Source: Microbotryum violaceum (Eukaryota). From it: 64,000 nt of DNA. The first letter of the stretch is position 1. Every line of letters starts with the position of its first letter. The notes under the pieces were generated by a model. That model saw nothing but the letters and a program-made list of their open reading frames with translations, did not search any database and was not told the DNA's origin. The DNA is taken from NCBI GenBank assembly GCA_001244265.2, contig CDLV01000008.1, positions 2,108,001 through 2,172,000 of the forward strand, written 5' to 3'. The position numbers and the translations under genes are program-made. Shown in pieces: positions 1 to 64,000 of this stretch.

Positions 1-1386
1 GGTCGAACAGGGACCGACGTGGGTTCGTCGGGTCGCCACGAGCTGGGTCCGGCGTGAAGAGCGACTGTGCGTGCCGTGAAGCAATACCCAGCGCCTCCTG
101 CATGTCAACGGTCTCGGTGCCATCCACATCCTCCAGCGAGACGATGCTCGTCTGGCGACTCCGGCGGTTGAGACGCGTGCGAATGCTTGCCGATTGACCT
201 TCCCTCGAGTCGACTGACGGCACATGCGCACGAATGCGCAGCCACTGAGCCTCCTTTACCGCCAACTGGTCCAACCGCGACTTGGCAAAAGCATACGCAT
301 CGCGCTCGGCCTCATTCATGTGCTCACCGCGTGCCTCCAAAGCCTCCATGACGGATTGGCTCTCGGACCGCAGTCGGCGCATGTCGGCACGAGTCGAGCG
401 GTATCGTGCATGGCCAGCGACTGCAACCGCCCGCAGAGCGGCGTCATAGACGTCGCCGAGCGGAGCGGTCCCCTCGAGCCTTCGATAGACCTCGTCGACG
501 ACCCCGGGAATCGATGCGACAAAGTCTTGATCGTCAAAGACCGTTGGGTTGAGCCTCGAAATGAAATCGCTCGTAGAGGGAAGAGAAAGGGGGGTTCGGC
601 ATCAGCGTTCGACGTAGGCAATGCGAAAGTCGCAACTACAGGTCTGTGGTCCGAACAGGGCGCGTCGAAGAGCGTAGAAGCGCTCAACAACCGGTTTGCC
701 CAACTGCATTGGACAAGAATATAGTCGATCCGCGACCACGAGCAAATCTTTCGCTCCTCCCCTCTACCACGGTAGTGAGGACGAGTGAATGCGGGGGTGC
801 AAGAATGGACATGTCGGACCGTGTCGAGTGCCTTGAACGCGATCTTTGACAGCAAAGTCTGCCAGTGCGATACAGGAGTCCAAGCGCGATCGGTGATGGA
901 CACTCGGTCGACCGATACATCCGGACAATCATTGAGATCGCCGGCCAAGATCCGAAGAGTCTTGGGTCTCGGGGCGTTGAAATGCAGGAGCCCGAAAAAG
1001 TCGCGACGATCGTCCTCCTGTACCGGCGCGTACATGTTGATGATCTCAACATCGAGCTCCTCAAGACGAAACACCGAGCGCAGAATCCGACCGTCGAAAC
1101 GAGGAGCTCCTGCAAAGACGACCGGGGTAGAGGAAAGGAGATGGCCCGCCAAAGGTGAGCCATCGGGTATGAGGGTAAGGACATGAGGAGTGAAACGAAT
1201 ACAAGCCCCTGGCCAAGCACTCTCGAAGCCTTCGCGCGACGCGTTGTAGCTGAGGTGGTGCTCTTGCAGGAGAATGGCCGCAGGGGCCGGCCGAAGGGTT
1301 TTGAGATAGCGGATGATTTTGACTTGGTTGACTGCGTTCTTGATCGATCGGACGTTGAACGTCAACACGGTGAGAGACTCAATCAT
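1..1386 (-). CDS. LINE B ORF2 N-terminus: AP-like endonuclease (partial, frameshift near 590)
   Basis: APE motifs TFNVRS, LLQEHH, NMYAP, GDLND, SRIDY, SDHRPV. Confidence 0.9.
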
Positions 1387-3060
1387 GAATAAATTGGATC
1401 AGCGCCGCCCCCTCGAATTCGGTCATCTCGGACCTGTGACCCCCTGAGCCGTCACCCCCTGATGCACCGAGGATCATGGCGGATCCCGCCCGGGTGACAC
1501 GTCGGTTGCCGGGTGCCGAGCTCGAACGAAGGCGTCGAGGACTCGTCGAGGCTATCGAGGTCGTCGAGGTTGCCGATGATTCCGACGTGCCACCGGACAA
1601 AGGCGATGCCGGAGCAGAAGCAGAAGGCGAAGGAGAGGTCGGGGTCGAAACGGGCGCCGCTGTCGTCGTCTGCGTCTCCTTTGTTGGGCCCGTGGTCGCA
1701 CGGGTCAACGTCTCTTTCCCAGTGTCGCCGCCCTCCGGTTCGGTCGAAGCGACCGATTCGCCGTCGTCGTCGTCGTCGTCACTGTCGCCGTCGTTCGCAT
1801 CGTCCTTGTTGCCGGTCGCTGCACCTGCGGGGTTAGCACGAGGTCCCAGCTGGATCATGTTCGTGCCAGAGGCACGAGAGTTCAATGCGGCGGGCCCACC
1901 GTGCTTCCCATTCTTTCCAGCAACTCGGAAGCCGGTGGTCGAAGTCGAAGTCGAAGTCGAGGCCCCCGGAACAGGGGCGGCGGTGGCCGGAGTCGAAACC
2001 GGCTTCCTGCAAGCCCCCCACTGGTGTCCAGCGCGATCGCACACGGCGCAGTAGTGCGTCTCAAATTCGTGTCGCAAGCCGTACTTGGCGCCCAGGATCT
2101 CGATCTCTTGTGGCAAGGCGGCGTTGAGCGCAGCCTTCTGCGTCTCGGTGGAGCCTTGGAAAAGATCAGCATGTAAGCGAAGGTACGCGCAGTGGAACCC
2201 GTCTTCGGTCATGGCCATCGGGTCACCGTTCGGATCGACCGCGAGGCCCCGCTGTAATTGCATGAGGGTATACCCTTGCGTGAAACCAGCGTGGCCAAAG
2301 GAGGAAGTGAGAGCATCTTCGAGAGATTTTCGGAGCACGGAAGCGGGAATCGCGCTGGAAGAGGAGGGTAAGGTGAATCGCACCTGGACGATGTGGTTTA
2401 GGGGGAAACACTCGGGAGCTCGGTGACCATCTCTTTTCCGTGATAGGGGAATGGACCCGCTGCAGCGGCTTCGAGACAGGCCTGGTCGGATTCGAACACG
2501 AGCTCGTACATATGACGAGCAATCGGGAACCTCTTTGTTGCCTTCGTCACGATCGTGTTCAGCTTCACACATTTCGAGAAGAGCTTCTCGACCTCGGGGT
2601 CAAGCTCGGCGCCCTCGGGCCGCGCGAACATGAATGGCGTCTCGGCCAGCCCAAAGTGCTTACGCAGCGCAATCTGTACAGGGCCTCTTGGGGACCCAGT
2701 ACCATCCATGATGACTCGGATCACGTTGGAGGCCGGCATCGCGTTGTTTCGTACCGCCCTTTGAGCAGCTCGTGCGAGAGCCGGCGCCTGCGAAGGCGGG
2801 CTGGAAGGGTCATACAACAGTACCATCAGCCGGCGGGTCGACTTGGAGGATGGTACGATGCCAAGGGCTTTGAAAGCCTTCTGCATCGACTTCTCATGGT
2901 CCAATCGAGCCCGAGAAGCCTGGGCAGACCAGGCTGGAGGATTAACGGTTCCTCCAGTGACCGTCTCACGGGTTTCCGTGTTGAGTGATTCATCTCTCAA
3001 CACGTCACCAGCCCACGGAGCGTTGGGCGGGTGCGGGGGTGGGCCGGGCGGATCCGGCAT
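1379..3060 (-). CDS. LINE B ORF1 (gag-like, zinc knuckle; frameshift near 2400)
   Basis: CAVCDRAGHQWGAC knuckle and acidic/Ser-Thr-rich tail; stop overlaps the ORF2 ATG. Confidence 0.85.
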
Positions 3061-3116
3061 CACTTCTTGTAGTCGTGCTGTAGCTCTTGAAGCGGTTGGT
3101 AGGCGACTGTACACGA

Positions 3117-4718
3117 TTTTTTTTTTTTTTTGACTGGGGCTCATAAATTGCAATCCTTCGGGTTGGCTGGGACCGCTACAAAAAGAGCTAAAGGAGGTTA
3201 TAAAGCAACGACGGCAAGCAGTTGGGTGAAAGTCAAACCCCTGCGCGCAAAGAGCGCTGCGCAGATCAAAACCCGCCGAGCACCTAACGCGGACTCCAAC
3301 GGGCGGTGAGTACTGCTGCCGCTTCACGTCCCAAGCGCGGGAGCGAAGATACTCGAAAACCAAGCAAGAGCGCCTAGAGAAAGAAGGGGGAGAGTATACG
3401 GAAAGTCACGACTGGGGATACGGAGAACCAGGAATACTAAGACAGAGAGGAGGGGAACACACCCGAGGGGCCAAGGTAGGGGGTCGAAGCCGGAGGTAGA
3501 GGTCCCCAGGGACTAACAGGCCGCAGCCAAGCCCCAGCTACTCGTCACCCCGACAGCGCCTGATGTCCTCCCTTGGCTGAATCTCGAGTGCTGGCTGTTG
3601 AGCCGTCGGGGCCGAGAGAAAAGCGATCCAGTACAACGAAACGAGCCTCGCGTTGACGGGAGGATATTGACCAGAAACGAGCGACCTTCCTTCCGAGCCA
3701 TGCCGTAGATCTTGACCAACGCGAACGAACGAACCATTCAACGGAATCCAACACACGGCTTAGGAGTAAAAGGAGAAGTGGCTGAAGCGTAGTCAACAAT
3801 TGAGCAACAGGAACGAGAAGAGGAAGGGAAGGGAAAAAGGGGGGAAAGGAGAGGGAAAAACTTCACAAAGCCTTCAACGCAAAGACAATCGACCTGGCTT
3901 GCCGATCCATCCAAGAACAAAAAACCGCTACTGCGCAAAGTAGAGAGAGAGAGGGAGAGGTGCGCAGCCTTCCACTGCGCAACAAGTTCCAAGACAGTCA
4001 GCTTCTAAAAGAGGAGTCGACCTCCGAAAAAGAAGGGAGGAAAGGAGGGGAGGAAAATGGGAAGGAAGGACTTAACTCGGTCATCACACCTCCCAATCTC
4101 GAGCCCCAGGCACAAAACCCGCTCGAGAGAGAAAATCTCGCTCGAACGCTCTGAGTGCACTGGGGAGCGAGGGAGGGGCCACGACCTTGTCCAGCTCGAA
4201 CCGCTGATGAACGCGCCAGCGGAGCAGGTGCAGCCGCTGGAAGCCGATCGCGCAAGCCAGCCGAACCCACATCCATTTCGAGGTCGTTCTCCCACGACCC
4301 CGCAAAAGGGGGAGCCCCATAGTCAGCTGCTCCGGAGTGAACGTCGACGGATCGACGTCGGTATCCTCGATGCCCAGCTTGTCGAACAGAATGCGAAGCA
4401 CCCCACCCCAGAAGCTGGTCGAGTACGCGCACTCGAAGAAGTAGTGCGACACCGTCTCGATGACCGCTGCATCGTTGCCGCAGAACAGACACGTCGGCGA
4501 AGAGGCATGACCCTGAGTATGCTGCCTCTTGCGCGTCGGCGTCACGTCGTACATGAGCCGCCAGTGGGTGTCCTGCTCCACAGCAGACGCAAACCGGTCA
4601 TGAAGCCATCTCCAGAAGCGTTTCCTATCGCTCTGAGAAGTCCCATCACGGAAACGCTTGACACGATCCTCCCTCCCTGGGAACCGAACCACGTTCACAA
4701 GCCGACGAAGCTTGCGAA
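3117..4718 (-). mobile_element. LINE B, 5'-truncated copy (mirror of 20888-22488)
   Basis: C-terminal CxxC..HxFFxC domain, ~950 bp 3'UTR, poly(T) 3117-3131 on + strand. Confidence 0.93.
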
Positions 4719-5376
4719 TTTTTTTTTTTTGTAGAAAACGTTCATCATATTGCCCCCAGTTCCTGTTCCCCCTGTTTTGGCCTACGGAAAAACTAGATGG
4801 AAGACTACGATGATAACACAAACCGCCCGCAAAAGTGCGAGAAACGAGCCAAGTCCACCAATCCGAGATTCGGATTCAAATGCCCTAGCCAAGCGGTTGC
4901 TCCCCCCCGGAGACTAATGAGAGAGAGAAAGAGAGATGAAGAGAAAAAGAAAGAAAAGAAATGTACTAACGACAGAAGGCCCACCCCACAGCCACTTCCC
5001 ACTCGGTCGAGACGAAGACAAGAGCACGACTGCGCAACCACCACGACCCTCGACGCTCCAAGTCTCTGCTCAGTCACAACAAGACGCGGTGAAGGTCCCT
5101 CAAAACCTCCCCCATCGGCAGTCCCTGGCCCCTCAAAGCCGACTTTCTGCCTGTGTCCGCTGATCCCTCCCTTGACTCAGAACCCCGAAGCCGAAGAGCG
5201 CGAGCCACACCGAGTCGACGCCAAATCGCGAGATGGTCCATGATCCGCAACGATGAACCTGTAACAAATGAAAGATGAAAGCGATCTATTTAGTGTACAG
5301 TAGGAGAAAATGATGTCACGAGAATTTGGTGTGTGTGTGTGTGTAGTGGTGGTGGGGGGAAAGTCGAACCCAGCCT

Positions 5377-8300
5377 CTACTGCCCTCTCCTCCCCCAAGC
5401 TCCTCCCGCCCTCAGCTTCAACCTCTCCTCCAAGATGATCCTCCTCCTCCCAACACCCTCCATCCTCGTCCCCCACTTCTGCATCCCCCACCTCCCGCTG
5501 CTGATCATCTCCAAGACCAGCCCGGTGAATATTTCGATCGTCCTCCCCGCTCCTTCTTGATCGCGTAGACTGGCCTTGAGCTTCGGAAGTCCGAACATGC
5601 GTTGAACAGCCGTGTAATGCGTGTTGTCGATCGTGTCGAGCCCCAGTGCGTCGCAGAGCACGCTCCTTGCCGCTATCCAAACGTTCCCAGAGTCAACGCA
5701 GTCGAAAAAGTAGTGGTCGGTGTCGTCCACCGGCGCTTCGCAGACAAGGCACGCGGGAGAAGTGTCGTGATTCTGTTGGTGTTGCAGCTTGCGCGTCGGG
5801 GTGAAGCGGAGAATCAGCTTGAACCAAACTTCCCTCTCCCTCGCCGTCAGTGCCTTCGAGTTGACCGCCTTCCAAAAGCTCCTGAGGTCGTCCGGCTGCG
5901 GTGGTCCCTTGAGCCCGAGCGTGTTGGTAAAGGCCTTCGCGTTCAGGACCCGGCGGATGCGACGGATGGTGTACGGTCGAGCCATGTTCAGCAGCTTGTA
6001 CTGGCTCGCCTGCTGTGGAAGCACCGGGTCCGGAAGGCGCTGCTCCATTGCGAAGCGGGCCACGGGCTTGGGGAGAATCGCCTCGAGTGGTGCGCTGGTG
6101 CCGATCCGGGGAGGCACGTTGAGCCGTCCTGCCGCCACCGCCACCGCCAAGGGCGTGTTCTTGTGTCGATCGACAGTGAACCGGTACCAGGCCGCGATTG
6201 CCAGTCGCTGCGGGAGCCCGCGTCGATCGTACTCGCTGTTGTCGCCGAGCACATCCGCCGGCGGCGTCCAAAGGTGAAACCCCCCACCCGCATACAACTC
6301 GCGCCGGTAAAGATCCGCCACCTTCGGGTAGCCCTGGAGACGAAGGTAGTCAGGTATATGAACCGCGTCGATGGTCTGTCTCCCTCTGATGGGGGTGTGG
6401 AGGCTGCCGAGCAAGGTGGGAAGCGCGAGCAGGTTCGCGGTGGTCAAGGTCCTCGGGTTGACCTGCGCGTCTTGCTGTTTCGGAACCCCCAAAGCTGCTC
6501 GCCATCGGGGATGGAGGTCGCTGGGGATGGGAGTGGATGGATGTGGCCAGAGATCGGTGGCCAGGTCGAGGTCGGACTGAGCTCGCTGGAGTGCCGCGCG
6601 CGCAAGTCCTTGCCAGATCGCGCCCGAACCGCCGAGAAGAACGTCCCAGATCCGTGCCGCAACCGCGTCCACGACGTCCTGCATCCTGATCACCCCGAGT
6701 CCCCCTTGAGCTTGGCTGTGAACACGATATCTCTGCCGTAGCTGGTCCTGCCCTTGCCCCCACGGACGAAATCGACGAGCATGTCATCGAGCTTCTTGAC
6801 GACTTCGGGCGGCGGGATGTCGGCTGCAAGAAAGTGCAGGATCTTGGGGATGGCGTACCGATTGACGTAAAAGGCACGGGTGTGGTGTGTGAGCCAGCGA
6901 TGCTGAACCCCCTCCAGCGTCGCCTCGAGGCGTTCGATGAGATTCGCGTAGGCGAGTTCGGTGTCGCCGCTCGGGTCGAAGGGGAGGCCGATCCACTCGA
7001 GCGACTCGCCTGCGGCCTTGACGACGAGCGGGCGTTGCCCCGGGTCCCAGCGGCGTCCGATCGGTAGGACGACCGTCTTGTCCGTGTTGAGCCGGCCATT
7101 CGTTGCATGCCTCCAGTCGAGCGCCAGGTCATCGAGCAAGTTGAGTGACCCCAAGCCCGCGACGGCGACGACAACGTCATCGGCAAAAGCAAGCGATGTA
7201 ATGGCGCGGCTCTGTGGGTACGGATGAAGTGCAGGTATGGAGAGATTCAGCGCGATGTTTCGACGGTGTAGAGCATCCAGAAACGGCTGAAACACGATGT
7301 CCCAGACCGACGACGACGCCGGGTCCCCTTGGCCGAGCCCACACGTCAGTCGTACCGGCGCCGTCAAGAACCCATTGATGATGTAGCGGGCCGAGGTCGA
7401 GTCACCCGAGTAGAGCATCCTCAGCACGCGAAGAAAGGTGGCAGGAGCGCCCAGAGCGTCAAAGATGGCAAAAATCCAGTCATGCTCGACGAGGTCGTAG
7501 GCGGACGATTGGTCAAGAGATAAGAGTGCGGCCGCGGGGAACTCGGTCCTGCGCGCGCCAACTTCCTCGATCAGGAGACGAAGGTGTAGTGCAGCGTCAG
7601 CCGATCGGCGGTCCTTGACGAATCCGTGCTGCTGCGGCGGGAGGAGATCCGGTAGAATCTGGTTCAAGCGGGCGACATAGACCTTGGTAAAGATCTTGTA
7701 AGCGCACTCGCGCAGGGTGATCGGCCGGTACGACGAAAGTTCGGCGCGATCGGCATTCTTCTTGTGTCGCTTGAAGATGAGGCGCACGAGTCCTTGGCCC
7801 TGCTTGGGAGAGAGTGAGCCTCGCTCTATCATCGTGTTGTAGGCCTTGGTCAGCACCTTGGCCCACGCCTTGGGTGCGGTCTGGTAGAGTTCGTAGGGCA
7901 CGCCCGACGGTCCCGGCGATCGCCCCGGGTGCGTCGTCCCGATCGCGGCCACGACCTCGTCCTCGGTGATTGGTCGCTGGAGTAAGTCGATCTGCGATTC
8001 CGAGAGTCGGCGCAGAAAGAGAGGATCCGAGCGCGGGTCGTCGCAAGTCCGCGCCGCCCTGATCGGCGCGAGGAATTCGTCCCGAAGTCGGTCGACGCGG
8101 TCCGGGTCACGAGGCTCGATGCGGTAGAGGCGCTGGAAATGCGCCTGCGTGTGGTCAAGAGCGACATCAATGTCATGCGTTAGCTCTCCGTTGCTCAAGC
8201 GCAGTGCTGTGATCTTGGAGTCCGAGTTCCGCGCCGCGAGCTTGGCGTGGACCGGCCGCGACAGTCGTTCCTCGGAGGCGATCTCGGGTACGTGGGCTCG

Positions 8301-9394
8301 GATCCGGAGTAGGCGCGCGCGCTCCTCGACCGCCCGCTTGAGTTCCTCGGACGTCCTTGTCCATTCTGCCGTTTCCGCCTCCCCCCATTCCGGTATCGCC
8401 TCCAGATCCTGCACCCTCCCCACCAAATACTCCATCCGTTCCGTCCGCTCCCGATGCAGCCTCCTCGCCATCTCCCCACCCCTATCCCTGCACGCCTTCA
8501 GAATGACCTCGAGCTCCCCACCGGTTCCTCCCCGCTTGCCCCTTCCAACCATCCTTCCATCATCCGCTGGAATTCCACCGTCTTAAAGGTTGTGGTGTTG
8601 ATTCGATGTAGTTGGTTTGATGTGGTAGGTAGGCTGAGCTGTGGGAGGGTCGCATCAGGATCGTCTGAGAGAGCCAGCACAATCAAGACCGGTCGGTGAT
8701 CGGAAAGCTCCTTGGGATAGTCGTAGATCGTCGAGGCCTGATCGAGTCTTTTTTGGTGTGTCCGTTGCAGGAGAAAGTAGTCAAGCCGGGAGAAGGAGTT
8801 GGGTCGCTTGCGATTGGGATTAGGTCGAGTGAAGGATGGGGTGATGGGGTGTTTGTAGCGGATGCAGTCCGTGTAGGCCGAGTCGAGCTTGCCGATCAGG
8901 ATTGGCCAGTGGTGGCCGCGCCGACTTTGGTTCCGCCGATCGACTTCTGGGCGCGGGCAGTCGTTGAGATCACCGCCAAGGAGTCGGAGGTGGGATTTCT
9001 GTGTTTTGTGAAATAAGAGTTTGTCAAAGAATTTCGCTCGTTGCTTTGGGTCAACGGGCGCGTAAACGTTGTTGATTTCTAGAATTTTGATGTCGCCCCG
9101 CAGTCGAAAGGACGTGACGAGGAGCCGGCCGTCGAGTGCCGAGTGGGTGCGCAAGAGCTCGGCGTCGATCAGGGGGGAGTCAGCCGGAATTAGAGTCAGA
9201 CAATGTTGGTTGATGAAGAGCTTGCCCTCGTACTCGTCCTTGATGAGTTGCCAGAGGTGCGGTCTGATGAAGTGCTCTTGTATGAGAATGGCCGATGCTT
9301 TGAAAAGGGATAGGTAGTCGTAAATGTCACGTCGTTTCTCCGGGACCCCCATGCCCCTCCTCACGTTCCAGGTGATGATGGTGTGCTTAATCAT
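5377..9394 (-). CDS. LINE A ORF2: endonuclease + reverse transcriptase + C-terminal zinc finger (homopolymer frameshifts near 8515 and 6700)
   Basis: TWNVR, GDLND, SDHRPV; SPGPSG, YRPITL, QHGF, LGQGDP, AFADD; CLVC..HYFFDC. Confidence 0.92.
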
Positions 9395-11641
9395 TAATGG
9401 GTAGTTGAGGTCGAAGCGCTCTTGGCGGTGGTGACGTCCTCAAAGAGGGGAGGGCGGGCAGGACATCGTCCTCGGGCTCGTGGTCGGACCATCTTTTCTC
9501 CTCGGCTACCCCCTTTGCTTTCCCTCGGTCCACTTTCGTCACGCCAACCGGCATCGCCGCCGCCGCTGACATCGACCTCGTCACCCTCCGCCCCTCTGTT
9601 CCATCCTTGACAACGACGCGGCTCTTCCCTTTGATGATCACTCGCTTGGCGTCGGTCGGTTCGTCACTCGGGTCACTGAGGTCCGCCGCAGTCTGCGACC
9701 TCTTCATTACCGGCTTTTTGAACTTCGAAGCGGTCCCCCTGATATTGATGGAACGTATCTCACCGTCCTCATCCCACGTGGCAAAGTTGTGACGCACCAA
9801 AGGGGTTTCAGCGTCGAGCCTCCTCTCGATGCTTTGGTCCCGCTCGAGTCGTGCCTGCTCAACCCAGTTAGCTCTGATCCTGTCCCACTCCTCCCCCTCG
9901 CGAAGCGACTTGGCAAGAGTTTCGGGTGACAAAGGTGGGGTTGGTTCGTGGGGTGTCGATTCGCGGGAAGCGGTGGCGGCGGTTGCGGTTGCGTCGCTGT
10001 CGTCGTCATTGTCCAGCCTGTTCGTCTCCCCTAAGTCCGTCGCTTCCGCGTTCTCCGCTTTCGTCGCTCCCCCTGCCTCGTCCACATCGTCCACCTCCGT
10101 CGCCACCTCCCTTTCCTCCATCTCCGTCGCCACCTTGCCTTCTGTTTCGCCCCTTCCATCCGCCATCACCTCATCCTCATCAATCACCTCTCCATCGGAT
10201 CCTCCGCAGTCCTCTAAAACCGACTCGTCCTCGCTCTTAAGTATGATGGCCTCCGTTTTCACGGTCGCCTCTGATTCCATCTCCGAGTCCTCCGAGTCCT
10301 CGTCATCCGCCTTATCACCAGCGTCCTCCTCCCCCGATTCCTCTGGCCCCTGTCCGCTCTGGCCAGTTACCGCTTCCTCCTGTCCCTCCTCAACCTCGAG
10401 CCCGGCGAAGCGATTCTGTGATGCGATCCTGTTAACAACCGGCACAGGAATGGGGGCCTCGGCCTCCGCAATGTTGGTGTCGTTGGTGATGGTGTTCTTG
10501 TTGGCGTTGGTGTTGCCGTTGCCGTTGCCGTTGTGAGCCTCCTTTCGCTTGCTCTCCTGATCCAGTCCGCAGGTTCCCACGTGACCAACGAAGTGGCACC
10601 TACCGCAAGCCGCCTCCTTCTCATAGTCATGGCGAAGGGCGGTGACGGGATGCCTCGAGTGGGAAGGCCGATTCTCGAAGGTAGGATCTCTTTCAAGGTC
10701 GTGTTAGGGCGTTTGAACAGGGAGTCGTCATCGAAGTGTAGGAAAGCTGAGTAGTCTCCGGCAACGTGGGCAAAGGCCGAGGCGTTGTCCACGCTGATAA
10801 TGCGCAGAACCTGCACAAGTTGGCACGAATGTCCCTTGCCTGACAAGTCCTGCACTAGTAATTGGAACGATTTGATGATGGCATCCATGGAAGGCACTCC
10901 TTGAACACCGACGTTGATTCGAAGCTCGACCATGTTATGGTGGAACCTGTGAGATTTCGCGAAGCGGGCCTTCGCCGATCGCCAAGTGAGAGCAGGGGGC
11001 GTCGTAAGCGCAGCGTCACGTGCCTCGCCGGTGACGAACCCAACGGTAACGCGATGGTGAGCCGCCCCATTACGCAGGATTGATGAATGTTGTACGCCTA
11101 GGATCTGTGGTCGATAGGCTGCAAGGTGGTCCGGCAGAGGAACTCCAGGCTCAAAGCAGATAGGAGAGATCGGCGATAACAGCCTCGTGACGCAGGCCAC
11201 GAGATCGGTCTTGTCGGCATGAGACGCTCGCGAGGCGCTCTGGTGAGACAGAGTCACTTCAAGGGCGTAATCAAAGATGTTCTCGACAGACCGGTTCGCG
11301 TTCAAGGCCGAGAATTTCAGCGATGTGGCGGTGGCGACGGGGTAGAGTTCGGCGAAGTAGATGGCCTGGACCCAACGATCCATGCGGTTTCCGGGTACAG
11401 CACCCATGGCTTGTAGGAGGCTGCCCAGAGCCTTGGAACGCTGTTGTTGTTGTTGCTGTTGTTCAGGTGACTGAGTCGCCTGACTCGCAGCGGCGGCATA
11501 GTTGGGTGCGGCGGTGGCGGGGCCCGTGGCTTGCGTCTTCTTCGAGCTTATCGGGATCTGGTCGCGAGGTGGCTGGACGCTGGTGGCGGACACCGGTGGT
11601 GGCGGTGCCAGCGGTGGGGACCCAGGGTCTCCTGTAGACAT
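9387..11641 (-). CDS. LINE A ORF1 (zinc knuckle, acidic region; frameshift near 10645)
   Basis: Mirror of 13970-16223; [13 protein letters not shown] knuckle when frames are joined. Confidence 0.85.
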
Positions 11642-11796
11642 CTTGTCGGTGTATCACTTGTTAACTCGAGTATCGAAGACTGCGGTAGGGCGATTTCGAA
11701 GTGAAGTGAAGTGGGGTGTGAATTTTTTTTGTGTGAAAATTAGAGAAAAAAAAAGCGGGAAGCATTTGCCAAAGTGGAACCAGCCGGCGCCCCACC

Positions 11797-11913
11797 GCCG
11801 TCATAGCACAGTGGTAGTTGCGCCTGCCTAGTAATTCGAGTCCCCTATTTCATTAGGGATTATGTAATTAGTAGTTTAGCAGGAGGTCGAGAGTTCAAGC
11901 CTCTCTGATGGCA
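11797..11913 (+). tRNA. tRNA-Thr(AGT) with 44-nt intron (11834-11877)
   Basis: Acceptor GCCGTCA/TGATGGC+A; D arm TAGCACAGTGGTAGTTGCG; anticodon stem CCTGC/GCAGG with loop CT-AGT-A and intron at canonical 37/38; T arm GAGAG-TTCAAGC-CTCTC; followed by oligo(T). Confidence 0.93.
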
Positions 11914-11932
11914 TTTTTTTTGTCATTTTTTT
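11914..11932 (+). terminator. Pol III oligo(T) terminator of tRNA-Thr
   Basis: T8 immediately after the tRNA and a second T run; mirror A runs at 13679-13697. Confidence 0.8.
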
Positions 11933-12041
11933 GTTCGCGAAACATGCCTATCCATTCGGTTTCCCTCAACTAGAAATCCAAAACCCGTGCGGCGTAAGCT
12001 CAAAGCCCTCCCTCTGGGAGGCGCGAGGCGCTTAGGACTTA

Positions 12042-12244
<203 letters not shown>

Positions 12245-12860
12245 CAACTAAGCCAAAAGTTCTATCGCCTTCCATTGTACCTCGGGCAAAGGCCTCAGGC
12301 CTTGCATTGCCCTCCGAAATTTCAGGGCCATTTCGGGGTGGTTCTCTGTAGCGTGGCAAGTACATACAATTATCCAAAACGCAGACATGCCATTGATCTT
12401 TTACTAGAAAAAATGGCCTTTGCCGAACGGCAAGAGGATACCTCATCTTTAGGCGAAGCTATAATGATCTGAAGTGTGTAAATTTGGTCGATTTGGTTCC
12501 CTGCTGCAGCCGCCGTCTTGCGCACTTCGGTGAATCGGTTTCTGTCCCGTCCCATTCCGCATCCCTCATCTTCTCGGTACTATGCTCTTCGCTTGTTCTC
12601 GGTGCAACACCCCGCTTATCTCAGAATGACGCGCAACCGCAGACGCTATGACTCGACGACTCGCCGGGATCGCCGCCGTCAGCCTGGCGGATCTATTCGC
12701 GATTTCGGCGTCACAAGCTCTCACTATGTCAATACCTCTCGTGGTATTTCAGCCCATCAACACAACACGATGGTGTTCACAATCATAGGCCAAAGCTCTT
12801 CAACAGTAATTGGACCCGGGAGCCGGAAGAAGGTGATGGAATTTTGGGGCTTAGTTGAAA

Positions 12861-13248
12861 AGCTTGCGCGCGCCTAGTACCTCTCTTGGCTTTCGCCAGC
12901 TGACTGCCTCGAGGTTCTAGGTGAGTGCACCAGTCCCCTATGTTTAGTATTGTAGCTGACTGCCTCGAGGTTCTAGACTTGAACTACGACTGTTTGATCC
13001 TCTCTATCTGAAAGGCACGAGATTGCTCTCGAGCCTCACTGGTTCCGAGTCCAAACTGAAAGGATCAAACGGTGTAATTCGCAGGCGAAGAAAGACTACT
13101 AAAAGGACTAAGGTCAAGAGACGCGGCGGCGCCGCGCGCGAGGGCAAGCGTGAGGTCGCAGAGGTCGGCTCGAGGTCGTCGTGAGGCGTAAGCGGAGCGG
13201 CGCCTTACACTATCGTTCTTGGAGCACGGCTGCACGCGGTGCTTCCAG
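12861..13248 (-). repeat. Repeat R, diverged inverted copy in the spacer, interrupted by a solo LTR
   Basis: AGCTTGCGCGCGCCTAG...TTTGATCCTCTCTATC [insertion] GTTCTTGGAGCAC...GTGCTTCCAG aligns with 13366-13547. Confidence 0.85.
13009..13209. mobile_element. Solo LTR (201 bp)
   Basis: TG...CA ends with imperfect inverted termini TGAAAGGC/GCCTTACA; 5-bp TSD CTATC (13004-13008 and 13210-13214); uninterrupted empty site visible in the copy at ~13510. Confidence 0.85.
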
Positions 13249-13365
13249 ATTGGATCACCAACCAGGTGGGTAACACTCCAGCATATCAGCTCAGTCTACA
13301 AGAACGCGGCAAGGCCTCTTGAACACTTGCAACCTACCTGTGCAGTCTGACTCAATCATTGTGAA

Positions 13366-13547
13366 AATAGCTTGCGCGCGCCTAGAACCTCCCTTGGCTT
13401 TCGCCAGCTCACTGACCCGAGGTTCTAGGTGGGTGCCCCTTTTCTCATATGTGTAGTATGCTAGCTCACTGACCCGAGGTTCTAGTGAATTACTATTGTT
13501 TGATCCTGTCTATCGTTCTGGAGCACCGCTGCACGCGGTGCTTCCAG
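13366..13547 (-). repeat. Repeat R, copy at inner end of right arm
   Basis: Reverse complement of 12064-12244. Confidence 0.85.
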
Positions 13548-13697
13548 GCAACTGGGCCGGGCGCGCGGATAAGTCCTAAGCGCCTCGCGCCTCCCAGAGG
13601 GAGGGCTTTGAGCTTACGCCGCACGGGTTTTGGATTTCTAGTTGAGGGAAACCGAATGGATAGGCATGTTTCGCGAACAAAAAAATGACAAAAAAAA

Positions 13698-13814
13698 TGC
13701 CATCAGAGAGGCTTGAACTCTCGACCTCCTGCTAAACTACTAATTACATAATCCCTAATGAAATAGGGGACTCGAATTACTAGGCAGGCGCAACTACCAC
13801 TGTGCTATGACGGC
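13698..13814 (-). tRNA. tRNA-Thr(AGT) with 44-nt intron (mirror copy)
   Basis: Exact reverse complement of 11797-11913. Confidence 0.93.
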
Positions 13815-13969
13815 GGTGGGGCGCCGGCTGGTTCCACTTTGGCAAATGCTTCCCGCTTTTTTTTTCTCTAATTTTCACACAAAAAAAATTCACACCCCAC
13901 TTCACTTCACTTCGAAATCGCCCTACCGCAGTCTTCGATACTCGAGTTAACAAGTGATACACCGACAAG

Positions 13970-16223
13970 ATGTCTACAGGAGACCCTGGGTCCCCACCGC
14001 TGGCACCGCCACCACCGGTGTCCGCCACCAGCGTCCAGCCACCTCGCGACCAGATCCCGATAAGCTCGAAGAAGACGCAAGCCACGGGCCCCGCCACCGC
14101 CGCACCCAACTATGCCGCCGCTGCGAGTCAGGCGACTCAGTCACCTGAACAACAGCAACAACAACAACAGCGTTCCAAGGCTCTGGGCAGCCTCCTACAA
14201 GCCATGGGTGCTGTACCCGGAAACCGCATGGATCGTTGGGTCCAGGCCATCTACTTCGCCGAACTCTACCCCGTCGCCACCGCCACATCGCTGAAATTCT
14301 CGGCCTTGAACGCGAACCGGTCTGTCGAGAACATCTTTGATTACGCCCTTGAAGTGACTCTGTCTCACCAGAGCGCCTCGCGAGCGTCTCATGCCGACAA
14401 GACCGATCTCGTGGCCTGCGTCACGAGGCTGTTATCGCCGATCTCTCCTATCTGCTTTGAGCCTGGAGTTCCTCTGCCGGACCACCTTGCAGCCTATCGA
14501 CCACAGATCCTAGGCGTACAACATTCATCAATCCTGCGTAATGGGGCGGCTCACCATCGCGTTACCGTTGGGTTCGTCACCGGCGAGGCACGTGACGCTG
14601 CGCTTACGACGCCCCCTGCTCTCACTTGGCGATCGGCGAAGGCCCGCTTCGCGAAATCTCACAGGTTCCACCATAACATGGTCGAGCTTCGAATCAACGT
14701 CGGTGTTCAAGGAGTGCCTTCCATGGATGCCATCATCAAATCGTTCCAATTACTAGTGCAGGACTTGTCAGGCAAGGGACATTCGTGCCAACTTGTGCAG
14801 GTTCTGCGCATTATCAGCGTGGACAACGCCTCGGCCTTTGCCCACGTTGCCGGAGACTACTCAGCTTTCCTACACTTCGATGACGACTCCCTGTTCAAAC
14901 GCCCTAACACGACCTTGAAAGAGATCCTACCTTCGAGAATCGGCCTTCCCACTCGAGGCATCCCCGTCACCGCCCTTCGCCATGACTATGAGAAGGAGGC
15001 GGCTTGCGGTAGGTGCCACTTCGTTGGTCACGTGGGAACCTGCGGACTGGATCAGGAGAGCAAGCGAAAGGAGGCTCACAACGGCAACGGCAACGGCAAC
15101 ACCAACGCCAACAAGAACACCATCACCAACGACACCAACATTGCGGAGGCCGAGGCCCCCATTCCTGTGCCGGTTGTTAACAGGATCGCATCACAGAATC
15201 GCTTCGCCGGGCTCGAGGTTGAGGAGGGACAGGAGGAAGCGGTAACTGGCCAGAGCGGACAGGGGCCAGAGGAATCGGGGGAGGAGGACGCTGGTGATAA
15301 GGCGGATGACGAGGACTCGGAGGACTCGGAGATGGAATCAGAGGCGACCGTGAAAACGGAGGCCATCATACTTAAGAGCGAGGACGAGTCGGTTTTAGAG
15401 GACTGCGGAGGATCCGATGGAGAGGTGATTGATGAGGATGAGGTGATGGCGGATGGAAGGGGCGAAACAGAAGGCAAGGTGGCGACGGAGATGGAGGAAA
15501 GGGAGGTGGCGACGGAGGTGGACGATGTGGACGAGGCAGGGGGAGCGACGAAAGCGGAGAACGCGGAAGCGACGGACTTAGGGGAGACGAACAGGCTGGA
15601 CAATGACGACGACAGCGACGCAACCGCAACCGCCGCCACCGCTTCCCGCGAATCGACACCCCACGAACCAACCCCACCTTTGTCACCCGAAACTCTTGCC
15701 AAGTCGCTTCGCGAGGGGAGGAGTGGGACAGGATCAGAGCTAACTGGGTTGAGCAGGCACGACTCGAGCGGGACCAAAGCATCGAGAGGAGGCTCGACGC
15801 TGAAACCCCTTTGGTGCGTCACAACTTTGCCACGTGGGATGAGGACGGTGAGATACGTTCCATCAATATCAGGGGGACCGCTTCGAAGTTCAAAAAGCCG
15901 GTAATGAAGAGGTCGCAGACTGCGGCGGACCTCAGTGACCCGAGTGACGAACCGACCGACGCCAAGCGAGTGATCATCAAAGGGAAGAGCCGCGTCGTTG
16001 TCAAGGATGGAACAGAGGGGCGGAGGGTGACGAGGTCGATGTCAGCGGCGGCGGCGATGCCGGTTGGCGTGACGAAAGTGGACCGAGGGAAAGCAAAGGG
16101 GGTAGCCGAGGAGAAAAGATGGTCCGACCACGAGCCGAGGACGATGTCCTGCCCGCCCTCCCCTCTTTGAGGACGTCACCACCGCCAAGAGCGCTTCGAC
16201 CTCAACTACCCATTAATGATTAA
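13970..16223 (+). CDS. LINE A ORF1 (homopolymer frameshifts near 15718 and 16137)
   Basis: Pro-rich start, [13 protein letters not shown] knuckle, acidic tract. The left-arm copy is open across these positions and ends ...PIND*. Confidence 0.87.
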
Positions 16224-19200
16224 GCACACCATCATCACCTGGAACGTGAGGAGGGGCATGGGGGTCCCGGAGAAACGACGTGACATTTACGACTACCTAT
16301 CCCTTTTCAAAGCATCGGCCATTCTCATACAAGAGCACTTCATCAGACCGCACCTCTGGCAACTCATCAAGGACGAGTACGAGGGCAAGCTCTTCATCAA
16401 CCAACATTGTCTGACTCTAATTCCGGCTGACTCCCCCCTGATCGACGCCGAGCTCTTGCGCACCCACTCGGCACTCGACGGCCGGCTCCTCGTCACGTCC
16501 TTTCGACTGCGGGGCGACATCAAAATTCTAGAAATCAACAACGTTTACGCGCCCGTTGACCCAAAGCAACGAGCGAAATTCTTTGACAAACTCTTATTTC
16601 ACAAAACACAGAAATCCCACCTCCGACTCCTTGGCGGTGATCTCAACGACTGCCCGCGCCCAGAAGTCGATCGGCGGAACCAAAGTCGGCGCGGCCACCA
16701 CTGGCCAATCCTGATCGGCAAGCTCGACTCGGCCTACACGGACTGCATCCGCTACAAACACCCCATCACCCCATCCTTCACTCGACCTAATCCCAATCGC
16801 AAGCGACCCAACTCCTTCTCCCGGCTTGACTACTTTCTCCTGCAACGGACACACCAAAAAAGACTCGATCAGGCCTCGACGATCTACGACTATCCCAAGG
16901 AGCTTTCCGATCACCGACCGGTCTTGATTGTGCTGGCTCTCTCAGACGATCCTGATGCGACCCTCCCACAGCTCAGCCTACCTACCACATCAAACCAACT
17001 ACATCGAATCAACACCACAACCTTTAAGACGGTGGAATTCCAGCGGATGATGGAAGGATGGTTGGAAGGGGCAAGCGGGGAGGAACCGGTGGGGAGCTCG
17101 AGGTCATTCTGAAGGCGTGCAGGGATAGGGGTGGGGAGATGGCGAGGAGGCTGCATCGGGAGCGGACGGAACGGATGGAGTATTTGGTGGGGAGGGTGCA
17201 GGATCTGGAGGCGATACCGGAATGGGGGGAGGCGGAAACGGCAGAATGGACAAGGACGTCCGAGGAACTCAAGCGGGCGGTCGAGGAGCGCGCGCGCCTA
17301 CTCCGGATCCGAGCCCACGTACCCGAGATCGCCTCCGAGGAACGACTGTCGCGGCCGGTCCACGCCAAGCTCGCGGCGCGGAACTCGGACTCCAAGATCA
17401 CAGCACTGCGCTTGAGCAACGGAGAGCTAACGCATGACATTGATGTCGCTCTTGACCACACGCAGGCGCATTTCCAGCGCCTCTACCGCATCGAGCCTCG
17501 TGACCCGGACCGCGTCGACCGACTTCGGGACGAATTCCTCGCGCCGATCAGGGCGGCGCGGACTTGCGACGACCCGCGCTCGGATCCTCTCTTTCTGCGC
17601 CGACTCTCGGAATCGCAGATCGACTTACTCCAGCGACCAATCACCGAGGACGAGGTCGTGGCCGCGATCGGGACGACGCACCCGGGGCGATCGCCGGGAC
17701 CGTCGGGCGTGCCCTACGAACTCTACCAGACCGCACCCAAGGCGTGGGCCAAGGTGCTGACCAAGGCCTACAACACGATGATAGAGCGAGGCTCACTCTC
17801 TCCCAAGCAGGGCCAAGGACTCGTGCGCCTCATCTTCAAGCGACACAAGAAGAATGCCGATCGCGCCGAACTTTCGTCGTACCGGCCGATCACCCTGCGC
17901 GAGTGCGCTTACAAGATCTTTACCAAGGTCTATGTCGCCCGCTTGAACCAGATTCTACCGGATCTCCTCCCGCCGCAGCAGCACGGATTCGTCAAGGACC
18001 GCCGATCGGCTGACGCTGCACTACACCTTCGTCTCCTGATCGAGGAAGTTGGCGCGCGCAGGACCGAGTTCCCCGCGGCCGCACTCTTATCTCTTGACCA
18101 ATCGTCCGCCTACGACCTCGTCGAGCATGACTGGATTTTTGCCATCTTTGACGCTCTGGGCGCTCCTGCCACCTTTCTTCGCGTGCTGAGGATGCTCTAC
18201 TCGGGTGACTCGACCTCGGCCCGCTACATCATCAATGGGTTCTTGACGGCGCCGGTACGACTGACGTGTGGGCTCGGCCAAGGGGACCCGGCGTCGTCGT
18301 CGGTCTGGGACATCGTGTTTCAGCCGTTTCTGGATGCTCTACACCGTCGAAACATCGCGCTGAATCTCTCCATACCTGCACTTCATCCGTACCCACAGAG
18401 CCGCGCCATTACATCGCTTGCTTTTGCCGATGACGTTGTCGTCGCCGTCGCGGGCTTGGGGTCACTCAACTTGCTCGATGACCTGGCGCTCGACTGGAGG
18501 CATGCAACGAATGGCCGGCTCAACACGGACAAGACGGTCGTCCTACCGATCGGACGCCGCTGGGACCCGGGGCAACGCCCGCTCGTCGTCAAGGCCGCAG
18601 GCGAGTCGCTCGAGTGGATCGGCCTCCCCTTCGACCCGAGCGGCGACACCGAACTCGCCTACGCGAATCTCATCGAACGCCTCGAGGCGACGCTGGAGGG
18701 GTTCAGCATCGCTGGCTCACACACCACACCCGTGCCTTTTACGTCAATCGGTACGCCATCCCCAAGATCCTGCACTTTCTTGCAGCCGACATCCCGCCGC
18801 CCGAAGTCGTCAAGAAGCTCGATGACATGCTCGTCGATTTCGTCCGTGGGGGCAAGGGCAGGACCAGCTACGGCAGAGATATCGTGTTCACAGCCAAGCT
18901 CAAGGGGGACTCGGGGTGATCAGGATGCAGGACGTCGTGGACGCGGTTGCGGCACGGATCTGGGACGTTCTTCTCGGCGGTTCGGGCGCGATCTGGCAAG
19001 GACTTGCGCGCGCGGCACTCCAGCGAGCTCAGTCCGACCTCGACCTGGCCACCGATCTCTGGCCACATCCATCCACTCCCATCCCCAGCGACCTCCATCC
19101 CCGATGGCGAGCAGCTTTGGGGGTTCCGAAACAGCAAGACGCGCAGGTCAACCCGAGGACCTTGACCACCGCGAACCTGCTCGCGCTTCCCACCTTGCTC

Positions 19201-20229
19201 GGCAGCCTCCACACCCCCATCAGAGGGAGACAGACCATCGACGCGGTTCATATACCTGACTACCTTCGTCTCCAGGGCTACCCGAAGGTGGCGGATCTTT
19301 ACCGGCGCGAGTTGTATGCGGGTGGGGGTTTCACCTTTGGACGCCGCCGGCGGATGTGCTCGGCGACAACAGCGAGTACGATCGACGCGGGCTCCCGCAG
19401 CGACTGGCAATCGCGGCCTGGTACCGGTTCACTGTCGATCGACACAAGAACACGCCCTTGGCGGTGGCGGTGGCGGCAGGACGGCTCAACGTGCCTCCCC
19501 GGATCGGCACCAGCGCACCACTCGAGGCGATTCTCCCCAAGCCCGTGGCCCGCTTCGCAATGGAGCAGCGCCTTCCGGACCCGGTGCTTCCACAGCAGGC
19601 GAGCCAGTACAAGCTGCTGAACATGGCTCGACCGTACACCATCCGTCGCATCCGCCGGGTCCTGAACGCGAAGGCCTTTACCAACACGCTCGGGCTCAAG
19701 GGACCACCGCAGCCGGACGACCTCAGGAGCTTTTGGAAGGCGGTCAACTCGAAGGCACTGACGGCGAGGGAGAGGGAAGTTTGGTTCAAGCTGATTCTCC
19801 GCTTCACCCCGACGCGCAAGCTGCAACACCAACAGAATCACGACACTTCTCCGCGTGCCTTGTCTGCGAAGCGCCGGTGGACGACACCGACCACTACTTT
19901 TTCGACTGCGTTGACTCTGGGAACGTTTGGATAGCGGCAAGGAGCGTGCTCTGCGACGCACTGGGGCTCGACACGATCGACAACACGCATTACACGGCTG
20001 TTCAACGCATGTTCGGACTTCCGAAGCTCAAGGCCAGTCTACGCGATCAAGAAGGAGCGGGGAGGACGATCGAAATATTCACCGGGCTGGTCTTGGAGAT
20101 GATCAGCAGCGGGAGGTGGGGGATGCAGAAGTGGGGACGAGGATGGAGGGTGTTGGGAGGAGGAGGATCATCTTGGAGGAGAGGTTGAAGCTGAGGGCGG
20201 GAGGAGCTTGGGGGAGGAGAGGGCAGTAG
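16216..20229 (+). CDS. LINE A ORF2: APE endonuclease, reverse transcriptase, C-terminal zinc finger (several single-base frameshifts)
   Basis: APE and RT motifs in successive ORFs 16216-17112, 17058-, 18614-, 18916-, 19356-, ending 20229. Confidence 0.92.
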
Positions 20230-20887
20230 AGGCTGGGTTCGACTTTCCCCCCACCACCACTACACACACACACACACCAAATTCTCGTGACATCATTTTC
20301 TCCTACTGTACACTAAATAGATCGCTTTCATCTTTCATTTGTTACAGGTTCATCGTTGCGGATCATGGACCATCTCGCGATTTGGCGTCGACTCGGTGTG
20401 GCTCGCGCTCTTCGGCTTCGGGGTTCTGAGTCAAGGGAGGGATCAGCGGACACAGGCAGAAAGTCGGCTTTGAGGGGCCAGGGACTGCCGATGGGGGAGG
20501 TTTTGAGGGACCTTCACCGCGTCTTGTTGTGACTGAGCAGAGACTTGGAGCGTCGAGGGTCGTGGTGGTTGCGCAGTCGTGCTCTTGTCTTCGTCTCGAC
20601 CGAGTGGGAAGTGGCTGTGGGGTGGGCCTTCTGTCGTTAGTACATTTCTTTTCTTTCTTTTTCTCTTCATCTCTCTTTCTCTCTCTCATTAGTCTCCGGG
20701 GGGGAGCAACCGCTTGGCTAGGGCATTTGAATCCGAATCTCGGATTGGTGGACTTGGCTCGTTTCTCGCACTTTTGCGGGCGGTTTGTGTTATCATCGTA
20801 GTCTTCCATCTAGTTTTTCCGTAGGCCAAAACAGGGGGAACAGGAACTGGGGGCAATATGATGAACGTTTTCTACAAAAAAAAAAAA

Positions 20888-22488
20888 TTCGCAAGCTTCG
20901 TCGGCTTGTGAACGTGGTTCGGTTCCCAGGGAGGGAGGATCGTGTCAAGCGTTTCCGTGATGGGACTTCTCAGAGCGATAGGAAACGCTTCTGGAGATGG
21001 CTTCATGACCGGTTTGCGTCTGCTGTGGAGCAGGACACCCACTGGCGGCTCATGTACGACGTGACGCCGACGCGCAAGAGGCAGCATACTCAGGGTCATG
21101 CCTCTTCGCCGACGTGTCTGTTCTGCGGCAACGATGCAGCGGTCATCGAGACGGTGTCGCACTACTTCTTCGAGTGCGCGTACTCGACCAGCTTCTGGGG
21201 TGGGGTGCTTCGCATTCTGTTCGACAAGCTGGGCATCGAGGATACCGACGTCGATCCGTCGACGTTCACTCCGGAGCAGCTGACTATGGGGCTCCCCCTT
21301 TTGCGGGTCGTGGGAGAACGACCTCGAAATGGATGTGGGTTCGGCTGGCTTGCGCGATCGGCTTCCAGCGGCTGCACCTGCTCCGCTGGCGCGTTCATCA
21401 GCGGTTCGAGCTGGACAAGGTCGTGGCCCCTCCCTCGCTCCCCAGTGCACTCAGAGCGTTCGAGCGAGATTTTCTCTCTCGAGCGGGTTTTGTGCCTGGG
21501 GCTCGAGATTGGGAGGTGTGATGACCGAGTTAAGTCCTTCCTTCCCATTTTCCTCCCCTCCTTTCCTCCCTTCTTTTTCGGAGGTCGACTCCTCTTTTAG
21601 AAGCTGACTGTCTTGGAACTTGTTGCGCAGTGGAAGGCTGCGCACCTCTCCCTCTCTCTCTCTACTTTGCGCAGTAGCGGTTTTTTGTTCTTGGATGGAT
21701 CGGCAAGCCAGGTCGATTGTCTTTGCGTTGAAGGCTTTGTGAAGTTTTTCCCTCTCCTTTCCCCCCTTTTTCCCTTCCCTTCCTCTTCTCGTTCCTGTTG
21801 CTCAATTGTTGACTACGCTTCAGCCACTTCTCCTTTTACTCCTAAGCCGTGTGTTGGATTCCGTTGAATGGTTCGTTCGTTCGCGTTGGTCAAGATCTAC
21901 GGCATGGCTCGGAAGGAAGGTCGCTCGTTTCTGGTCAATATCCTCCCGTCAACGCGAGGCTCGTTTCGTTGTACTGGATCGCTTTTCTCTCGGCCCCGAC
22001 GGCTCAACAGCCAGCACTCGAGATTCAGCCAAGGGAGGACATCAGGCGCTGTCGGGGTGACGAGTAGCTGGGGCTTGGCTGCGGCCTGTTAGTCCCTGGG
22101 GACCTCTACCTCCGGCTTCGACCCCCTACCTTGGCCCCTCGGGTGTGTTCCCCTCCTCTCTGTCTTAGTATTCCTGGTTCTCCGTATCCCCAGTCGTGAC
22201 TTTCCGTATACTCTCCCCCTTCTTTCTCTAGGCGCTCTTGCTTGGTTTTCGAGTATCTTCGCTCCCGCGCTTGGGACGTGAAGCGGCAGCAGTACTCACC
22301 GCCCGTTGGAGTCCGCGTTAGGTGCTCGGCGGGTTTTGATCTGCGCAGCGCTCTTTGCGCGCAGGGGTTTGACTTTCACCCAACTGCTTGCCGTCGTTGC
22401 TTTATAACCTCCTTTAGCTCTTTTTGTAGCGGTCCCAGCCAACCCGAAGGATTGCAATTTATGAGCCCCAGTCAAAAAAAAAAAAAAA
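20888..22488 (+). mobile_element. LINE B, 5'-truncated copy (1.6 kb)
   Basis: Starts at the equivalent of 27584 of the full B copy, directly after the A12 tail of LINE A; ends in A15. Confidence 0.93.
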
Positions 22489-22544
22489 TCGTGTACAGTC
22501 GCCTACCAACCGCTTCAAGAGCTACAGCACGACTACAAGAAGTG

Positions 22545-24226
22545 ATGCCGGATCCGCCCGGCCCACCCCCGCACCCGCCCAACGCTCCGTGGGCTGGTGA
22601 CGTGTTGAGAGATGAATCACTCAACACGGAAACCCGTGAGACGGTCACTGGAGGAACCGTTAATCCTCCAGCCTGGTCTGCCCAGGCTTCTCGGGCTCGA
22701 TTGGACCATGAGAAGTCGATGCAGAAGGCTTTCAAAGCCCTTGGCATCGTACCATCCTCCAAGTCGACCCGCCGGCTGATGGTACTGTTGTATGACCCTT
22801 CCAGCCCGCCTTCGCAGGCGCCGGCTCTCGCACGAGCTGCTCAAAGGGCGGTACGAAACAACGCGATGCCGGCCTCCAACGTGATCCGAGTCATCATGGA
22901 TGGTACTGGGTCCCCAAGAGGCCCTGTACAGATTGCGCTGCGTAAGCACTTTGGGCTGGCCGAGACGCCATTCATGTTCGCGCGGCCCGAGGGCGCCGAG
23001 CTTGACCCCGAGGTCGAGAAGCTCTTCTCGAAATGTGTGAAGCTGAACACGATCGTGACGAAGGCAACAAAGAGGTTCCCGATTGCTCGTCATATGTACG
23101 AGCTCGTGTTCGAATCCGACCAGGCCTGTCTCGAAGCCGCTGCAGCGGGTCCATTCCCCTATCACGGAAAAGAGATGGTCACCGAGCTCCCGAGTGTTTC
23201 CCCCCTAAACCACATCGTCCAGGTGCGATTCACCTTACCCTCCTCTTCCAGCGCGATTCCCGCTTCCGTGCTCCGAAAATCTCTCGAAGATGCTCTCACT
23301 TCCTCCTTTGGCCACGCTGGTTTCACGCAAGGGTATACCCTCATGCAATTACAGCGGGGCCTCGCGGTCGATCCGAACGGTGACCCGATGGCCATGACCG
23401 AAGACGGGTTCCACTGCGCGTACCTTCGCTTACATGCTGATCTTTTCCAAGGCTCCACCGAGACGCAGAAGGCTGCGCTCAACGCCGCCTTGCCACAAGA
23501 GATCGAGATCCTGGGCGCCAAGTACGGCTTGCGACACGAATTTGAGACGCACTACTGCGCCGTGTGCGATCGCGCTGGACACCAGTGGGGGCTTGCAGGA
23601 AGCCGGTTTCGACTCCGGCCACCGCCGCCCCTGTTCCGGGGGCCTCGACTTCGACTTCGACTTCGACCACCGGCTTCCGAGTTGCTGGAAAGAATGGGAA
23701 GCACGGTGGGCCCGCCGCATTGAACTCTCGTGCCTCTGGCACGAACATGATCCAGCTGGGACCTCGTGCTAACCCCGCAGGTGCAGCGACCGGCAACAAG
23801 GACGATGCGAACGACGGCGACAGTGACGACGACGACGACGACGGCGAATCGGTCGCTTCGACCGAACCGGAGGGCGGCGACACTGGGAAAGAGACGTTGA
23901 CCCGTGCGACCACGGGCCCAACAAAGGAGACGCAGACGACGACAGCGGCGCCCGTTTCGACCCCGACCTCTCCTTCGCCTTCTGCTTCTGCTCCGGCATC
24001 GCCTTTGTCCGGTGGCACGTCGGAATCATCGGCAACCTCGACGACCTCGATAGCCTCGACGAGTCCTCGACGCCTTCGTTCGAGCTCGGCACCCGGCAAC
24101 CGACGTGTCACCCGGGCGGAATCCGCCATGATCCTCGGTGCATCAGGGGGTGACGGCTCAGGGGGTCACAGGTCCGAGATGACCGAATTCGAGGGGGCGG
24201 CGCTGATCCAATTTATTCATGATTGA
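22545..24226 (+). CDS. LINE B ORF1 (frameshift in G run near 23590)
   Basis: MPDPPGPPP start, CAVCDRAGHQWGAC knuckle, ends ...FIHD*. Confidence 0.86.
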
Positions 24227-27200
24227 GTCTCTCACCGTGTTGACGTTCAACGTCCGATCGATCAAGAACGCAGTCAACCAAGTCAAAATCATCCGCTATC
24301 TCAAAACCCTTCGGCCGGCCCCTGCGGCCATTCTCCTGCAAGAGCACCACCTCAGCTACAACGCGTCGCGCGAAGGCTTCGAGAGTGCTTGGCCAGGGGC
24401 TTGTATTCGTTTCACTCCTCATGTCCTTACCCTCATACCCGATGGCTCACCTTTGGCGGGCCATCTCCTTTCCTCTACCCCGGTCGTCTTTGCAGGAGCT
24501 CCTCGTTTCGACGGTCGGATTCTGCGCTCGGTGTTTCGTCTTGAGGAGCTCGATGTTGAGATCATCAACATGTACGCGCCGGTACAGGAGGACGATCGTC
24601 GCGACTTTTTCGGGCTCCTGCATTTCAACGCCCCGAGACCCAAGACTCTTCGGATCTTGGCCGGCGATCTCAATGATTGTCCGGATGTATCGGTCGACCG
24701 AGTGTCCATCACCGATCGCGCTTGGACTCCTGTATCGCACTGGCAGACTTTGCTGTCAAAGATCGCGTTCAAGGCACTCGACACGGTCCGACATGTCCAT
24801 TCTTGCACCCCCGCATTCACTCGTCCTCACTACCGTGGTAGAGGGGAGGAGCGAAAGATTTGCTCGTGGTCGCGGATCGACTATATTCTTGTCCAATGCA
24901 GTTGGGCAAACCGGTTGTTGAGCGCTTCTACGCTCTTCGACGCGCCCTGTTCGGACCACAGACCTGTAGTTGCGACTTTCGCATTGCCTACGTCGAACGC
25001 TGATGCCGAACCCCCCTTTCTCTTCCCTCTACGAGCGATTTCATTTCGAGGCTCAACCCAACGGTCTTTGACGATCAAGACTTTGTCGCATCGATTCCCG
25101 GGGTCGTCGACGAGGTCTATCGAAGGCTCGAGGGGACCGCTCCGCTCGGCGACGTCTATGACGCCGCTCTGCGGGCGGTTGCAGTCGCTGGCCATGCACG
25201 ATACCGCTCGACTCGTGCCGACATGCGCCGACTGCGGTCCGAGAGCCAATCCGTCATGGAGGCTTTGGAGGCACGCGGTGAGCACATGAATGAGGCCGAG
25301 CGCGATGCGTATGCTTTTGCCAAGTCGCGGTTGGACCAGTTGGCGGTAAAGGAGGCTCAGTGGCTGCGCATTCGTGCGCATGTGCCGTCAGTCGACTCGA
25401 GGGAAGGTCAATCGGCAAGCATTCGCACGCGTCTCAACCGCCGGAGTCGCCAGACGAGCATCGTCTCGCTGGAGGATGTGGATGGCACCGAGACCGTTGA
25501 CATGCAGGAGGCGCTGGGTATTGCTTCACGGCACGCACAGTCGCTCTTCACGCCGGACCCAGCTCGTGGCGACCCGACGAACCCACGTCGGTCCCTGTTC
25601 GACCCTATTCGCGCGGCGAAATGCTACGATGACGACCGCTCGGACCCTACGTTCGGTCGTCGGCTGCCTCGTCAAGCGAGAGTGGCGCTTGACGAGCCCT
25701 TCACCCTCCTCGAGGTTGAAGCGGCGTTGAAGAAGACGGATTCGGGGCGATCACCGGGGCCCTCGGGCATTCCGTACGAGCTCTTCAAGGCGCTGCCAAC
25801 CTACTTTGGTCCCAAGCTGTTGGATTTGTTCAACTCGATTTGGGAGGGGGTAAAATGACGGCGTCCTTGGCAGAGGGGCTGGTGCGGCTTTTGCCCAAGA
25901 ACAAACCGGGGGCCAATCTGAAATCACTGGGGGCATATCGACCGATCACACTGCGCGAGACAACCTACAAGGTCCTCAGCAAGGTCTTGGTGGCGCGACT
26001 CAATGGGGTGCTCGGCGAGCTTTTGCCGCCGGCGCAACACGGGTTCATGCCATCAAGACGTTCAGCGGACGCGGGAAGTCATCTCACTCTCCTTCTCGAA
26101 AAACTCCGATCACTCGGTACTGATGTTTTCCCAGAGGGCGCCCTCTTGTCCTTGGATCAGCAGAGCGCGTACGATCGGGTCGATCACGCATGGATCTTCG
26201 ACGTCTTCGAGGCCTTTGGCTTTGGTGAGCGTTTCATTTCCCTGCTGCGCGCTCTGTACGATCCCGAGACTCTGGGGGTGCGCTACCTCATCAATAGGTT
26301 CCCCACGGAGTTGGTGCGGTTGCTGTGTGGTCTCGGTCAGGGGAATCCCCTCTCGTGCCCGGTTTGGAACATCACGTTCCAGCCCTTCCTCGACGCCCTC
26401 GTTCGGCGCGGGATCGCGCTCGACCTGCAGAAGGTGTGGCCAGGGGGGCCACGTGCGCAGCTTACGCATCTGGCGTTTGCCGACGATGCTGTGGTGGTGG
26501 TGGAGTCACCGGCGGCATTGTCGAAGCTGGAAACGCTGTCGCAGACGTGGTACGAGGCAACCAACGGGAAGACCAACACGGACAAGACGCTGGTGCTACC
26601 ACTCGGACCGAACTGGCTTCGGGACGAGACTGCGCAGGCGCTGCCAACGGTGCAGGAGGGGGAGAGCTTCAAGTGGTGCGGCTATGCCTTCTTTCGCCAC
26701 GGTGACTCGAAACTGTTTTGGACCCATGTTCTTGACAGGATCAAAGCCAAGACCCGCGCCGCTGGAGACCGGACACTTTCGCCGAGTGGGAAGGTCTTCT
26801 ATGCCAACGCTCACATCATCTCGACGGTCCTCCACGTGCTGTCCTTCGACATACCGCCTCAATGGTTCATTAAGGCGGCGGAGACAGCACTTACGGATTT
26901 TGTTTGGGGAGGAGCAGGGCGAAATACCGTCGCTCGCGATTTCGTGTTCCAGGCTCGGGAGGACGGTGGCTTGGGCTTGATTTTAATCGGCGACATCGTT
27001 CATTCGGTGGCGCTTCGATTTTGGGATGCTGTGGCGGGCTCGAACGAGGCGATCTGGGCGCCCCTAGCTCGCGAGAGCTGGAGGTCCCTCGTCGCTGCGA
27101 CCCGCGATTTCAGTCCGTGGGGGTTCTTCAGCAGCACGGCTCGGGTCGAGAAGCTGTATCGCGACTCGACGCGCTGGGGGGCAGTCGTTGCAGCGGCCAG

Positions 27201-28218
27201 GGTCACCTTACCAACCATCAAGTCCGAACTCCTTACGCTCCCCGAATTGCTCTCGCTTCCGCCTCGCCTCCCTTCACTCTATGCTGAAGGTGCCAAGCAC
27301 GCATATGACGATGCGGACGCAGTGGCGAAGTTTGCGCAGATCGCGGACCTGTACTGGAGGGACGAAGGAAAGGGCTGGGCTCTGGTTGGTCATCGACGCG
27401 GTTTCTGGCAGCACTCTAAGGAACCAGCCCTGCAGCACGAGCACGTGTGGTCGCGCGTGGGTCAGTTGCTCAAGGCGAAAGCCTTGCTGCCCAAGACCGC
27501 GTTGCGACCTGCTCGGATACCTCTCAAGGAGGCTCCCCGTCCTCGGTGCTTCAACTTCTTTGGGCTCACCCGACCGTTCACTATTCGCAAGCTTCGTCGG
27601 CTTGTGAACGTGGTTCGGTTCCCAGGGAGGGAGGATCGTGTCAAGCGTTTCCGTGATGGGACTTCTCAGAGCGATAGGAAGCGCTTCTGGAGATGGCTTC
27701 ATGCCCGGTTTGCGCCTGCTGTGGAGCAGGACACCCACTGGCGGCTCATGTACGACGTGACGCCGACGCGCAAGAGGCAGCATACTCAGGGTCATGCCTC
27801 TTCGCCGACGTGTCTGTTCTGCGGCAACGATGCAGCGGTCATCGAGACGGTGTCGCACTACTTCTTCGAGTGCGCGTACTCGACCAGCTTCTGGGGTGGG
27901 GTGCTTCGCATTCTGTTCGACAAGCTGGGCATCGAGGATACCGACGTCGATCCGTCGACGTTCACTCCGGAGCAGCTGACTATGGGGCTCCCCCTTTTGC
28001 GGGGTCGTGGGAGAACGACCTCGAAATGGATGTGGGTTCGGCTGGCTTGCGCGATCGGCTTCCAGCGGCTGCACCTGCTCCGCTGGCGCGTTCATCAGCG
28101 GTTCGAGCTGGACAAGGTCGTGGCCCCTCCCTCGCTCCCCAGTGCACTCAGAGCGTTCGAGCGAGATTTTCTCTCTCGAGCGGGTTTTGTGCCTGGGGCT
28201 CGAGATTGGGAGGTGTGA
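24219..28218 (+). CDS. LINE B ORF2: APE endonuclease, reverse transcriptase, C-terminal zinc finger (frameshifts near 25015 and 25848)
   Basis: GDLND, SDHRPV, SPGPSG, YRPITL, QHGF, LGQGNPLS, AFADD, GGLGL, CLFC..ETVSHYFFEC. Confidence 0.92.
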
Positions 28219-29188
28219 TGACCGAGTTAAGTCCTTCCTTCCCATTTTCCTCCCTCCTTTCCTCCCTTCTTTTTCGGAGGTCGACTCCTCTTTTAGAAGC
28301 TGACTGTCTTGGAACTTGTTGCGCAGTGGAAGGCTGCGCACCTCTCCCTCTCTCTCTCTACTTTGCGCAGTAGCGGTTTTTTGTTCTTGGATGGATCGGC
28401 AAGCCAGGTCGATTGTCTTTGCGTTGAAGGCTTTGTGAAGTTTTTCCCTCTCCTTTCCCCCCTTTTTCCCTTCCCTTCCTCTTCTCGTTCCTGTTGCTCA
28501 ATTGTTGACTACGCTTCAGCCACTTCTCCTTTTACTCCTAAGCCGTGTGTTGGATTCCGTTGAATGGTTCGTTCGTTCGCGTTGGTCAAGATCTACGGCA
28601 TGGCTCGGGAAGGAAGGTCGCTCGTTTCTGGTCAATATCCTCCCGTCAACGCGAGGCTCGTTTCGTTGTACTGGATCGCTTTTCTCTCGGCCCCGACGGC
28701 TCAACAGCCAGCACTCGAGATTCAGCCAAGGGAGGACATCAGGCGCTGTCGGGGTGACGAGTAGCTGGGGCTTGGCTGCGGCCTGTTAGTCCCTGGGGAC
28801 CTCTACCTCCGGCTTCGACCCCCTACCTTGGCCCCTCGGGTGTGTTCCCCTCCTCTCTGTCTTAGTATTCCTGGTTCTCCGTATCCCCAGTCGTGACTTT
28901 CTGTATACTCTCCCCCTTCTTTCTCTAGGCGCTCTTGCCTGGTTTTCGAGTATCTTCGCTCCCGCTCTTGGGACGTGAAGCGGCAGCAGTACTCACCGCC
29001 CGTTGGAGTCCGCGTTAGGTGCTCGGCGGGTTTTGATCTGCGCAGCGCTCTTTGCGCGCAGGGGTTTGACTTTCACCCAACTGCTTGCCGTCGTTGCTTT
29101 ATAACCTCCTTTAGCTCTTTTTGTAGCGGTCCCAGCCAACCCGAAGGATTGCAATTTATGAGCCCCAGTCGAAAAAATAATAAAAAAA

Positions 29189-29732
29189 TTCTCGCATCTT
29201 GCGGGCGGTTTGTGTTATCATCGTCGACTTCCATCTAGTTTTTCCGTAGGCCAATCAGGGGGAACAGGAATTGGGGCAATATGATGAACAAGTCCTACAA
29301 AAAAGAAATCTACAAGCTCTTCCCTGGTTTCGAGTATCTTCGCTCCCGCGCTTGGGACGTGAAGCGGCAGCAGTACTCACCGCCCGTTGGAGTCCGCGTT
29401 AGGTGCTCGGCGGGCTTTGATCTGCGCAGCGCTCTTTGCGCGCAGGGGTTTGATTTTCACCCAGCTGCTTGTCGTCGTTGCTTTATTACCTCTTTTAGCT
29501 CTTTTTGTAGCGATTATAGCCAACCCGAAGGATCGTAATTTATGAGCCCAGTTAAACAAAAAATATGTTATGAGCCCAGTTAGACAAAAAATATGTTATG
29601 AGCCCAGTTAGACAAAAAAAAAAAAAAGTGTTATCATCGTAGTCTTCCATCTAGTTTTTCCGTAGGCCAAAACAGGGGGAACAGGAACTGGGGGCAATAT
29701 GATGAACGTTTTCTACAAAAAAAAATAAAAAA
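29189..29732 (+). mobile_element. Cluster of short 3'-end fragments: A variant 29189-29308, possible micro-A TCTACAA 29309-29315, B variant 29316-29563, two micro-B 29564-29591 and 29592-29627, A 29628-29732
   Basis: Each piece matches the extreme 3' end of family A or B and ends in its own A-rich tail. Confidence 0.88.
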
Positions 29733-29733
29733 T

Positions 29734-32700
29734 GCTCGCGGCGCGGAACTCGGACTCCAAGATCACAGCACTGCGCTTGAGCAACGGAGAGCTAACGCAT
29801 GACATTGATGTCGCTCTTGACCACACGCAGGCGCATTTCCAGCGCCTCTACCGCATCGAGCCTCGTGACCCGGACCGCGTCGACCGACTTCGGGACGAAT
29901 TCCTCGCGCCGATCAGGGCGGCGCGGACTTGCGACGACCCGCGCTCGGATCCTCTCTTTCTGCGCCGACTCTCGGAATCGCAGATCGACTTACTCCAGCG
30001 ACCAATCACCGAGGACGAGGTCGTGGCCGCGATCGGGACGACGCACCCGGGGCGATCGCCGGGACCGTCGGGCGTGCCCTACGAACTCTACCAGACCGCA
30101 CCCAAGGCGTGGGCCAAGGTGCTGACCAAGGCCTACAACACGATGATAGAGCGAGGCTCACTCTCTCCCAAGCAGGGCCAAGGACTCGTGCGCCTCATCT
30201 TCAAGCGACACAAGAAGAATGCCGATCGCGCCGAACTTTCGTCGTACCGGCCGATCACCCTGCGCGAGTGCGCTTACAAGATCTTTACCAAGGTCTATGT
30301 CGCCCGCTTGAACCAGATTCTACCGGATCTCCTCCCGCCGCAGCAGCACGGATTCGTCAAGGACCGCCGATCGGCTGACGCTGCACTACACCTTCGTCTC
30401 CTGATCGAGGAAGTTGGCGCGCGCAGGACCGAGTTCCCCGCGGCCGCACTCTTATCTCTTGACCAATCGTCCGCCTACGACCTCGTCGAGCATGACTGGA
30501 TTTTTGCCATCTTTGACGCTCTGGGCGCTCCTGCCACCTTTCTTCGCGTGCTGAGGATGCTCTACTCGGGTGACTCGACCTCGGCCCGCTACATCATCAA
30601 TGGGTTCTTGACGGCGCCGGTACGACTGACGTGTGGGCTCGGCCAAGGGGACCCGGCGTCGTCGTCGGTCTGGGACATCGTGTTTCAGCCGTTTCTGGAT
30701 GCTCTACACCGTCGAAACATCGCGCTGAATCTCTCCATACCTGCACTTCATCCGTACCCACAGAGCCGCGCCATTACATCGCTTGCTTTTGCCGATGACG
30801 TTGTCGTCGCCGTCGCGGGCTTGGGGTCACTCAACTTGCTCGATGACCTGGCGCTCGACTGGAGGCATGCAACGAATGGCCGGCTCAACACGGACAAGAC
30901 GGTCGTCCTACCGATCGGACGCCGCTGGGACCCGGGGCAACGCCCGCTCGTCGTCAAGGCCGCAGGCGAGTCGCTCGAGTGGATCGGCCTCCCCTTCGAC
31001 CCGAGCGGCGACACCGAACTCGCCTACGCGAATCTCATCGAACGCCTCGAGGCGACGCTGGAGGGGGTTCAGCATCGCTGGCTCACACACCACACCCGTG
31101 CCTTTTACGTCAATCGGTACGCCATCCCCAAGATCCTGCACTTTCTTGCAGCCGACATCCCGCCGCCCGAAGTCGTCAAGAAGCTCGATGACATGCTCGT
31201 CGATTTCGTCCGTGGGGGCAAGGGCAGGACCAGCTACGGCAGAGATATCGTGTTCACAGCCAAGCTCAAGGGGGACTCGGGGTGATCAGGATGCAGGACG
31301 TCGTGGACGCGGTTGCGGCACGGATCTGGGACGTTCTTCTCGGCGGTTCGGGCGCGATCTGGCAAGGACTTGCGCGCGCGGCTCTCCAGCGAGCTCAGTC
31401 CGACCTCGACCTGGCCACCGATCTCTGGCCACATCCATCCACTCCCATCCCCAGCGACCTCCATCCCCGATGGCAAGCAGCATTGGGGGTTCCGAAACAG
31501 CAAGGCGCGCAGGTCAACCCGAGGACCTTGACCACCGCGAACCTGCTCGCGCTTCCCACCTTGCTCGGCAGCCTCCACACCCCCATCAGAGGGAGACAGA
31601 CCATCGACGCGGTTCATATACCTGACTACCTTCGTCTCCAGGGCTACCCGAAGGTGGCGGATCTCTACCGGCGCGAGTTGTATGCGGGTGGGGGGTTTCA
31701 CCTTTGGACGCCGCCGGCGGATGTGCTCGGCGACAACAGCGAGTACGATCGACGCGGGCTCCCGCAGCGACTGGCAATCGCGGCCTGGTACCGGTTCACT
31801 GTCGATCGACACAAGAACACGCCCTTGGCGGTGGCGGTGGCGGCAGGACGGCTCAACGTGCCTCCCCGGATCGGCACCAGCGCACCGCTCGAGGCGATTC
31901 TCCCCAAGCCCGTGGCCCGCTTCGGAATGGAGCAGCGCCTTCCGGACCCGGTGCTTCCACAGCAGGCGAGCCAGTACAAGCTGCTGAACATGGCTCGACC
32001 GTACACCATCCGTCGCATCCGCCGGGTCCTGAACGCGAAGGCCTTTACCAACACGCTCGGGCTCAAGGGACCACCGCAGCCGGACGACCTCAGGAGCTTT
32101 TGAAAGGCGGTCAACTCGAAGGCACTGACGGCGAGGGAGAGGGAAGTTTGGTTCAAGCTGATTCTCCGCTTCACCCCGACGCGCAAGCTGCAACACTAAC
32201 AGAACCACGACACTTCTCCCGCGTGCCTCGTCTGCGAAGCGCCGGTGGACGACACCGACCACTACTTTTTCGGCTGCGTTGACTCGCGGAACGTCTGGAT
32301 CGCGGCAAGGGGCGTGCTCTGCGACGCACTGCACTCGGTGAGACACGATCGAGGACGCCCAGTACACGACATTGCAACGGCTCTTTGGCCTCCCCAAGCT
32401 CAAGGCCAAGCTCAGCGAACAGGAAGGTGCGGGCAGGACGATCAAGATCTTCACGGGGATGGTTTTGGAGATGATCAGCAGTGGGAGATGGAGGATGCAG
32501 AAGCACGGGACGAGAATGGAAAGCGTGGAGAGGAGGAGGGTGGTACTGGAGGAGAGGATGAAGTTGAGGGCGGGAGGAGCAAGGGGCGGGCAAGGGCAGT
32601 AGAGGCTGGGTTCGATTTCCCGCCACCATCCCACACACACACACACACATCAAATCACACTTCCTCTCTCTCAAAAAAAAGAAAGAAAAAAAAAAACTGT

Positions 32701-33294
32701 GTACTAAATATCTTGCTTTCATCTTTCATCTATTACAGGTCTGCTTTCGTTGCTCATGGACCGGCTCGCGATTTGGGATTGACTCGACGGTGGCTCGCGC
32801 TCTTTGGCTTCGGGGTTCTGAGTCAAGGGCGGGATCAGCAGACACAGGCAGAAAGTCGGCTTTGAGGGGCCAGGGACTGCTGAGGTAGAGGTTTTGAGGG
32901 GCCTCCACCGCGTCTTGTTGTGACCGAGCATAGACTTGGGGCTTCGTGAGTCAGGGTAGTTGCGCAGTCGCTCTCCTGTCTTTGTCTCGACCGAGTTGGG
33001 AAGTGGGTGCGGGGGTGGGCCTCTTGTCGTTAGTAAATCGTTTCATTACTCTTTCTCTTTGTCTCTCTCTCTCCTTCTCTCTCTCATTCGTCTCCTGGGG
33101 GGGGAGCAACCGCTTGACTGGGGGGGCACTTTAATCCGAAGTATCGGATTGGTGGACTTGGCCCGTTTCTCGCATCTTGCGGGCGGTTTGTGTTATCATT
33201 GTCCGCTTCCATCTAGTTTTTCCGTAGGCCAATTGCGGGGAGCAGGAATGGGGGGCGATGAACATGTTCTACAAACAAACAAATAAAAACAAAA
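29734..33294 (+). mobile_element. LINE A, 5'-truncated 3.56 kb copy with degenerate 3' half
   Basis: Starts at the equivalent of ~17369; RT intact; premature stops near 32101 (TGA) and 32197 (TAA); diverged 3'UTR; degenerate A-rich tail. Confidence 0.92.
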
Positions 33295-33316
33295 CCTCAT
33301 GAGTTTCAATACTTGG

Positions 33317-33582
33317 TGTTGCAACAAGGACTAAGAGGTACTCTACGACTCAGCTCCGAGATACACGAGTGAGATGATGAGAATAGCGTGGCTTTGCAGT
33401 AACTAACCTAAGAGGTACTCCACGACTCAGCTCCGAGATACACGAGTGAGATGATGAGAATAGCGTGGAGAAGGAACCCAGAAGGAAAAAAGACGCAAAG
33501 ACAAAGATAGGCGCGCGCGCAGAATAAAGTATTAACCAAGACTAATAGCAATGAGTTAGGCTCTCAGACCCCACTTCTAACA
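33317..33582 (-). repeat. Copia 3' LTR (266 bp, with internal 61-bp duplication)
   Basis: Direct repeat of 37981-38168; TG...CA ends. Confidence 0.93.
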
Positions 33583-36500
33583 CTCCCACCGGTCAAAGAG
33601 ACTAACGAGACCATTCCAAGTAGCGCACGAAGTTGATCAAAGCGTTGAAATCCTAAAGGCTTCGTCATAATATCCGCGGCATTGACGTGGGTAGGGCAGT
33701 ATTCAAGTTCGACCTCGCCAGAAGCAACCCGTTCTCGAACGAACAAATGAGCAATGTCGAAGTGCTTGGTTCGCATGTGATCGACCGGATCCTTGGCGAT
33801 CTGGATGCATGCGGCGTTGTCCTCTTGAATGATAGTAGGCTGTGCTTGTGGAATGCCGACATCACCAGCCAAACGACGGAGCCAGATTGCTTCACGAGTG
33901 GCTGAGGATGCAGAGAGGCTTTCGGCTTCGGTAGTGGATGTAGCGATCATAGATTGTTGCTTCGACTGCCAGGAGATAACCCCGCCAGCGAGCATTGATG
34001 CATAGGCTCCCACCGATCTGCGAGATTCCGGGTCATCCGCAAACGAGGCATCGGAGTAGACCATCAATCGAGTTGTGGAACTGTTTCGATAAAGAATTCC
34101 CAAATCGATGGTGCTGCTGAGGTAGCGAAATATACGCTTGACCGCGGCCCAATCGTCGACAGTTGGACAGGAGTTCTTTTGAGCAACGGCACGAACAGCA
34201 ATCGCGATATCGGGTCGACATGCAGGGAACCCACAGCCGATTGGTACAATGACACATCGGCAAACGGAGTAGCATCGATTCGAAGCGAGGGGCGATCGTC
34301 CATGGGCGTGACTGCACGGCGCTTGGATGGAGAAGCGAAATCGAACTTCTCGAGCATAGTGCGGACATACTTGCTTTGGTGAACGAGGATGTAATCTTTG
34401 GTGCGATGAATTTCGAAGCCCAGGAAGTAGGAGACGGGTCCGAGACGCTTGAGCTGGAAGGCCTTGTGAAGCGATCCGAGCTCGGAGTCCAAGAAGGACT
34501 GATTGTTGGACGCGATGAGACCGTCGTCAACATAGAGAGTGATGATAGCAAACGAAGTGCCCGAATGTTTGATGTAGAGGCAAGCATCGGCAGTTGCCCT
34601 CATGTAGCCTCGAGACACCATGAGATCGTTGACGGCTCGATACCATTCACGGGGCGCCTGTTTGGTGCCATACATGGAACCCACGAGCTTGAGGCACTTG
34701 CCAGGGGATTGAGGACGATTCCATCCTTTTGGGTATCGAACATAGACATCCTCGGTCATCTTGCTGTTGAGAAAGGCGCAGTCGAAATCGAACTGTTCGA
34801 GATACAGGCCCTGAGCAGCAGCCAGAGCAATCAAGAACAAAATCGTCGAAGAACGAGCGACAGGAGCGTAGGTGTCATGGTAGTCGATGCCTGGGCGTTG
34901 AGCAAATCCTTGAGCAACGAGACGAGCTTTGAAACTAATGATTTTGCCGTTTGCATCGCGCTTGATACTGTAGACCCAGATCGTGCCGAGTACCCGAATT
35001 CCTTCGTGCCACTTGACTTCCTGAAAGACTCCATGATGATCGAATTGTAGAAGTTCTGAGACCATTGCCGCACTCCAATGGTTGCGATAGGGTGACTTCA
35101 TGGCTTCCTCGAATGTCTTGGGTATCTCGATGTCTTCTTCGGCGAACACGGCAGCACAGTAGGCATCGTAGGAAAGCTTGTCGTGGAACATGGGTGGAGT
35201 ATCCAAGACATCGACCATGATAGCCAAAATGATGGGAAGTACATTTTCCGGAGGTTGAGGTCGACGACGAGAACCAGCAGGAAGGATGTTGGAAGGATCA
35301 ACATTCTCGAATTGGCCAGGATTTGGACCAGTGCGAACGATGGCGTAACCTTCACGAGGAGCGAGAGCGACTTCCGCCTCACCGTCGAGTGGTTCTTCTG
35401 CGTCATGATAGTTATCAGGTCCATCGTCGAGTCCATCGTTGTCGTCATTGTCGTCATCCTTACGAGGAACGACTGCAAGATACCCCCCCTGTTGACCAAC
35501 TCCAATTAGAACCACCGGAGGAGGCTGTGGATCCGGCAAAGTTGGATCCACAACAGGTGAAGTTGGTGTAGACGGCAACACATCTGGCGGAGGATGAGGA
35601 GGATGAGGAGGTTGAGAATGATGAACGGGATCAGAAGCGTCCGCACGATCTTGAGACGAAGTGACGACGGAAGGAGTCTCAAGGAATGTGACGTGACGCG
35701 AAACGTAGACCTGTTTCGACGATTGGACCCAGACACGGTAGTTGTATTCACCGGAGTACCCGATGAAAACTCCCTGAATCGAGCGAGGTGCAAGCTTGGA
35801 GCGACGCTCCTTGGGAACGTGGACAAACGCCGTAGATCCGAATGGCTGAAGATGAGCAAGACTAGGCTTCTTGCCGAGAAGAACTTCGATTGCCGTTTTT
35901 CCGTGAATACGAGGATGTGGTCGACGATTGAGAACAAATGTCGCCGCGGCCAGAGCATCTGACCAGAATCGCATGAGAAGACCGGAGTCGAGGAGCATTG
36001 ATCGAACGAGACCCATGAGAGATCCATTGAGTCGCTCTACTTGACCATTTTGCTCCGGAGTATAGGGGGCCGTGAATTCCACGATGATGCCTTGCTTTTC
36101 AAGAAGAGCCCGGAACAATGAGTTGTCGAATTCACGACCATTGTCCGATCTGACCCTCTTGATTTTCTGACCCGTTTGACGCTCGGACTCGGCTTGAAAT
36201 TTCGACCATGCTTCGATAATCGTCTCAGCCCTCTTGTCCTTTAGCACGATCTTCCATTTAGCCGTCGAATACTGATCCACGATAGCGAGATAGATAGTAT
36301 CGCCATGGTGATTGGGATGTTCGACAAACCCGAGATCGATGAAGACGCGGTAGAGTGCATGAGGCGCTTCGGTACTCTTATTGGAGAAGGGTGATCGCTT
36401 TGACTTGGCCTGGATGCACGAGAAGCAAGGAGTAACCTTTTCGTCCTTCAGAGTGATGCCAGTGATAGCCCCGGATTTGACAGCCAAAACGATTGCCGCA

Positions 36501-37976
36501 GGAGATTGATGGCCCAACTTCCGATGTGCTTCCATCAACGTACAGGTTCCAGTGAGACGATTGGCTCCGACCATTGAAGGCGGTGAGGATGACATGATAG
36601 GCTGAACGGGAGCTGCATCCATGACAAACCCCCGACCAGGAAGCGAGCGCAGAATCGACTTGCCGCGGATGCTGAAAATGAGATTGCTTTGGGGACCAAC
36701 AGCGTACGTCATCGATTCCAACAGACGGTCGATGGAGATAAAATCGCATTGAGCACCGGGCATGTAGTAGACCCTCTTAATGGTGATACGAGCGCCATAT
36801 GAGGTAAGAAACGTCACTGAGCCATGACCGGGAGATTCGATTTGAGATTGATCGGCGACAGAAATTTTGAGAGGCTCAGAGACAACGTCCGATAGGACCG
36901 ACTTTTCTCCAACGCAATGGACCTTAGCACCCGAGTCAATGATCCATGGAAAACGTGGCATCGTTCGCGAATAGGGGAAAGTGTAGGTCATCAATGCAGA
37001 TTCATCTACACCAATGGCAGCTACGTTCGAATTTGAGTCCGAGGAAGCGGGAGCGCTCGCATCCTTGTTCCTGCTTGGACAGAGACGCCAACCACGCTCG
37101 TGTCCCAGTGCTTTGCAGCGCGAACAATACGACTTGGAGTGGTCCTTTTGCGCCGTGGTGGAAATACGGGCGACGAGGCTAGTATCGTCAACGATCCGAG
37201 CGGATAACGATTCCTTTTGTTTGTTTCGGGAATCAGCCATTTCGACGCTCATCAGGAGTTTCGGATAGAACGTGTTCCAATCCATGTGGATGTCGATGTC
37301 GGAGGCAAGGTTCCCAACGATCGAGTCATACTGGGCTGGGAGCGACCGAACGAGCATGCCTGCAAACAGCCAATGCGGAAGCGGAGCTCCGAGGTTCTGA
37401 AAATCGGTCATGGCGATCTTGACCTTGTTGACGAATTCCTTAAAAGGAATATCCCCAGAGTAAGGTTGCGCTAGAGTGTTGAGGAGGTCCATAGTGCGAC
37501 TCGGGCGACCGTGAGAGTGGAGACCACGGAGGCTGTCCCACATCTCGTACGCCGAGGTAAGATGAATCAAGTGAGACATCTGTTCCTCAGAGATCGAATT
37601 GGCGATGTACTTACATGCCAAATCGTTGCGGCGGATGGCCCGTTCGCGATATTCCGCGACCTTGTCCGCAACTTGAACGCTGGTGAGCCTGGGCGAGGCG
37701 TCCGAGTGCGCAGAACCAGAGCCCCCCCCCAAGCCCGCTAAAGCCGGAGGAGGCTGGTTCAACTGGCGCGACGGACGCAGTTGCATGTGCGATAACGAGC
37801 GTGGACCGATAGTCCGCGACAAGGGAGTTGATGGATTGATTGACGACATCCCATACTTTGCCAGCTCGAAGATTGATAAACGCACGTTGTGACCAGCTCT
37901 TGTACCCTTGTGTGTCCTTGAGATACAAGCGATTGCCTGACCCGTTGGGGAAGTCGGATTCGCCCGTTGAGCTCAT
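33564..37976 (-). CDS. Copia gag-pol polyprotein (frameshifts near 37880 and 37730, small deletion near 34222)
   Basis: Knuckle CSRCKALGHERGWRLC, protease WIIDSGA, HHCC + RSDNGREF/PEQNGQVER integrase, RT KARLVAQGF/LYVDD, RNase H YSDASF/ADIMTK. Confidence 0.93.
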
Positions 37977-37980
37977 AACC
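37971..37980 (-). promoter_or_regulatory. Primer-binding site GGTTATGAGC (half-molecule initiator tRNA-Met type)
   Basis: Abuts the 5' LTR; complementary to the iMet anticodon arm GCTCATAACC, as in copia/Ty5-type elements. Confidence 0.85.
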
Positions 37981-38168
37981 TATTGCAACAAGGACTAAGA
38001 GGTACTCCACGACTCAGCTCCGAGATACACGAGTGAGATGATGAGAATAGCGTGGAGAAGGAACCCAGAAGGCAAAAGACGCAAAGACAAAGGTAGGCAC
38101 GCGCGCAGAATAAAGTATTAACCAAGACTAATAGCAATGAGTTAGGCTCTCAGACCCCACTTCTAACA
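37981..38168 (-). repeat. Copia 5' LTR (188 bp, TG...TA)
   Basis: Direct repeat of the 3' LTR, lacking the internal duplication. Confidence 0.93.
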
Positions 38169-39635
38169 CTTGGTTCGATATGTTGGTTGACAGTTGAGCG
38201 CGGCACTGTGAAGCTTGCTTCTACAAAAAAGGGAAAAAGTCTGCCAAGAAAACAGGAAGAAAATGACCATGGGCGCTCTCATCGTGGGGGGAAGCAATGG
38301 GACGAGGGAGAAAAGGACGAAGAGGAGCCGTGGTCATTTTCTTCCCCAGCCCGCGGAGATCAGACTCGCTGACCAACATCCCTCCTCTCCCAACCGTTGG
38401 GTCACCAGTCCGAGTACGACCGGTGGCGCAATGCGCCGAAGTTGGGGCAGGACGTACAAGTCATCAGATCAGGTGCATTGTTAAGCGTCGCATCATAAAG
38501 CTATGCTTGACTCACACGCATAAACTCCGCTTCCGTCCCACGGAAAACTACGCGGCGAATCACCGAGGTGGAGGTCAGCTCCTTTCCTGATGTTCGCAAG
38601 CGCGCCAACCGCCGCCGCCGCCGCCGCTTGGGGTCAATGAAACAGGGTGGGATGTAGACAAGCACGTATCAAATCACCTATCTTCCAGGTATGCTCGGTA
38701 TCGATGCCGTGAAGAGCTCGACCTCGGTAGTATACCACGGGGGCCAGTAGTCGTCGAAAGTGAGGCCGTAGTAACTGGCGTTCAGGGGTCGTAGGGACAG
38801 CGGAGGAGCGGATCGTGCGGCCAAGGAGGGAATGGCTTGAGTGGCATATGAAAGAGCAACATAGGAAAATCATACCGTCAGGTTTGGGCGTGGAAGGGGG
38901 GTTGCTCAAGCACGCTCAATGTGAATTCGAAGACACTGACGGTGGCTGATGGGGCTGAAGAGGGGATTTGGGTCGCTCGTGGGACGACCGCCGTCTGGAA
39001 AAAAGGGGCGAGGCTGGACGGGAGAAAGCGGAGACGACTAGTCAGCACGCAAGCTCGCGAAAGTCGATCGAGTGAGGTAATGTAGGACTGACACACGGGG
39101 GGGCTCGTCCTCGCTTGGAGCGCGCAAATTCAGCTATCGCAAGCGCGAACATCCCCGAGCGCGACAGCTTGGAAAGGAGGTCCCGCGCGGACCACCTAGG
39201 GCCTCGACGAGCGAGCGAAAAGAGCCGTGTCTCGGTGTCCCGGAACGTTTACTTTTCCTCGATCGCGTAAATTACCTCATCGGTGTGCTGTGCTGGTAGG
39301 AGTTTTCAGATTGAGCGGCCGAACGTCATCGCTGCCCGGACTGATCAACTTGAAGCTTTTGGAGCGGGGCCTGGTTGCAAGTTCCCGCCGGCTCCACGGT
39401 GTGGGCATTTACTAGGGCTACGTCAACCATACGACAAAATTTATGGCAGCCGACAAACTTGAGGTGGCATACTATGCCAAAAGCAAGCAACGCTTGAACA
39501 CCTCTTTCTACGCCTCTGATACGTCACTTCCTTCAACACTTGCCAAGCTCTCGAGTTTCTCGATGTTTCAGGAATCGTGTCGACGCACCAATTCTGTACC
39601 ATGGCATCGATTGCAACACAATTCTTCGGCAAAGA

Positions 39636-39725
39636 ACTTGAATTTGTGGAAGCACATGAATCTAATTCACTGAGGGTGATACTTGAATTTGTGGAAGCAC
39701 ATGAATCTAATTTACCGAGGGTGAT
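39636..39725. repeat. 45-bp tandem duplication
   Basis: ACTTGAATTTGTGGAAGCACATGAATCTAATT..GAGGGTGAT twice (starts 39636 and 39681). Confidence 0.85.
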
Positions 39726-39745
39726 CCTCAAGCTGGCACGAGACC

Positions 39746-41516
39746 TTACAATCCATCATTGAGCTCACAAAGAATGATGCTCGCTTCGACGGCACCAATG
39801 TCGAGCGCGTTCCGGCCGATCCTCTGGCGCACCTCGATCATCCCCGCCGAAGTTGCGACACTCGCGTTCCAGTTTTTGACGCAAAAGTCGAGCACATTGT
39901 TTCGAACGGCGGGAAATTCGCTGCACAATGACGAAAAGAGCACGATCGCGGCGTTGCGCCCGCTGAGTTGAGAGACGATTGTCTTCCGAGTGAATGCGCA
40001 CAATTTGGGGATCCGGAAGCGGTGCGCGAGACGATACAAGACTTCGGGAGCGACGGGCCGTGGAGGGCACGGATGCTCGCCGTCACCGCTGGTACAGGGT
40101 CGACGGTTCGTCGCCTCCCCTTGGTCCTCTTCATGCTGGTCCTCTTCATGCTGGTCCCCTTCAGGCTGGTCCTCGACAGCTTCCTCCTCGGCAGCTTCGC
40201 CTTCCAAATCCTCGTCTTCCGAATCTTCGTCCAAATCTACGGCCATTCCCTCTGCAGCCACCGAAGAATTTGACAACATGGCTCGAACGTCATCTTCGAG
40301 CACCGGGCCGAATATGATATCGCATCCCCGAAGCCACTGCAGCATACCATAATAGGCGTCAAAAAGACCGACATCGTCTTCTTCAACCTCGATCGTGTGC
40401 ATCGGCTCGTTGCATCCACGCGACGCTTCACGGTTCCGCGTTACAGTGTCGCCTCGGGTGTCCTCGGCGGTGAGGGGTCGAACCGGAGCGCCGTGTGGAT
40501 CGGGGGCGCGTTTTTCCGCCTCCAGAAAGCCATTCCCCAAGAGACCCTCCCAGTAACCTGAAGCGTTCTTCAGAAAAGTGGACGACTCGTAAAGGATGCG
40601 TCCGGTCTTGGTGAAGAGGAAGCGGAGGTCGTAGGGGTGCCTGCGCAGATGAAATTATGCGGTCGAGGCCGGCGTACGATGTCAGTCGCTGTGGCAGATC
40701 CGCCCAGATGCCGGTGCTCACCTTTGTATTGTACACTAAAGGCCCGAAGCTTTTCCTCCCTTGTTTCCTTGATTCGCGCGCTTTCCGTGGCCAGCCTGAT
40801 CGCATCGCCGATTCGTAGTGTAATCCTAAAGAAGCAGCTGCCAGTGTCGGAGCTGTCGACGCATTCGAAGATCTGACGTACGAGCACGGTCCAGTGGCGG
40901 CTCTGCGTACTATCGATGGAGCGTTCGTTGGATCTGAGAGTTTTTTCGCAGAGTACTTGAGATTTCTCAGGCGATGTCAATGAAAGCGTTACGAGAGCTA
41001 GCTCGAACGTGAAGTAGGAACTGGCGCCAACATTGATGAATTGGCAAGCCGAGCACCGGTCCCGCTTGTGCGTGCTCGTCAGAGGTTCTTCATGGATCAC
41101 AAACAACGCCTCGTCACCCTTCCATTTGACACGCCACCAGGAGGTACGTCCCGTGGGTGCTATCGTATCGGCGAAGTAAAACCAGGGCGAGGCCTCGGGC
41201 GTCGTACGCACCGTCGTCTTGTCGAGCTTCAGCAGGAACGTATGGGACGCCCCAGCGTGCGACTACATTCCGGACATGATTCGAGTTGAGTTCGACAAGT
41301 GAACGTGCAGTGGGATCTTACACTTCCGAATGAAACCAGTCCACGTGATACGGCGAAGGCGATCGGAGGACTGCACGTGGACGTGGCACCTTGAAAAGGC
41401 CAAAGCGGAGAGGAGACGCTACCCGGCTCGATTAGTACATCTGATCCGACCGCTCCCGAGCTTGACTGGCGTGGCGGCAAAATTGACGGGGCGGATCGGC
41501 TTAAGCGCTCAAGCAT
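39746..41516 (-). CDS. BTB/POZ-domain protein, intron-containing (start uncertain)
   Basis: Fungal BTB-like segments GFLEAE, YYGMLQWL..DIIFGP, PEVLYRLAHRFRIPKL, VLDFCVKNW; GT-AG introns near 41321 and 40720. Confidence 0.65.
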
Positions 41517-41971
41517 GACGATCCTCAAAGCAATGAAAAAGACGTCGATTAAAGGACAAATCCTATCATGGGACTGTGATATCCCGACGAAAGTTCTCCT
41601 CACTAAGCAACCTGATCGATTGGCCCCTGGTGGAAATCTGGCGGCATGCCAAGTGCCCGGCGCACACGGGCAAATGCGCTGTGCGGTATGTACTCGCAAA
41701 CGCTCGCCTTGTCATCGATTGCTCAGGCGCATTGCAACTCCATCCTTTCGTGGTGATTCACCTCGTCGTACTGGGGTACGTTGATGCTGCGTGAGGATTT
41801 CGAACGTGCCCGACTGTTGTGACTGACGCCCGCACTCTTCAAGTTCGTCATTGGCAACAAGTTCGGGCTGGGACTCGAATCGGGAGCCTGTCTCTGCGTC
41901 AGGGGCCGGACGCGTGCTTTCTTTGTCCTCCCTCTGAACGTTCTCATCGACCCATAGACACAGCTCCGGCG

Positions 41972-44022
41972 ATGGATGACCTCGACTTCCCAGCCGGGAT
42001 GATGGTGCACCCCGAAGCGTCCGAGGAGGCGCAAATCGTCTTTCTCGAACTCGAAGCAGGTCAAGCTGCGCTCTGTCGACGTTGTTGGGACAAGACGGCT
42101 TTATCGCAGCTGGTGCACTGCTCGAATGCGTGCCACTTTTGTCGAACGTGCGTTCGTCAACATGCACGACTCGGCTACAGCGCTTCGAAGTACTGGCTCG
42201 GCTGCATTTGCGCCGAGGGCAAGTGTCAGGGACGCTTGTCGCAGGGTGATTTGGGCAAGTTCTTACCCAGATACCAAGCACTCGATGAGCAGATGATGTT
42301 GGTACACGTCGCGCAAATGAAAGGCGTCATCGCAGCCGAGATAAAGGGGCTCGAGTGGTGCCCGCTCTGCCCTTTCGCCACCGTCGTCGAGTATGGGCTG
42401 CAAGGATCTCTGGTTTGTTCAATGGGGTGTGGTACCTGGGAGCAAGGTCAGGTAAGTTTTTCTTCTGTCTTCCAAAAGTGGGACACAAAGGACACAGAAC
42501 ACTGATGGCTGATCCCGATCGCGCCACACTTTGCTCAGTCGAGAGCTCCCATTTTCATCGCAGAGGAAATTGTTCCAGAGCCATCGAATCCATCACCCGT
42601 GATCGCCCAACCGCCCGAGTGTGCATTCGTTGTACCAGATATCGAAGAGAGATCCAGCAAGGTGCAAGGGAGTTCGAGCGTCCCCTCCATCTCATCGTCG
42701 GTTACTACCAGCACGTCCACCTTGACGGCATCGGCGTCGACATCGGCCTCTACAACCGCGAGCTCGGAACCGCCCCCACCTTATGTCCCCAAGACCCTCG
42801 AATGTGCTTGCTGCTTCGACGACGATCCTTTGCTCGAGACAACCCAATGCTCGAAGGGCTGCGTCTTTTGCCTCGACTGCGCTCGCAAGTACGCCGAGAC
42901 GCGCATCGAAGAAAGTCAACACACCTTGCCGTGCATGTCGACCACCGCGTGCAAGGGGCTCTTCACCGACAAAGAAGCGATTCTGTTCCTCTCCCGGACG
43001 TCTTTCGCCCGACTTGAACAACTGCGACAGGATTATGAGATTGAGCAAGCGCAGATTCCTGGACTGGAGAAGTGTCCGTTTTGTCCTTATGCGGTCGTCT
43101 TGGATCCCCATCACGGACGAATTTTCCAGTGCTTGATGCCTGACTGCGCCATCAGCTCGTGCCGCCGGTGTATGAGGGTTCGTCTCCAAGCACTGTGTTA
43201 ATGAACTGGGTATATACTGAAGAACGTTTGCTTTGCTAGCAGGAGAATCACAGCCCGATGACGTGTAAAGAAGCAGCTGAAGACAAGCCTGCGCAAGCAA
43301 TCCACAAAGTCGCAGGTCAGCATCGTTGATTCCTTCTTCGGTTGAGTTCCAATGGCCACCGACGAACCTTTGCTGCTTCACGTGACTGCCACAGAGGCTA
43401 TGAGCGACGCCTTGATTCGTCGTTGCCCTAACCCCAAGTGCGGCAAGACCTTCATCAAGGAGGACGGTTGCAATGTAGGTGCCACATTTGTTCGTTTTCA
43501 ACGCTTCCCTCGCTGATGGACCATCCGACGAAAGCACATCTTTTGCATTGCGTGCCGAACCGAGTCATGCTTCGTCTGCGGGGTCCAGGTGGGTTTTTCT
43601 GCCTCGTTATAACCACTCGCTACGGGACGTCCGGCTGATCCCACACTTCACCGCATGCTCATCTCTTGCAGGTCAAGGTACGACCAATGTCCTACTCTTG
43701 AACGTCGAGCGCAACCGACTGAACTTTTGGTCCTTACGGAACGTGCACTGCAGGGCTACGCGCACTGGCAACTTCCATCTGCTTCATGCCCCCTTTTCGA
43801 CGACGGCGACATGGCAGATCGCGTCTCGGGCAATGTACCCTTTTCGAACCTCTCAAAATCCACTTACAAAAATCCCATACTGAAGTTGTCGCCCACCCAC
43901 AGATCGAATCTGCTTGGAGGTCCAGTACCTCCTTGGTCCTGCAAGAAAATCCCGAGGTTGACGAACGCGATCTCGAGAGTTTGAGATTGGTCTCGAAATG
44001 GAACCCTTTGCGACGCCTCTGA
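41972..44022 (+). CDS. RBR (RING-IBR-RING) E3 ubiquitin ligase, RNF216/TRIAD3-like, multi-exon
   Basis: ECACCFDD..QCSKGCVFCLDC..PCMSTTAC RING1; LEKCPFCPYA IBR; EAMSDALIRRCPNPKCGKTFIKEDGCN RING2 start. Confidence 0.82.
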
Positions 44023-44544
44023 GTCGTCTCGTGGTCGATTGTTGACCTTCTCGCATTTCGAAAATGCCGTCGAAAGATAATAACCGTAAGATTTTGTACA
44101 TCACCAGTTGGAGAATTCACTTACATGTACAGTGCAATGTGAACCAAAACCCATCTCAATCTTCCTGCGCTGCTGAGTCCTTCTCGCATTTCTTTTCGCA
44201 GAGTCGTCTCAGAGCGTCGGCTTGCACTCCCCTATAAGAACTAGAGGCCTAAGATACTGTTACATTGCTTTTTGGGGGGTCATTCATGCTAAGTAGGAGC
44301 GCTGTTGTGGGAGCGAAAATACAAAAGAAAGAAAAAGGAAAAATAACACGAAGAAAATTCCAGAAAGAGAAGGGGGGGGGGGGGGGAACAGACAAAAAAA
44401 GGTGAAAACAGGGAAAAGACAAGTTGCAAGATTTGCGACGATGGGGTAGCGGAAAAAAGGAAGAGGTTCTATCTATATGGTTGAATGTGGGGGGGGGGGG
44501 GGGGGGGGGGGTTAGAGGAGAGACAAAACAAAGACACAGAACGC

Positions 44545-47500
44545 TCAACGCCGGCCAAAATGCCAAATGTTCTTGCTCAATGCGCCGAGCAGACCCTTGG
44601 CCGTACCGGCGACCTCGAGCGTGCGTCCGAACAACCCCGACTCGTTCGCCGTGTCGTCGTCGTAGTAGCCAAAGCCATAGTCGTCGTGCGTCGAATCGCG
44701 GCCGCTGTCGAGCGAAGATCGATCGGTAGACTTGGCCGAGGACGACGAGGGACCGAGCCCGTCCTTAGTCCCGCTGGCGGAGGCAGAGGAACCAACCGAG
44801 CCTGTCGATCGGTGCTGCGTCGCATTGTACGACGATGACGAGTTTGCTCCTCCTCCTCCACTACCGCCGCCGGTGCTCCCGCGAGCGGCGCGCAACAAAG
44901 ACCGTCGAGCAAAGGAAGGGACCTGTTCGTCGGACCATTGCGTCCCCGCCAGGTCGGTCGGATCTAGCGCGGGCGAGTTCGACAGGCTCGGCATCAACGA
45001 GCTCGCGTCGTCGGACGACGAGTGGCGCGTTGTATCTTCGACGGTCGCAGCGGTCGACGTCGATGTCGTCGCATAGGAGGGCGAAGGCTGACGGAACCGA
45101 GGCGCACCCGCACCACTCGAGGCGACCATCGTCCGCCCCCCTGCGACGGCTGGTGTCGTTGCCGGTGGTGGTACGAGCGGCGGCGAAACGGGACCAGGTA
45201 CCGGCTTGGCCGTGGTGACGACGGGGCTCGGTCGACCACGAGCACCTGTCGGCGGCTGGGCCACTGCCGAGCTGGTGGCGGGGGCAGCGGAAGTCGTCGA
45301 AGCCGACTTGATGCCATCGAGCACGGGGTCGGGGTTGATCTGCCGACTGAGCGCCGACCGTTCGGGCGAGATCGTCTTTTTGATCGCCCCCGGTGCGACC
45401 CCCGACGACGACGACAACGACGACGAGGACGACGAATTGGACGACGAACTGACGCGACGCGCATCGCCGAACGCGACGTCCTCGACGGTCTCGATCTCTC
45501 CCCCGCTCAGACTCCGCGACCGGACGACGCTCGAAGGTGAGGGCGAAGGCGAAACGGAGATGACCGCGGCTGGCGAAGATCCAGGCTGGGGCGTCGACGT
45601 GGTGGACGAGTCCACTTGACCGGGCGAGGTCTTGCGGATCGTGATCGACGACGAGTTCTTGTCGCCGTCGATGATGGTCTCGGTCTCGCTTTCGCTCGAT
45701 TGCTCCTCGGCGAGGTCGCTGAGCTGGCGCGAGACCCCACTGGCGGCACCGGTGGCCGTCGACGGCGCTCCGAGGGTGGAGACCGCAGTCGAGCCCGAGC
45801 CGAAAGCGTTGAGCGACTCGTACGAGCCGACGCGCCGCGAAGAGACGATCGTGCTCGGTCGCGCCCCAGTCGCGATCGAGGGGCCGGGAGGCGAATACGA
45901 CGACGGCGAGATGCTCGTCGAACTGCTGCGTCGATCGGCCGAGGCGGCGCGCTCGAGCGACGAGCTCGAACCCCGACTCGTGCTCCGCCCTCGCGTCTCG
46001 AACGTCCCCGAGTTGCCTGCCCGCGGACTGCTCCCGTTGTTATCATCGGAGCTGGAGCGACGGCTCGCGGGTCGGACGTGCTGCGGAATCGCCGTCGCGA
46101 TGACCGTACCCAGCGAGTTGGACGAACCGTACGGCGAGGCCGAGGGGGAAGACGACGACGAACCGCTGGGACTTGTCGTTGTTGCGGATCCGGGTGGACT
46201 CTGCCCTGGAGGTGAGGAGACGAGACGCGGCACATGCGAATCCCCTTCGCTGCTGGCGGCGGCCCCGGCCGAGTTCTTGAGGATGCTGCGCTTCGGCGTC
46301 GGCGAGTCCTTCGACGACGCGGCCGGAGCATGGGGGCCGCGAATGTAGTAGCCCGTCGACGACGGCGACGACGACGTCGAGCTCTTCCCCGTCCCGCTGC
46401 AATCCGAGTTGTTGCTCGACCGCCGCGAGTGGCTTGGCGACGAGTCGACCGACGAGCTCGTGCTCGAGCCACCGGCGCTGCCCGAGTTGTGGCACGGCGG
46501 GTAGTGGCCGTTGTTACCCGTGCCGTGGTGGAAAGAGGGCGAACCAGCCTCATAGTTGTTGTGGGTGCCGGCGATGAGGTGCGTCGAGCCATACTGCGCC
46601 ATGTCGTACTCGTCGGCGACGCCGACATCGGGGCCGCTAAAGTAGTCAAACGCCACGAGGCCCATCCCCATGATATGCTCGTCTTCTTCATCGGGGTCCC
46701 ACTCGCTTTGCTGTTGCTGCTGTTGCTGACGCGACGACACAGCGTTGGCGTAGTCGTACAACGGTCCCCCTCGCTTCGAGGAAGAGGAAGAGGCGGCGGC
46801 GGCTGTTCGCGACTGTTGGGCTTGGTACGAAGCGGAAGCGACGGCGGCATCGTTCGTCGTCGTCTGGTAGCTGTAGACCTTGCTCGGGCCGCCGGTCGCG
46901 CTCGCGACGGCGGGATCGTGGGGGTACACGACGGCCGGGCTCGGTGCGGGCCACTGCTCGACGCTCTTGAGCGTCGTCGGCCCTAACCGTGCGATCGTGT
47001 GGGGTTCTTGATCGAACTGCGACGACGAGGGCGGCGGAGCCGTCAGGGCCGCGGGACCGAACGTTCCGATGCGGGGACTGGACCGGAACGTGAGAACGTC
47101 GTCCTCTTCGTCGTCGTCGTCCGCCTCGTCTTGTTCGTCGAAACTCATGCCTGTGTGGCGGCCACCCCCGCTGCGGGGCATCGGGTACCGTTTGGACTCT
47201 TCGGTCGAGTCGACAGCGATGCATTGCTCGACGCGGTGGTTGAACGAGATGTGACGGTGCTCGCTCTTGCGCGTCTTGAACGGAACCGTGGCCGAGCTCG
47301 TCGACGAATCCGACATGCCGCGTTCGGGCGAAGGACCGCGAGGGGAATGCAGCGGCGACGCCTTTTTGCGCCGGTTGAGACTGTTGAGCCGCACGAGGTG
47401 CGAGTCGGAGCGCGCGTGGTGGATCGAGATCGTCGACAGGTCCGTGAGATCCATCCCCAGGTCCTCGAGCGTCGGCGACGTTGCGTTCACCGGCAGGAGA

Positions 47501-48566
47501 ATGTCCGACAGCGAGCGATGTTTGAGGATGGGTTTGGTCTTGATCTCCGGTCGCTGCACCTTCTTCGCCACCGCCCTTCGCGCTTTTCCTGTTGCGGCGG
47601 CCGTTGCGGCCTTCGAGTTGGCCCCGTCGATCCCTTTCGACGTCGTCGCGGCGTTGGCCTTGTCTTCGGTCGCCTTTTCGTCCTTGAGTGAACGCAGCGG
47701 CTCGAGACCTAGCCGTTCGTTCGCGGTCGCGACGCGGGGTGGGGGGACAGCGTCGACAGAGGTGTGCAGCGGGCCGTAGAGCCAGGTGACGTCCGAGTCT
47801 TTTAGCCTGGGCGAGTGAAGGTGAGGAGTCATCGAAATCAGTTTGCTGCAATGCTGAATGGGCATTAAAGCGATGCCGGGCCTCGCGGAGGCGCCATCGC
47901 ATCGACAGCGACCGCGAAGCAAGATTGGACTTACCAGTTGAGGGTCTCGGGGGATATCGTCTTTAATTTTCCACGTTGCTTGGCCCAAGTGCGCCAACTG
48001 GCGTTCTCGAGGCGTACGCCGTTCGCGATCTCGGCCTTGTGCTTGGTCATGGCCTTCCAGCTCGCCCACACGTCGTCCTCGGCCCAATCGTGGGAGAGGT
48101 AGTCGACGCAGATCGAAGGCAAGCGGGTCGTGATGCCGCTATCGTCAGGCATGGGTCCACCAGAAATGTTTTGCGGAATCATCGCGACGTTGTACGGGTA
48201 CATGGGCACGACGAACGAGTGGCCGTGGCCCCGATCGCAGCTGGCGCTGCCGCCTCCGCTCGACGAGAGCGAAGTCGGCGTCAAGGGTTCGGAAGACGAT
48301 GCCACCGACGAAGGCGACGTCGAGAGGGAGGAGGCGGGGAGTACGTTCTGCTCATCGTCGGAAGTGGCCGTCGCCGAAGAAGCGGTGAAGGCGACATGGT
48401 TCTTGGTCGGGTTGCGCACCGCGGCGACGGCTTCGTCCCGGCTGGCTACGGCGGTTGGGTCAGCCGAGTTCATGCTGGCGCTCTTCCTCGGCAAGCTGAT
48501 CGGCGTCGGGCTCGAAGGTCGGGGAGGCGAGGTCGACACCGAGCCGAATTGGACTTGGGGTGACAT
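44545..48566 (-). CDS. REG1: Reg1-like PP1 regulatory / glucose-repression protein (DUF1752); intron 47807-47934
   Basis: VDYLSHDW, RLENASWRTWAKQ, SPETLNW|LKDSDVTWLYGPL, KPILKHRSLSD, RHISFNHRVEQCIAV (RVxF-type motif). Confidence 0.82.
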
Positions 48567-49869
48567 GCCTTCGCAAGCCGTACTAGGCTGTAGGGGTGCG
48601 GAGGACCGTTGCCCCGCGGGACAGGATCACCGGCGGATCCGGGTCCCGCACGGATCGAGCGAGGCAGCAGCAGCGCAAGCGGGAAGCGCGTTCGCGGAAG
48701 GTCGGCCAGGGCAGCTGCACCGACTCCAGAGCGCAGGTAGAGGAATAGATCACTTGTGGTCGAACTTGGGTTCGCAGATAGGGTGGCCAAGGTGGATGAC
48801 AACTACAAGGTTGTGAGAAAGCGGGCGTGGGTTTCGAGGGGGGTTCGGGGTTTCGAGTACGTCAGCTGATCGCACTCTCGAGTCCGCCAGTCAGCGCACC
48901 AGTGGCCGGCCAGGAGTGGCGCCTGGCCCTAGGCGTGGGCACGAGGCATGGGCGTGGGCGGCCGCACTACCACCACCAGCGCATGAGATCATGAGACGCC
49001 CGAACGAGGATTCGCACCTGGCCAAAAGCACTCACACAAAGTCACAAGCAGATGGGAAAGACACACACACACACACGCACGCACACACAGCGAAACGACT
49101 CCTCCGAGGTAAGGCGACTTTCCTCGGGCACCACAGCAGTTGATGAGTAAGGAGGAGAGGTCGCTAAGCGGTTAAGAGGGACGAGACAACGGCAACGGCC
49201 AGCAAGCCCGGGCGCGGGACCTGCGCGTGCAAGCGCGTGCACTGGCACGGGCTGGCACGGGGTCAATTGCCATTGGCATGCATCTCCTCTGTCTTATCCA
49301 ATCGATTAGCACCGGTCCCCCACGCTCTCAATTACGCACTAGTCTGCCCTCTTTTTTCCTCCTCAGCCGGCGCACCGTAGGTAAACCGGCCAATTTTCTC
49401 TTTTCCCTACAAAAAAAAAAAAAAAAACTGGCTCGGCAAGTTTGTACCCATCCTCCGACTATGTAAAACACTTTGGACCAACTGCGCGCCCAGGTTAGCA
49501 CGGATACGCTCGACCCGATACCACCCGGCGCGGGACAACGGAAAACTCCCGTCGGGGCCCATCCCCAATTCATCCGGGGTAATCGCCCTGCGAGCGCTGA
49601 GCGGGCGAGCTCGAGAGAGCCTCGACCTCGGCCAGTTCATGTGAGCCAGTACAAGATGCAGGATTCCCTACTTTGCGTCGTCTTTATCTCTGTCAGCGGA
49701 CAGAGATTCAAAAAATCTCCGTGCTACTTCGATTGTGCAGACCTGTTCAGCTAGTCCGTGCTCACGAGACAAGCAAAGTCGTTTTTCTCTCGAGCTTTGT
49801 GCGCAAAACAAAGCGATTCAATACAAAATTGCACACCACAGAACAGCACAAGCAGACCCAACCCCCAAT

Positions 49870-51413
49870 CTACCAGGAATCGACTGTTCTCGGGTCCAAC
49901 CTCTCGGTCTCTTGTTCGTACTCGACCTCGACCCTCGGCCCCTTCTTGATGTTTCCTCCCTTGCGAGGTTTCTTGACCGCTCGCTTCGGCGTTGGCGGTT
50001 CGGGCTTGGTCGCTTTCCTCTTCCCCTTTAGATCCTGAACCTCTTGATCTTCATCATCCGATCCATCCTGTTCCGAACCCTCCTCCTCACTTCCACTCGG
50101 CTCATCCTCGTCCGAATCTTCGGACCAAACCCTTTCTTCATCCCCACCCACGTCCTCCAAATCCTCCAAATCACTCTCATCGAAATCACTAACAAACTCA
50201 GCCTGTCCAGTCTCATAATCCTCCTCTTCCTCGTCCTCCTCAAACTCATCCGAATCGTAATCAGTCTCATCATCGGACTCCATCCCCAACCCTTCCAATT
50301 CCTTCTCCCTCTCCTTCTCCCTTCAACCCCACCTTCCTTATCCCTCTTCTCACGATTCAAGACGGCTTGCCAAATTTGTTCATTAACGTTCAAAGGGGCG
50401 TCACCATACGCTCGGGATTTCAACCGAGCGATCAATTCCTTTTCGAGTGACTTTTCGAGTCGCGCGGCGGTGAGCGCTTTGGCTTCACGAGCGGATTCAC
50501 GTCGTTCCAATTTTTGCTTGATCGGTACGAGTTGAGGTCTGCGTGTGTAATCAACAACAGAGGTGAGGATTTAGCTTTGAGTTTGTAGTTTGAGCTTGGA
50601 TGGAAATTATAAGACTTACGCATCCTTGAGCTTGAGCTTTTGCATCTTGATGAGGTATTGGGTGATCTTGGTCATGCGTTGCTTGCACTTGTGAATGAGG
50701 TAATCAGGCCAGTAGATGAGGTGTTGATCAATCTGTTCGCAAGAGAAAACAAGTATCGCGTACTGTCAGATTGTATCCGTTCCGTCATAGTGAGAAGGTG
50801 AAGAGAGAAAGAAACCGACCTGATCCAACGCCTTTGTGTAATTCGAAGACAGCCTCACTCGCTCCCACATCTTGCTCGGCAAATGAGCCCTTTCGATCGT
50901 CTTCGTGTACAGATACACCGTTCCTGTTGAGCCGAAAATAAGTGACCCAGCGTCTCAGTGGGATGGACCGAATTCCGAGAATGTCTCCCTTTAGAGAAAG
51001 GTGGGTTTGATGGACTGACCGGCATGCTCGCGAACGGTCGCATACCTACTGTTGGCCAATGGGCATGATTGACGCGAGCAGAGACCAGTGAGGTTGTATT
51101 CGTTGCGACAAAAGTTTTGGGTGATTGTCCTGGCGAACCGAACGGATGGAAAGGAGAAGGAGCGGAGACGAGGTGGCGAGTGAAAGGACGACGAGTCAGC
51201 AAGCGTACGGGGGATACGGTCATATTCGTGTTTGATACAGCAGTACGCACTTGACTTTGTATGAGCAATGTTGGGTGTTGATGATACCCCTGTAAAGGTG
51301 CAATTCAGGGCGTTCCAAGTGGTCGAGCAGTCGAGTTCAGTCAGCTGATCAGCCTTTCGAGCGACCCGCTGTGTGCGACTGGTGACTGACCAGATGACGT
51401 CGTCGGACTGCAT
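49870..51413 (-). CDS. MAK16: Ribosome biogenesis protein Mak16, multi-exon
   Basis: [82 protein letters not shown], acidic tail, RVEVEYEQE. Confidence 0.95.
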
Positions 51414-52329
51414 ATTATTAGTTTTTCAGTTAGAGTGTCCGACGAGAGAGAGAGAGAAGTTGTAGAAGGTCTGTCTTTGCGCCGAGTCGATTCGGTGGTG
51501 ATCTCGACTTTGAGACCCGTTGTCGTGTGGCGCGATCAATGAGCTCGCAGCGAGCGCTTCAGACAGTCGAGGTCGTCAAAAAAGTACGGGGCAAATTCCC
51601 ACTGGTGGCGTTGTCGTACTGATCAAACTGTGTTGCTTCGTGGAGGCGAGCGGGGTGGAGATGAATGCGAGGAAGCGAACCAGACGAGAGCAGCCGACTG
51701 TGACTGACAGTGCTGACCGGCTGCGAACCGAAATTTGGCCTGGCCCGCGCCACTCACCGCGCCTCGCAGCGCTTCGTTGGAGCTCGTTGGCTGCGAAGCA
51801 CGTCGCGCTCGGCCGATCGACGTCGACAGCCCTGCCAGTGCTGCCGGACACGCTTAAGCTTAGTTGGTCCATAGTTAGTTAGATAACTATGTGTGAGTTC
51901 CCACCTTTCGGCCATAACTATCAAATCATGCTTAGTTAAACTAAATATAGTTGGGACTATGAAACTATGAAACTGGCCCCTAATGATGGCGCACGCCGTG
52001 AGGGCTTATAACTCAACGCAATTACCCCATTCCACTCAACAGTATACAACAGTTGTCTGGTTGTATTGAGCCTTTTGATCCTTTGCGTTTTGCTACCGAC
52101 TTTTGAGAGCCGCTCACCTCTCAATGTACCCTCTTATGGTAGTGTAGTAGTATAGTGTATGTGAAAGCGGGCGGTATACATTACATTAATTGTTTGGTCG
52201 AACAGTAGGTACCTAGGAAAGTTGATGTTGCACTTCTAGCCCTTTGAAACCATCATTGACAAAGGCGAGAAGAAAAGGAGACGAAAATCGACTGTCGATG
52301 CGAACCCCAATTTAAACAACCGCCGGGGC

Positions 52330-53245
52330 TTGGTAAGGCGTGCACATACTTTTGTTTGGTGTCTCTTTTGGCAAGATGGTTTCTTCACACACGTTGAAGT
52401 CGCATGGGCTACCGATTCTTGGGTAAAGCGAGGGATTGTAGGTGTGCGCGCAAAGTATCGAGCTCTCGTGGAAATTGCCCGGATTGGCACCGAGGTGCGT
52501 CAAGCGCTGGCGTGGCTCGAGGACGAAAAGGACCGTATTTAAGTTCCAGCCAGCAAGCACTCTGGACAAGCATATCAGGTGCGCATGTAACCTGAGGAGC
52601 CCACGAAGCGTTTGGTTGTTGAGATCATTCCACTCCTCCAGATCTTGTTCCTGCGACGATCGAGCTAGACCATATCAGGACTGTTCGGCAGTCGTGATAT
52701 TGGACAGGTTCGCGCTCGCGCTATCCTCATTGGATCATCGAATGGATGATCTTCGAAAGCGAGAGTTTGCGTGGTCTTCCCAAGATCATCTCTACGACGT
52801 TTGGAGGAAGACTCGCGATACCCACGACGCCCTCGAGTCGATGCCACCTGCGCTGGTCGAATTCCGGAATCTACATCACCGGCAAAACTCCATCCGGGTG
52901 ACCACATTTTCCAACATGCGATCAGGTGTTCGCCTCCACGCACAGCGTCGTGCTTTGCGGGTACAGGGGCCATTGGGCTTGCGCGACCCGACACAATCTC
53001 CGAGTCCGCCATCGCCCGGCGACATTCAACAGGCGCAGATAATCCAGGCGCAACTGGATGGCGTGCAGCGTGCAGAAGAGGCCAAGGAGGTGGAGGCCCT
53101 TACGACGCTCTTGCTTCAACAGAATGATGATCTAGATGGCTACGCTGAAAGCTCTTCTGGCGAAAATTACGATGATGCAGTCGCTCGCCAAGAGAACGGT
53201 TACTGTTCGGACCTGAGCGTGGAAGACGAGAGCCTTGGCCTATAA
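52330..53245 (+). pseudogene. C-terminal fragment of a KDZ-like transposase
   Basis: FWQDGFFTH..AWATD..VKRGI..RALVEIARIGTEVRQALAW resembles, from recall, the helical C-terminal region of basidiomycete KDZ transposases; no catalytic core seen. Confidence 0.5.
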
Positions 53246-53458
53246 CCGAGAAATCTAGAATTGCTATTAGCTACAGCAGATTGCCCTAGACCTCGAGGAA
53301 TGTTTGAGGGATATTGATGAAAAAAGGTGTATAATACATGTCATTGAAAACGATCATGAGTTGATCGGTTGTACCCACCAGATCTTGATACAATATTCAC
53401 GAATACTCACGGGGTGAATACTTGCTGCGCATCTGAACCGAGTGAATTTCAAGCTAGA

Positions 53459-53824
53459 GACTTTTCGGGCTCAAAGCGCATGTGAATGCTCGGGTATACA
53501 ACACACTTTCCTCCTCAAAGTTGGTGACAAGGAAAGTCGGTGAGCTGGGTTCTAATAGGTCAGGCATCTCATGTCATCGGAAAGGGTCGTTTCGCAAATT
53601 TCGGATGTCCCGCCAAGCGCCTTCTTCCAACAAGTTGGCTCGCAAGTTCTCCCCGCCCGTGCTGAGTGACTTTTCGGGCTCAAAGCGCATGTGACTGCTC
53701 GGGTACACAAGGTACTCTCCTCCTCAAAGTCCTTAAGCTGGCTTCTACTAGGTCATCAATGCATCTCACGTCATCGGAAAGGGTCGTTTCGCAAATTTCG
53801 GATGTACCGGCAGGCGCCTTTTCC
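53459..53824. repeat. Imperfect tandem repeat, period ~209 bp
   Basis: GACTTTTCGGGCTCAAAGCGCATGTGA...GTCATCGGAAAGGGTCGTTTCGCAAATTTCGGATGT at 53459 and 53668. Confidence 0.85.
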
Positions 53825-54796
53825 GGGAAGTGCGGTTCGGCGGTTACCCTTTTAGCGGGTTTGTTCACTAGGCATGTCGTCGGAATGCAATGTATCGACC
53901 CCGGCGATTCTTGTGAGTGAATTTAAGGAGATATGAAGAGCACACGTTGTACTAGCCCACACGTGCCGCGGTCCCATACGTGCTCGCCCAGTGCTCCGTG
54001 GTTTTGTTCAGGTTCCCTTACCCTCGCCTCTCCGAGAGAGTCGCGCTATTTAACAGAGCAAGCAGTACGACGCTCCTACTGGTAACAATGTAGAATTCAA
54101 TTCAAACGGCGGGAAGCTTCATCGGATTCATTAACTGCACTCGTCACGGCAATGCATGTGTCACGTTCTTCAAGACTTTGGGGTCACCTTGCCGGCGACG
54201 GAGACCTCGACGGAGACCTACTACTAAGTAGCTGATTCCGAGTAACAGAGCCGTACACAGCTCTTTGGCATTCGGAGTTTTTGGTTTTTCGATTACTATG
54301 TACTGGTGTTTCTGAGCGGCCCTTGCAATCCTTAAACACAGGGCCAGGATGTCGATACAACAGGCTCTATCATCTCGGCCGTGAGCACGGGCAGTGCTCC
54401 GAGCCAGGGCCATTGTGCAAGGCACCTGTGACGGATACGATCCCTGCGTGACAGTAATCGTGGTAGCGGCAATAGGATTTTATATCCATGTAAAATCAAG
54501 AGGGTGGCATAGTCGCCCAGCAGCGTACATATTAGGTTGTCGACAAGAGGAAGACAGTACCGACCCAGTGAACCGTCGGTGCGAGCCAAATGCGCTTCCG
54601 GCCGCCGCCGGCGCAGGATTCAGGGTGCATCGTTCAGGGCGCATGGCGTGGCAGGGGGGCCGGCGGCTCTGCGTGAGTCTTACCAACTACCGTAGGATAT
54701 CGAGATTTTCTTTGAAACTGGAGTTATCATTTTAGTCAATGTATCAGGTGACAAAATTAGCCCAAAAGCCACCAGCAGTCTTCTCAGTTCAGTACC

Positions 54797-56376
54797 TCAA
54801 CCTTCATACATGAACTCTTGGGCAATACGTTGCAGCCGAGCAACCTTTTGCTCATCGGGTCGCCCTCGGTGTAAATTGGCAATAAGCCTTTGTGAAGGCT
54901 CTGATGTCACTTTGGCATCGTCCGACTGCCTCACGTCACTCGCCCTCGTCGCTACGGTCGCTGTCGCTGTTCTCAGTGTTTGCCCGCGCACCCGGCAATT
55001 CTTCTTCCAAATCAAATGACAACTCGCCAGCTCGCAGCAAAGGAATGATTCGATCTAGGTCCTTCACCGAAAATTTGCGTTTGCCGGTAGGGCTGCGAAA
55101 GTCGTCATGCAGAAGATGTTGACCGAGTCTGACAATAATTCTAGCCTTGTCCTTAAGCATTGCTGTGTTGTAAACGAATCTGTGCGTCTCGATGTCTTTG
55201 CCTTGCCTCTTGGAACGTCGCACTAGGGCAGCGTCTTGAAAGCACAAGACGGAAGCGAGCTTAGAGAATTGTGAGATAGCCATCCAGGCCTATCAGGCGA
55301 GCGGGTTGCGCGCTCACCAAAGAGGTCTTTGAGAATGGCACTATACCACTTGGTTTTGGTCGCAAGATTCTTGTCGTCCAAGCTTTCGGTCCAAGCTATC
55401 ACATTGAATGGGGTGCGAGGTTAGATAGGCCCAGCCACTTCGATTTGGAAGGCGGCGGGGGGGGGGGGGGGGGAGGTGGCGCAACTCACCAGCATTGACA
55501 GCATTGGCCCTCGTCTCCTCCAAGAACGCCTCGCCTGTGACGGCGTCAGTGAAGTCCATGAGTTGCGCCTGACGCCAGTCCTCATTGGCCCGCTTGCGTC
55601 GGCCCATAAAGGCTTGACCCCCGGGCGAAGCAACAATAAAGCGCTCTTTGCTGGTTTCCGGCAGATTTGAGGAAGCGATAGCGTACATCTCAATGCCGTA
55701 TTGTTGGGAAAATGTAGTTGCCTGGATGTTTGTTGCTTGAAGCGGATGAGCTGGAGACATCTACACGCGAGCTGGACCTCGAGCCGCGGACTTCTCACCA
55801 ATGTAGACAAGCTTGCCTGCAATCGCATTCTCGCTTTTCGAATCATTCGAAGATTTGCGCGTTCGAGCCGGGCGTGCCGCGTGGGTCGGTCTGAGTCGGC
55901 TTGATCGCTTTCGGCTTGCTCCATGGCCATGGCTGCAAGACACGCGGCCTTCTCGGCATTGTCACTGCAAATCTCGCGCCAATACGTACGCGCCACCTTC
56001 TGTCGGAGTATCAAATCTTTTGGGACTGAATATAAAGAGTATAGTACGAATCGTCAGCAATTCAGCAATCATGATGCGACCGTAGAACATCCTGCTCGGA
56101 CAAAAGTCGGGTCTTACCCTCGTCGCCGTTATTGGTTACCCGCGACTCAAAATATCGGCTTTTAACAAAATCGTTCCACGGGTTCGTCGAAGTAGTTAGT
56201 CGGGTGGTGGGCGAAGTTAAGCTCCGCAACTGCTGCGGTCGAATTTTGTTTTTAATGCAATAATGGAACTCTTCGGCAAGCCTCTGCATCGCCCATTTCT
56301 CATGCTGTAGACGTTCGTCTTTGTTGATATGACGCTTTGGAGCGCAATGTGCTTCTTCGTAGAGCTCCTCCGCCAA
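54797..56376 (-). pseudogene. Fragmented transposon accessory gene of unknown function
   Basis: Successive protein-like frames (56376-56062, 56014-, 55760-, 55283-54936) on one strand, convergent with the transposase remnant inside the TIRs. Confidence 0.4.
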
Positions 56377-57516
56377 CGCCCTCTTCGCCGGCGTAAGAGC
56401 CAGGCTCTGCTCTGATGTCGCGGTGGAAACCGAGGCGGTTGGGGCTAACAGTGCAATGTGGTAATGGCAGACGGGGGCACGTTAGTGCGAGACCAGGGCG
56501 CACCAGCAGCTAATCGACAAGTGAAGCCCGTCTAACGCACGTACCGACAGCGCGGCTGATGGAGGTTATGTGGGAGTCAGTGAGCTGGCCACGTGGATCG
56601 TGGTTGTCGTCTGCTTGCAGGTCGTACGGCTCTGGATACGAGATGTGGTCCTCAGCAGCTGCTTTATGTTCACCAACGCTGGCACAGGTGCAGGTGAGCT
56701 TGCAGAGACTAACGTACGCAGGTAATTAGAGGGACCCATCGCGTGATTTGCCAACGGTTGCGACATGATACAGAAAGAAACGAAGATGGAGGGAGTTGAG
56801 CTGGTTCGATAGAGTTCCAAAAAGGGTCGCCAGGTATTTTGTGCACTCGTGTAGTGAGAACGAGCTTGAGTATAAAGTTGGGCGAGGGAGGATGAAGAGC
56901 ACGTGAACCGGCTCAAAGTCGAAGTCCCCGCGCGAGCGCGACGCGTCCTCTCGCGTCCTACGAATCCCTTCGGCGCGTCCAAGGCTCCTTTCACCCGAGC
57001 AACCCATTTTTGCGTGTTGGCCGTGTACAGCATGCCACGACACATTTGCGCCTCTTCAAAAAATGTTCAAAAATCTAGACAATTACCCCGCGATGGAACC
57101 CAATGGTTCACTCTTTATCGAACTCATAGTAAATGACTTAGTGAAGTCGGCAAGTTGCGCAACCTGGGCCTATTCTGCTACCCTTGGTAGCAAGATTGCA
57201 ACCCACTGAAAGTGCGTCTGTGTGCCGTCTGGCAGCGCGCGCCTTACCAACGGTACTTTCTATGTCTGCCTGAGGTGCTTCTTTTTGGCCTTTGCTGCAA
57301 GGATGTGATGCGCCGATCGAGCTCCCCTCTCCTCTCTCCCCTGCTGAGCTATAGCAGTCACTCGCACTGCACGTTCCCTTCAGGGCCTTCACTGCACCGT
57401 CGACGTCTCCACCAGCCTCTGCCGCTGCGTTTATTACCTGTTGATACGGGTGCGTTCCTCACTCCCAAGATCACCTCACATTTGACGAAGTCGCCGACCG
57501 AACGTTTCATCTTGCA

Positions 57517-58243
57517 GGACGTTTCTCAGCTAGCCGCCACTAGCTCGTTCAAATCCTCGACGTGGCTCTGTCCTAGAGTACCTCGGGTAAGCGTTATTGG
57601 TCACCCAAACTTGTTGCACGGTGAACTTACCACTTTGTTTTCTACAGTGATCTAGCCAGTCCTGTACGGGAAGCTAGTGGGTAGTCTTTGTTGGACCACT
57701 TATCTGACTCGCACGCCCTGCATCTCTCAGCAGTCCTTTGCCGAACCCCTCTTGCTCGAAACGCAGCCTCTGCGTGCCTCCGCCGCATCACAGAGTTTCA
57801 CTTGTTCTTGCAAAGCTTCTGATCGATTCCTAGTCGCCGCTCCACTGCCCGATGTCGCATCGACCATCAAACTATCTTTCCGACGACTACGTCCCCCCCC
57901 CCCCCGAATGGCAAAAAGAATTAGCGATTCCCAGTACTTTCGAGTGCACGAAGGAGGTGATCGCCTCGATCTTCGCGGCTACAGAAGGAGCTTTGCAAGA
58001 ACAAGCTCAGGGTGATATCAGTTGGCTGCAACTGGTGAGAGTGGGGATAGCTACCTTCGTCTCAGCATACCTTTGCAAGAACAAGCGGAACTCTGTGGTG
58101 CGGCGGAGGCAGGCAGAGGCTGCGTTTCGAGCAAGAGGGGTTTGGCAAATGGACTGAGGACTGGCAAGATCACCCGAGTTACTCTAGGACAGAGCCTCGT
58201 CGAGGATTCGGACGAGCTAGTGGCGGCTAGCTGAGAAACGTCC
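57517..58243. repeat. Nested inverted repeats (fold-back)
   Basis: 57517-57588 pairs with 58172-58243; 57731-57815 pairs with 58071-58156. Confidence 0.85.
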
Positions 58244-58843
58244 CGTATCAAGAGGCGGTAATCCCGCTGGAACTTGACTCATTTTACCGCTACACGTCGC
58301 GCGAGCGGTCCAGGGAGTCGAGTTTTTTTGTCATGCCAGAACTAACTAACTATCAACTACGTCTCAGTATGAGTTGGGATAGTTAGTTAACTATTTGCCG
58401 TGGCGTAGTTAGTGAACTAACCAAGCTTGAGCGTGCTCAGGCGTTGGCCAAGCACAGAAGGTATCACCCCATCAACCCTGAATTTTGCCTAACTTCAAAA
58501 CAAAAAATCTCCATCGCCCAAATCAAGTTTCTTTTTCGGAAAATTCTGCACTGTCATCCGGCTCCGCCGTCACCGACCTTTGCACCCGATCTGATGAGTT
58601 TCGAGTGACTTGATACAGTAGAATTCAACGGGATCAGAGTGAGTGTTTCCAAGTTTTCCTCCTACTGTGGCGCGTAGCTAGTCGGGTATGGCTCCACACA
58701 TTAGTAGGCTCTCGGCCGGAAACGTCAGGCCAGCTCTACTTAGGAGTCTCCACGCCCCGAGCCTGTGAAGGTGCGCCGCGAAGAGTTAGTCCCGACGGAT
58801 CAAACGGAGAGCTGCTTCCATTTGATCCTGTCAAAAAAGAAAA

Positions 58844-58970
58844 TGGAAGCACCGCATGCAGCCGTGTCTCCAGAACGATAGACTAGATCAAATGGTAGCA
58901 ATTGACGTCTAGAACCTCGGGTCAGTGACCTGGCGGAAACCAAGAGAAGTTCAATGTACGCGCGAGCTAT
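58844..58970 (+). repeat. Repeat R, distant diverged copy with one internal unit
   Basis: TGGAAGCACCGCATGCAG..CTCCAGAACGATAGAC..GATCAAA..CTAGAACCTCGGGTCAGTGA..GCGCGAGCTAT aligns with 12065-12243. Confidence 0.82.
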
Positions 58971-60485
58971 CCGTGCTATAACACCATCTCCATCGCATTC
59001 CATGGGACACGGGGCAAAGAAAGCCTCGAGTTTTGGAGGGAAATAATATTCATGACACCGTTTCAGCGAAAGCCCCGGATGTTCAGCTCACACACCCCGC
59101 TTGAGCGCCGCAAACTGTGCAGGGTCCCGAACGAAAGCGTCAGTTGTTGCAGAATGAGGAGTGCGAGTTAGCCAATTTTCAAGTTTTCATTTCCTCGGGC
59201 AAGATCGCCCCAGAACGCGGCGCGGCATCCCGCTCGAGCAGGGATAGGAATCACCCCTGTTGAGAGCGAGATCGTCCGTCGAGACGAGATTTTAGCACCA
59301 CACTCGCTCTGTGCAGGGCTCAAAAGGAAGGACGTCAGTATACCGTTCTTGCATGACAATAGTTGTGATTTTTTGGCTTTTTTCAGAAACTGTTCGGGAC
59401 TTTCGTTTAGACGGCGGAGGCGTCTCGGCGTTTTCCATCAGGCCTCTTTGCAATTGGTCGGGAATCGCTCGCAAAGTCGAATCAGATGTCCAAGTCGAGC
59501 TATATGTCGAGGCCGAAGCGCCGATGCGGAAGCCGAAGACCCAGTCGGGAAGAGAAGAGTGGAGTTGAAAAGCGCACCGCACAACTAACCGCGTAGTTCT
59601 CTTGCCATCGATATCAGAAGACCGACCACAGTAGTTTTGCTGTCAGTGAGCAAACCTACCTCCGAATCTGTTGCTGGTTCACCAGGATGGGACCATGCTC
59701 ACCGAGCTCGGCGACTTTGACTGTTTATTGGAGGAGCGATGTTACAAAACAGGTCCGACCAATGAAACCACCCGAGTTGAATACTCTGGTGATGAGGCTT
59801 GAGCGCTTCGGTCCGGTCGCCGCTGTGGCAGTATGTCCTTCAATCTTCAATCGTATGTCGGAGTGCTGAGTACACATGCTGTGCGTGCCACGAGTGAAAC
59901 AAGACTTGCCAGTCTTCGGCCGACAGTAATGGGCATCTGTTGACGTCGTACAACTCAGGCTCTGCCTCCGAGTCGATCATGGGGCAACTTAAGCTTGGAC
60001 GGTGCGCGACCCGGGTTGCACGAAAAGTTGAGTGGAAAACGGTTTGCGCAAGAAGTTGAGGGAAAAACGGTTTGCGTGGGATACTTCGATCATGATTGGC
60101 GGTGGCTCAGTTGTTCTTCAAGCCGTCTGTACGGCTCTCCAGTATCTTCACTCTTCTCAGCCCCCGATCTACCCAGGAGACAGTTTACTAGCACCACCGT
60201 TTCTCGCGGAGGGTGGGGTAACAGTCCCGTGTCAGCCGACGCGGGGATCTCAGAATATCCGAGAAAGATCCAAAACTGAAAGGAGCCAGAAAGCGCACAA
60301 AGAGAGCTGTTACACAAACGCAAAGAACAAAGAACAAATGTCAAATGTCAAAGAACAAAGAACGAACATTGCCCATTTCCCGAAAAACATCGTGCTTTTG
60401 AACATCGCTTCAGGAAGCCCCTACTCGAGCCCACTCCTAGCATTCATCCCCCTCCTACCCATCACGACGATCCAAATCAACCCCC

Positions 60486-63400
60486 TCAATTCTCCGGCGA
60501 CATATCGGACCCCGTCAGCGGTCCCTGCCCCGCTATCCCTCCTGGCCCCGCACCCCTCCCTGGATAACCCGGTGTGATATCCGTCCCAGCGCCCTCAGAC
60601 AAAGACGAGAAGAAATTATTGCGTAAATAAGCGGCCCAATTCTCCGACATATGCACACCCATCGGGAAACCTTGAAACGCGCCTGCGTAAGACGGATCGG
60701 TCGATTCGAACATCCCTCGCGAGGTCGCGCCACTACCAGATTGACCTTGTAGCGGTTGGAGCGAGTTGGGGAGATGGCTTAATTCGTTAGGCGTTTCAGT
60801 CGGCGATAGGAACGAGTTCAGTCTGTGAGTTGTTTTTGGGTAGTTTTTTTTGTGAAGTTTTAGTGCTCTGTAAGCGCTTGTGAAAGCCTCGTGATGAACA
60901 CGTAGTTCCGACTCACAAATCTTGGAAATTCGTCGTCGAGTTGGACCCCTCGGGCGAGCGAAACTGCGACATATCCAACATTTGCCCCGAGGGGGACATG
61001 ATGTCGTACGTCTGGTGATGATGTTGTTGACCGGTATGCATCGTCGCATGTTGCTGAAGCGTCTGACCCGTCGTCGGCTCGGCAGGTAAAGTGGGGGACG
61101 AGGTCTGTACCGTTGTCGAGGGTTGCGTTGATGCCACCCCAGCGTGCAAGTGGTCGAACAAGCCGTGCATGTCCTGCGTCATCATCGCGTCCGTCGTCGA
61201 TGGAGTCGCGTTCGTAGCACTCGGATGCAGCACATCGAACGCGATCGTTTGCGGGGCCGTTTCCGGGATCGAAGGTGAGGAAGCAAGCGGAGCGCCGGAA
61301 GACGTCGTACGAGATCCCCGACTCGCCGAACTACTCTTCCTCCTAGGTTTAGGCACCATAGCCGCCGCGGTAGCTGGTGTCCTTCCCATCGGTCGAGCAA
61401 TGAATCGCGTCGGCGTTGCCGTCCCCGAATCAGGTTGAGCCGGTCGCTTGGTCCCCCTCAGAGCCGCCTCGGCCTCATCCTGCATCATCGACAAGTCCGC
61501 GCTGAGGTCAACTTCACTCAAGTCGACGAGCCCGTACAACAATTCCCATTGGCGGATCGCGCTACCCCAAATCAACTCCATCTCTTTCAACGCGTCCATG
61601 CACTGCGCGAGGTACATCTTGGCCGGTCGCGCGAGCGCTTCGTCGAACGAAGCGTTATAGACAAAGATGATGGCCGCGCTGAACAGAGGGTACGTCAAGA
61701 AGGGTGGACATTGACGTAGGGTAAAGGTCTTGCGGAAGACTTGGATGATGTTGGCAATTGCGATCGCCGAGGTCGAGCAGATCGAATGCGATGGGAAATT
61801 GCCGGGCGAGACCTCGCTGTTTTGCCCCGGGATGAAGGGTCGGTGGAGCAGGATTAAGGCTGAGTAAAACTGGAGGTGCAATGAGAGGACGTGCGGCGGC
61901 GGCACTCTCTTTGACGCGGGGCTGTAGACGAGCTGTGGAGGGAGCGCCAGGTACCAACTCGCGAGTGACTGGTCGAGCAGACTGAGCAACGTCTCGGAAC
62001 TTTGTCCGAGCACTCGGATGCGGATCGCGTAGATGTTGGCGATGATCTGAGGCGAAATGTGCGCAACGGATCAGTTTCGTGGGTCATCAACCCACATTTC
62101 ACGAAAACTCGCACTTACCCGATTGATGACGACGGCCAATGCACCGGCCGCACTGAAGCACGACATGGCATGGACCTTGGCCTGCGGATAAGCCCTAGTC
62201 GGCACCGCCTCGCTCTCCGGCGATTTGGGCGGACAAGTCCATTCCGTACCATCCGGCCGCAAGGGTACGAACTGCTCATGCTCGTCGGGTTCGTCCTCGC
62301 TTGGGAAGGAGGTGTCGTAGTCGCGTTCGTGGATCGTCCCAGGCCGACCGATGTACGAGGCCGTGTACCGATCGAGGATGATGCAGCCCCACCAGACGCG
62401 TTTGCGGGTCTGTTTCTCTTCGTGCGAGAAGCGTTGAACGGGGAGGAACCATTTCTCGACGTCGCGAAAAAGACCCAGGTCTTGGGCCATGCGGATCGCT
62501 GAGAAACGTAAAGTTAAATCAGTACCTACCTCACAAGAACATGCAGCCCAGTCCAACCGCAAACTCGCCCATGCCAGTATACAACCAACTGGACGACATG
62601 GCCCCCGTCCCAATCTCGCGGTACGCCAACAACAACAACGATTGCACCGTCACCAATCTACTCGAGCCGTAATCGTAATCGAGCAACTTCTTGGCCCTCT
62701 CCAAGTACACATCCCCGGCTGTCCAGTACTTGCCCTCTGTTCGATCACCGTCCAGATCAGAATATCGAGCGGCGAGAGCGAACATGGAAAGCAAGAGGAC
62801 GAGAGGGATTTTATTGATACCGGTATTGTCGGGTCGAGTATCCGTTTCAGGATGGGACATGCGATGACGGTACCCTCGGAGGAACGAAACTTTGTACACG
62901 ATGGGGAAGTGAGGATGCACGTAGGTCCAGTACAGGTCGAGGAGGTGCTGTTGTGCAGCCTTGTCCGGCAAGGCATCTTCGGCGATGTCGAGGCCGAGGA
63001 TCTCGCGTTCGGTCTTGCGCACGCGGCCATCGGCTGGCGGCCATACACCGGCCGAGGGGAAGGACCAGAAAAAGTCTGCACGGAGCACCCGAGGAACAAT
63101 GATGAGGATTCGTGTGCCCTAAGGCGCAGTAGCACCAAAGTGGGCGACTCACCCTTATACCTCGCACTCTTGGAGATCAAATACAACCCGCTCGACCTCC
63201 CATGGTACCTCACCTCTGAATTCTCATTCAAACTCAGTTGCCCGACGACATCTGCCAATTCCGACATGCTCGACATGGCCTCCGACTCGCCCGGATTGGC
63301 CCCTCCCGAAGGACTTAGCTCGGCATCCGCGCTCAAGCTGTACGATGCTGTGCCCGTATGTCCGACTTGGCGCGTATTGAGATGACCTTGGTTCGTTTGC

Positions 63401-64000
63401 TGGCCGAAACCAAAAGCGAAGCTTTTGAGCTCGTCGACGTTGGCACCGACGAGGTTCGAGGTGCCGGTCAGCGGGGATTGGTGATTCAAACGACGACGTT
63501 GTCGAGGAGAAGAAGCGGCGCCGGCGGCACCCGCTGCGCCGGCGCTACCAGCTTCGGTCAAGTGGGGCATGGGGATGGGGAGCGAACCAGCGCTCGTGGA
63601 AAGGACCGGTCGCTGGCCCATGTCGATGCCGGCACCGAACGGGCCGGGCGATGCACCGTGGATGGAACCGCTCTCCTCTGATTCGGCCTTGCTGCTCACC
63701 CGCGGCCCACCGAAGCCGGAAGGATCCAATGCGAGCGACGTGCCGACTCCACCGCCCACGAGACCAGTCATGTTCGTCCCGAACGCGAGATCGTCGTCGT
63801 GGAACCACGAAGGTCGAGTGTTGAAATCGAGCCCAGGAGTCTGGGCAGCCGCGGTCGATGTCGAGGCGGGAAATACAGCGGGTGCGGCTTCCTCGGCTCT
63901 CTTCCATGACTTACGCGGTTTCGCACCCGGTGCTGCGGTCGACGCAGCTTTGAGGTCGTTGGTCAAGACGTCGCGGGCTTCCTCGTCGCCTGAGAGAGAG
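60486..64000 (-). CDS. Fungal-specific transcription factor (Fungal_trans middle homology region), 5' end outside window, multi-exon
   Basis: YHGRSSG, LLDLYWTYVHPHFPIV, TVQSLLLLAYRE, WLYTGM|AIRMAQDLGLFRD, RKRVWWGCIILDRY..IGRP, LILLHRPFI. Confidence 0.9.

Follow-up and report, generated by a model that had tools for sequence, protein, structure and literature searches.

Inverted-repeat centromeres, in which two arms surround a core, are known from S. pombe, where tRNA genes lie near that core. According to the excerpted accounts, those of Komagataella phaffii have 2-kb arms and a 1-kb core (PMC5010909), and Candida tropicalis shows the same arm-core-arm outline (PMC7292649). For Microbotryum itself, putative centromeres are described as runs of tandem centromeric repeats that form a single block on each contig, in gene-poor and repeat-rich surroundings (PMC5962589; 10.1101/2021.10.29.466223). 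Two other systems are relevant here. Spacer-type inverted duplications form, in the extract of Hermetz et al. 2014, by fold-back or template switching (PMC3907307); and tRNA-targeted non-LTR elements are recorded, within the portion of the source that treats them, from dictyostelid amoebae only, as TRE5-A/B/C and NLTR-B (PMC5911963). We found no report of fungal elements of this kind in the open-access literature.

The window analysed here, 64,000 nucleotides of Microbotryum violaceum DNA, contains a long palindrome with two tRNA genes, which an earlier note read either as a centromere or as a very recent inverted duplication. The anatomy of both junctions supports the latter: the palindrome probably arose by a recent inverted duplication accompanied by a deletion, through break repair or template switching, on a background of LINEs docked upstream of tRNA genes. 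That docking is, in our opinion, the stronger result.

Anatomy of the palindrome

The palindrome is present in the assembly and is bigger than first noted. Within the window, positions 1-12244 match the inverted 13366-25604 at 99.9% (1 mismatch, 11 gaps), in agreement with the arms of at least 12.2 kb, essentially identical, that had been described; once 80 kb of upstream sequence is added, the aligned arms reach 14,141 bp with 1 substitution and 13 one-base gaps. The left arm (1..12244 in the window) runs on to window position -1896, i.e. G000:C6:2106104, and the right arm, its inverted copy, spans 13366..27501, so that position 25604, formerly given as the end, only reflects the edge of the window, which falls within the left arm. 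At 8 of the 10 indel sites tested, the one-base-shorter arm matches no or fewer other copies, with a tie at one site and no match at another; at position 12072 the base of the right arm is also found in sequencing runs X1 and X5. These one-base indels thus look like consensus errors, and the arms are effectively identical.

Each arm carries an intron-containing tRNA-Thr(AGT) gene. The left one (11797-11913, +) has an intron of 44 nt and is separated by 83 bp from the 5' end of LINE A; its duplicate is at 13698-13814 (-). The pair is recognised by Rfam (46.6 bits, E 8.9e-07) and by ARAGORN with introns allowed; ARAGORN with default settings finds 0 tRNAs because of the introns. The gene and its flank are present at two places only, the two arms. 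The two genes do converge, as the note had seen, but they are not the borders of the spacer, each lying about 330 bp inside its own arm. Matches of the region to HCV stem-loop families of Rfam (E 0.4) are ascribed to chance.

Outward from the left tRNA gene lies a full-length LINE A (4720..11713, -), directed away from it, with a 5' (CACTT)n repeat, an ORF1 and an ORF2 bearing endonuclease and reverse transcriptase; it is 100% identical to a copy on contig C12. It is followed by a 5'-truncated 3' fragment of LINE B with a zf-RVT domain and an A tail (3117..4719, -), then by another LINE B (1..3116, -), which runs on to window position -3578 and ends in a B2-type 3' end. The best-match identity declines outward along this stack: 100, 99, 97-98 and 91-94%. 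The right arm mirrors LINE A at 13898..20886 (+) and the fragment at 20887-22488 (+), and continues into a LINE B (22489..29185, +) whose first 5 kb come from the left arm and whose last 1.7 kb are a B1-type 3' end. Beyond lie what is left of another LINE stack (29189..33289, +), arranged head to tail and directed to the right, with 3' fragments bearing A tails and a 3.5-kb LINE A piece at 94%, and, outside the palindrome but within the gene-free stretch, a Copia LTR retrotransposon (33319..38170, -). Apart from transposons, the palindrome duplicates a single tRNA gene and no host gene. The absence of host protein genes over 38 kb reported previously was borne out: in a Pfam scan of 35 long ORFs, all family matches up to 38170 are retroelements, and recognised host genes are absent over about 45 kb. 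No RIP-like or AT-rich signature was seen in 4-kb bins.

The single-copy spacer between the arms (12245..13365, 1121 bp, GC 52%) had been called unique. It is on the contrary a mosaic of nested dispersed repeats: it has 71 matches in the genome, and 1121 of its 1121 bases are matched by dispersed transposons at the other loci compared. A dispersed element X, with its hairpin-bearing end at 11990..12064 and further parts at 12307-12819 and 13249-13366, is interrupted by the solo LTR Y (12065..12306; TG...CA, 5-bp duplication TTGCC), a young LTR with copies elsewhere at 99%. An older, inverted Y-related LTR (12815..13248, 83% to Y) contains in turn the solo LTR Z (about 13009-13210; TG...CA, 5-bp duplication CTATC).

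The inner joint (13360..13370) lies between 13365 and 13366, where element X ends abruptly and passes into the middle of LTR Y. The two sides overlap by 1 base, a shared TGAA being two bases out of register, and other copies of X diverge from the locus at this point and stay different for more than 1.3 kb. The joint is asymmetric: on the left the arm passes into the whole LTR with its target-site duplication, while on the right both the LTR (13366-13546, cut at its position 180) and X are truncated. Judged on the sequence, the left arm is probably the donor and the right arm the derived copy. The outer joint (27495..27510) falls inside ORF2 of LINE B, where arm identity ends and the two sides diverge into two LINE B 3' subfamilies about 81% alike. 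The LINE B bodies of the two arms show 1 substitution in 4.8 kb before this switch, compared with 1-44 differences per 400 bp for five other copies.

These joints bear on a first alternative, namely that the same tRNA locus has long existed as an inverted pair, whose copies stayed alike through repeated gene conversion and not through any single recent duplication. Homologous LINE sequence does extend 1.7 kb past the arms on both sides, and thus the inverted homology is older than the event. Against this, identity is uniform over 14 kb and ends in a sharp edge, the sequences outside it fall into two subfamilies found across the genome, and the distal stacks do not have the same content. Moreover the inner joint must be late, as it cuts through a young LTR that has copies at 99%, and the contig depth in run X1, described below, points to a strain devoid of the right-hand tRNA-Thr. 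We consider conversion very improbable as the origin of the arms.

LINEs and tRNA genes

The position of LINE A next to tRNA-Thr is not particular to the locus. LINE sequence lies within 250 bp upstream of 32 of the 40 tRNA loci examined, every one pointing away from the gene, and downstream of 1 of 40 (Fisher p 1.9e-13). The nearest detected LINE base is 15-214 bp from the tRNA, and at half of the loci (20/40) it is at most 100 bp away. Three AT-rich tRNA matches have no upstream LINE, and these look mitochondrial. We hold with considerable confidence that a fungal L1-like family targets tRNA genes as TRE5 does; the ORF2 domains PF03372 (endonuclease), PF00078 (reverse transcriptase) and PF13966 (C-terminal zinc finger) are those of the L1 type. 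LINE recognition of Pol III genes would thus become testable in a culturable fungus.

The docking upstream of tRNA genes in a fixed orientation is common to these LINEs and to the TRE5-A/B/C and NLTR-B elements, at least as the extract of PMC5911963 presents them. The distance is wider and longer in Microbotryum (15-214 bp, versus 40-54 bp in that source), and the Microbotryum LINEs differ further by their basidiomycete host, their 5' microsatellites, (CACTT)n or (CA)n, and their deep multi-family stacks. The likeness is one of behaviour (geometry and domains), probably not of descent: the named close homologues are from Microbotryomycetes, and the list of 71 homologues names no dictyostelid protein. 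The tRNA targeting in this basidiomycete would be a likely case of independent origin. A scan of metagenomes for relatives of the LINEs turned up a single locus (2661 bp), which lacks the 5' end, and the search of ORF1 against the Atlas gave weak zinc-knuckle leads alone, below 0.9.

Another way to build stacks is the Zorro3-like one, in which new copies enter the A tails of older ones. Acting alone, it predicts that the youngest copies lie outward and that there is no fixed distance to the tRNA; the data show the reverse. Insertion into A tails may nonetheless add to the stacks.

Origin of the palindrome

On these grounds we propose the following history. L1-like LINEs insert about 50-130 bp upstream of tRNA genes in a fixed orientation, presumably tethered to the Pol III machinery (TFIIIB/C, as TRE5-A), and repeated insertions produce head-to-tail stacks directed away from the tRNA, with the youngest copy closest. 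The ancestral locus would have held two stacks with opposite directions. A break or a fork collapse would recently have deleted what lay between element X and the LINE B on the right, and the repair would have copied 14.1 kb of the left side in inverted orientation, i.e. the LINE stack, tRNA-Thr and part of the solo LTR. The outer joint would have been made through LINE B homology and the inner joint through 1-base end-joining. The right end may have invaded the LINE B on the left, with end-joining completing the repair; alternatively, the left end may have folded back, with resolution in LINE B. The product would have no centromere role, and its convergent tRNA genes would be a by-product. 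As a point against the two-stack origin, no second tRNA gene able to seed the right stack was found, which supposes that it was lost. Inspection by eye revealed no target-site duplication joining the far end of either stack to the tRNA-Thr flank.

The palindrome is a known kind of rearrangement: a near-identical inverted copy, a single-copy spacer and a joint that truncates ancestral sequence (X and LTR Y). As in the inverted duplications that the extract of Hermetz et al. 2014 reports, the single-copy spacer is short (1121 bp, within their 766-70,466 bp), the sequence beyond it is lost and the joint falls within repetitive elements; at the inner joint the two sides share 1 exactly matching base, versus 2-8 in theirs (PMC3907307). 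Unlike them, the locus had its far end healed in local LINE homology, and shows syntenic flanks, neither terminal deletion nor translocation, and no duplicated host gene (PMC3907307).

The palindrome could alternatively be an assembly artefact, with an inner joint produced by fold-back chimeric long reads and an exit from the repeat that the assembler took by way of LINE B similarity; the real locus would then hold two distinct LINE stacks, the DNA between them being unassembled. The caution of the earlier note on this point was fair. Among the 32 short-read contig pieces listed (686 more exist), none bridges the new joint at 13365/13366; contigs of runs X1, X5 and X9, three of the four runs, pass 12244 unbroken. 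In runs X1 and X17, loose ends at 13366 carry the unrearranged letters of X, whose source may be other copies of X or an intact allele. The arm differences are nearly all homopolymer errors, and several like palindromes in one long-read assembly, one of them at a contig break, could reflect one shared artefact.

Several observations weaken this explanation. The orthologues of the two flanks, BQ2448_7230 and BQ2448_7222, lie 8 gene numbers apart in M. intermedium, on contigs of 1,002,499 bp each, and both are on Chr11 in M. saponariae; the contig therefore exits the palindrome into its correct right neighbour, although LINE B occurs in at least 27 scored places of the genome. A missed-adapter chimera turns symmetrically, whereas the joint here is asymmetric with a 1121-bp spacer; and the palindrome at the start of contig C6 occurs in two contigs. 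The comparison of arm and spacer depth that had been proposed gave a divided answer, raised in one run and not in another: in terms of contig depth, which is not copy number, the arm-to-spacer ratio is 1.49 in run X17 (327.7 versus 220.6, both without differences) and 0.98 in run X1 (123.1 versus 126.1). The latter suggests no duplication in that isolate, so that at least one other isolate apparently lacks the palindrome. As a clonal haploid duplication should give a ratio of 2, the 1.5 observed requires a mixed or heterozygous sample; inflation by a paralogous tRNA-Thr is unlikely, the gene and its flank being confined to the two arms. Altogether, flank synteny and the depth ratio of one run favour a real event; because no listed contig bridges the new joint, we still leave the artefact a minor but appreciable chance.

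Run X17 may be the source sample. Depth falls to zero at 13270-13329 in X1 and at 13390-13440 in X1, X5 and X9; we set these gaps aside as evidence.

Comparison with centromeres

The remaining explanation is that the locus works as a centromere of the inverted repeat-core-inverted repeat type, its arms homogenised and its boundaries set by tRNA genes. The shape and the core of about 1 kb do resemble Komagataella, as excerpted (PMC5010909), though the arms of the locus consist of young LINEs and have seven times the length. The 45 kb or so devoid of recognised host genes also fit, and the locus is gene-poor and repeat-rich like the putative centromeres described in the Microbotryum extracts, which differ by their tandem array (PMC5962589; 10.1101/2021.10.29.466223). 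TRF on the 184 kb around the locus gave 17 short arrays, the longest of about 270 bp and none above about 300 bp, a comparison of tandem structure alone and not of published repeat sequences. Unlike the inverted-repeat centromeres of K. phaffii, C. tropicalis and S. pombe, the core is a transposon nest, wholly repetitive rather than locus-specific and cut by the new joint, and such structures occur several times per contig. Other points go the same way: the proximity of the flank orthologues in M. intermedium, the contig depth of run X1, which is not copy number, and the genome-wide adjacency of tRNA genes and LINEs. The tRNA genes converge because a LINE stack docked upstream of a tRNA, and their being docking sites counts against a centromere. 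The locus is also about 140 kb from a contig end whose sequence recurs at many contig ends; contig ends were judged from such shared sequence since a search for telomere-repeat patterns found nothing, simple repeats having possibly been skipped by it. A centromere at this place is thus hardly believable, and the locus warns against taking tRNA genes in an arm-core-arm shape for the mark of a centromere.

A more speculative link, to which we give very little weight, is that LINE stacks docked at neighbouring converging tRNAs would repeatedly template repair and so yield tRNA-flanked arm-core-arm structures, a newborn one of which could recruit CENP-A. If true, a tRNA-targeting retrotransposon can give rise to inverted-repeat centromeres with tRNA boundaries.

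The count of palindromes per chromosome, which the earlier note had put forward, speaks for the inverted duplication rather than for a centromere. Found without a full scan, four young palindromes exist besides the locus: at the start of C6, at 1.93 Mb on C6, on C8 and on C15. Contig C6 hence carries at least three, the locus included, contrary to one centromere per chromosome, and the genome seems to tolerate several young kilobase-scale palindromes.

Inverted arms and their joints

The arms, described in the earlier note as essentially identical over at least 12.2 kb, prove longer than that. Within the window, 1-12244 aligns to inverted 13366-25604 with 99.9% identity; when flanks are added from the surrounding assembly (33.2 Mb, 20 contigs; the window is 2108001-2172000 of contig C6), the near-identical arms span -1896 (left of the window start) to 12244 and 13366 to 27501, i.e. 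14,141 bp with one substitution and 13 one-base gaps. Nearly all gaps fall within G/C runs. As the shorter arm fits fewer or no other LINE copies at 8 of the 10 indel sites tested, and the extra base of the right arm at 12072 is present in two sequencing runs, the gaps can be read as probable consensus errors. The convergent tRNA genes are indeed found, both tRNA-Thr(AGT) with a 44-nt intron, and the 38 kb said to lack host protein genes lie in a span, from about -5200 to 39,700, where none is recognised. The LINE and host proteins have their best matches in Microbotryum proteins (81-99%), which marks the genome as that of an anther-smut fungus.

The 1121-bp spacer (12245-13365) is not unique, as had been thought: it gives 71 matches in a genome search, and every base is matched at another locus. 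Spacer repeat comparison places one end of a dispersed element, X, inside the arm at about 11990, from where it continues through the spacer. The solo LTR Y (12065-12306, 242 bp) has TG...CA ends and a 5-bp duplication; an older Y-like LTR lies inverted in the spacer and holds another solo LTR, Z. On the left, LTR Y is intact and links the arm to the spacer; on the right, X breaks off at 13366, where other X copies go on for more than 1.3 kb, and at this inner joint (13365/13366) it meets LTR Y at its position 180, the two overlapping by one base. As LTR Y is intact on the left, and both X and LTR Y are cut on the right, the right arm appears to have been copied from the left one, the donor. 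We speculate that the inverted LTR pair at the spacer (83%) may have favoured the break.

Past -1896 and 27501 both sides remain LINE B (like LINE A, an L1-like family) in register, but only about 81% alike over the final 1.5 kb: they belong to two different 3' subfamilies, both with many copies in the genome. The arm copies differ by 1 substitution in the first 4.8 kb of LINE B; for five other copies the figure is 1-44 per 400 bp. The copied tract thus ends where it switches to a LINE B that was already there and pointed the opposite way. After the right LINE B come the remainder of a different LINE stack (29189-33289) and a copia element. Directly left of the LINE stack are two tandem paralogous host ORFs (L011:197-4795; 68% DNA identity over 500 bp). 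Elsewhere in the window lie a degenerate Y-related LTR (58844-59019, 75-84%) and inverted pairs (57517-58243). In full-element copies of LTR Y (L106, L109, L111, L112) an A run, the same among copies, borders one side, where the other-strand primer-binding site would be.

The asymmetric inner joint and the outer switch of LINE B subfamily support the very recent inverted duplication, one of the two readings that had been proposed; the palindrome is a further instance of a known rearrangement type. The sequence shows which arm is donor and which is copy, that the inner joint is near-blunt and the outer one homologous, and that the rest of X is lost. Element X and the right LINE B would have flanked the break. 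One-sided invasion is a route of break repair: the left LINE B would have been invaded and 14 kb synthesised, followed by end-joining. Otherwise a fold-back at the spacer edge could have been resolved within LINE B; a fold-back route of inverted duplication is described in passages of PMC3907307. A second tRNA gene that would have headed the right stack, of which none is observed, was probably lost.

Real event or assembly artefact

That the palindrome is an assembly artefact seems unlikely. None among the 32 contig pieces listed (there are 686 others) bridges the joint, contigs of runs X1, X5 and X9 pass 12244 unbroken, and runs X1 and X17 carry intact X letters at 13366, as an artefact would have it. 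On the other hand, the LAA1-like left and REG1-like right flank genes have M. intermedium orthologues (BQ2448_7230 and BQ2448_7222) on equally long contigs, and M. saponariae has the two on Chr11, so that the assembled sequence runs out of the repeat into the neighbour expected from synteny. The depth comparison of arms and spacer, suggested in the earlier note, speaks for the duplication in X17 (arm-specific contig 327.7, spacer contig 220.6, ratio 1.49, neither with differences) but not in X1 (123.1 vs 126.1); these are contig depths, not copy numbers, for 4 of the 23 runs listed, and X17 may be the source sample. The X17 ratio is what a rearranged allele beside an intact one would give. The two largest contigs, C1 and C2, share matches at nearly equal coordinates in their first 40 kb, which is expected if both mating-type chromosomes were assembled and bears on this ratio. 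Altogether the palindrome is probably real and recent.

LINEs upstream of tRNA genes

The significance of the palindrome rests mostly on the tRNA-targeting habit of the LINEs behind it. LINE A starts 83 bp upstream of tRNA-Thr and is oriented away from it, a junction present in runs X17 and X9. Searching the genome with Rfam yielded at least 49 tRNA matches (63 scored among 950 candidates), of which 40 were tested, leaving out the two window genes, three known beside LINEs and the four lowest-scoring. LINE sequence lies within 250 bp upstream at 32 of these 40 loci, always oriented away and 20 times within 100 bp (L043 and L044 being a single duplicated event), vs one of 40 within 250 bp downstream (Fisher p 1.9e-13). 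The eight others include two that belong to a repeated tRNA-like unit and three AT-rich matches (L047, L066, L069; GC 0.34-0.37) that look mitochondrial. When LINE 5' ends are the starting point and the ARAGORN threshold is relaxed, 12 of 30 LINE A ends are head to head with a tRNA (two being the arms), 11 adjoin another LINE's tail and 7 are unclassified; for LINE B these numbers are 3, 15 and 12 of 30.

Identity to the best match elsewhere declines outward through the left stack, from 100% beside the tRNA to 91-94% at the stack's outer end, which fits new copies landing beside the tRNA and pushing older ones outward. As the inverted duplication of any tRNA-LINE unit gives paired tRNA genes, the convergent pair would follow from it. 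The targeting habit is well supported in its geometry, which is that of Dictyostelium TRE5 as presented in passages of PMC5911963. We found no report of tRNA-targeting LINEs in fungi in the open-access literature searched, though subscription papers, Repbase or preprint supplements may describe them; passages of PMC5006619 and PMC10886601 carry none, and the word "tRNA" is absent from those of a Microbotryum transposon preprint. Helenus elements are absent from Microbotryum according to a passage of PMC10886601.

The repeated tRNA-like unit shares an upstream flank at many places (L023, L065, L068, L072, L075, L079, L133, L135), often with a LINE upstream, and may belong to a mobile element that serves as landing site. 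Family A has (CACTT)n and family B (CA)n microsatellites of variable length at the LINE 5' ends (L115-L174); in a third family the tail is of CATAC-A type.

Other palindromes and the centromere reading

The genome holds at least four further young palindromes. The one on contig C8 (1003559-1012478; L086, L087) has arms of 3443 bp, with 0 substitutions and 3 gaps, and a 2037-bp spacer; its two tRNA genes (Lys, going by a CTT anticodon reading) diverge, a LINE fragment lies 83 bp upstream of each, and one inner joint cuts a solo LTR Z. Two others, C15:213670-225896 (arms 5931 bp, spacer 358 bp) and C6:1931752-1941391 (arms 4631 bp, spacer 378 bp), are transposon-built with abrupt outer joints. 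A LINE palindrome of ~4.5 kb with a 98-bp spacer is common to the start of C6 (1-9854) and the end of C19 (173576-183399), which overlap at 98.7% across it; C19 and C6 are probably one chromosome.

The centromere with homogenised arms, the other reading in the earlier note, finds no support in these sequences. According to PMC5010909, each Komagataella chromosome has a single centromere, with 2-kb arms around a 1-kb core bound by CenH3, whereas here at least three palindromes lie on C6 alone, which excludes one per chromosome. Putative Microbotryum centromeres are, in passages of PMC5962589 and 10.1101/2021.10.29.466223, blocks of tandem centromeric repeats, whereas TRF on 184 kb gives only short arrays here. 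About 140 kb from the locus is a contig end with sequence that recurs at the ends of many contigs, on C3 at both of them.

Follow-up and report, generated by a model that had tools for sequence, protein, structure and literature searches.

Organization of the locus

The window analyzed in this work, a stretch of 64,000 nt from the anther-smut fungus Microbotryum violaceum, a host close to M. lychnidis-dioicae, carries on its minus strand an intron-bearing tRNA-Thr(AGT) gene (13698-13814), which was identified by Rfam (RF00005, 46.6 bits compared to a gathering score of 29) and whose anticodon AGT was read by eye from the Rfam alignment. The intron is about 45-48 nt long (a 48-nt insert in the anticodon loop), and a T8 terminator is located downstream of the gene (13690-13697, A8 on the plus strand). 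ARAGORN missed this gene and called no tRNA in the whole window, the intron being the likely cause. Upstream of the tRNA 5′ end, a spacer of 74 nt (13815-13888), delimited on the sequence and bridged by a short-read contig of run X17, holds a T9 run (13857-13865) and an A8 run (13881-13888) that abuts the 5′ end of a LINE at 13889. The 27,498 nt of the window that do not belong to transposable elements include five A/T runs of at least 8 nt, three of which are found at the tRNA-Thr gene.

The spacer is followed by a LINE array of 19.4 kb (13889-33294) that comprises two L1-type families, named A and B. An earlier note, based on the sequence alone, had located this array about 75 bp upstream of tRNA-Thr(AGT), with the 5′ end of all copies towards the tRNA. 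Both statements are confirmed by the measured distance of 74 nt from the 5′ end of the Rfam-identified tRNA and by the LINE protein matches, which lie within 13958-32558 and are all on the plus strand; no such match was found in 33283-64000. Seven pieces were counted, or nine if two 28-nt end repeats are included, a number close to the 9-10 copies initially proposed. The existence of two families is also corroborated, but not their strict alternation, since the order from the tRNA outward is A, B, B, A, B, A, A.

All seven pieces are on the plus strand. Piece 1 (13889-20887) is a full-length family A element of 7.0 kb with Exo_endo_phos, RVT_1 and zf-RVT Pfam domains and an A12 tail. Its 5′ end was defined by comparison with a relative carried by the metagenome contig L001 and by a short-read contig joint at 13898; its ORF1 spans 13970-15904 and its ORF2 extends from 16171 to about 20226 across at least five single-base assembly deletions. 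Piece 2 (20888-22488) is the 3′ 1.6 kb of a 5′-truncated family B element (zf-RVT, A15 tail) and shows 99.25% identity with positions 27583-29185 of piece 3. The latter (22489-29188), delimited from Pfam domains and reading frames, is a full-length family B element of 6.7 kb, whose ORF1 starts at 22545 and whose ORF2 spans 24207-28215 after adding one base each at 25010 and 25845; these extra bases are present in four of four short-read runs. Three small pieces follow: (i) piece 4 (29189-29315), found by alignment, is the last 127 nt of a family A element with a degenerate A-rich tail, from a subfamily resembling the L001 copy; (ii) piece 5 (29316-29627) is a family B 3′ end of about 310 nt, with about 88-90% identity to piece 3, an A14 tail and 2.9 copies of a 28-nt unit (element end plus A6) at 29540-29619; and (iii) piece 6 (29628-29733), also found by alignment, is the last 90-100 nt or so of a family A element with an A9 tail and an A-rich filler. 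Piece 7 (29734-33294), delimited by self-comparison and alignment, is a 5′-truncated family A element of 3.56 kb with a degenerate A-rich tail.

All six internal joins lead from an A tail to the next piece without any host DNA, as the earlier note had described. More generally, the 5′ border of each of the seven pieces of the window is located directly at an A run, which is the host A8 for piece 1 and the preceding tail for the six others. All seven also have an A run as 3′ end, and five are truncated at their 5′ end. The proposal that the newest copies are proximal and the oldest ones distal is not supported. Piece 7 is a mosaic that is 100% identical to piece 1 over 1.6 kb (17369-18967), about 99% identical up to the equivalent of 19766, and then only 65-85% identical (a different 3′ module), and the sequence of piece 6 is the same as that of the 3′ end of piece 1. 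No gradient of age is seen from one end of the array to the other.

Mirror duplication and quality of the assembly

The beginning of the window (1-12244, minus strand) is a mirror copy, i.e. the reverse complement of 13366-25604, as revealed by self-BLAST (99.902% identity over 12,247 columns). This arm includes a tRNA gene (11797-11913, plus strand), piece 1 (about 4719-11722), piece 2 (3117-4718) and a part of piece 3 (1-3116). Therefore, the second tRNA/LINE junction is not independent and both junctions correspond to a single event. The inverted duplication of 12.2 kb is cut by the start of the window, and its inner ends are located within a dispersed repeat, at which the short-read contigs are interrupted. 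It probably does not originate from a foldback read, because the non-palindromic spacer of 1.1 kb is not expected from a simple foldback.

The two arms show 12 differences, 11 of which are 1-base indels in single-base runs, and the homopolymer error rate of the assembly is about one per kb. At most of the sites where ORF2 is broken, one additional base is present in the short-read contigs or in the mirror arm, which indicates that these breaks are assembly errors. Since 1-base homopolymer errors are so abundant, intact copies and copies with stop codons cannot be told apart from the assembly. The contrast previously drawn between intact proximal copies and diverged or stop-bearing distal ones is thus not confirmed, the ORF2 of both full-length copies being split over several frames by such errors. 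The tRNA gene, the spacer and the 5′ end of LINE A (13519-14565) are covered by one contig of 1047 nt from the short reads of run X17, with 3 differences; among the joins of the array, short-read bridging covers this tRNA/LINE-A junction only. Furthermore, 22 runs from eight studies contain a fraction of 0.66-0.78 of the sampled words of 13450-23449.

Proteins and relatives of families A and B

The ORF2 proteins of A and of B both carry Exo_endo_phos, RVT_1 and zf-RVT domains (Pfam), with an AP-type endonuclease upstream of the reverse transcriptase (RT). The closest solved relative of the RT is human L1 ORF2p (E-value 6e-23, compared to 5e-14 for R2). Judging from these sequences, A and B are two related L1-type LINE families of Microbotryum. 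Among the 120 listed relatives of ORF2, those found outside Microbotryum belong to other Microbotryomycetes (40-47% identity), and seven of the 120 are gene models that fuse a LINE RT with copia or gypsy Pol domains. Therefore, LINE copies located beside or inside other elements are common. Piece 1, piece 7 and L001 seemed to share a -1 frameshift in ORF2-A, located between the RT and the C-terminal region; it was rejected as an artefact of the choice of ORF, because the true frame at this place is a third one and homology to the unbroken ORF2-B follows the frames 3→2→1→3→2.

ORF1 aligns between A and B and has one C-x2-C-x4-H-x3-C motif, read by eye and conserved in all 12 aligned ORF1 proteins; no zf-CCHC Pfam match was obtained in ORF1. 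All 24 similarity matches of ORF1 are from Microbotryum, none being found outside the genus. For ORF1-A, the protein atlas search gave a best score of 0.89, below the meaningful level, the PDB sequence search gave no match below an E-value of 0.87, and the AlphaFold model (12 sequences) had a mean pLDDT of 34.7 and no usable fold. Scans of viral contigs with ORF1 and ORF2 revealed no relatives.

The metagenome contig L001 carries a relative of family A, with 77-90% identity, that is inserted inside a copia gag gene. Neither Rfam nor ARAGORN detected any tRNA in its 12,388 nt. A tRNA-like stretch upstream of this element was discarded: it has no Rfam support at E-values up to 10, was not called by ARAGORN, and corresponds to the copia leader. 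This copy speaks against a strict TRE5-like specificity. It also lacks an A run at its 5′ border, and A-tract targeting is therefore not strict in the family either.

Joins found in short-read contigs

Short-read contigs revealed tail-to-head joins that are absent from the window: a B tail followed by the 5′ end of A at 13898 (X17), a B tail followed by the last 300 nt of A (X10 and X2), and an A end followed by the last 110 nt of B (X17). It follows that building arrays is a habit of the A and B elements. The depth of LINE contigs is about 10 times that of single-joint contigs, which is read here only as "multi-copy", depth not being equivalent to copy number.

Two other joints, 13729→13893 (X17, depth 12.5) and 13729→29674 (X2, depth 8.7), connect LINE A, in the same relative orientation, with a tRNA-like 3′ part. 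The support for each is a match of 21-24 letters, with an unread stretch between the two sides, and the joint of X17 is additional to the X17 contig that carries the tRNA/LINE junction of the window. These single-depth contigs of X17 and X2 may represent further tRNA-LINE junctions. The association of a tRNA 3′ part with the 3′ end of LINE A could have been read as a SINE, an interpretation that was rejected since the tRNA part has the antisense orientation relative to the LINE tail. The joints 15227→23825 and 23845→32390, whose sides are 20-25 letters of GAC repeats, were dismissed as low-complexity matches. The joint expected for an empty site (about 13888 to about 33295) was not found in the contigs of four runs, a type of data that cannot show absence.

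Neighborhood of the array

On the other side of the array, a Ty1/copia LTR retrotransposon is integrated on the minus strand (33317-38168), as indicated by its RVT_2, rve and gag Pfam domains, its repeats and alignment. Its LTRs (33317-33582, with an internal duplication of 77 nt, and 37981-38168) have TG..CA ends and are flanked by an intact 5-nt target duplication, CTTGG (33312-33316 and 38169-38173). The host DNA left between this element and the array amounts to about 21 nt only, so that, with the LINEs removed, it would lie about 95 nt upstream of tRNA-Thr. The region located to the right of the array is genic and includes Mak16, the gene of a fungal transcription factor and a REG1-like gene that is 99% identical to a protein of M. 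lychnidis-dioicae. The host genes for TBP, Brf1 and Bdp1 lie outside the window. Two kinds of retrotransposons are thus found within about 95 nt of tRNA-Thr, yet the right flank consists of ordinary genes and is not a transposon graveyard.

Discussion

The explanation that we retain for this array, although we give it no better than an even chance of being right, is that A and B target A tracts and not the tRNA gene. Both families would integrate by target-primed reverse transcription at A runs: the endonuclease would nick the T-rich bottom strand and the T run would prime on the poly(A) tail carried by the RNA of the element. With such a priming, the new copy would take the orientation of the A run and would leave a fresh, longer A tail; as each tail would be a new target, one insertion would invite the next. 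The expected outcome is an array of full-length and 5′-truncated copies on the same strand with nothing between them. Here, it would have been seeded in the A8 tract located 67-74 nt upstream of the tRNA-Thr gene. The three copies in one tail of the 28-nt unit formed by the B terminus and A6 look like repeated abortive priming on this tail. The anatomy of the array, its two families, the A tract found at every 5′ border in the window and the further A/B tail-to-head joins detected elsewhere in the species are observed; what we infer in this scenario is where the nick falls, in which order the events took place and that the A tract rather than the tRNA is recognized. The L1-like RT, the behavior of Zorro3 (see below), the L001 copy devoid of neighboring tRNA and the seven fused gene models out of 120 also argue for it, as does the concentration of A/T runs at the tRNA gene. 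Indeed, since long A/T runs are rare in this GC-rich genome and several of them lie in tRNA flanks, the elements may land near tRNA genes above chance without any contact with Pol III.

However, the location of the array, divergent and 74 nt upstream of the tRNA, is exactly what a TRE5-type targeting predicts and would hardly be expected of a single locus taken at random; the reference genome is reported to have 134 tRNA genes in about 26 Mb (PMC4469406). It is possible, though in our view doubtful, that the insertions were directed by Pol III as in Dictyostelium TRE5, a protein of the element (ORF1 by analogy) contacting TFIIIB or some other component of the complex that transcribes the tRNA gene. 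The nick would then occur about 75 nt upstream of the tRNA gene and entry at this fixed site would push earlier copies outward, the A8 tract being only the local nick or priming site. The array alone does not discriminate between these explanations, because an identical arrangement results when copies insert repeatedly, by target priming, into whatever A tract there is, the tails of earlier copies among them. TRE5 elements insert 44-54 nt upstream of tRNA genes in the opposite orientation, and NLTR-B inserts 39-64 nt upstream (PMC5911963), and A and B share with TRE5 the two ORFs and the APE-RT-zinc finger order. The copia element with its intact target duplication, inserted upstream of the same tRNA beside a genic region, and the X17 and X2 joints point in the same direction, and they count, like the lack of a 5′ A run in L001, against a mere search for A tracts. 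Against the involvement of Pol III stand the single independent locus, its second junction being a mirror image, the family A relative inserted in a copia gag, on a contig where no tRNA was found, the absence of an age gradient, the shortness of both tRNA-like joints (21-24 letters) and the restriction to the genus of all 24 matches of ORF1. Moreover, the locus was picked post hoc, and chance LINE-tRNA neighbors get flagged when many windows are considered. If Pol III were nevertheless the guide, which we put forward tentatively, A and B would be the first fungal and the first non-amoebozoan APE-type LINEs that home upstream of genes transcribed by Pol III. They would be convergent with TRE5, would share their landing strip with copia, would use A8 only for priming and would build tRNA-anchored arrays by repeated entry at one fixed position.

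Selection could also account for the locus without any targeting beyond the taste of L1 elements for AT-rich DNA: in a compact genome, insertions would survive where they do no harm, in the strip upstream of a tRNA gene, the resident transposon would in turn be a harmless target and the array would grow. The presence of both copia and LINEs in one strip of about 100 nt beside genes would be consistent with this, and so would the L001 copy and the seven of 120 chimeric gene models, which place LINEs inside or beside other elements. We nonetheless consider it improbable, since random insertion would interrupt earlier copies internally and in both orientations, leaving unexplained that six of six internal joins are exactly at A tails and on a single strand. 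Much less probable still is that the array, or its adjacency to the tRNA, is artefactual and stems from a noisy long-read assembly, for instance from a collapsed or mis-joined repeat. The homopolymer errors and the truncated 12.2 kb inverted duplication, whose inner ends fall in the dispersed repeat that interrupts short-read contigs, would be in line with such an artefact; however, a short-read contig from an independent run bridges the tRNA gene, the spacer and 670 nt of LINE A with three differences, 22 runs of eight studies carry most of the sampled words, and like tail-to-head joins occur in short-read contigs.

A and B recall several known systems. They resemble human LINE-1, the closest solved RT, by their AP-type endonuclease, presumed target-primed reverse transcription and frequent 5′ truncation, but differ from it by another type of ORF1 and by arrays of a kind that is not the rule for LINE-1. 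The human element preferentially nicks T-rich/A sites. Zorro3, which belongs to the L1 clade of LINEs and comes from Candida albicans, uses poly(A) tracts as integration sites, has poly(A) on both flanks and is often full length (PMC7175516, PMC3956500). Like A and B, it is a fungal L1-type element with two ORFs, its ORF1 carrying zinc knuckles, to which the CCHC-like motif of A and B may correspond, and its ORF2 combining an endonuclease and an RT with a zinc region at the C-terminus; for the copies of the window, A runs on either side, a putative integration into poly(A) tracts of intergenic or promoter sequences and many full-length insertions would be further likenesses (PMC7175516, PMC3956500). 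However, ORF1 of A and B has one CCHC-like motif compared to two in Zorro3, the L001 relative has no A run on its 5′ side, and the passages of these papers devoted to Zorro3 do not mention head-to-tail arrays of two families (PMC7175516, PMC3956500).

TRE5-A and its relatives from dictyostelids also have two ORFs, with an APE-RT-zinc finger ORF2, and they lie some tens of nt upstream of the tRNA gene, transcribed in the opposite direction and with their 5′ end facing its own (PMC5911963, PMC5006619). The differences concern the distance (74 nt here compared to 44-54 nt), the observation of one locus and of one relative away from any tRNA, the host, which is a basidiomycete, and ORF1 of A and B, which has no detectable similarity outside Microbotryum. 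Cnl1 from Cryptococcus neoformans is another basidiomycete non-LTR element that clusters at particular places, the telomeres, but it is of CRE type (PMC7175516), a type defined by a restriction-like endonuclease downstream of the RT and by the lack of an AP endonuclease, whereas A and B carry an AP-type endonuclease and adjoin ordinary genes. In the literature searched, as far as the relevant passages of PMC5911963 go, the targeting of adjacent tRNA genes by APE-type LINEs concerns only dictyostelid amoebae and the known fungal tRNA-targeting elements are LTR elements, among them Ty1, which inserts upstream of Pol III genes (PMC5911963). The LTR element found next to the array is likewise of copia type, with a 5-nt target duplication and a location about 95 nt upstream of a tRNA, but it is a single case. 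Neither Pol III nor A-tract targeting is described for Microbotryum in the literature searched, and the word tRNA is absent from the main texts of the Microbotryum transposon papers examined, whose supplements may hold relevant annotation.

If Pol III targeting were true, the safe-haven strategy would have been invented independently for a third time, here in a basidiomycete and in a genus whose dozens of complete assemblies and dated events of recombination suppression would allow insertion rate and insertion site to be traced through time. If A-tract targeting is the correct explanation, the array would illustrate, cleanly and in nature, how a LINE that seeks poly(A) creates its own hot spot, and would caution that, in GC-rich genomes, LINEs can be drawn to tRNA flanks without any contact with Pol III.

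Results

A LINE block occupies 13889-33294 on the + strand, with Exo_endo_phos, RVT_1 and zf-RVT domains (Pfam) in its frames. In translated searches, element proteins matched only the + strand in 13958-32558 and only the - strand in 2-11653, with zero matches in 33283-64000. Self-comparison, a listing of A runs, the junction sequences and two alignments defined seven pieces belonging to two LINE families, A and B: (1) a full-length A copy (13889-20887), (2) the 3′ 1.6 kb of B (20888-22488), (3) a full-length B copy (22489-29188), (4) the last 127 nt of A (29189-29315), (5) the last ~310 nt of B (29316-29627), (6) the last ~100 nt of A (29628-29733) and (7) a 5′-truncated A copy of 3.56 kb (29734-33294). 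All seven carry an A run at their 3′ end and all six internal joins lead from a tail into the next piece without other DNA, as the earlier note had described; the 5′ border of piece 1 directly adjoins a host A8 (13881-13888). Piece 5 ends in 2.9 copies of a 28-nt unit made up of the element terminus and A6; with these included the total is nine, near the nine or ten copies initially claimed. The families had also been said to alternate, which holds just loosely for the succession A,B,B,A,B,A,A. Overall, this is a genuine and clearly delimited feature whose first description was largely correct. The 5′ end of family A (13889-13915) consists of 5-nt repeats whose number varies, differing in other runs and in L001, a metagenome contig carrying a family A relative.

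The array starts 74 nt upstream of the 5′ end of a tRNA gene. Rfam detected one tRNA gene at 11797-11913 (+) and another at 13698-13814 (-), with 46.6 bits each (gathering score 29); ARAGORN detected none in the window. The aligned fold is a normal cloverleaf whose anticodon loop carries a 48-nt insert, the anticodon read by eye is AGT (Thr), and a T8 run directly follows the gene. The DNA downstream of the tRNA (12073-13547) is a dispersed repeat with hairpin-forming units, copies of which have a 57-nt start-to-start spacing, another (89%) lying ~508 nt away; in two short-read runs, contigs break off or become frayed within 13518-13547, ~150 nt away from the 3′ end of the tRNA.

Positions 1-12244 are the reverse complement of 13366-25604 (99.902% in self-comparison), giving 12.2 kb arms, the left one cut by the window start. 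Since 11 of their 12 differences are single-base indels within homopolymer runs (the other being a substitution), the arms are practically identical, and the assembly represents a noisy consensus of long reads. Both tRNA genes, with the LINE junction beside each, therefore count as one event, not two. The inner arm ends fall in the dispersed repeat where short-read contigs break, and the inverted duplication may be a true palindrome or else a mis-join within this repeat. A simple foldback read is disfavored as its origin, since it would not leave the 1.1 kb spacer between the arms, which is not itself palindromic.

Immediately past the array lies a Ty1/copia element (33317-38168, - strand) bounded by TG..CA LTRs and flanked by a perfect target duplication of 5 nt; a few base differences and an internal duplication of 77 nt distinguish the two LTRs. 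Approximately 21 nt of host DNA separate it from the array, so that without the LINEs it would lie ~95 nt upstream of the tRNA gene, and copia elements of this fungus may also prefer tRNA upstream regions. Farther right, a 1197-residue frame (44545-48138, - strand) shares 99% identity with a REG1-like protein of M. lychnidis-dioicae and is followed by Mak16 and one fungal transcription factor gene, the right flank thus being ordinary genic DNA. Two intergenic stretches near the REG1-like and Mak16 genes are a long G run followed by A7 (44376-44400) and an A17 (49411-49427), the longest A run of the window, which is without a LINE.

The nearest solved proteins of the LINE reverse transcriptase are human L1 ORF2p (E 6e-23), with R2 proteins behind (5e-14). 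The ORF2 proteins of A and B have 36-49% of residues in common, and their ORF1 proteins are scarcely similar (E 0.023) but share a C-x2-C-x4-H-x3-C motif. All 24 relatives of the family A ORF1 are Microbotryum proteins (top match 97%). The family B ORF2 occupies three frames in the assembly; contigs of all four runs compared contain one extra base at 25010 and one at 25845, which make 24207-28215 a single frame. The family A ORF2 follows the frame path 1, 3, 2, 1, 3, 2, homology to the unbroken family B protein takes the same path, and short-read contigs or the mirror arm contain extra bases at 17090, 18696/18702, 19329, 19850/19853 and 20132/20137. Single-base homopolymer deletions break frames in 16171-20226, 24207-28215 and 60913-63999, roughly one per kb, including a host transcription factor gene whose Fungal_trans domain is split across adjacent frames. 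Gene calls on this assembly need prior polishing, and "intact" versus "broken" is not readable from its copies; both full-length copies are probably intact and others may be too. Among the long relatives of the family A ORF2 that were listed, seven of 120 are gene models fusing the LINE reverse transcriptase with copia or gypsy Pol domains. Public Microbotryum gene models of these LINEs (P0027, P0028, P0032, P0043 and others) reach 1800-2600 residues, some representing dozens of member sequences; they probably merge ORF1, ORF2 or neighboring array members.

Given these homopolymer errors and the identity of piece 6 and part of piece 7 to piece 1, the proposal that intact copies are proximal to the tRNA and diverged or stop-bearing ones distal is not borne out. 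Piece 7, the most distal, matches piece 1 at 100% over 17369-18967 and ~99% to 19766, then at 65-85%, and is thus a mosaic with another 3′ module; this abrupt switch suggests that subfamilies recombined or that template switching took place between them. Piece 6 matches the end of piece 1 exactly, unlike piece 4, which is closer to the tRNA. Judged from these identities, there is no age gradient along the array. The 3′ modules of family A are of at least three types: piece 1/6, piece 4/L001 and piece 7 (19767-20887 versus 32160-33294).

Between 0.66 and 0.78 of sampled words of 13450-23449 are present in 22 short-read runs (8 studies), and contigs of four of these were compared with 13420-33419. 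A 1047-nt contig from run X17 (three differences) spans 13519-14565, placing the tRNA-LINE junction outside this assembly as well; in run X10, a flank contig ends at 13871 and a LINE contig begins at 13899. Other contigs contain tail-to-head joins absent from the window, from a B tail to A from 13898, from a B tail to the last 300 nt of A and from an A end to the last 110 nt of B, so such arrays occur elsewhere. A joint from 19172 to 16230, interrupted by four additional letters, occurs in all four runs and involves no A tail; it stems from an A copy that is rearranged or nested elsewhere in the genome. Two single-contig-depth joints, 13729 to 13893 (X17) and 13729 to 29674 (X2), link 21-24 nt that match the tRNA 3′ portion with family A in the window's relative orientation; they are leads only, which may represent further tRNA-LINE junctions. 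The empty-site joint from 13888 to 33295 is not among the joints listed for the four runs, whose contig sets are silent on absence.

Scanning metagenomes with an ORF1 alignment matched 46 stretches and yielded one relative, L001 (12,388 nt). Its family A element (~2885-9022, 77-90% identity to the window copies) is flanked by both parts of a copia gag-pol whose gag is interrupted. No A run was found at its 5′ border, nor any tRNA in the whole contig (Rfam, ARAGORN). The flanks (2785-2885 and 9023-9372) include a possible imperfect target duplication of ~17-20 nt, with ~100 nt unexplained on the 5′ side.

Discussion

Based on their domains, poly(A) end and truncation, we classify these elements as APE-type, L1-like LINEs; having an AP-type endonuclease, they are not like Cnl1 of Cryptococcus neoformans. 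The array geometry fits that of TRE5, a dictyostelid LINE described as sitting 44-54 nt upstream of tRNA genes in opposite orientation, with an ORF1 protein that binds TFIIIB (passages of PMC5911963), although this likeness concerns one locus and the host makes membership of the TRE lineage unlikely. Comparable targeting through the Pol III complex, as first proposed, would also agree with a copia element occupying that strip too, with the genic neighborhood and with the two 13729 leads. We nevertheless consider it rather doubtful: there is one independent locus only, the L001 copy lies on a contig devoid of tRNA genes, the age gradient is missing and an A8 run stands at the array border. Moreover, scanning many windows will flag precisely such a case of a LINE beside a tRNA, and with the 134 tRNA genes in ~26 Mb reported in PMC4469406, one chance neighbor per few genomes is not far-fetched. 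Random insertions merely surviving in a harmless strip would be an improbable origin, and an assembly artefact a very improbable one.

The non-LTR elements next to tRNA genes in the table of a 2018 review are from dictyostelids only (PMC5911963), and other organisms are known to have restriction-like-endonuclease elements that insert within tRNA genes (part of PMC4640811). In the literature searched, we found no account of Microbotryum LINE arrays linked to tRNA or poly(A), and "tRNA" is absent from the main text of the Microbotryum transposon papers checked.

Insertion at A tracts, to which we give about even chances, would explain the array and could account for the tRNA proximity without contact to Pol III factors. 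The T-rich bottom strand, once nicked, would prime on the element poly(A) (target-primed reverse transcription), and the new copy would adopt the orientation of the A run and leave a longer fresh tail as the next target. Repetition of this process would yield (i) a single strand, (ii) joins at tails, (iii) numerous 5′-truncated pieces and (iv) the 28-nt end repeats. The window elements behave like Zorro3, an L1-clade LINE of Candida albicans described in parts of PMC7175516 and PMC3956500 as targeting poly(A) tracts and having poly(A) on both flanks, whereas the L001 copy does not. The non-transposon part of the window (27,498 nt) contains five A/T runs of at least 8 nt, three of them at this tRNA gene, and a poly(A)-seeking element could therefore reach tRNA genes above chance.
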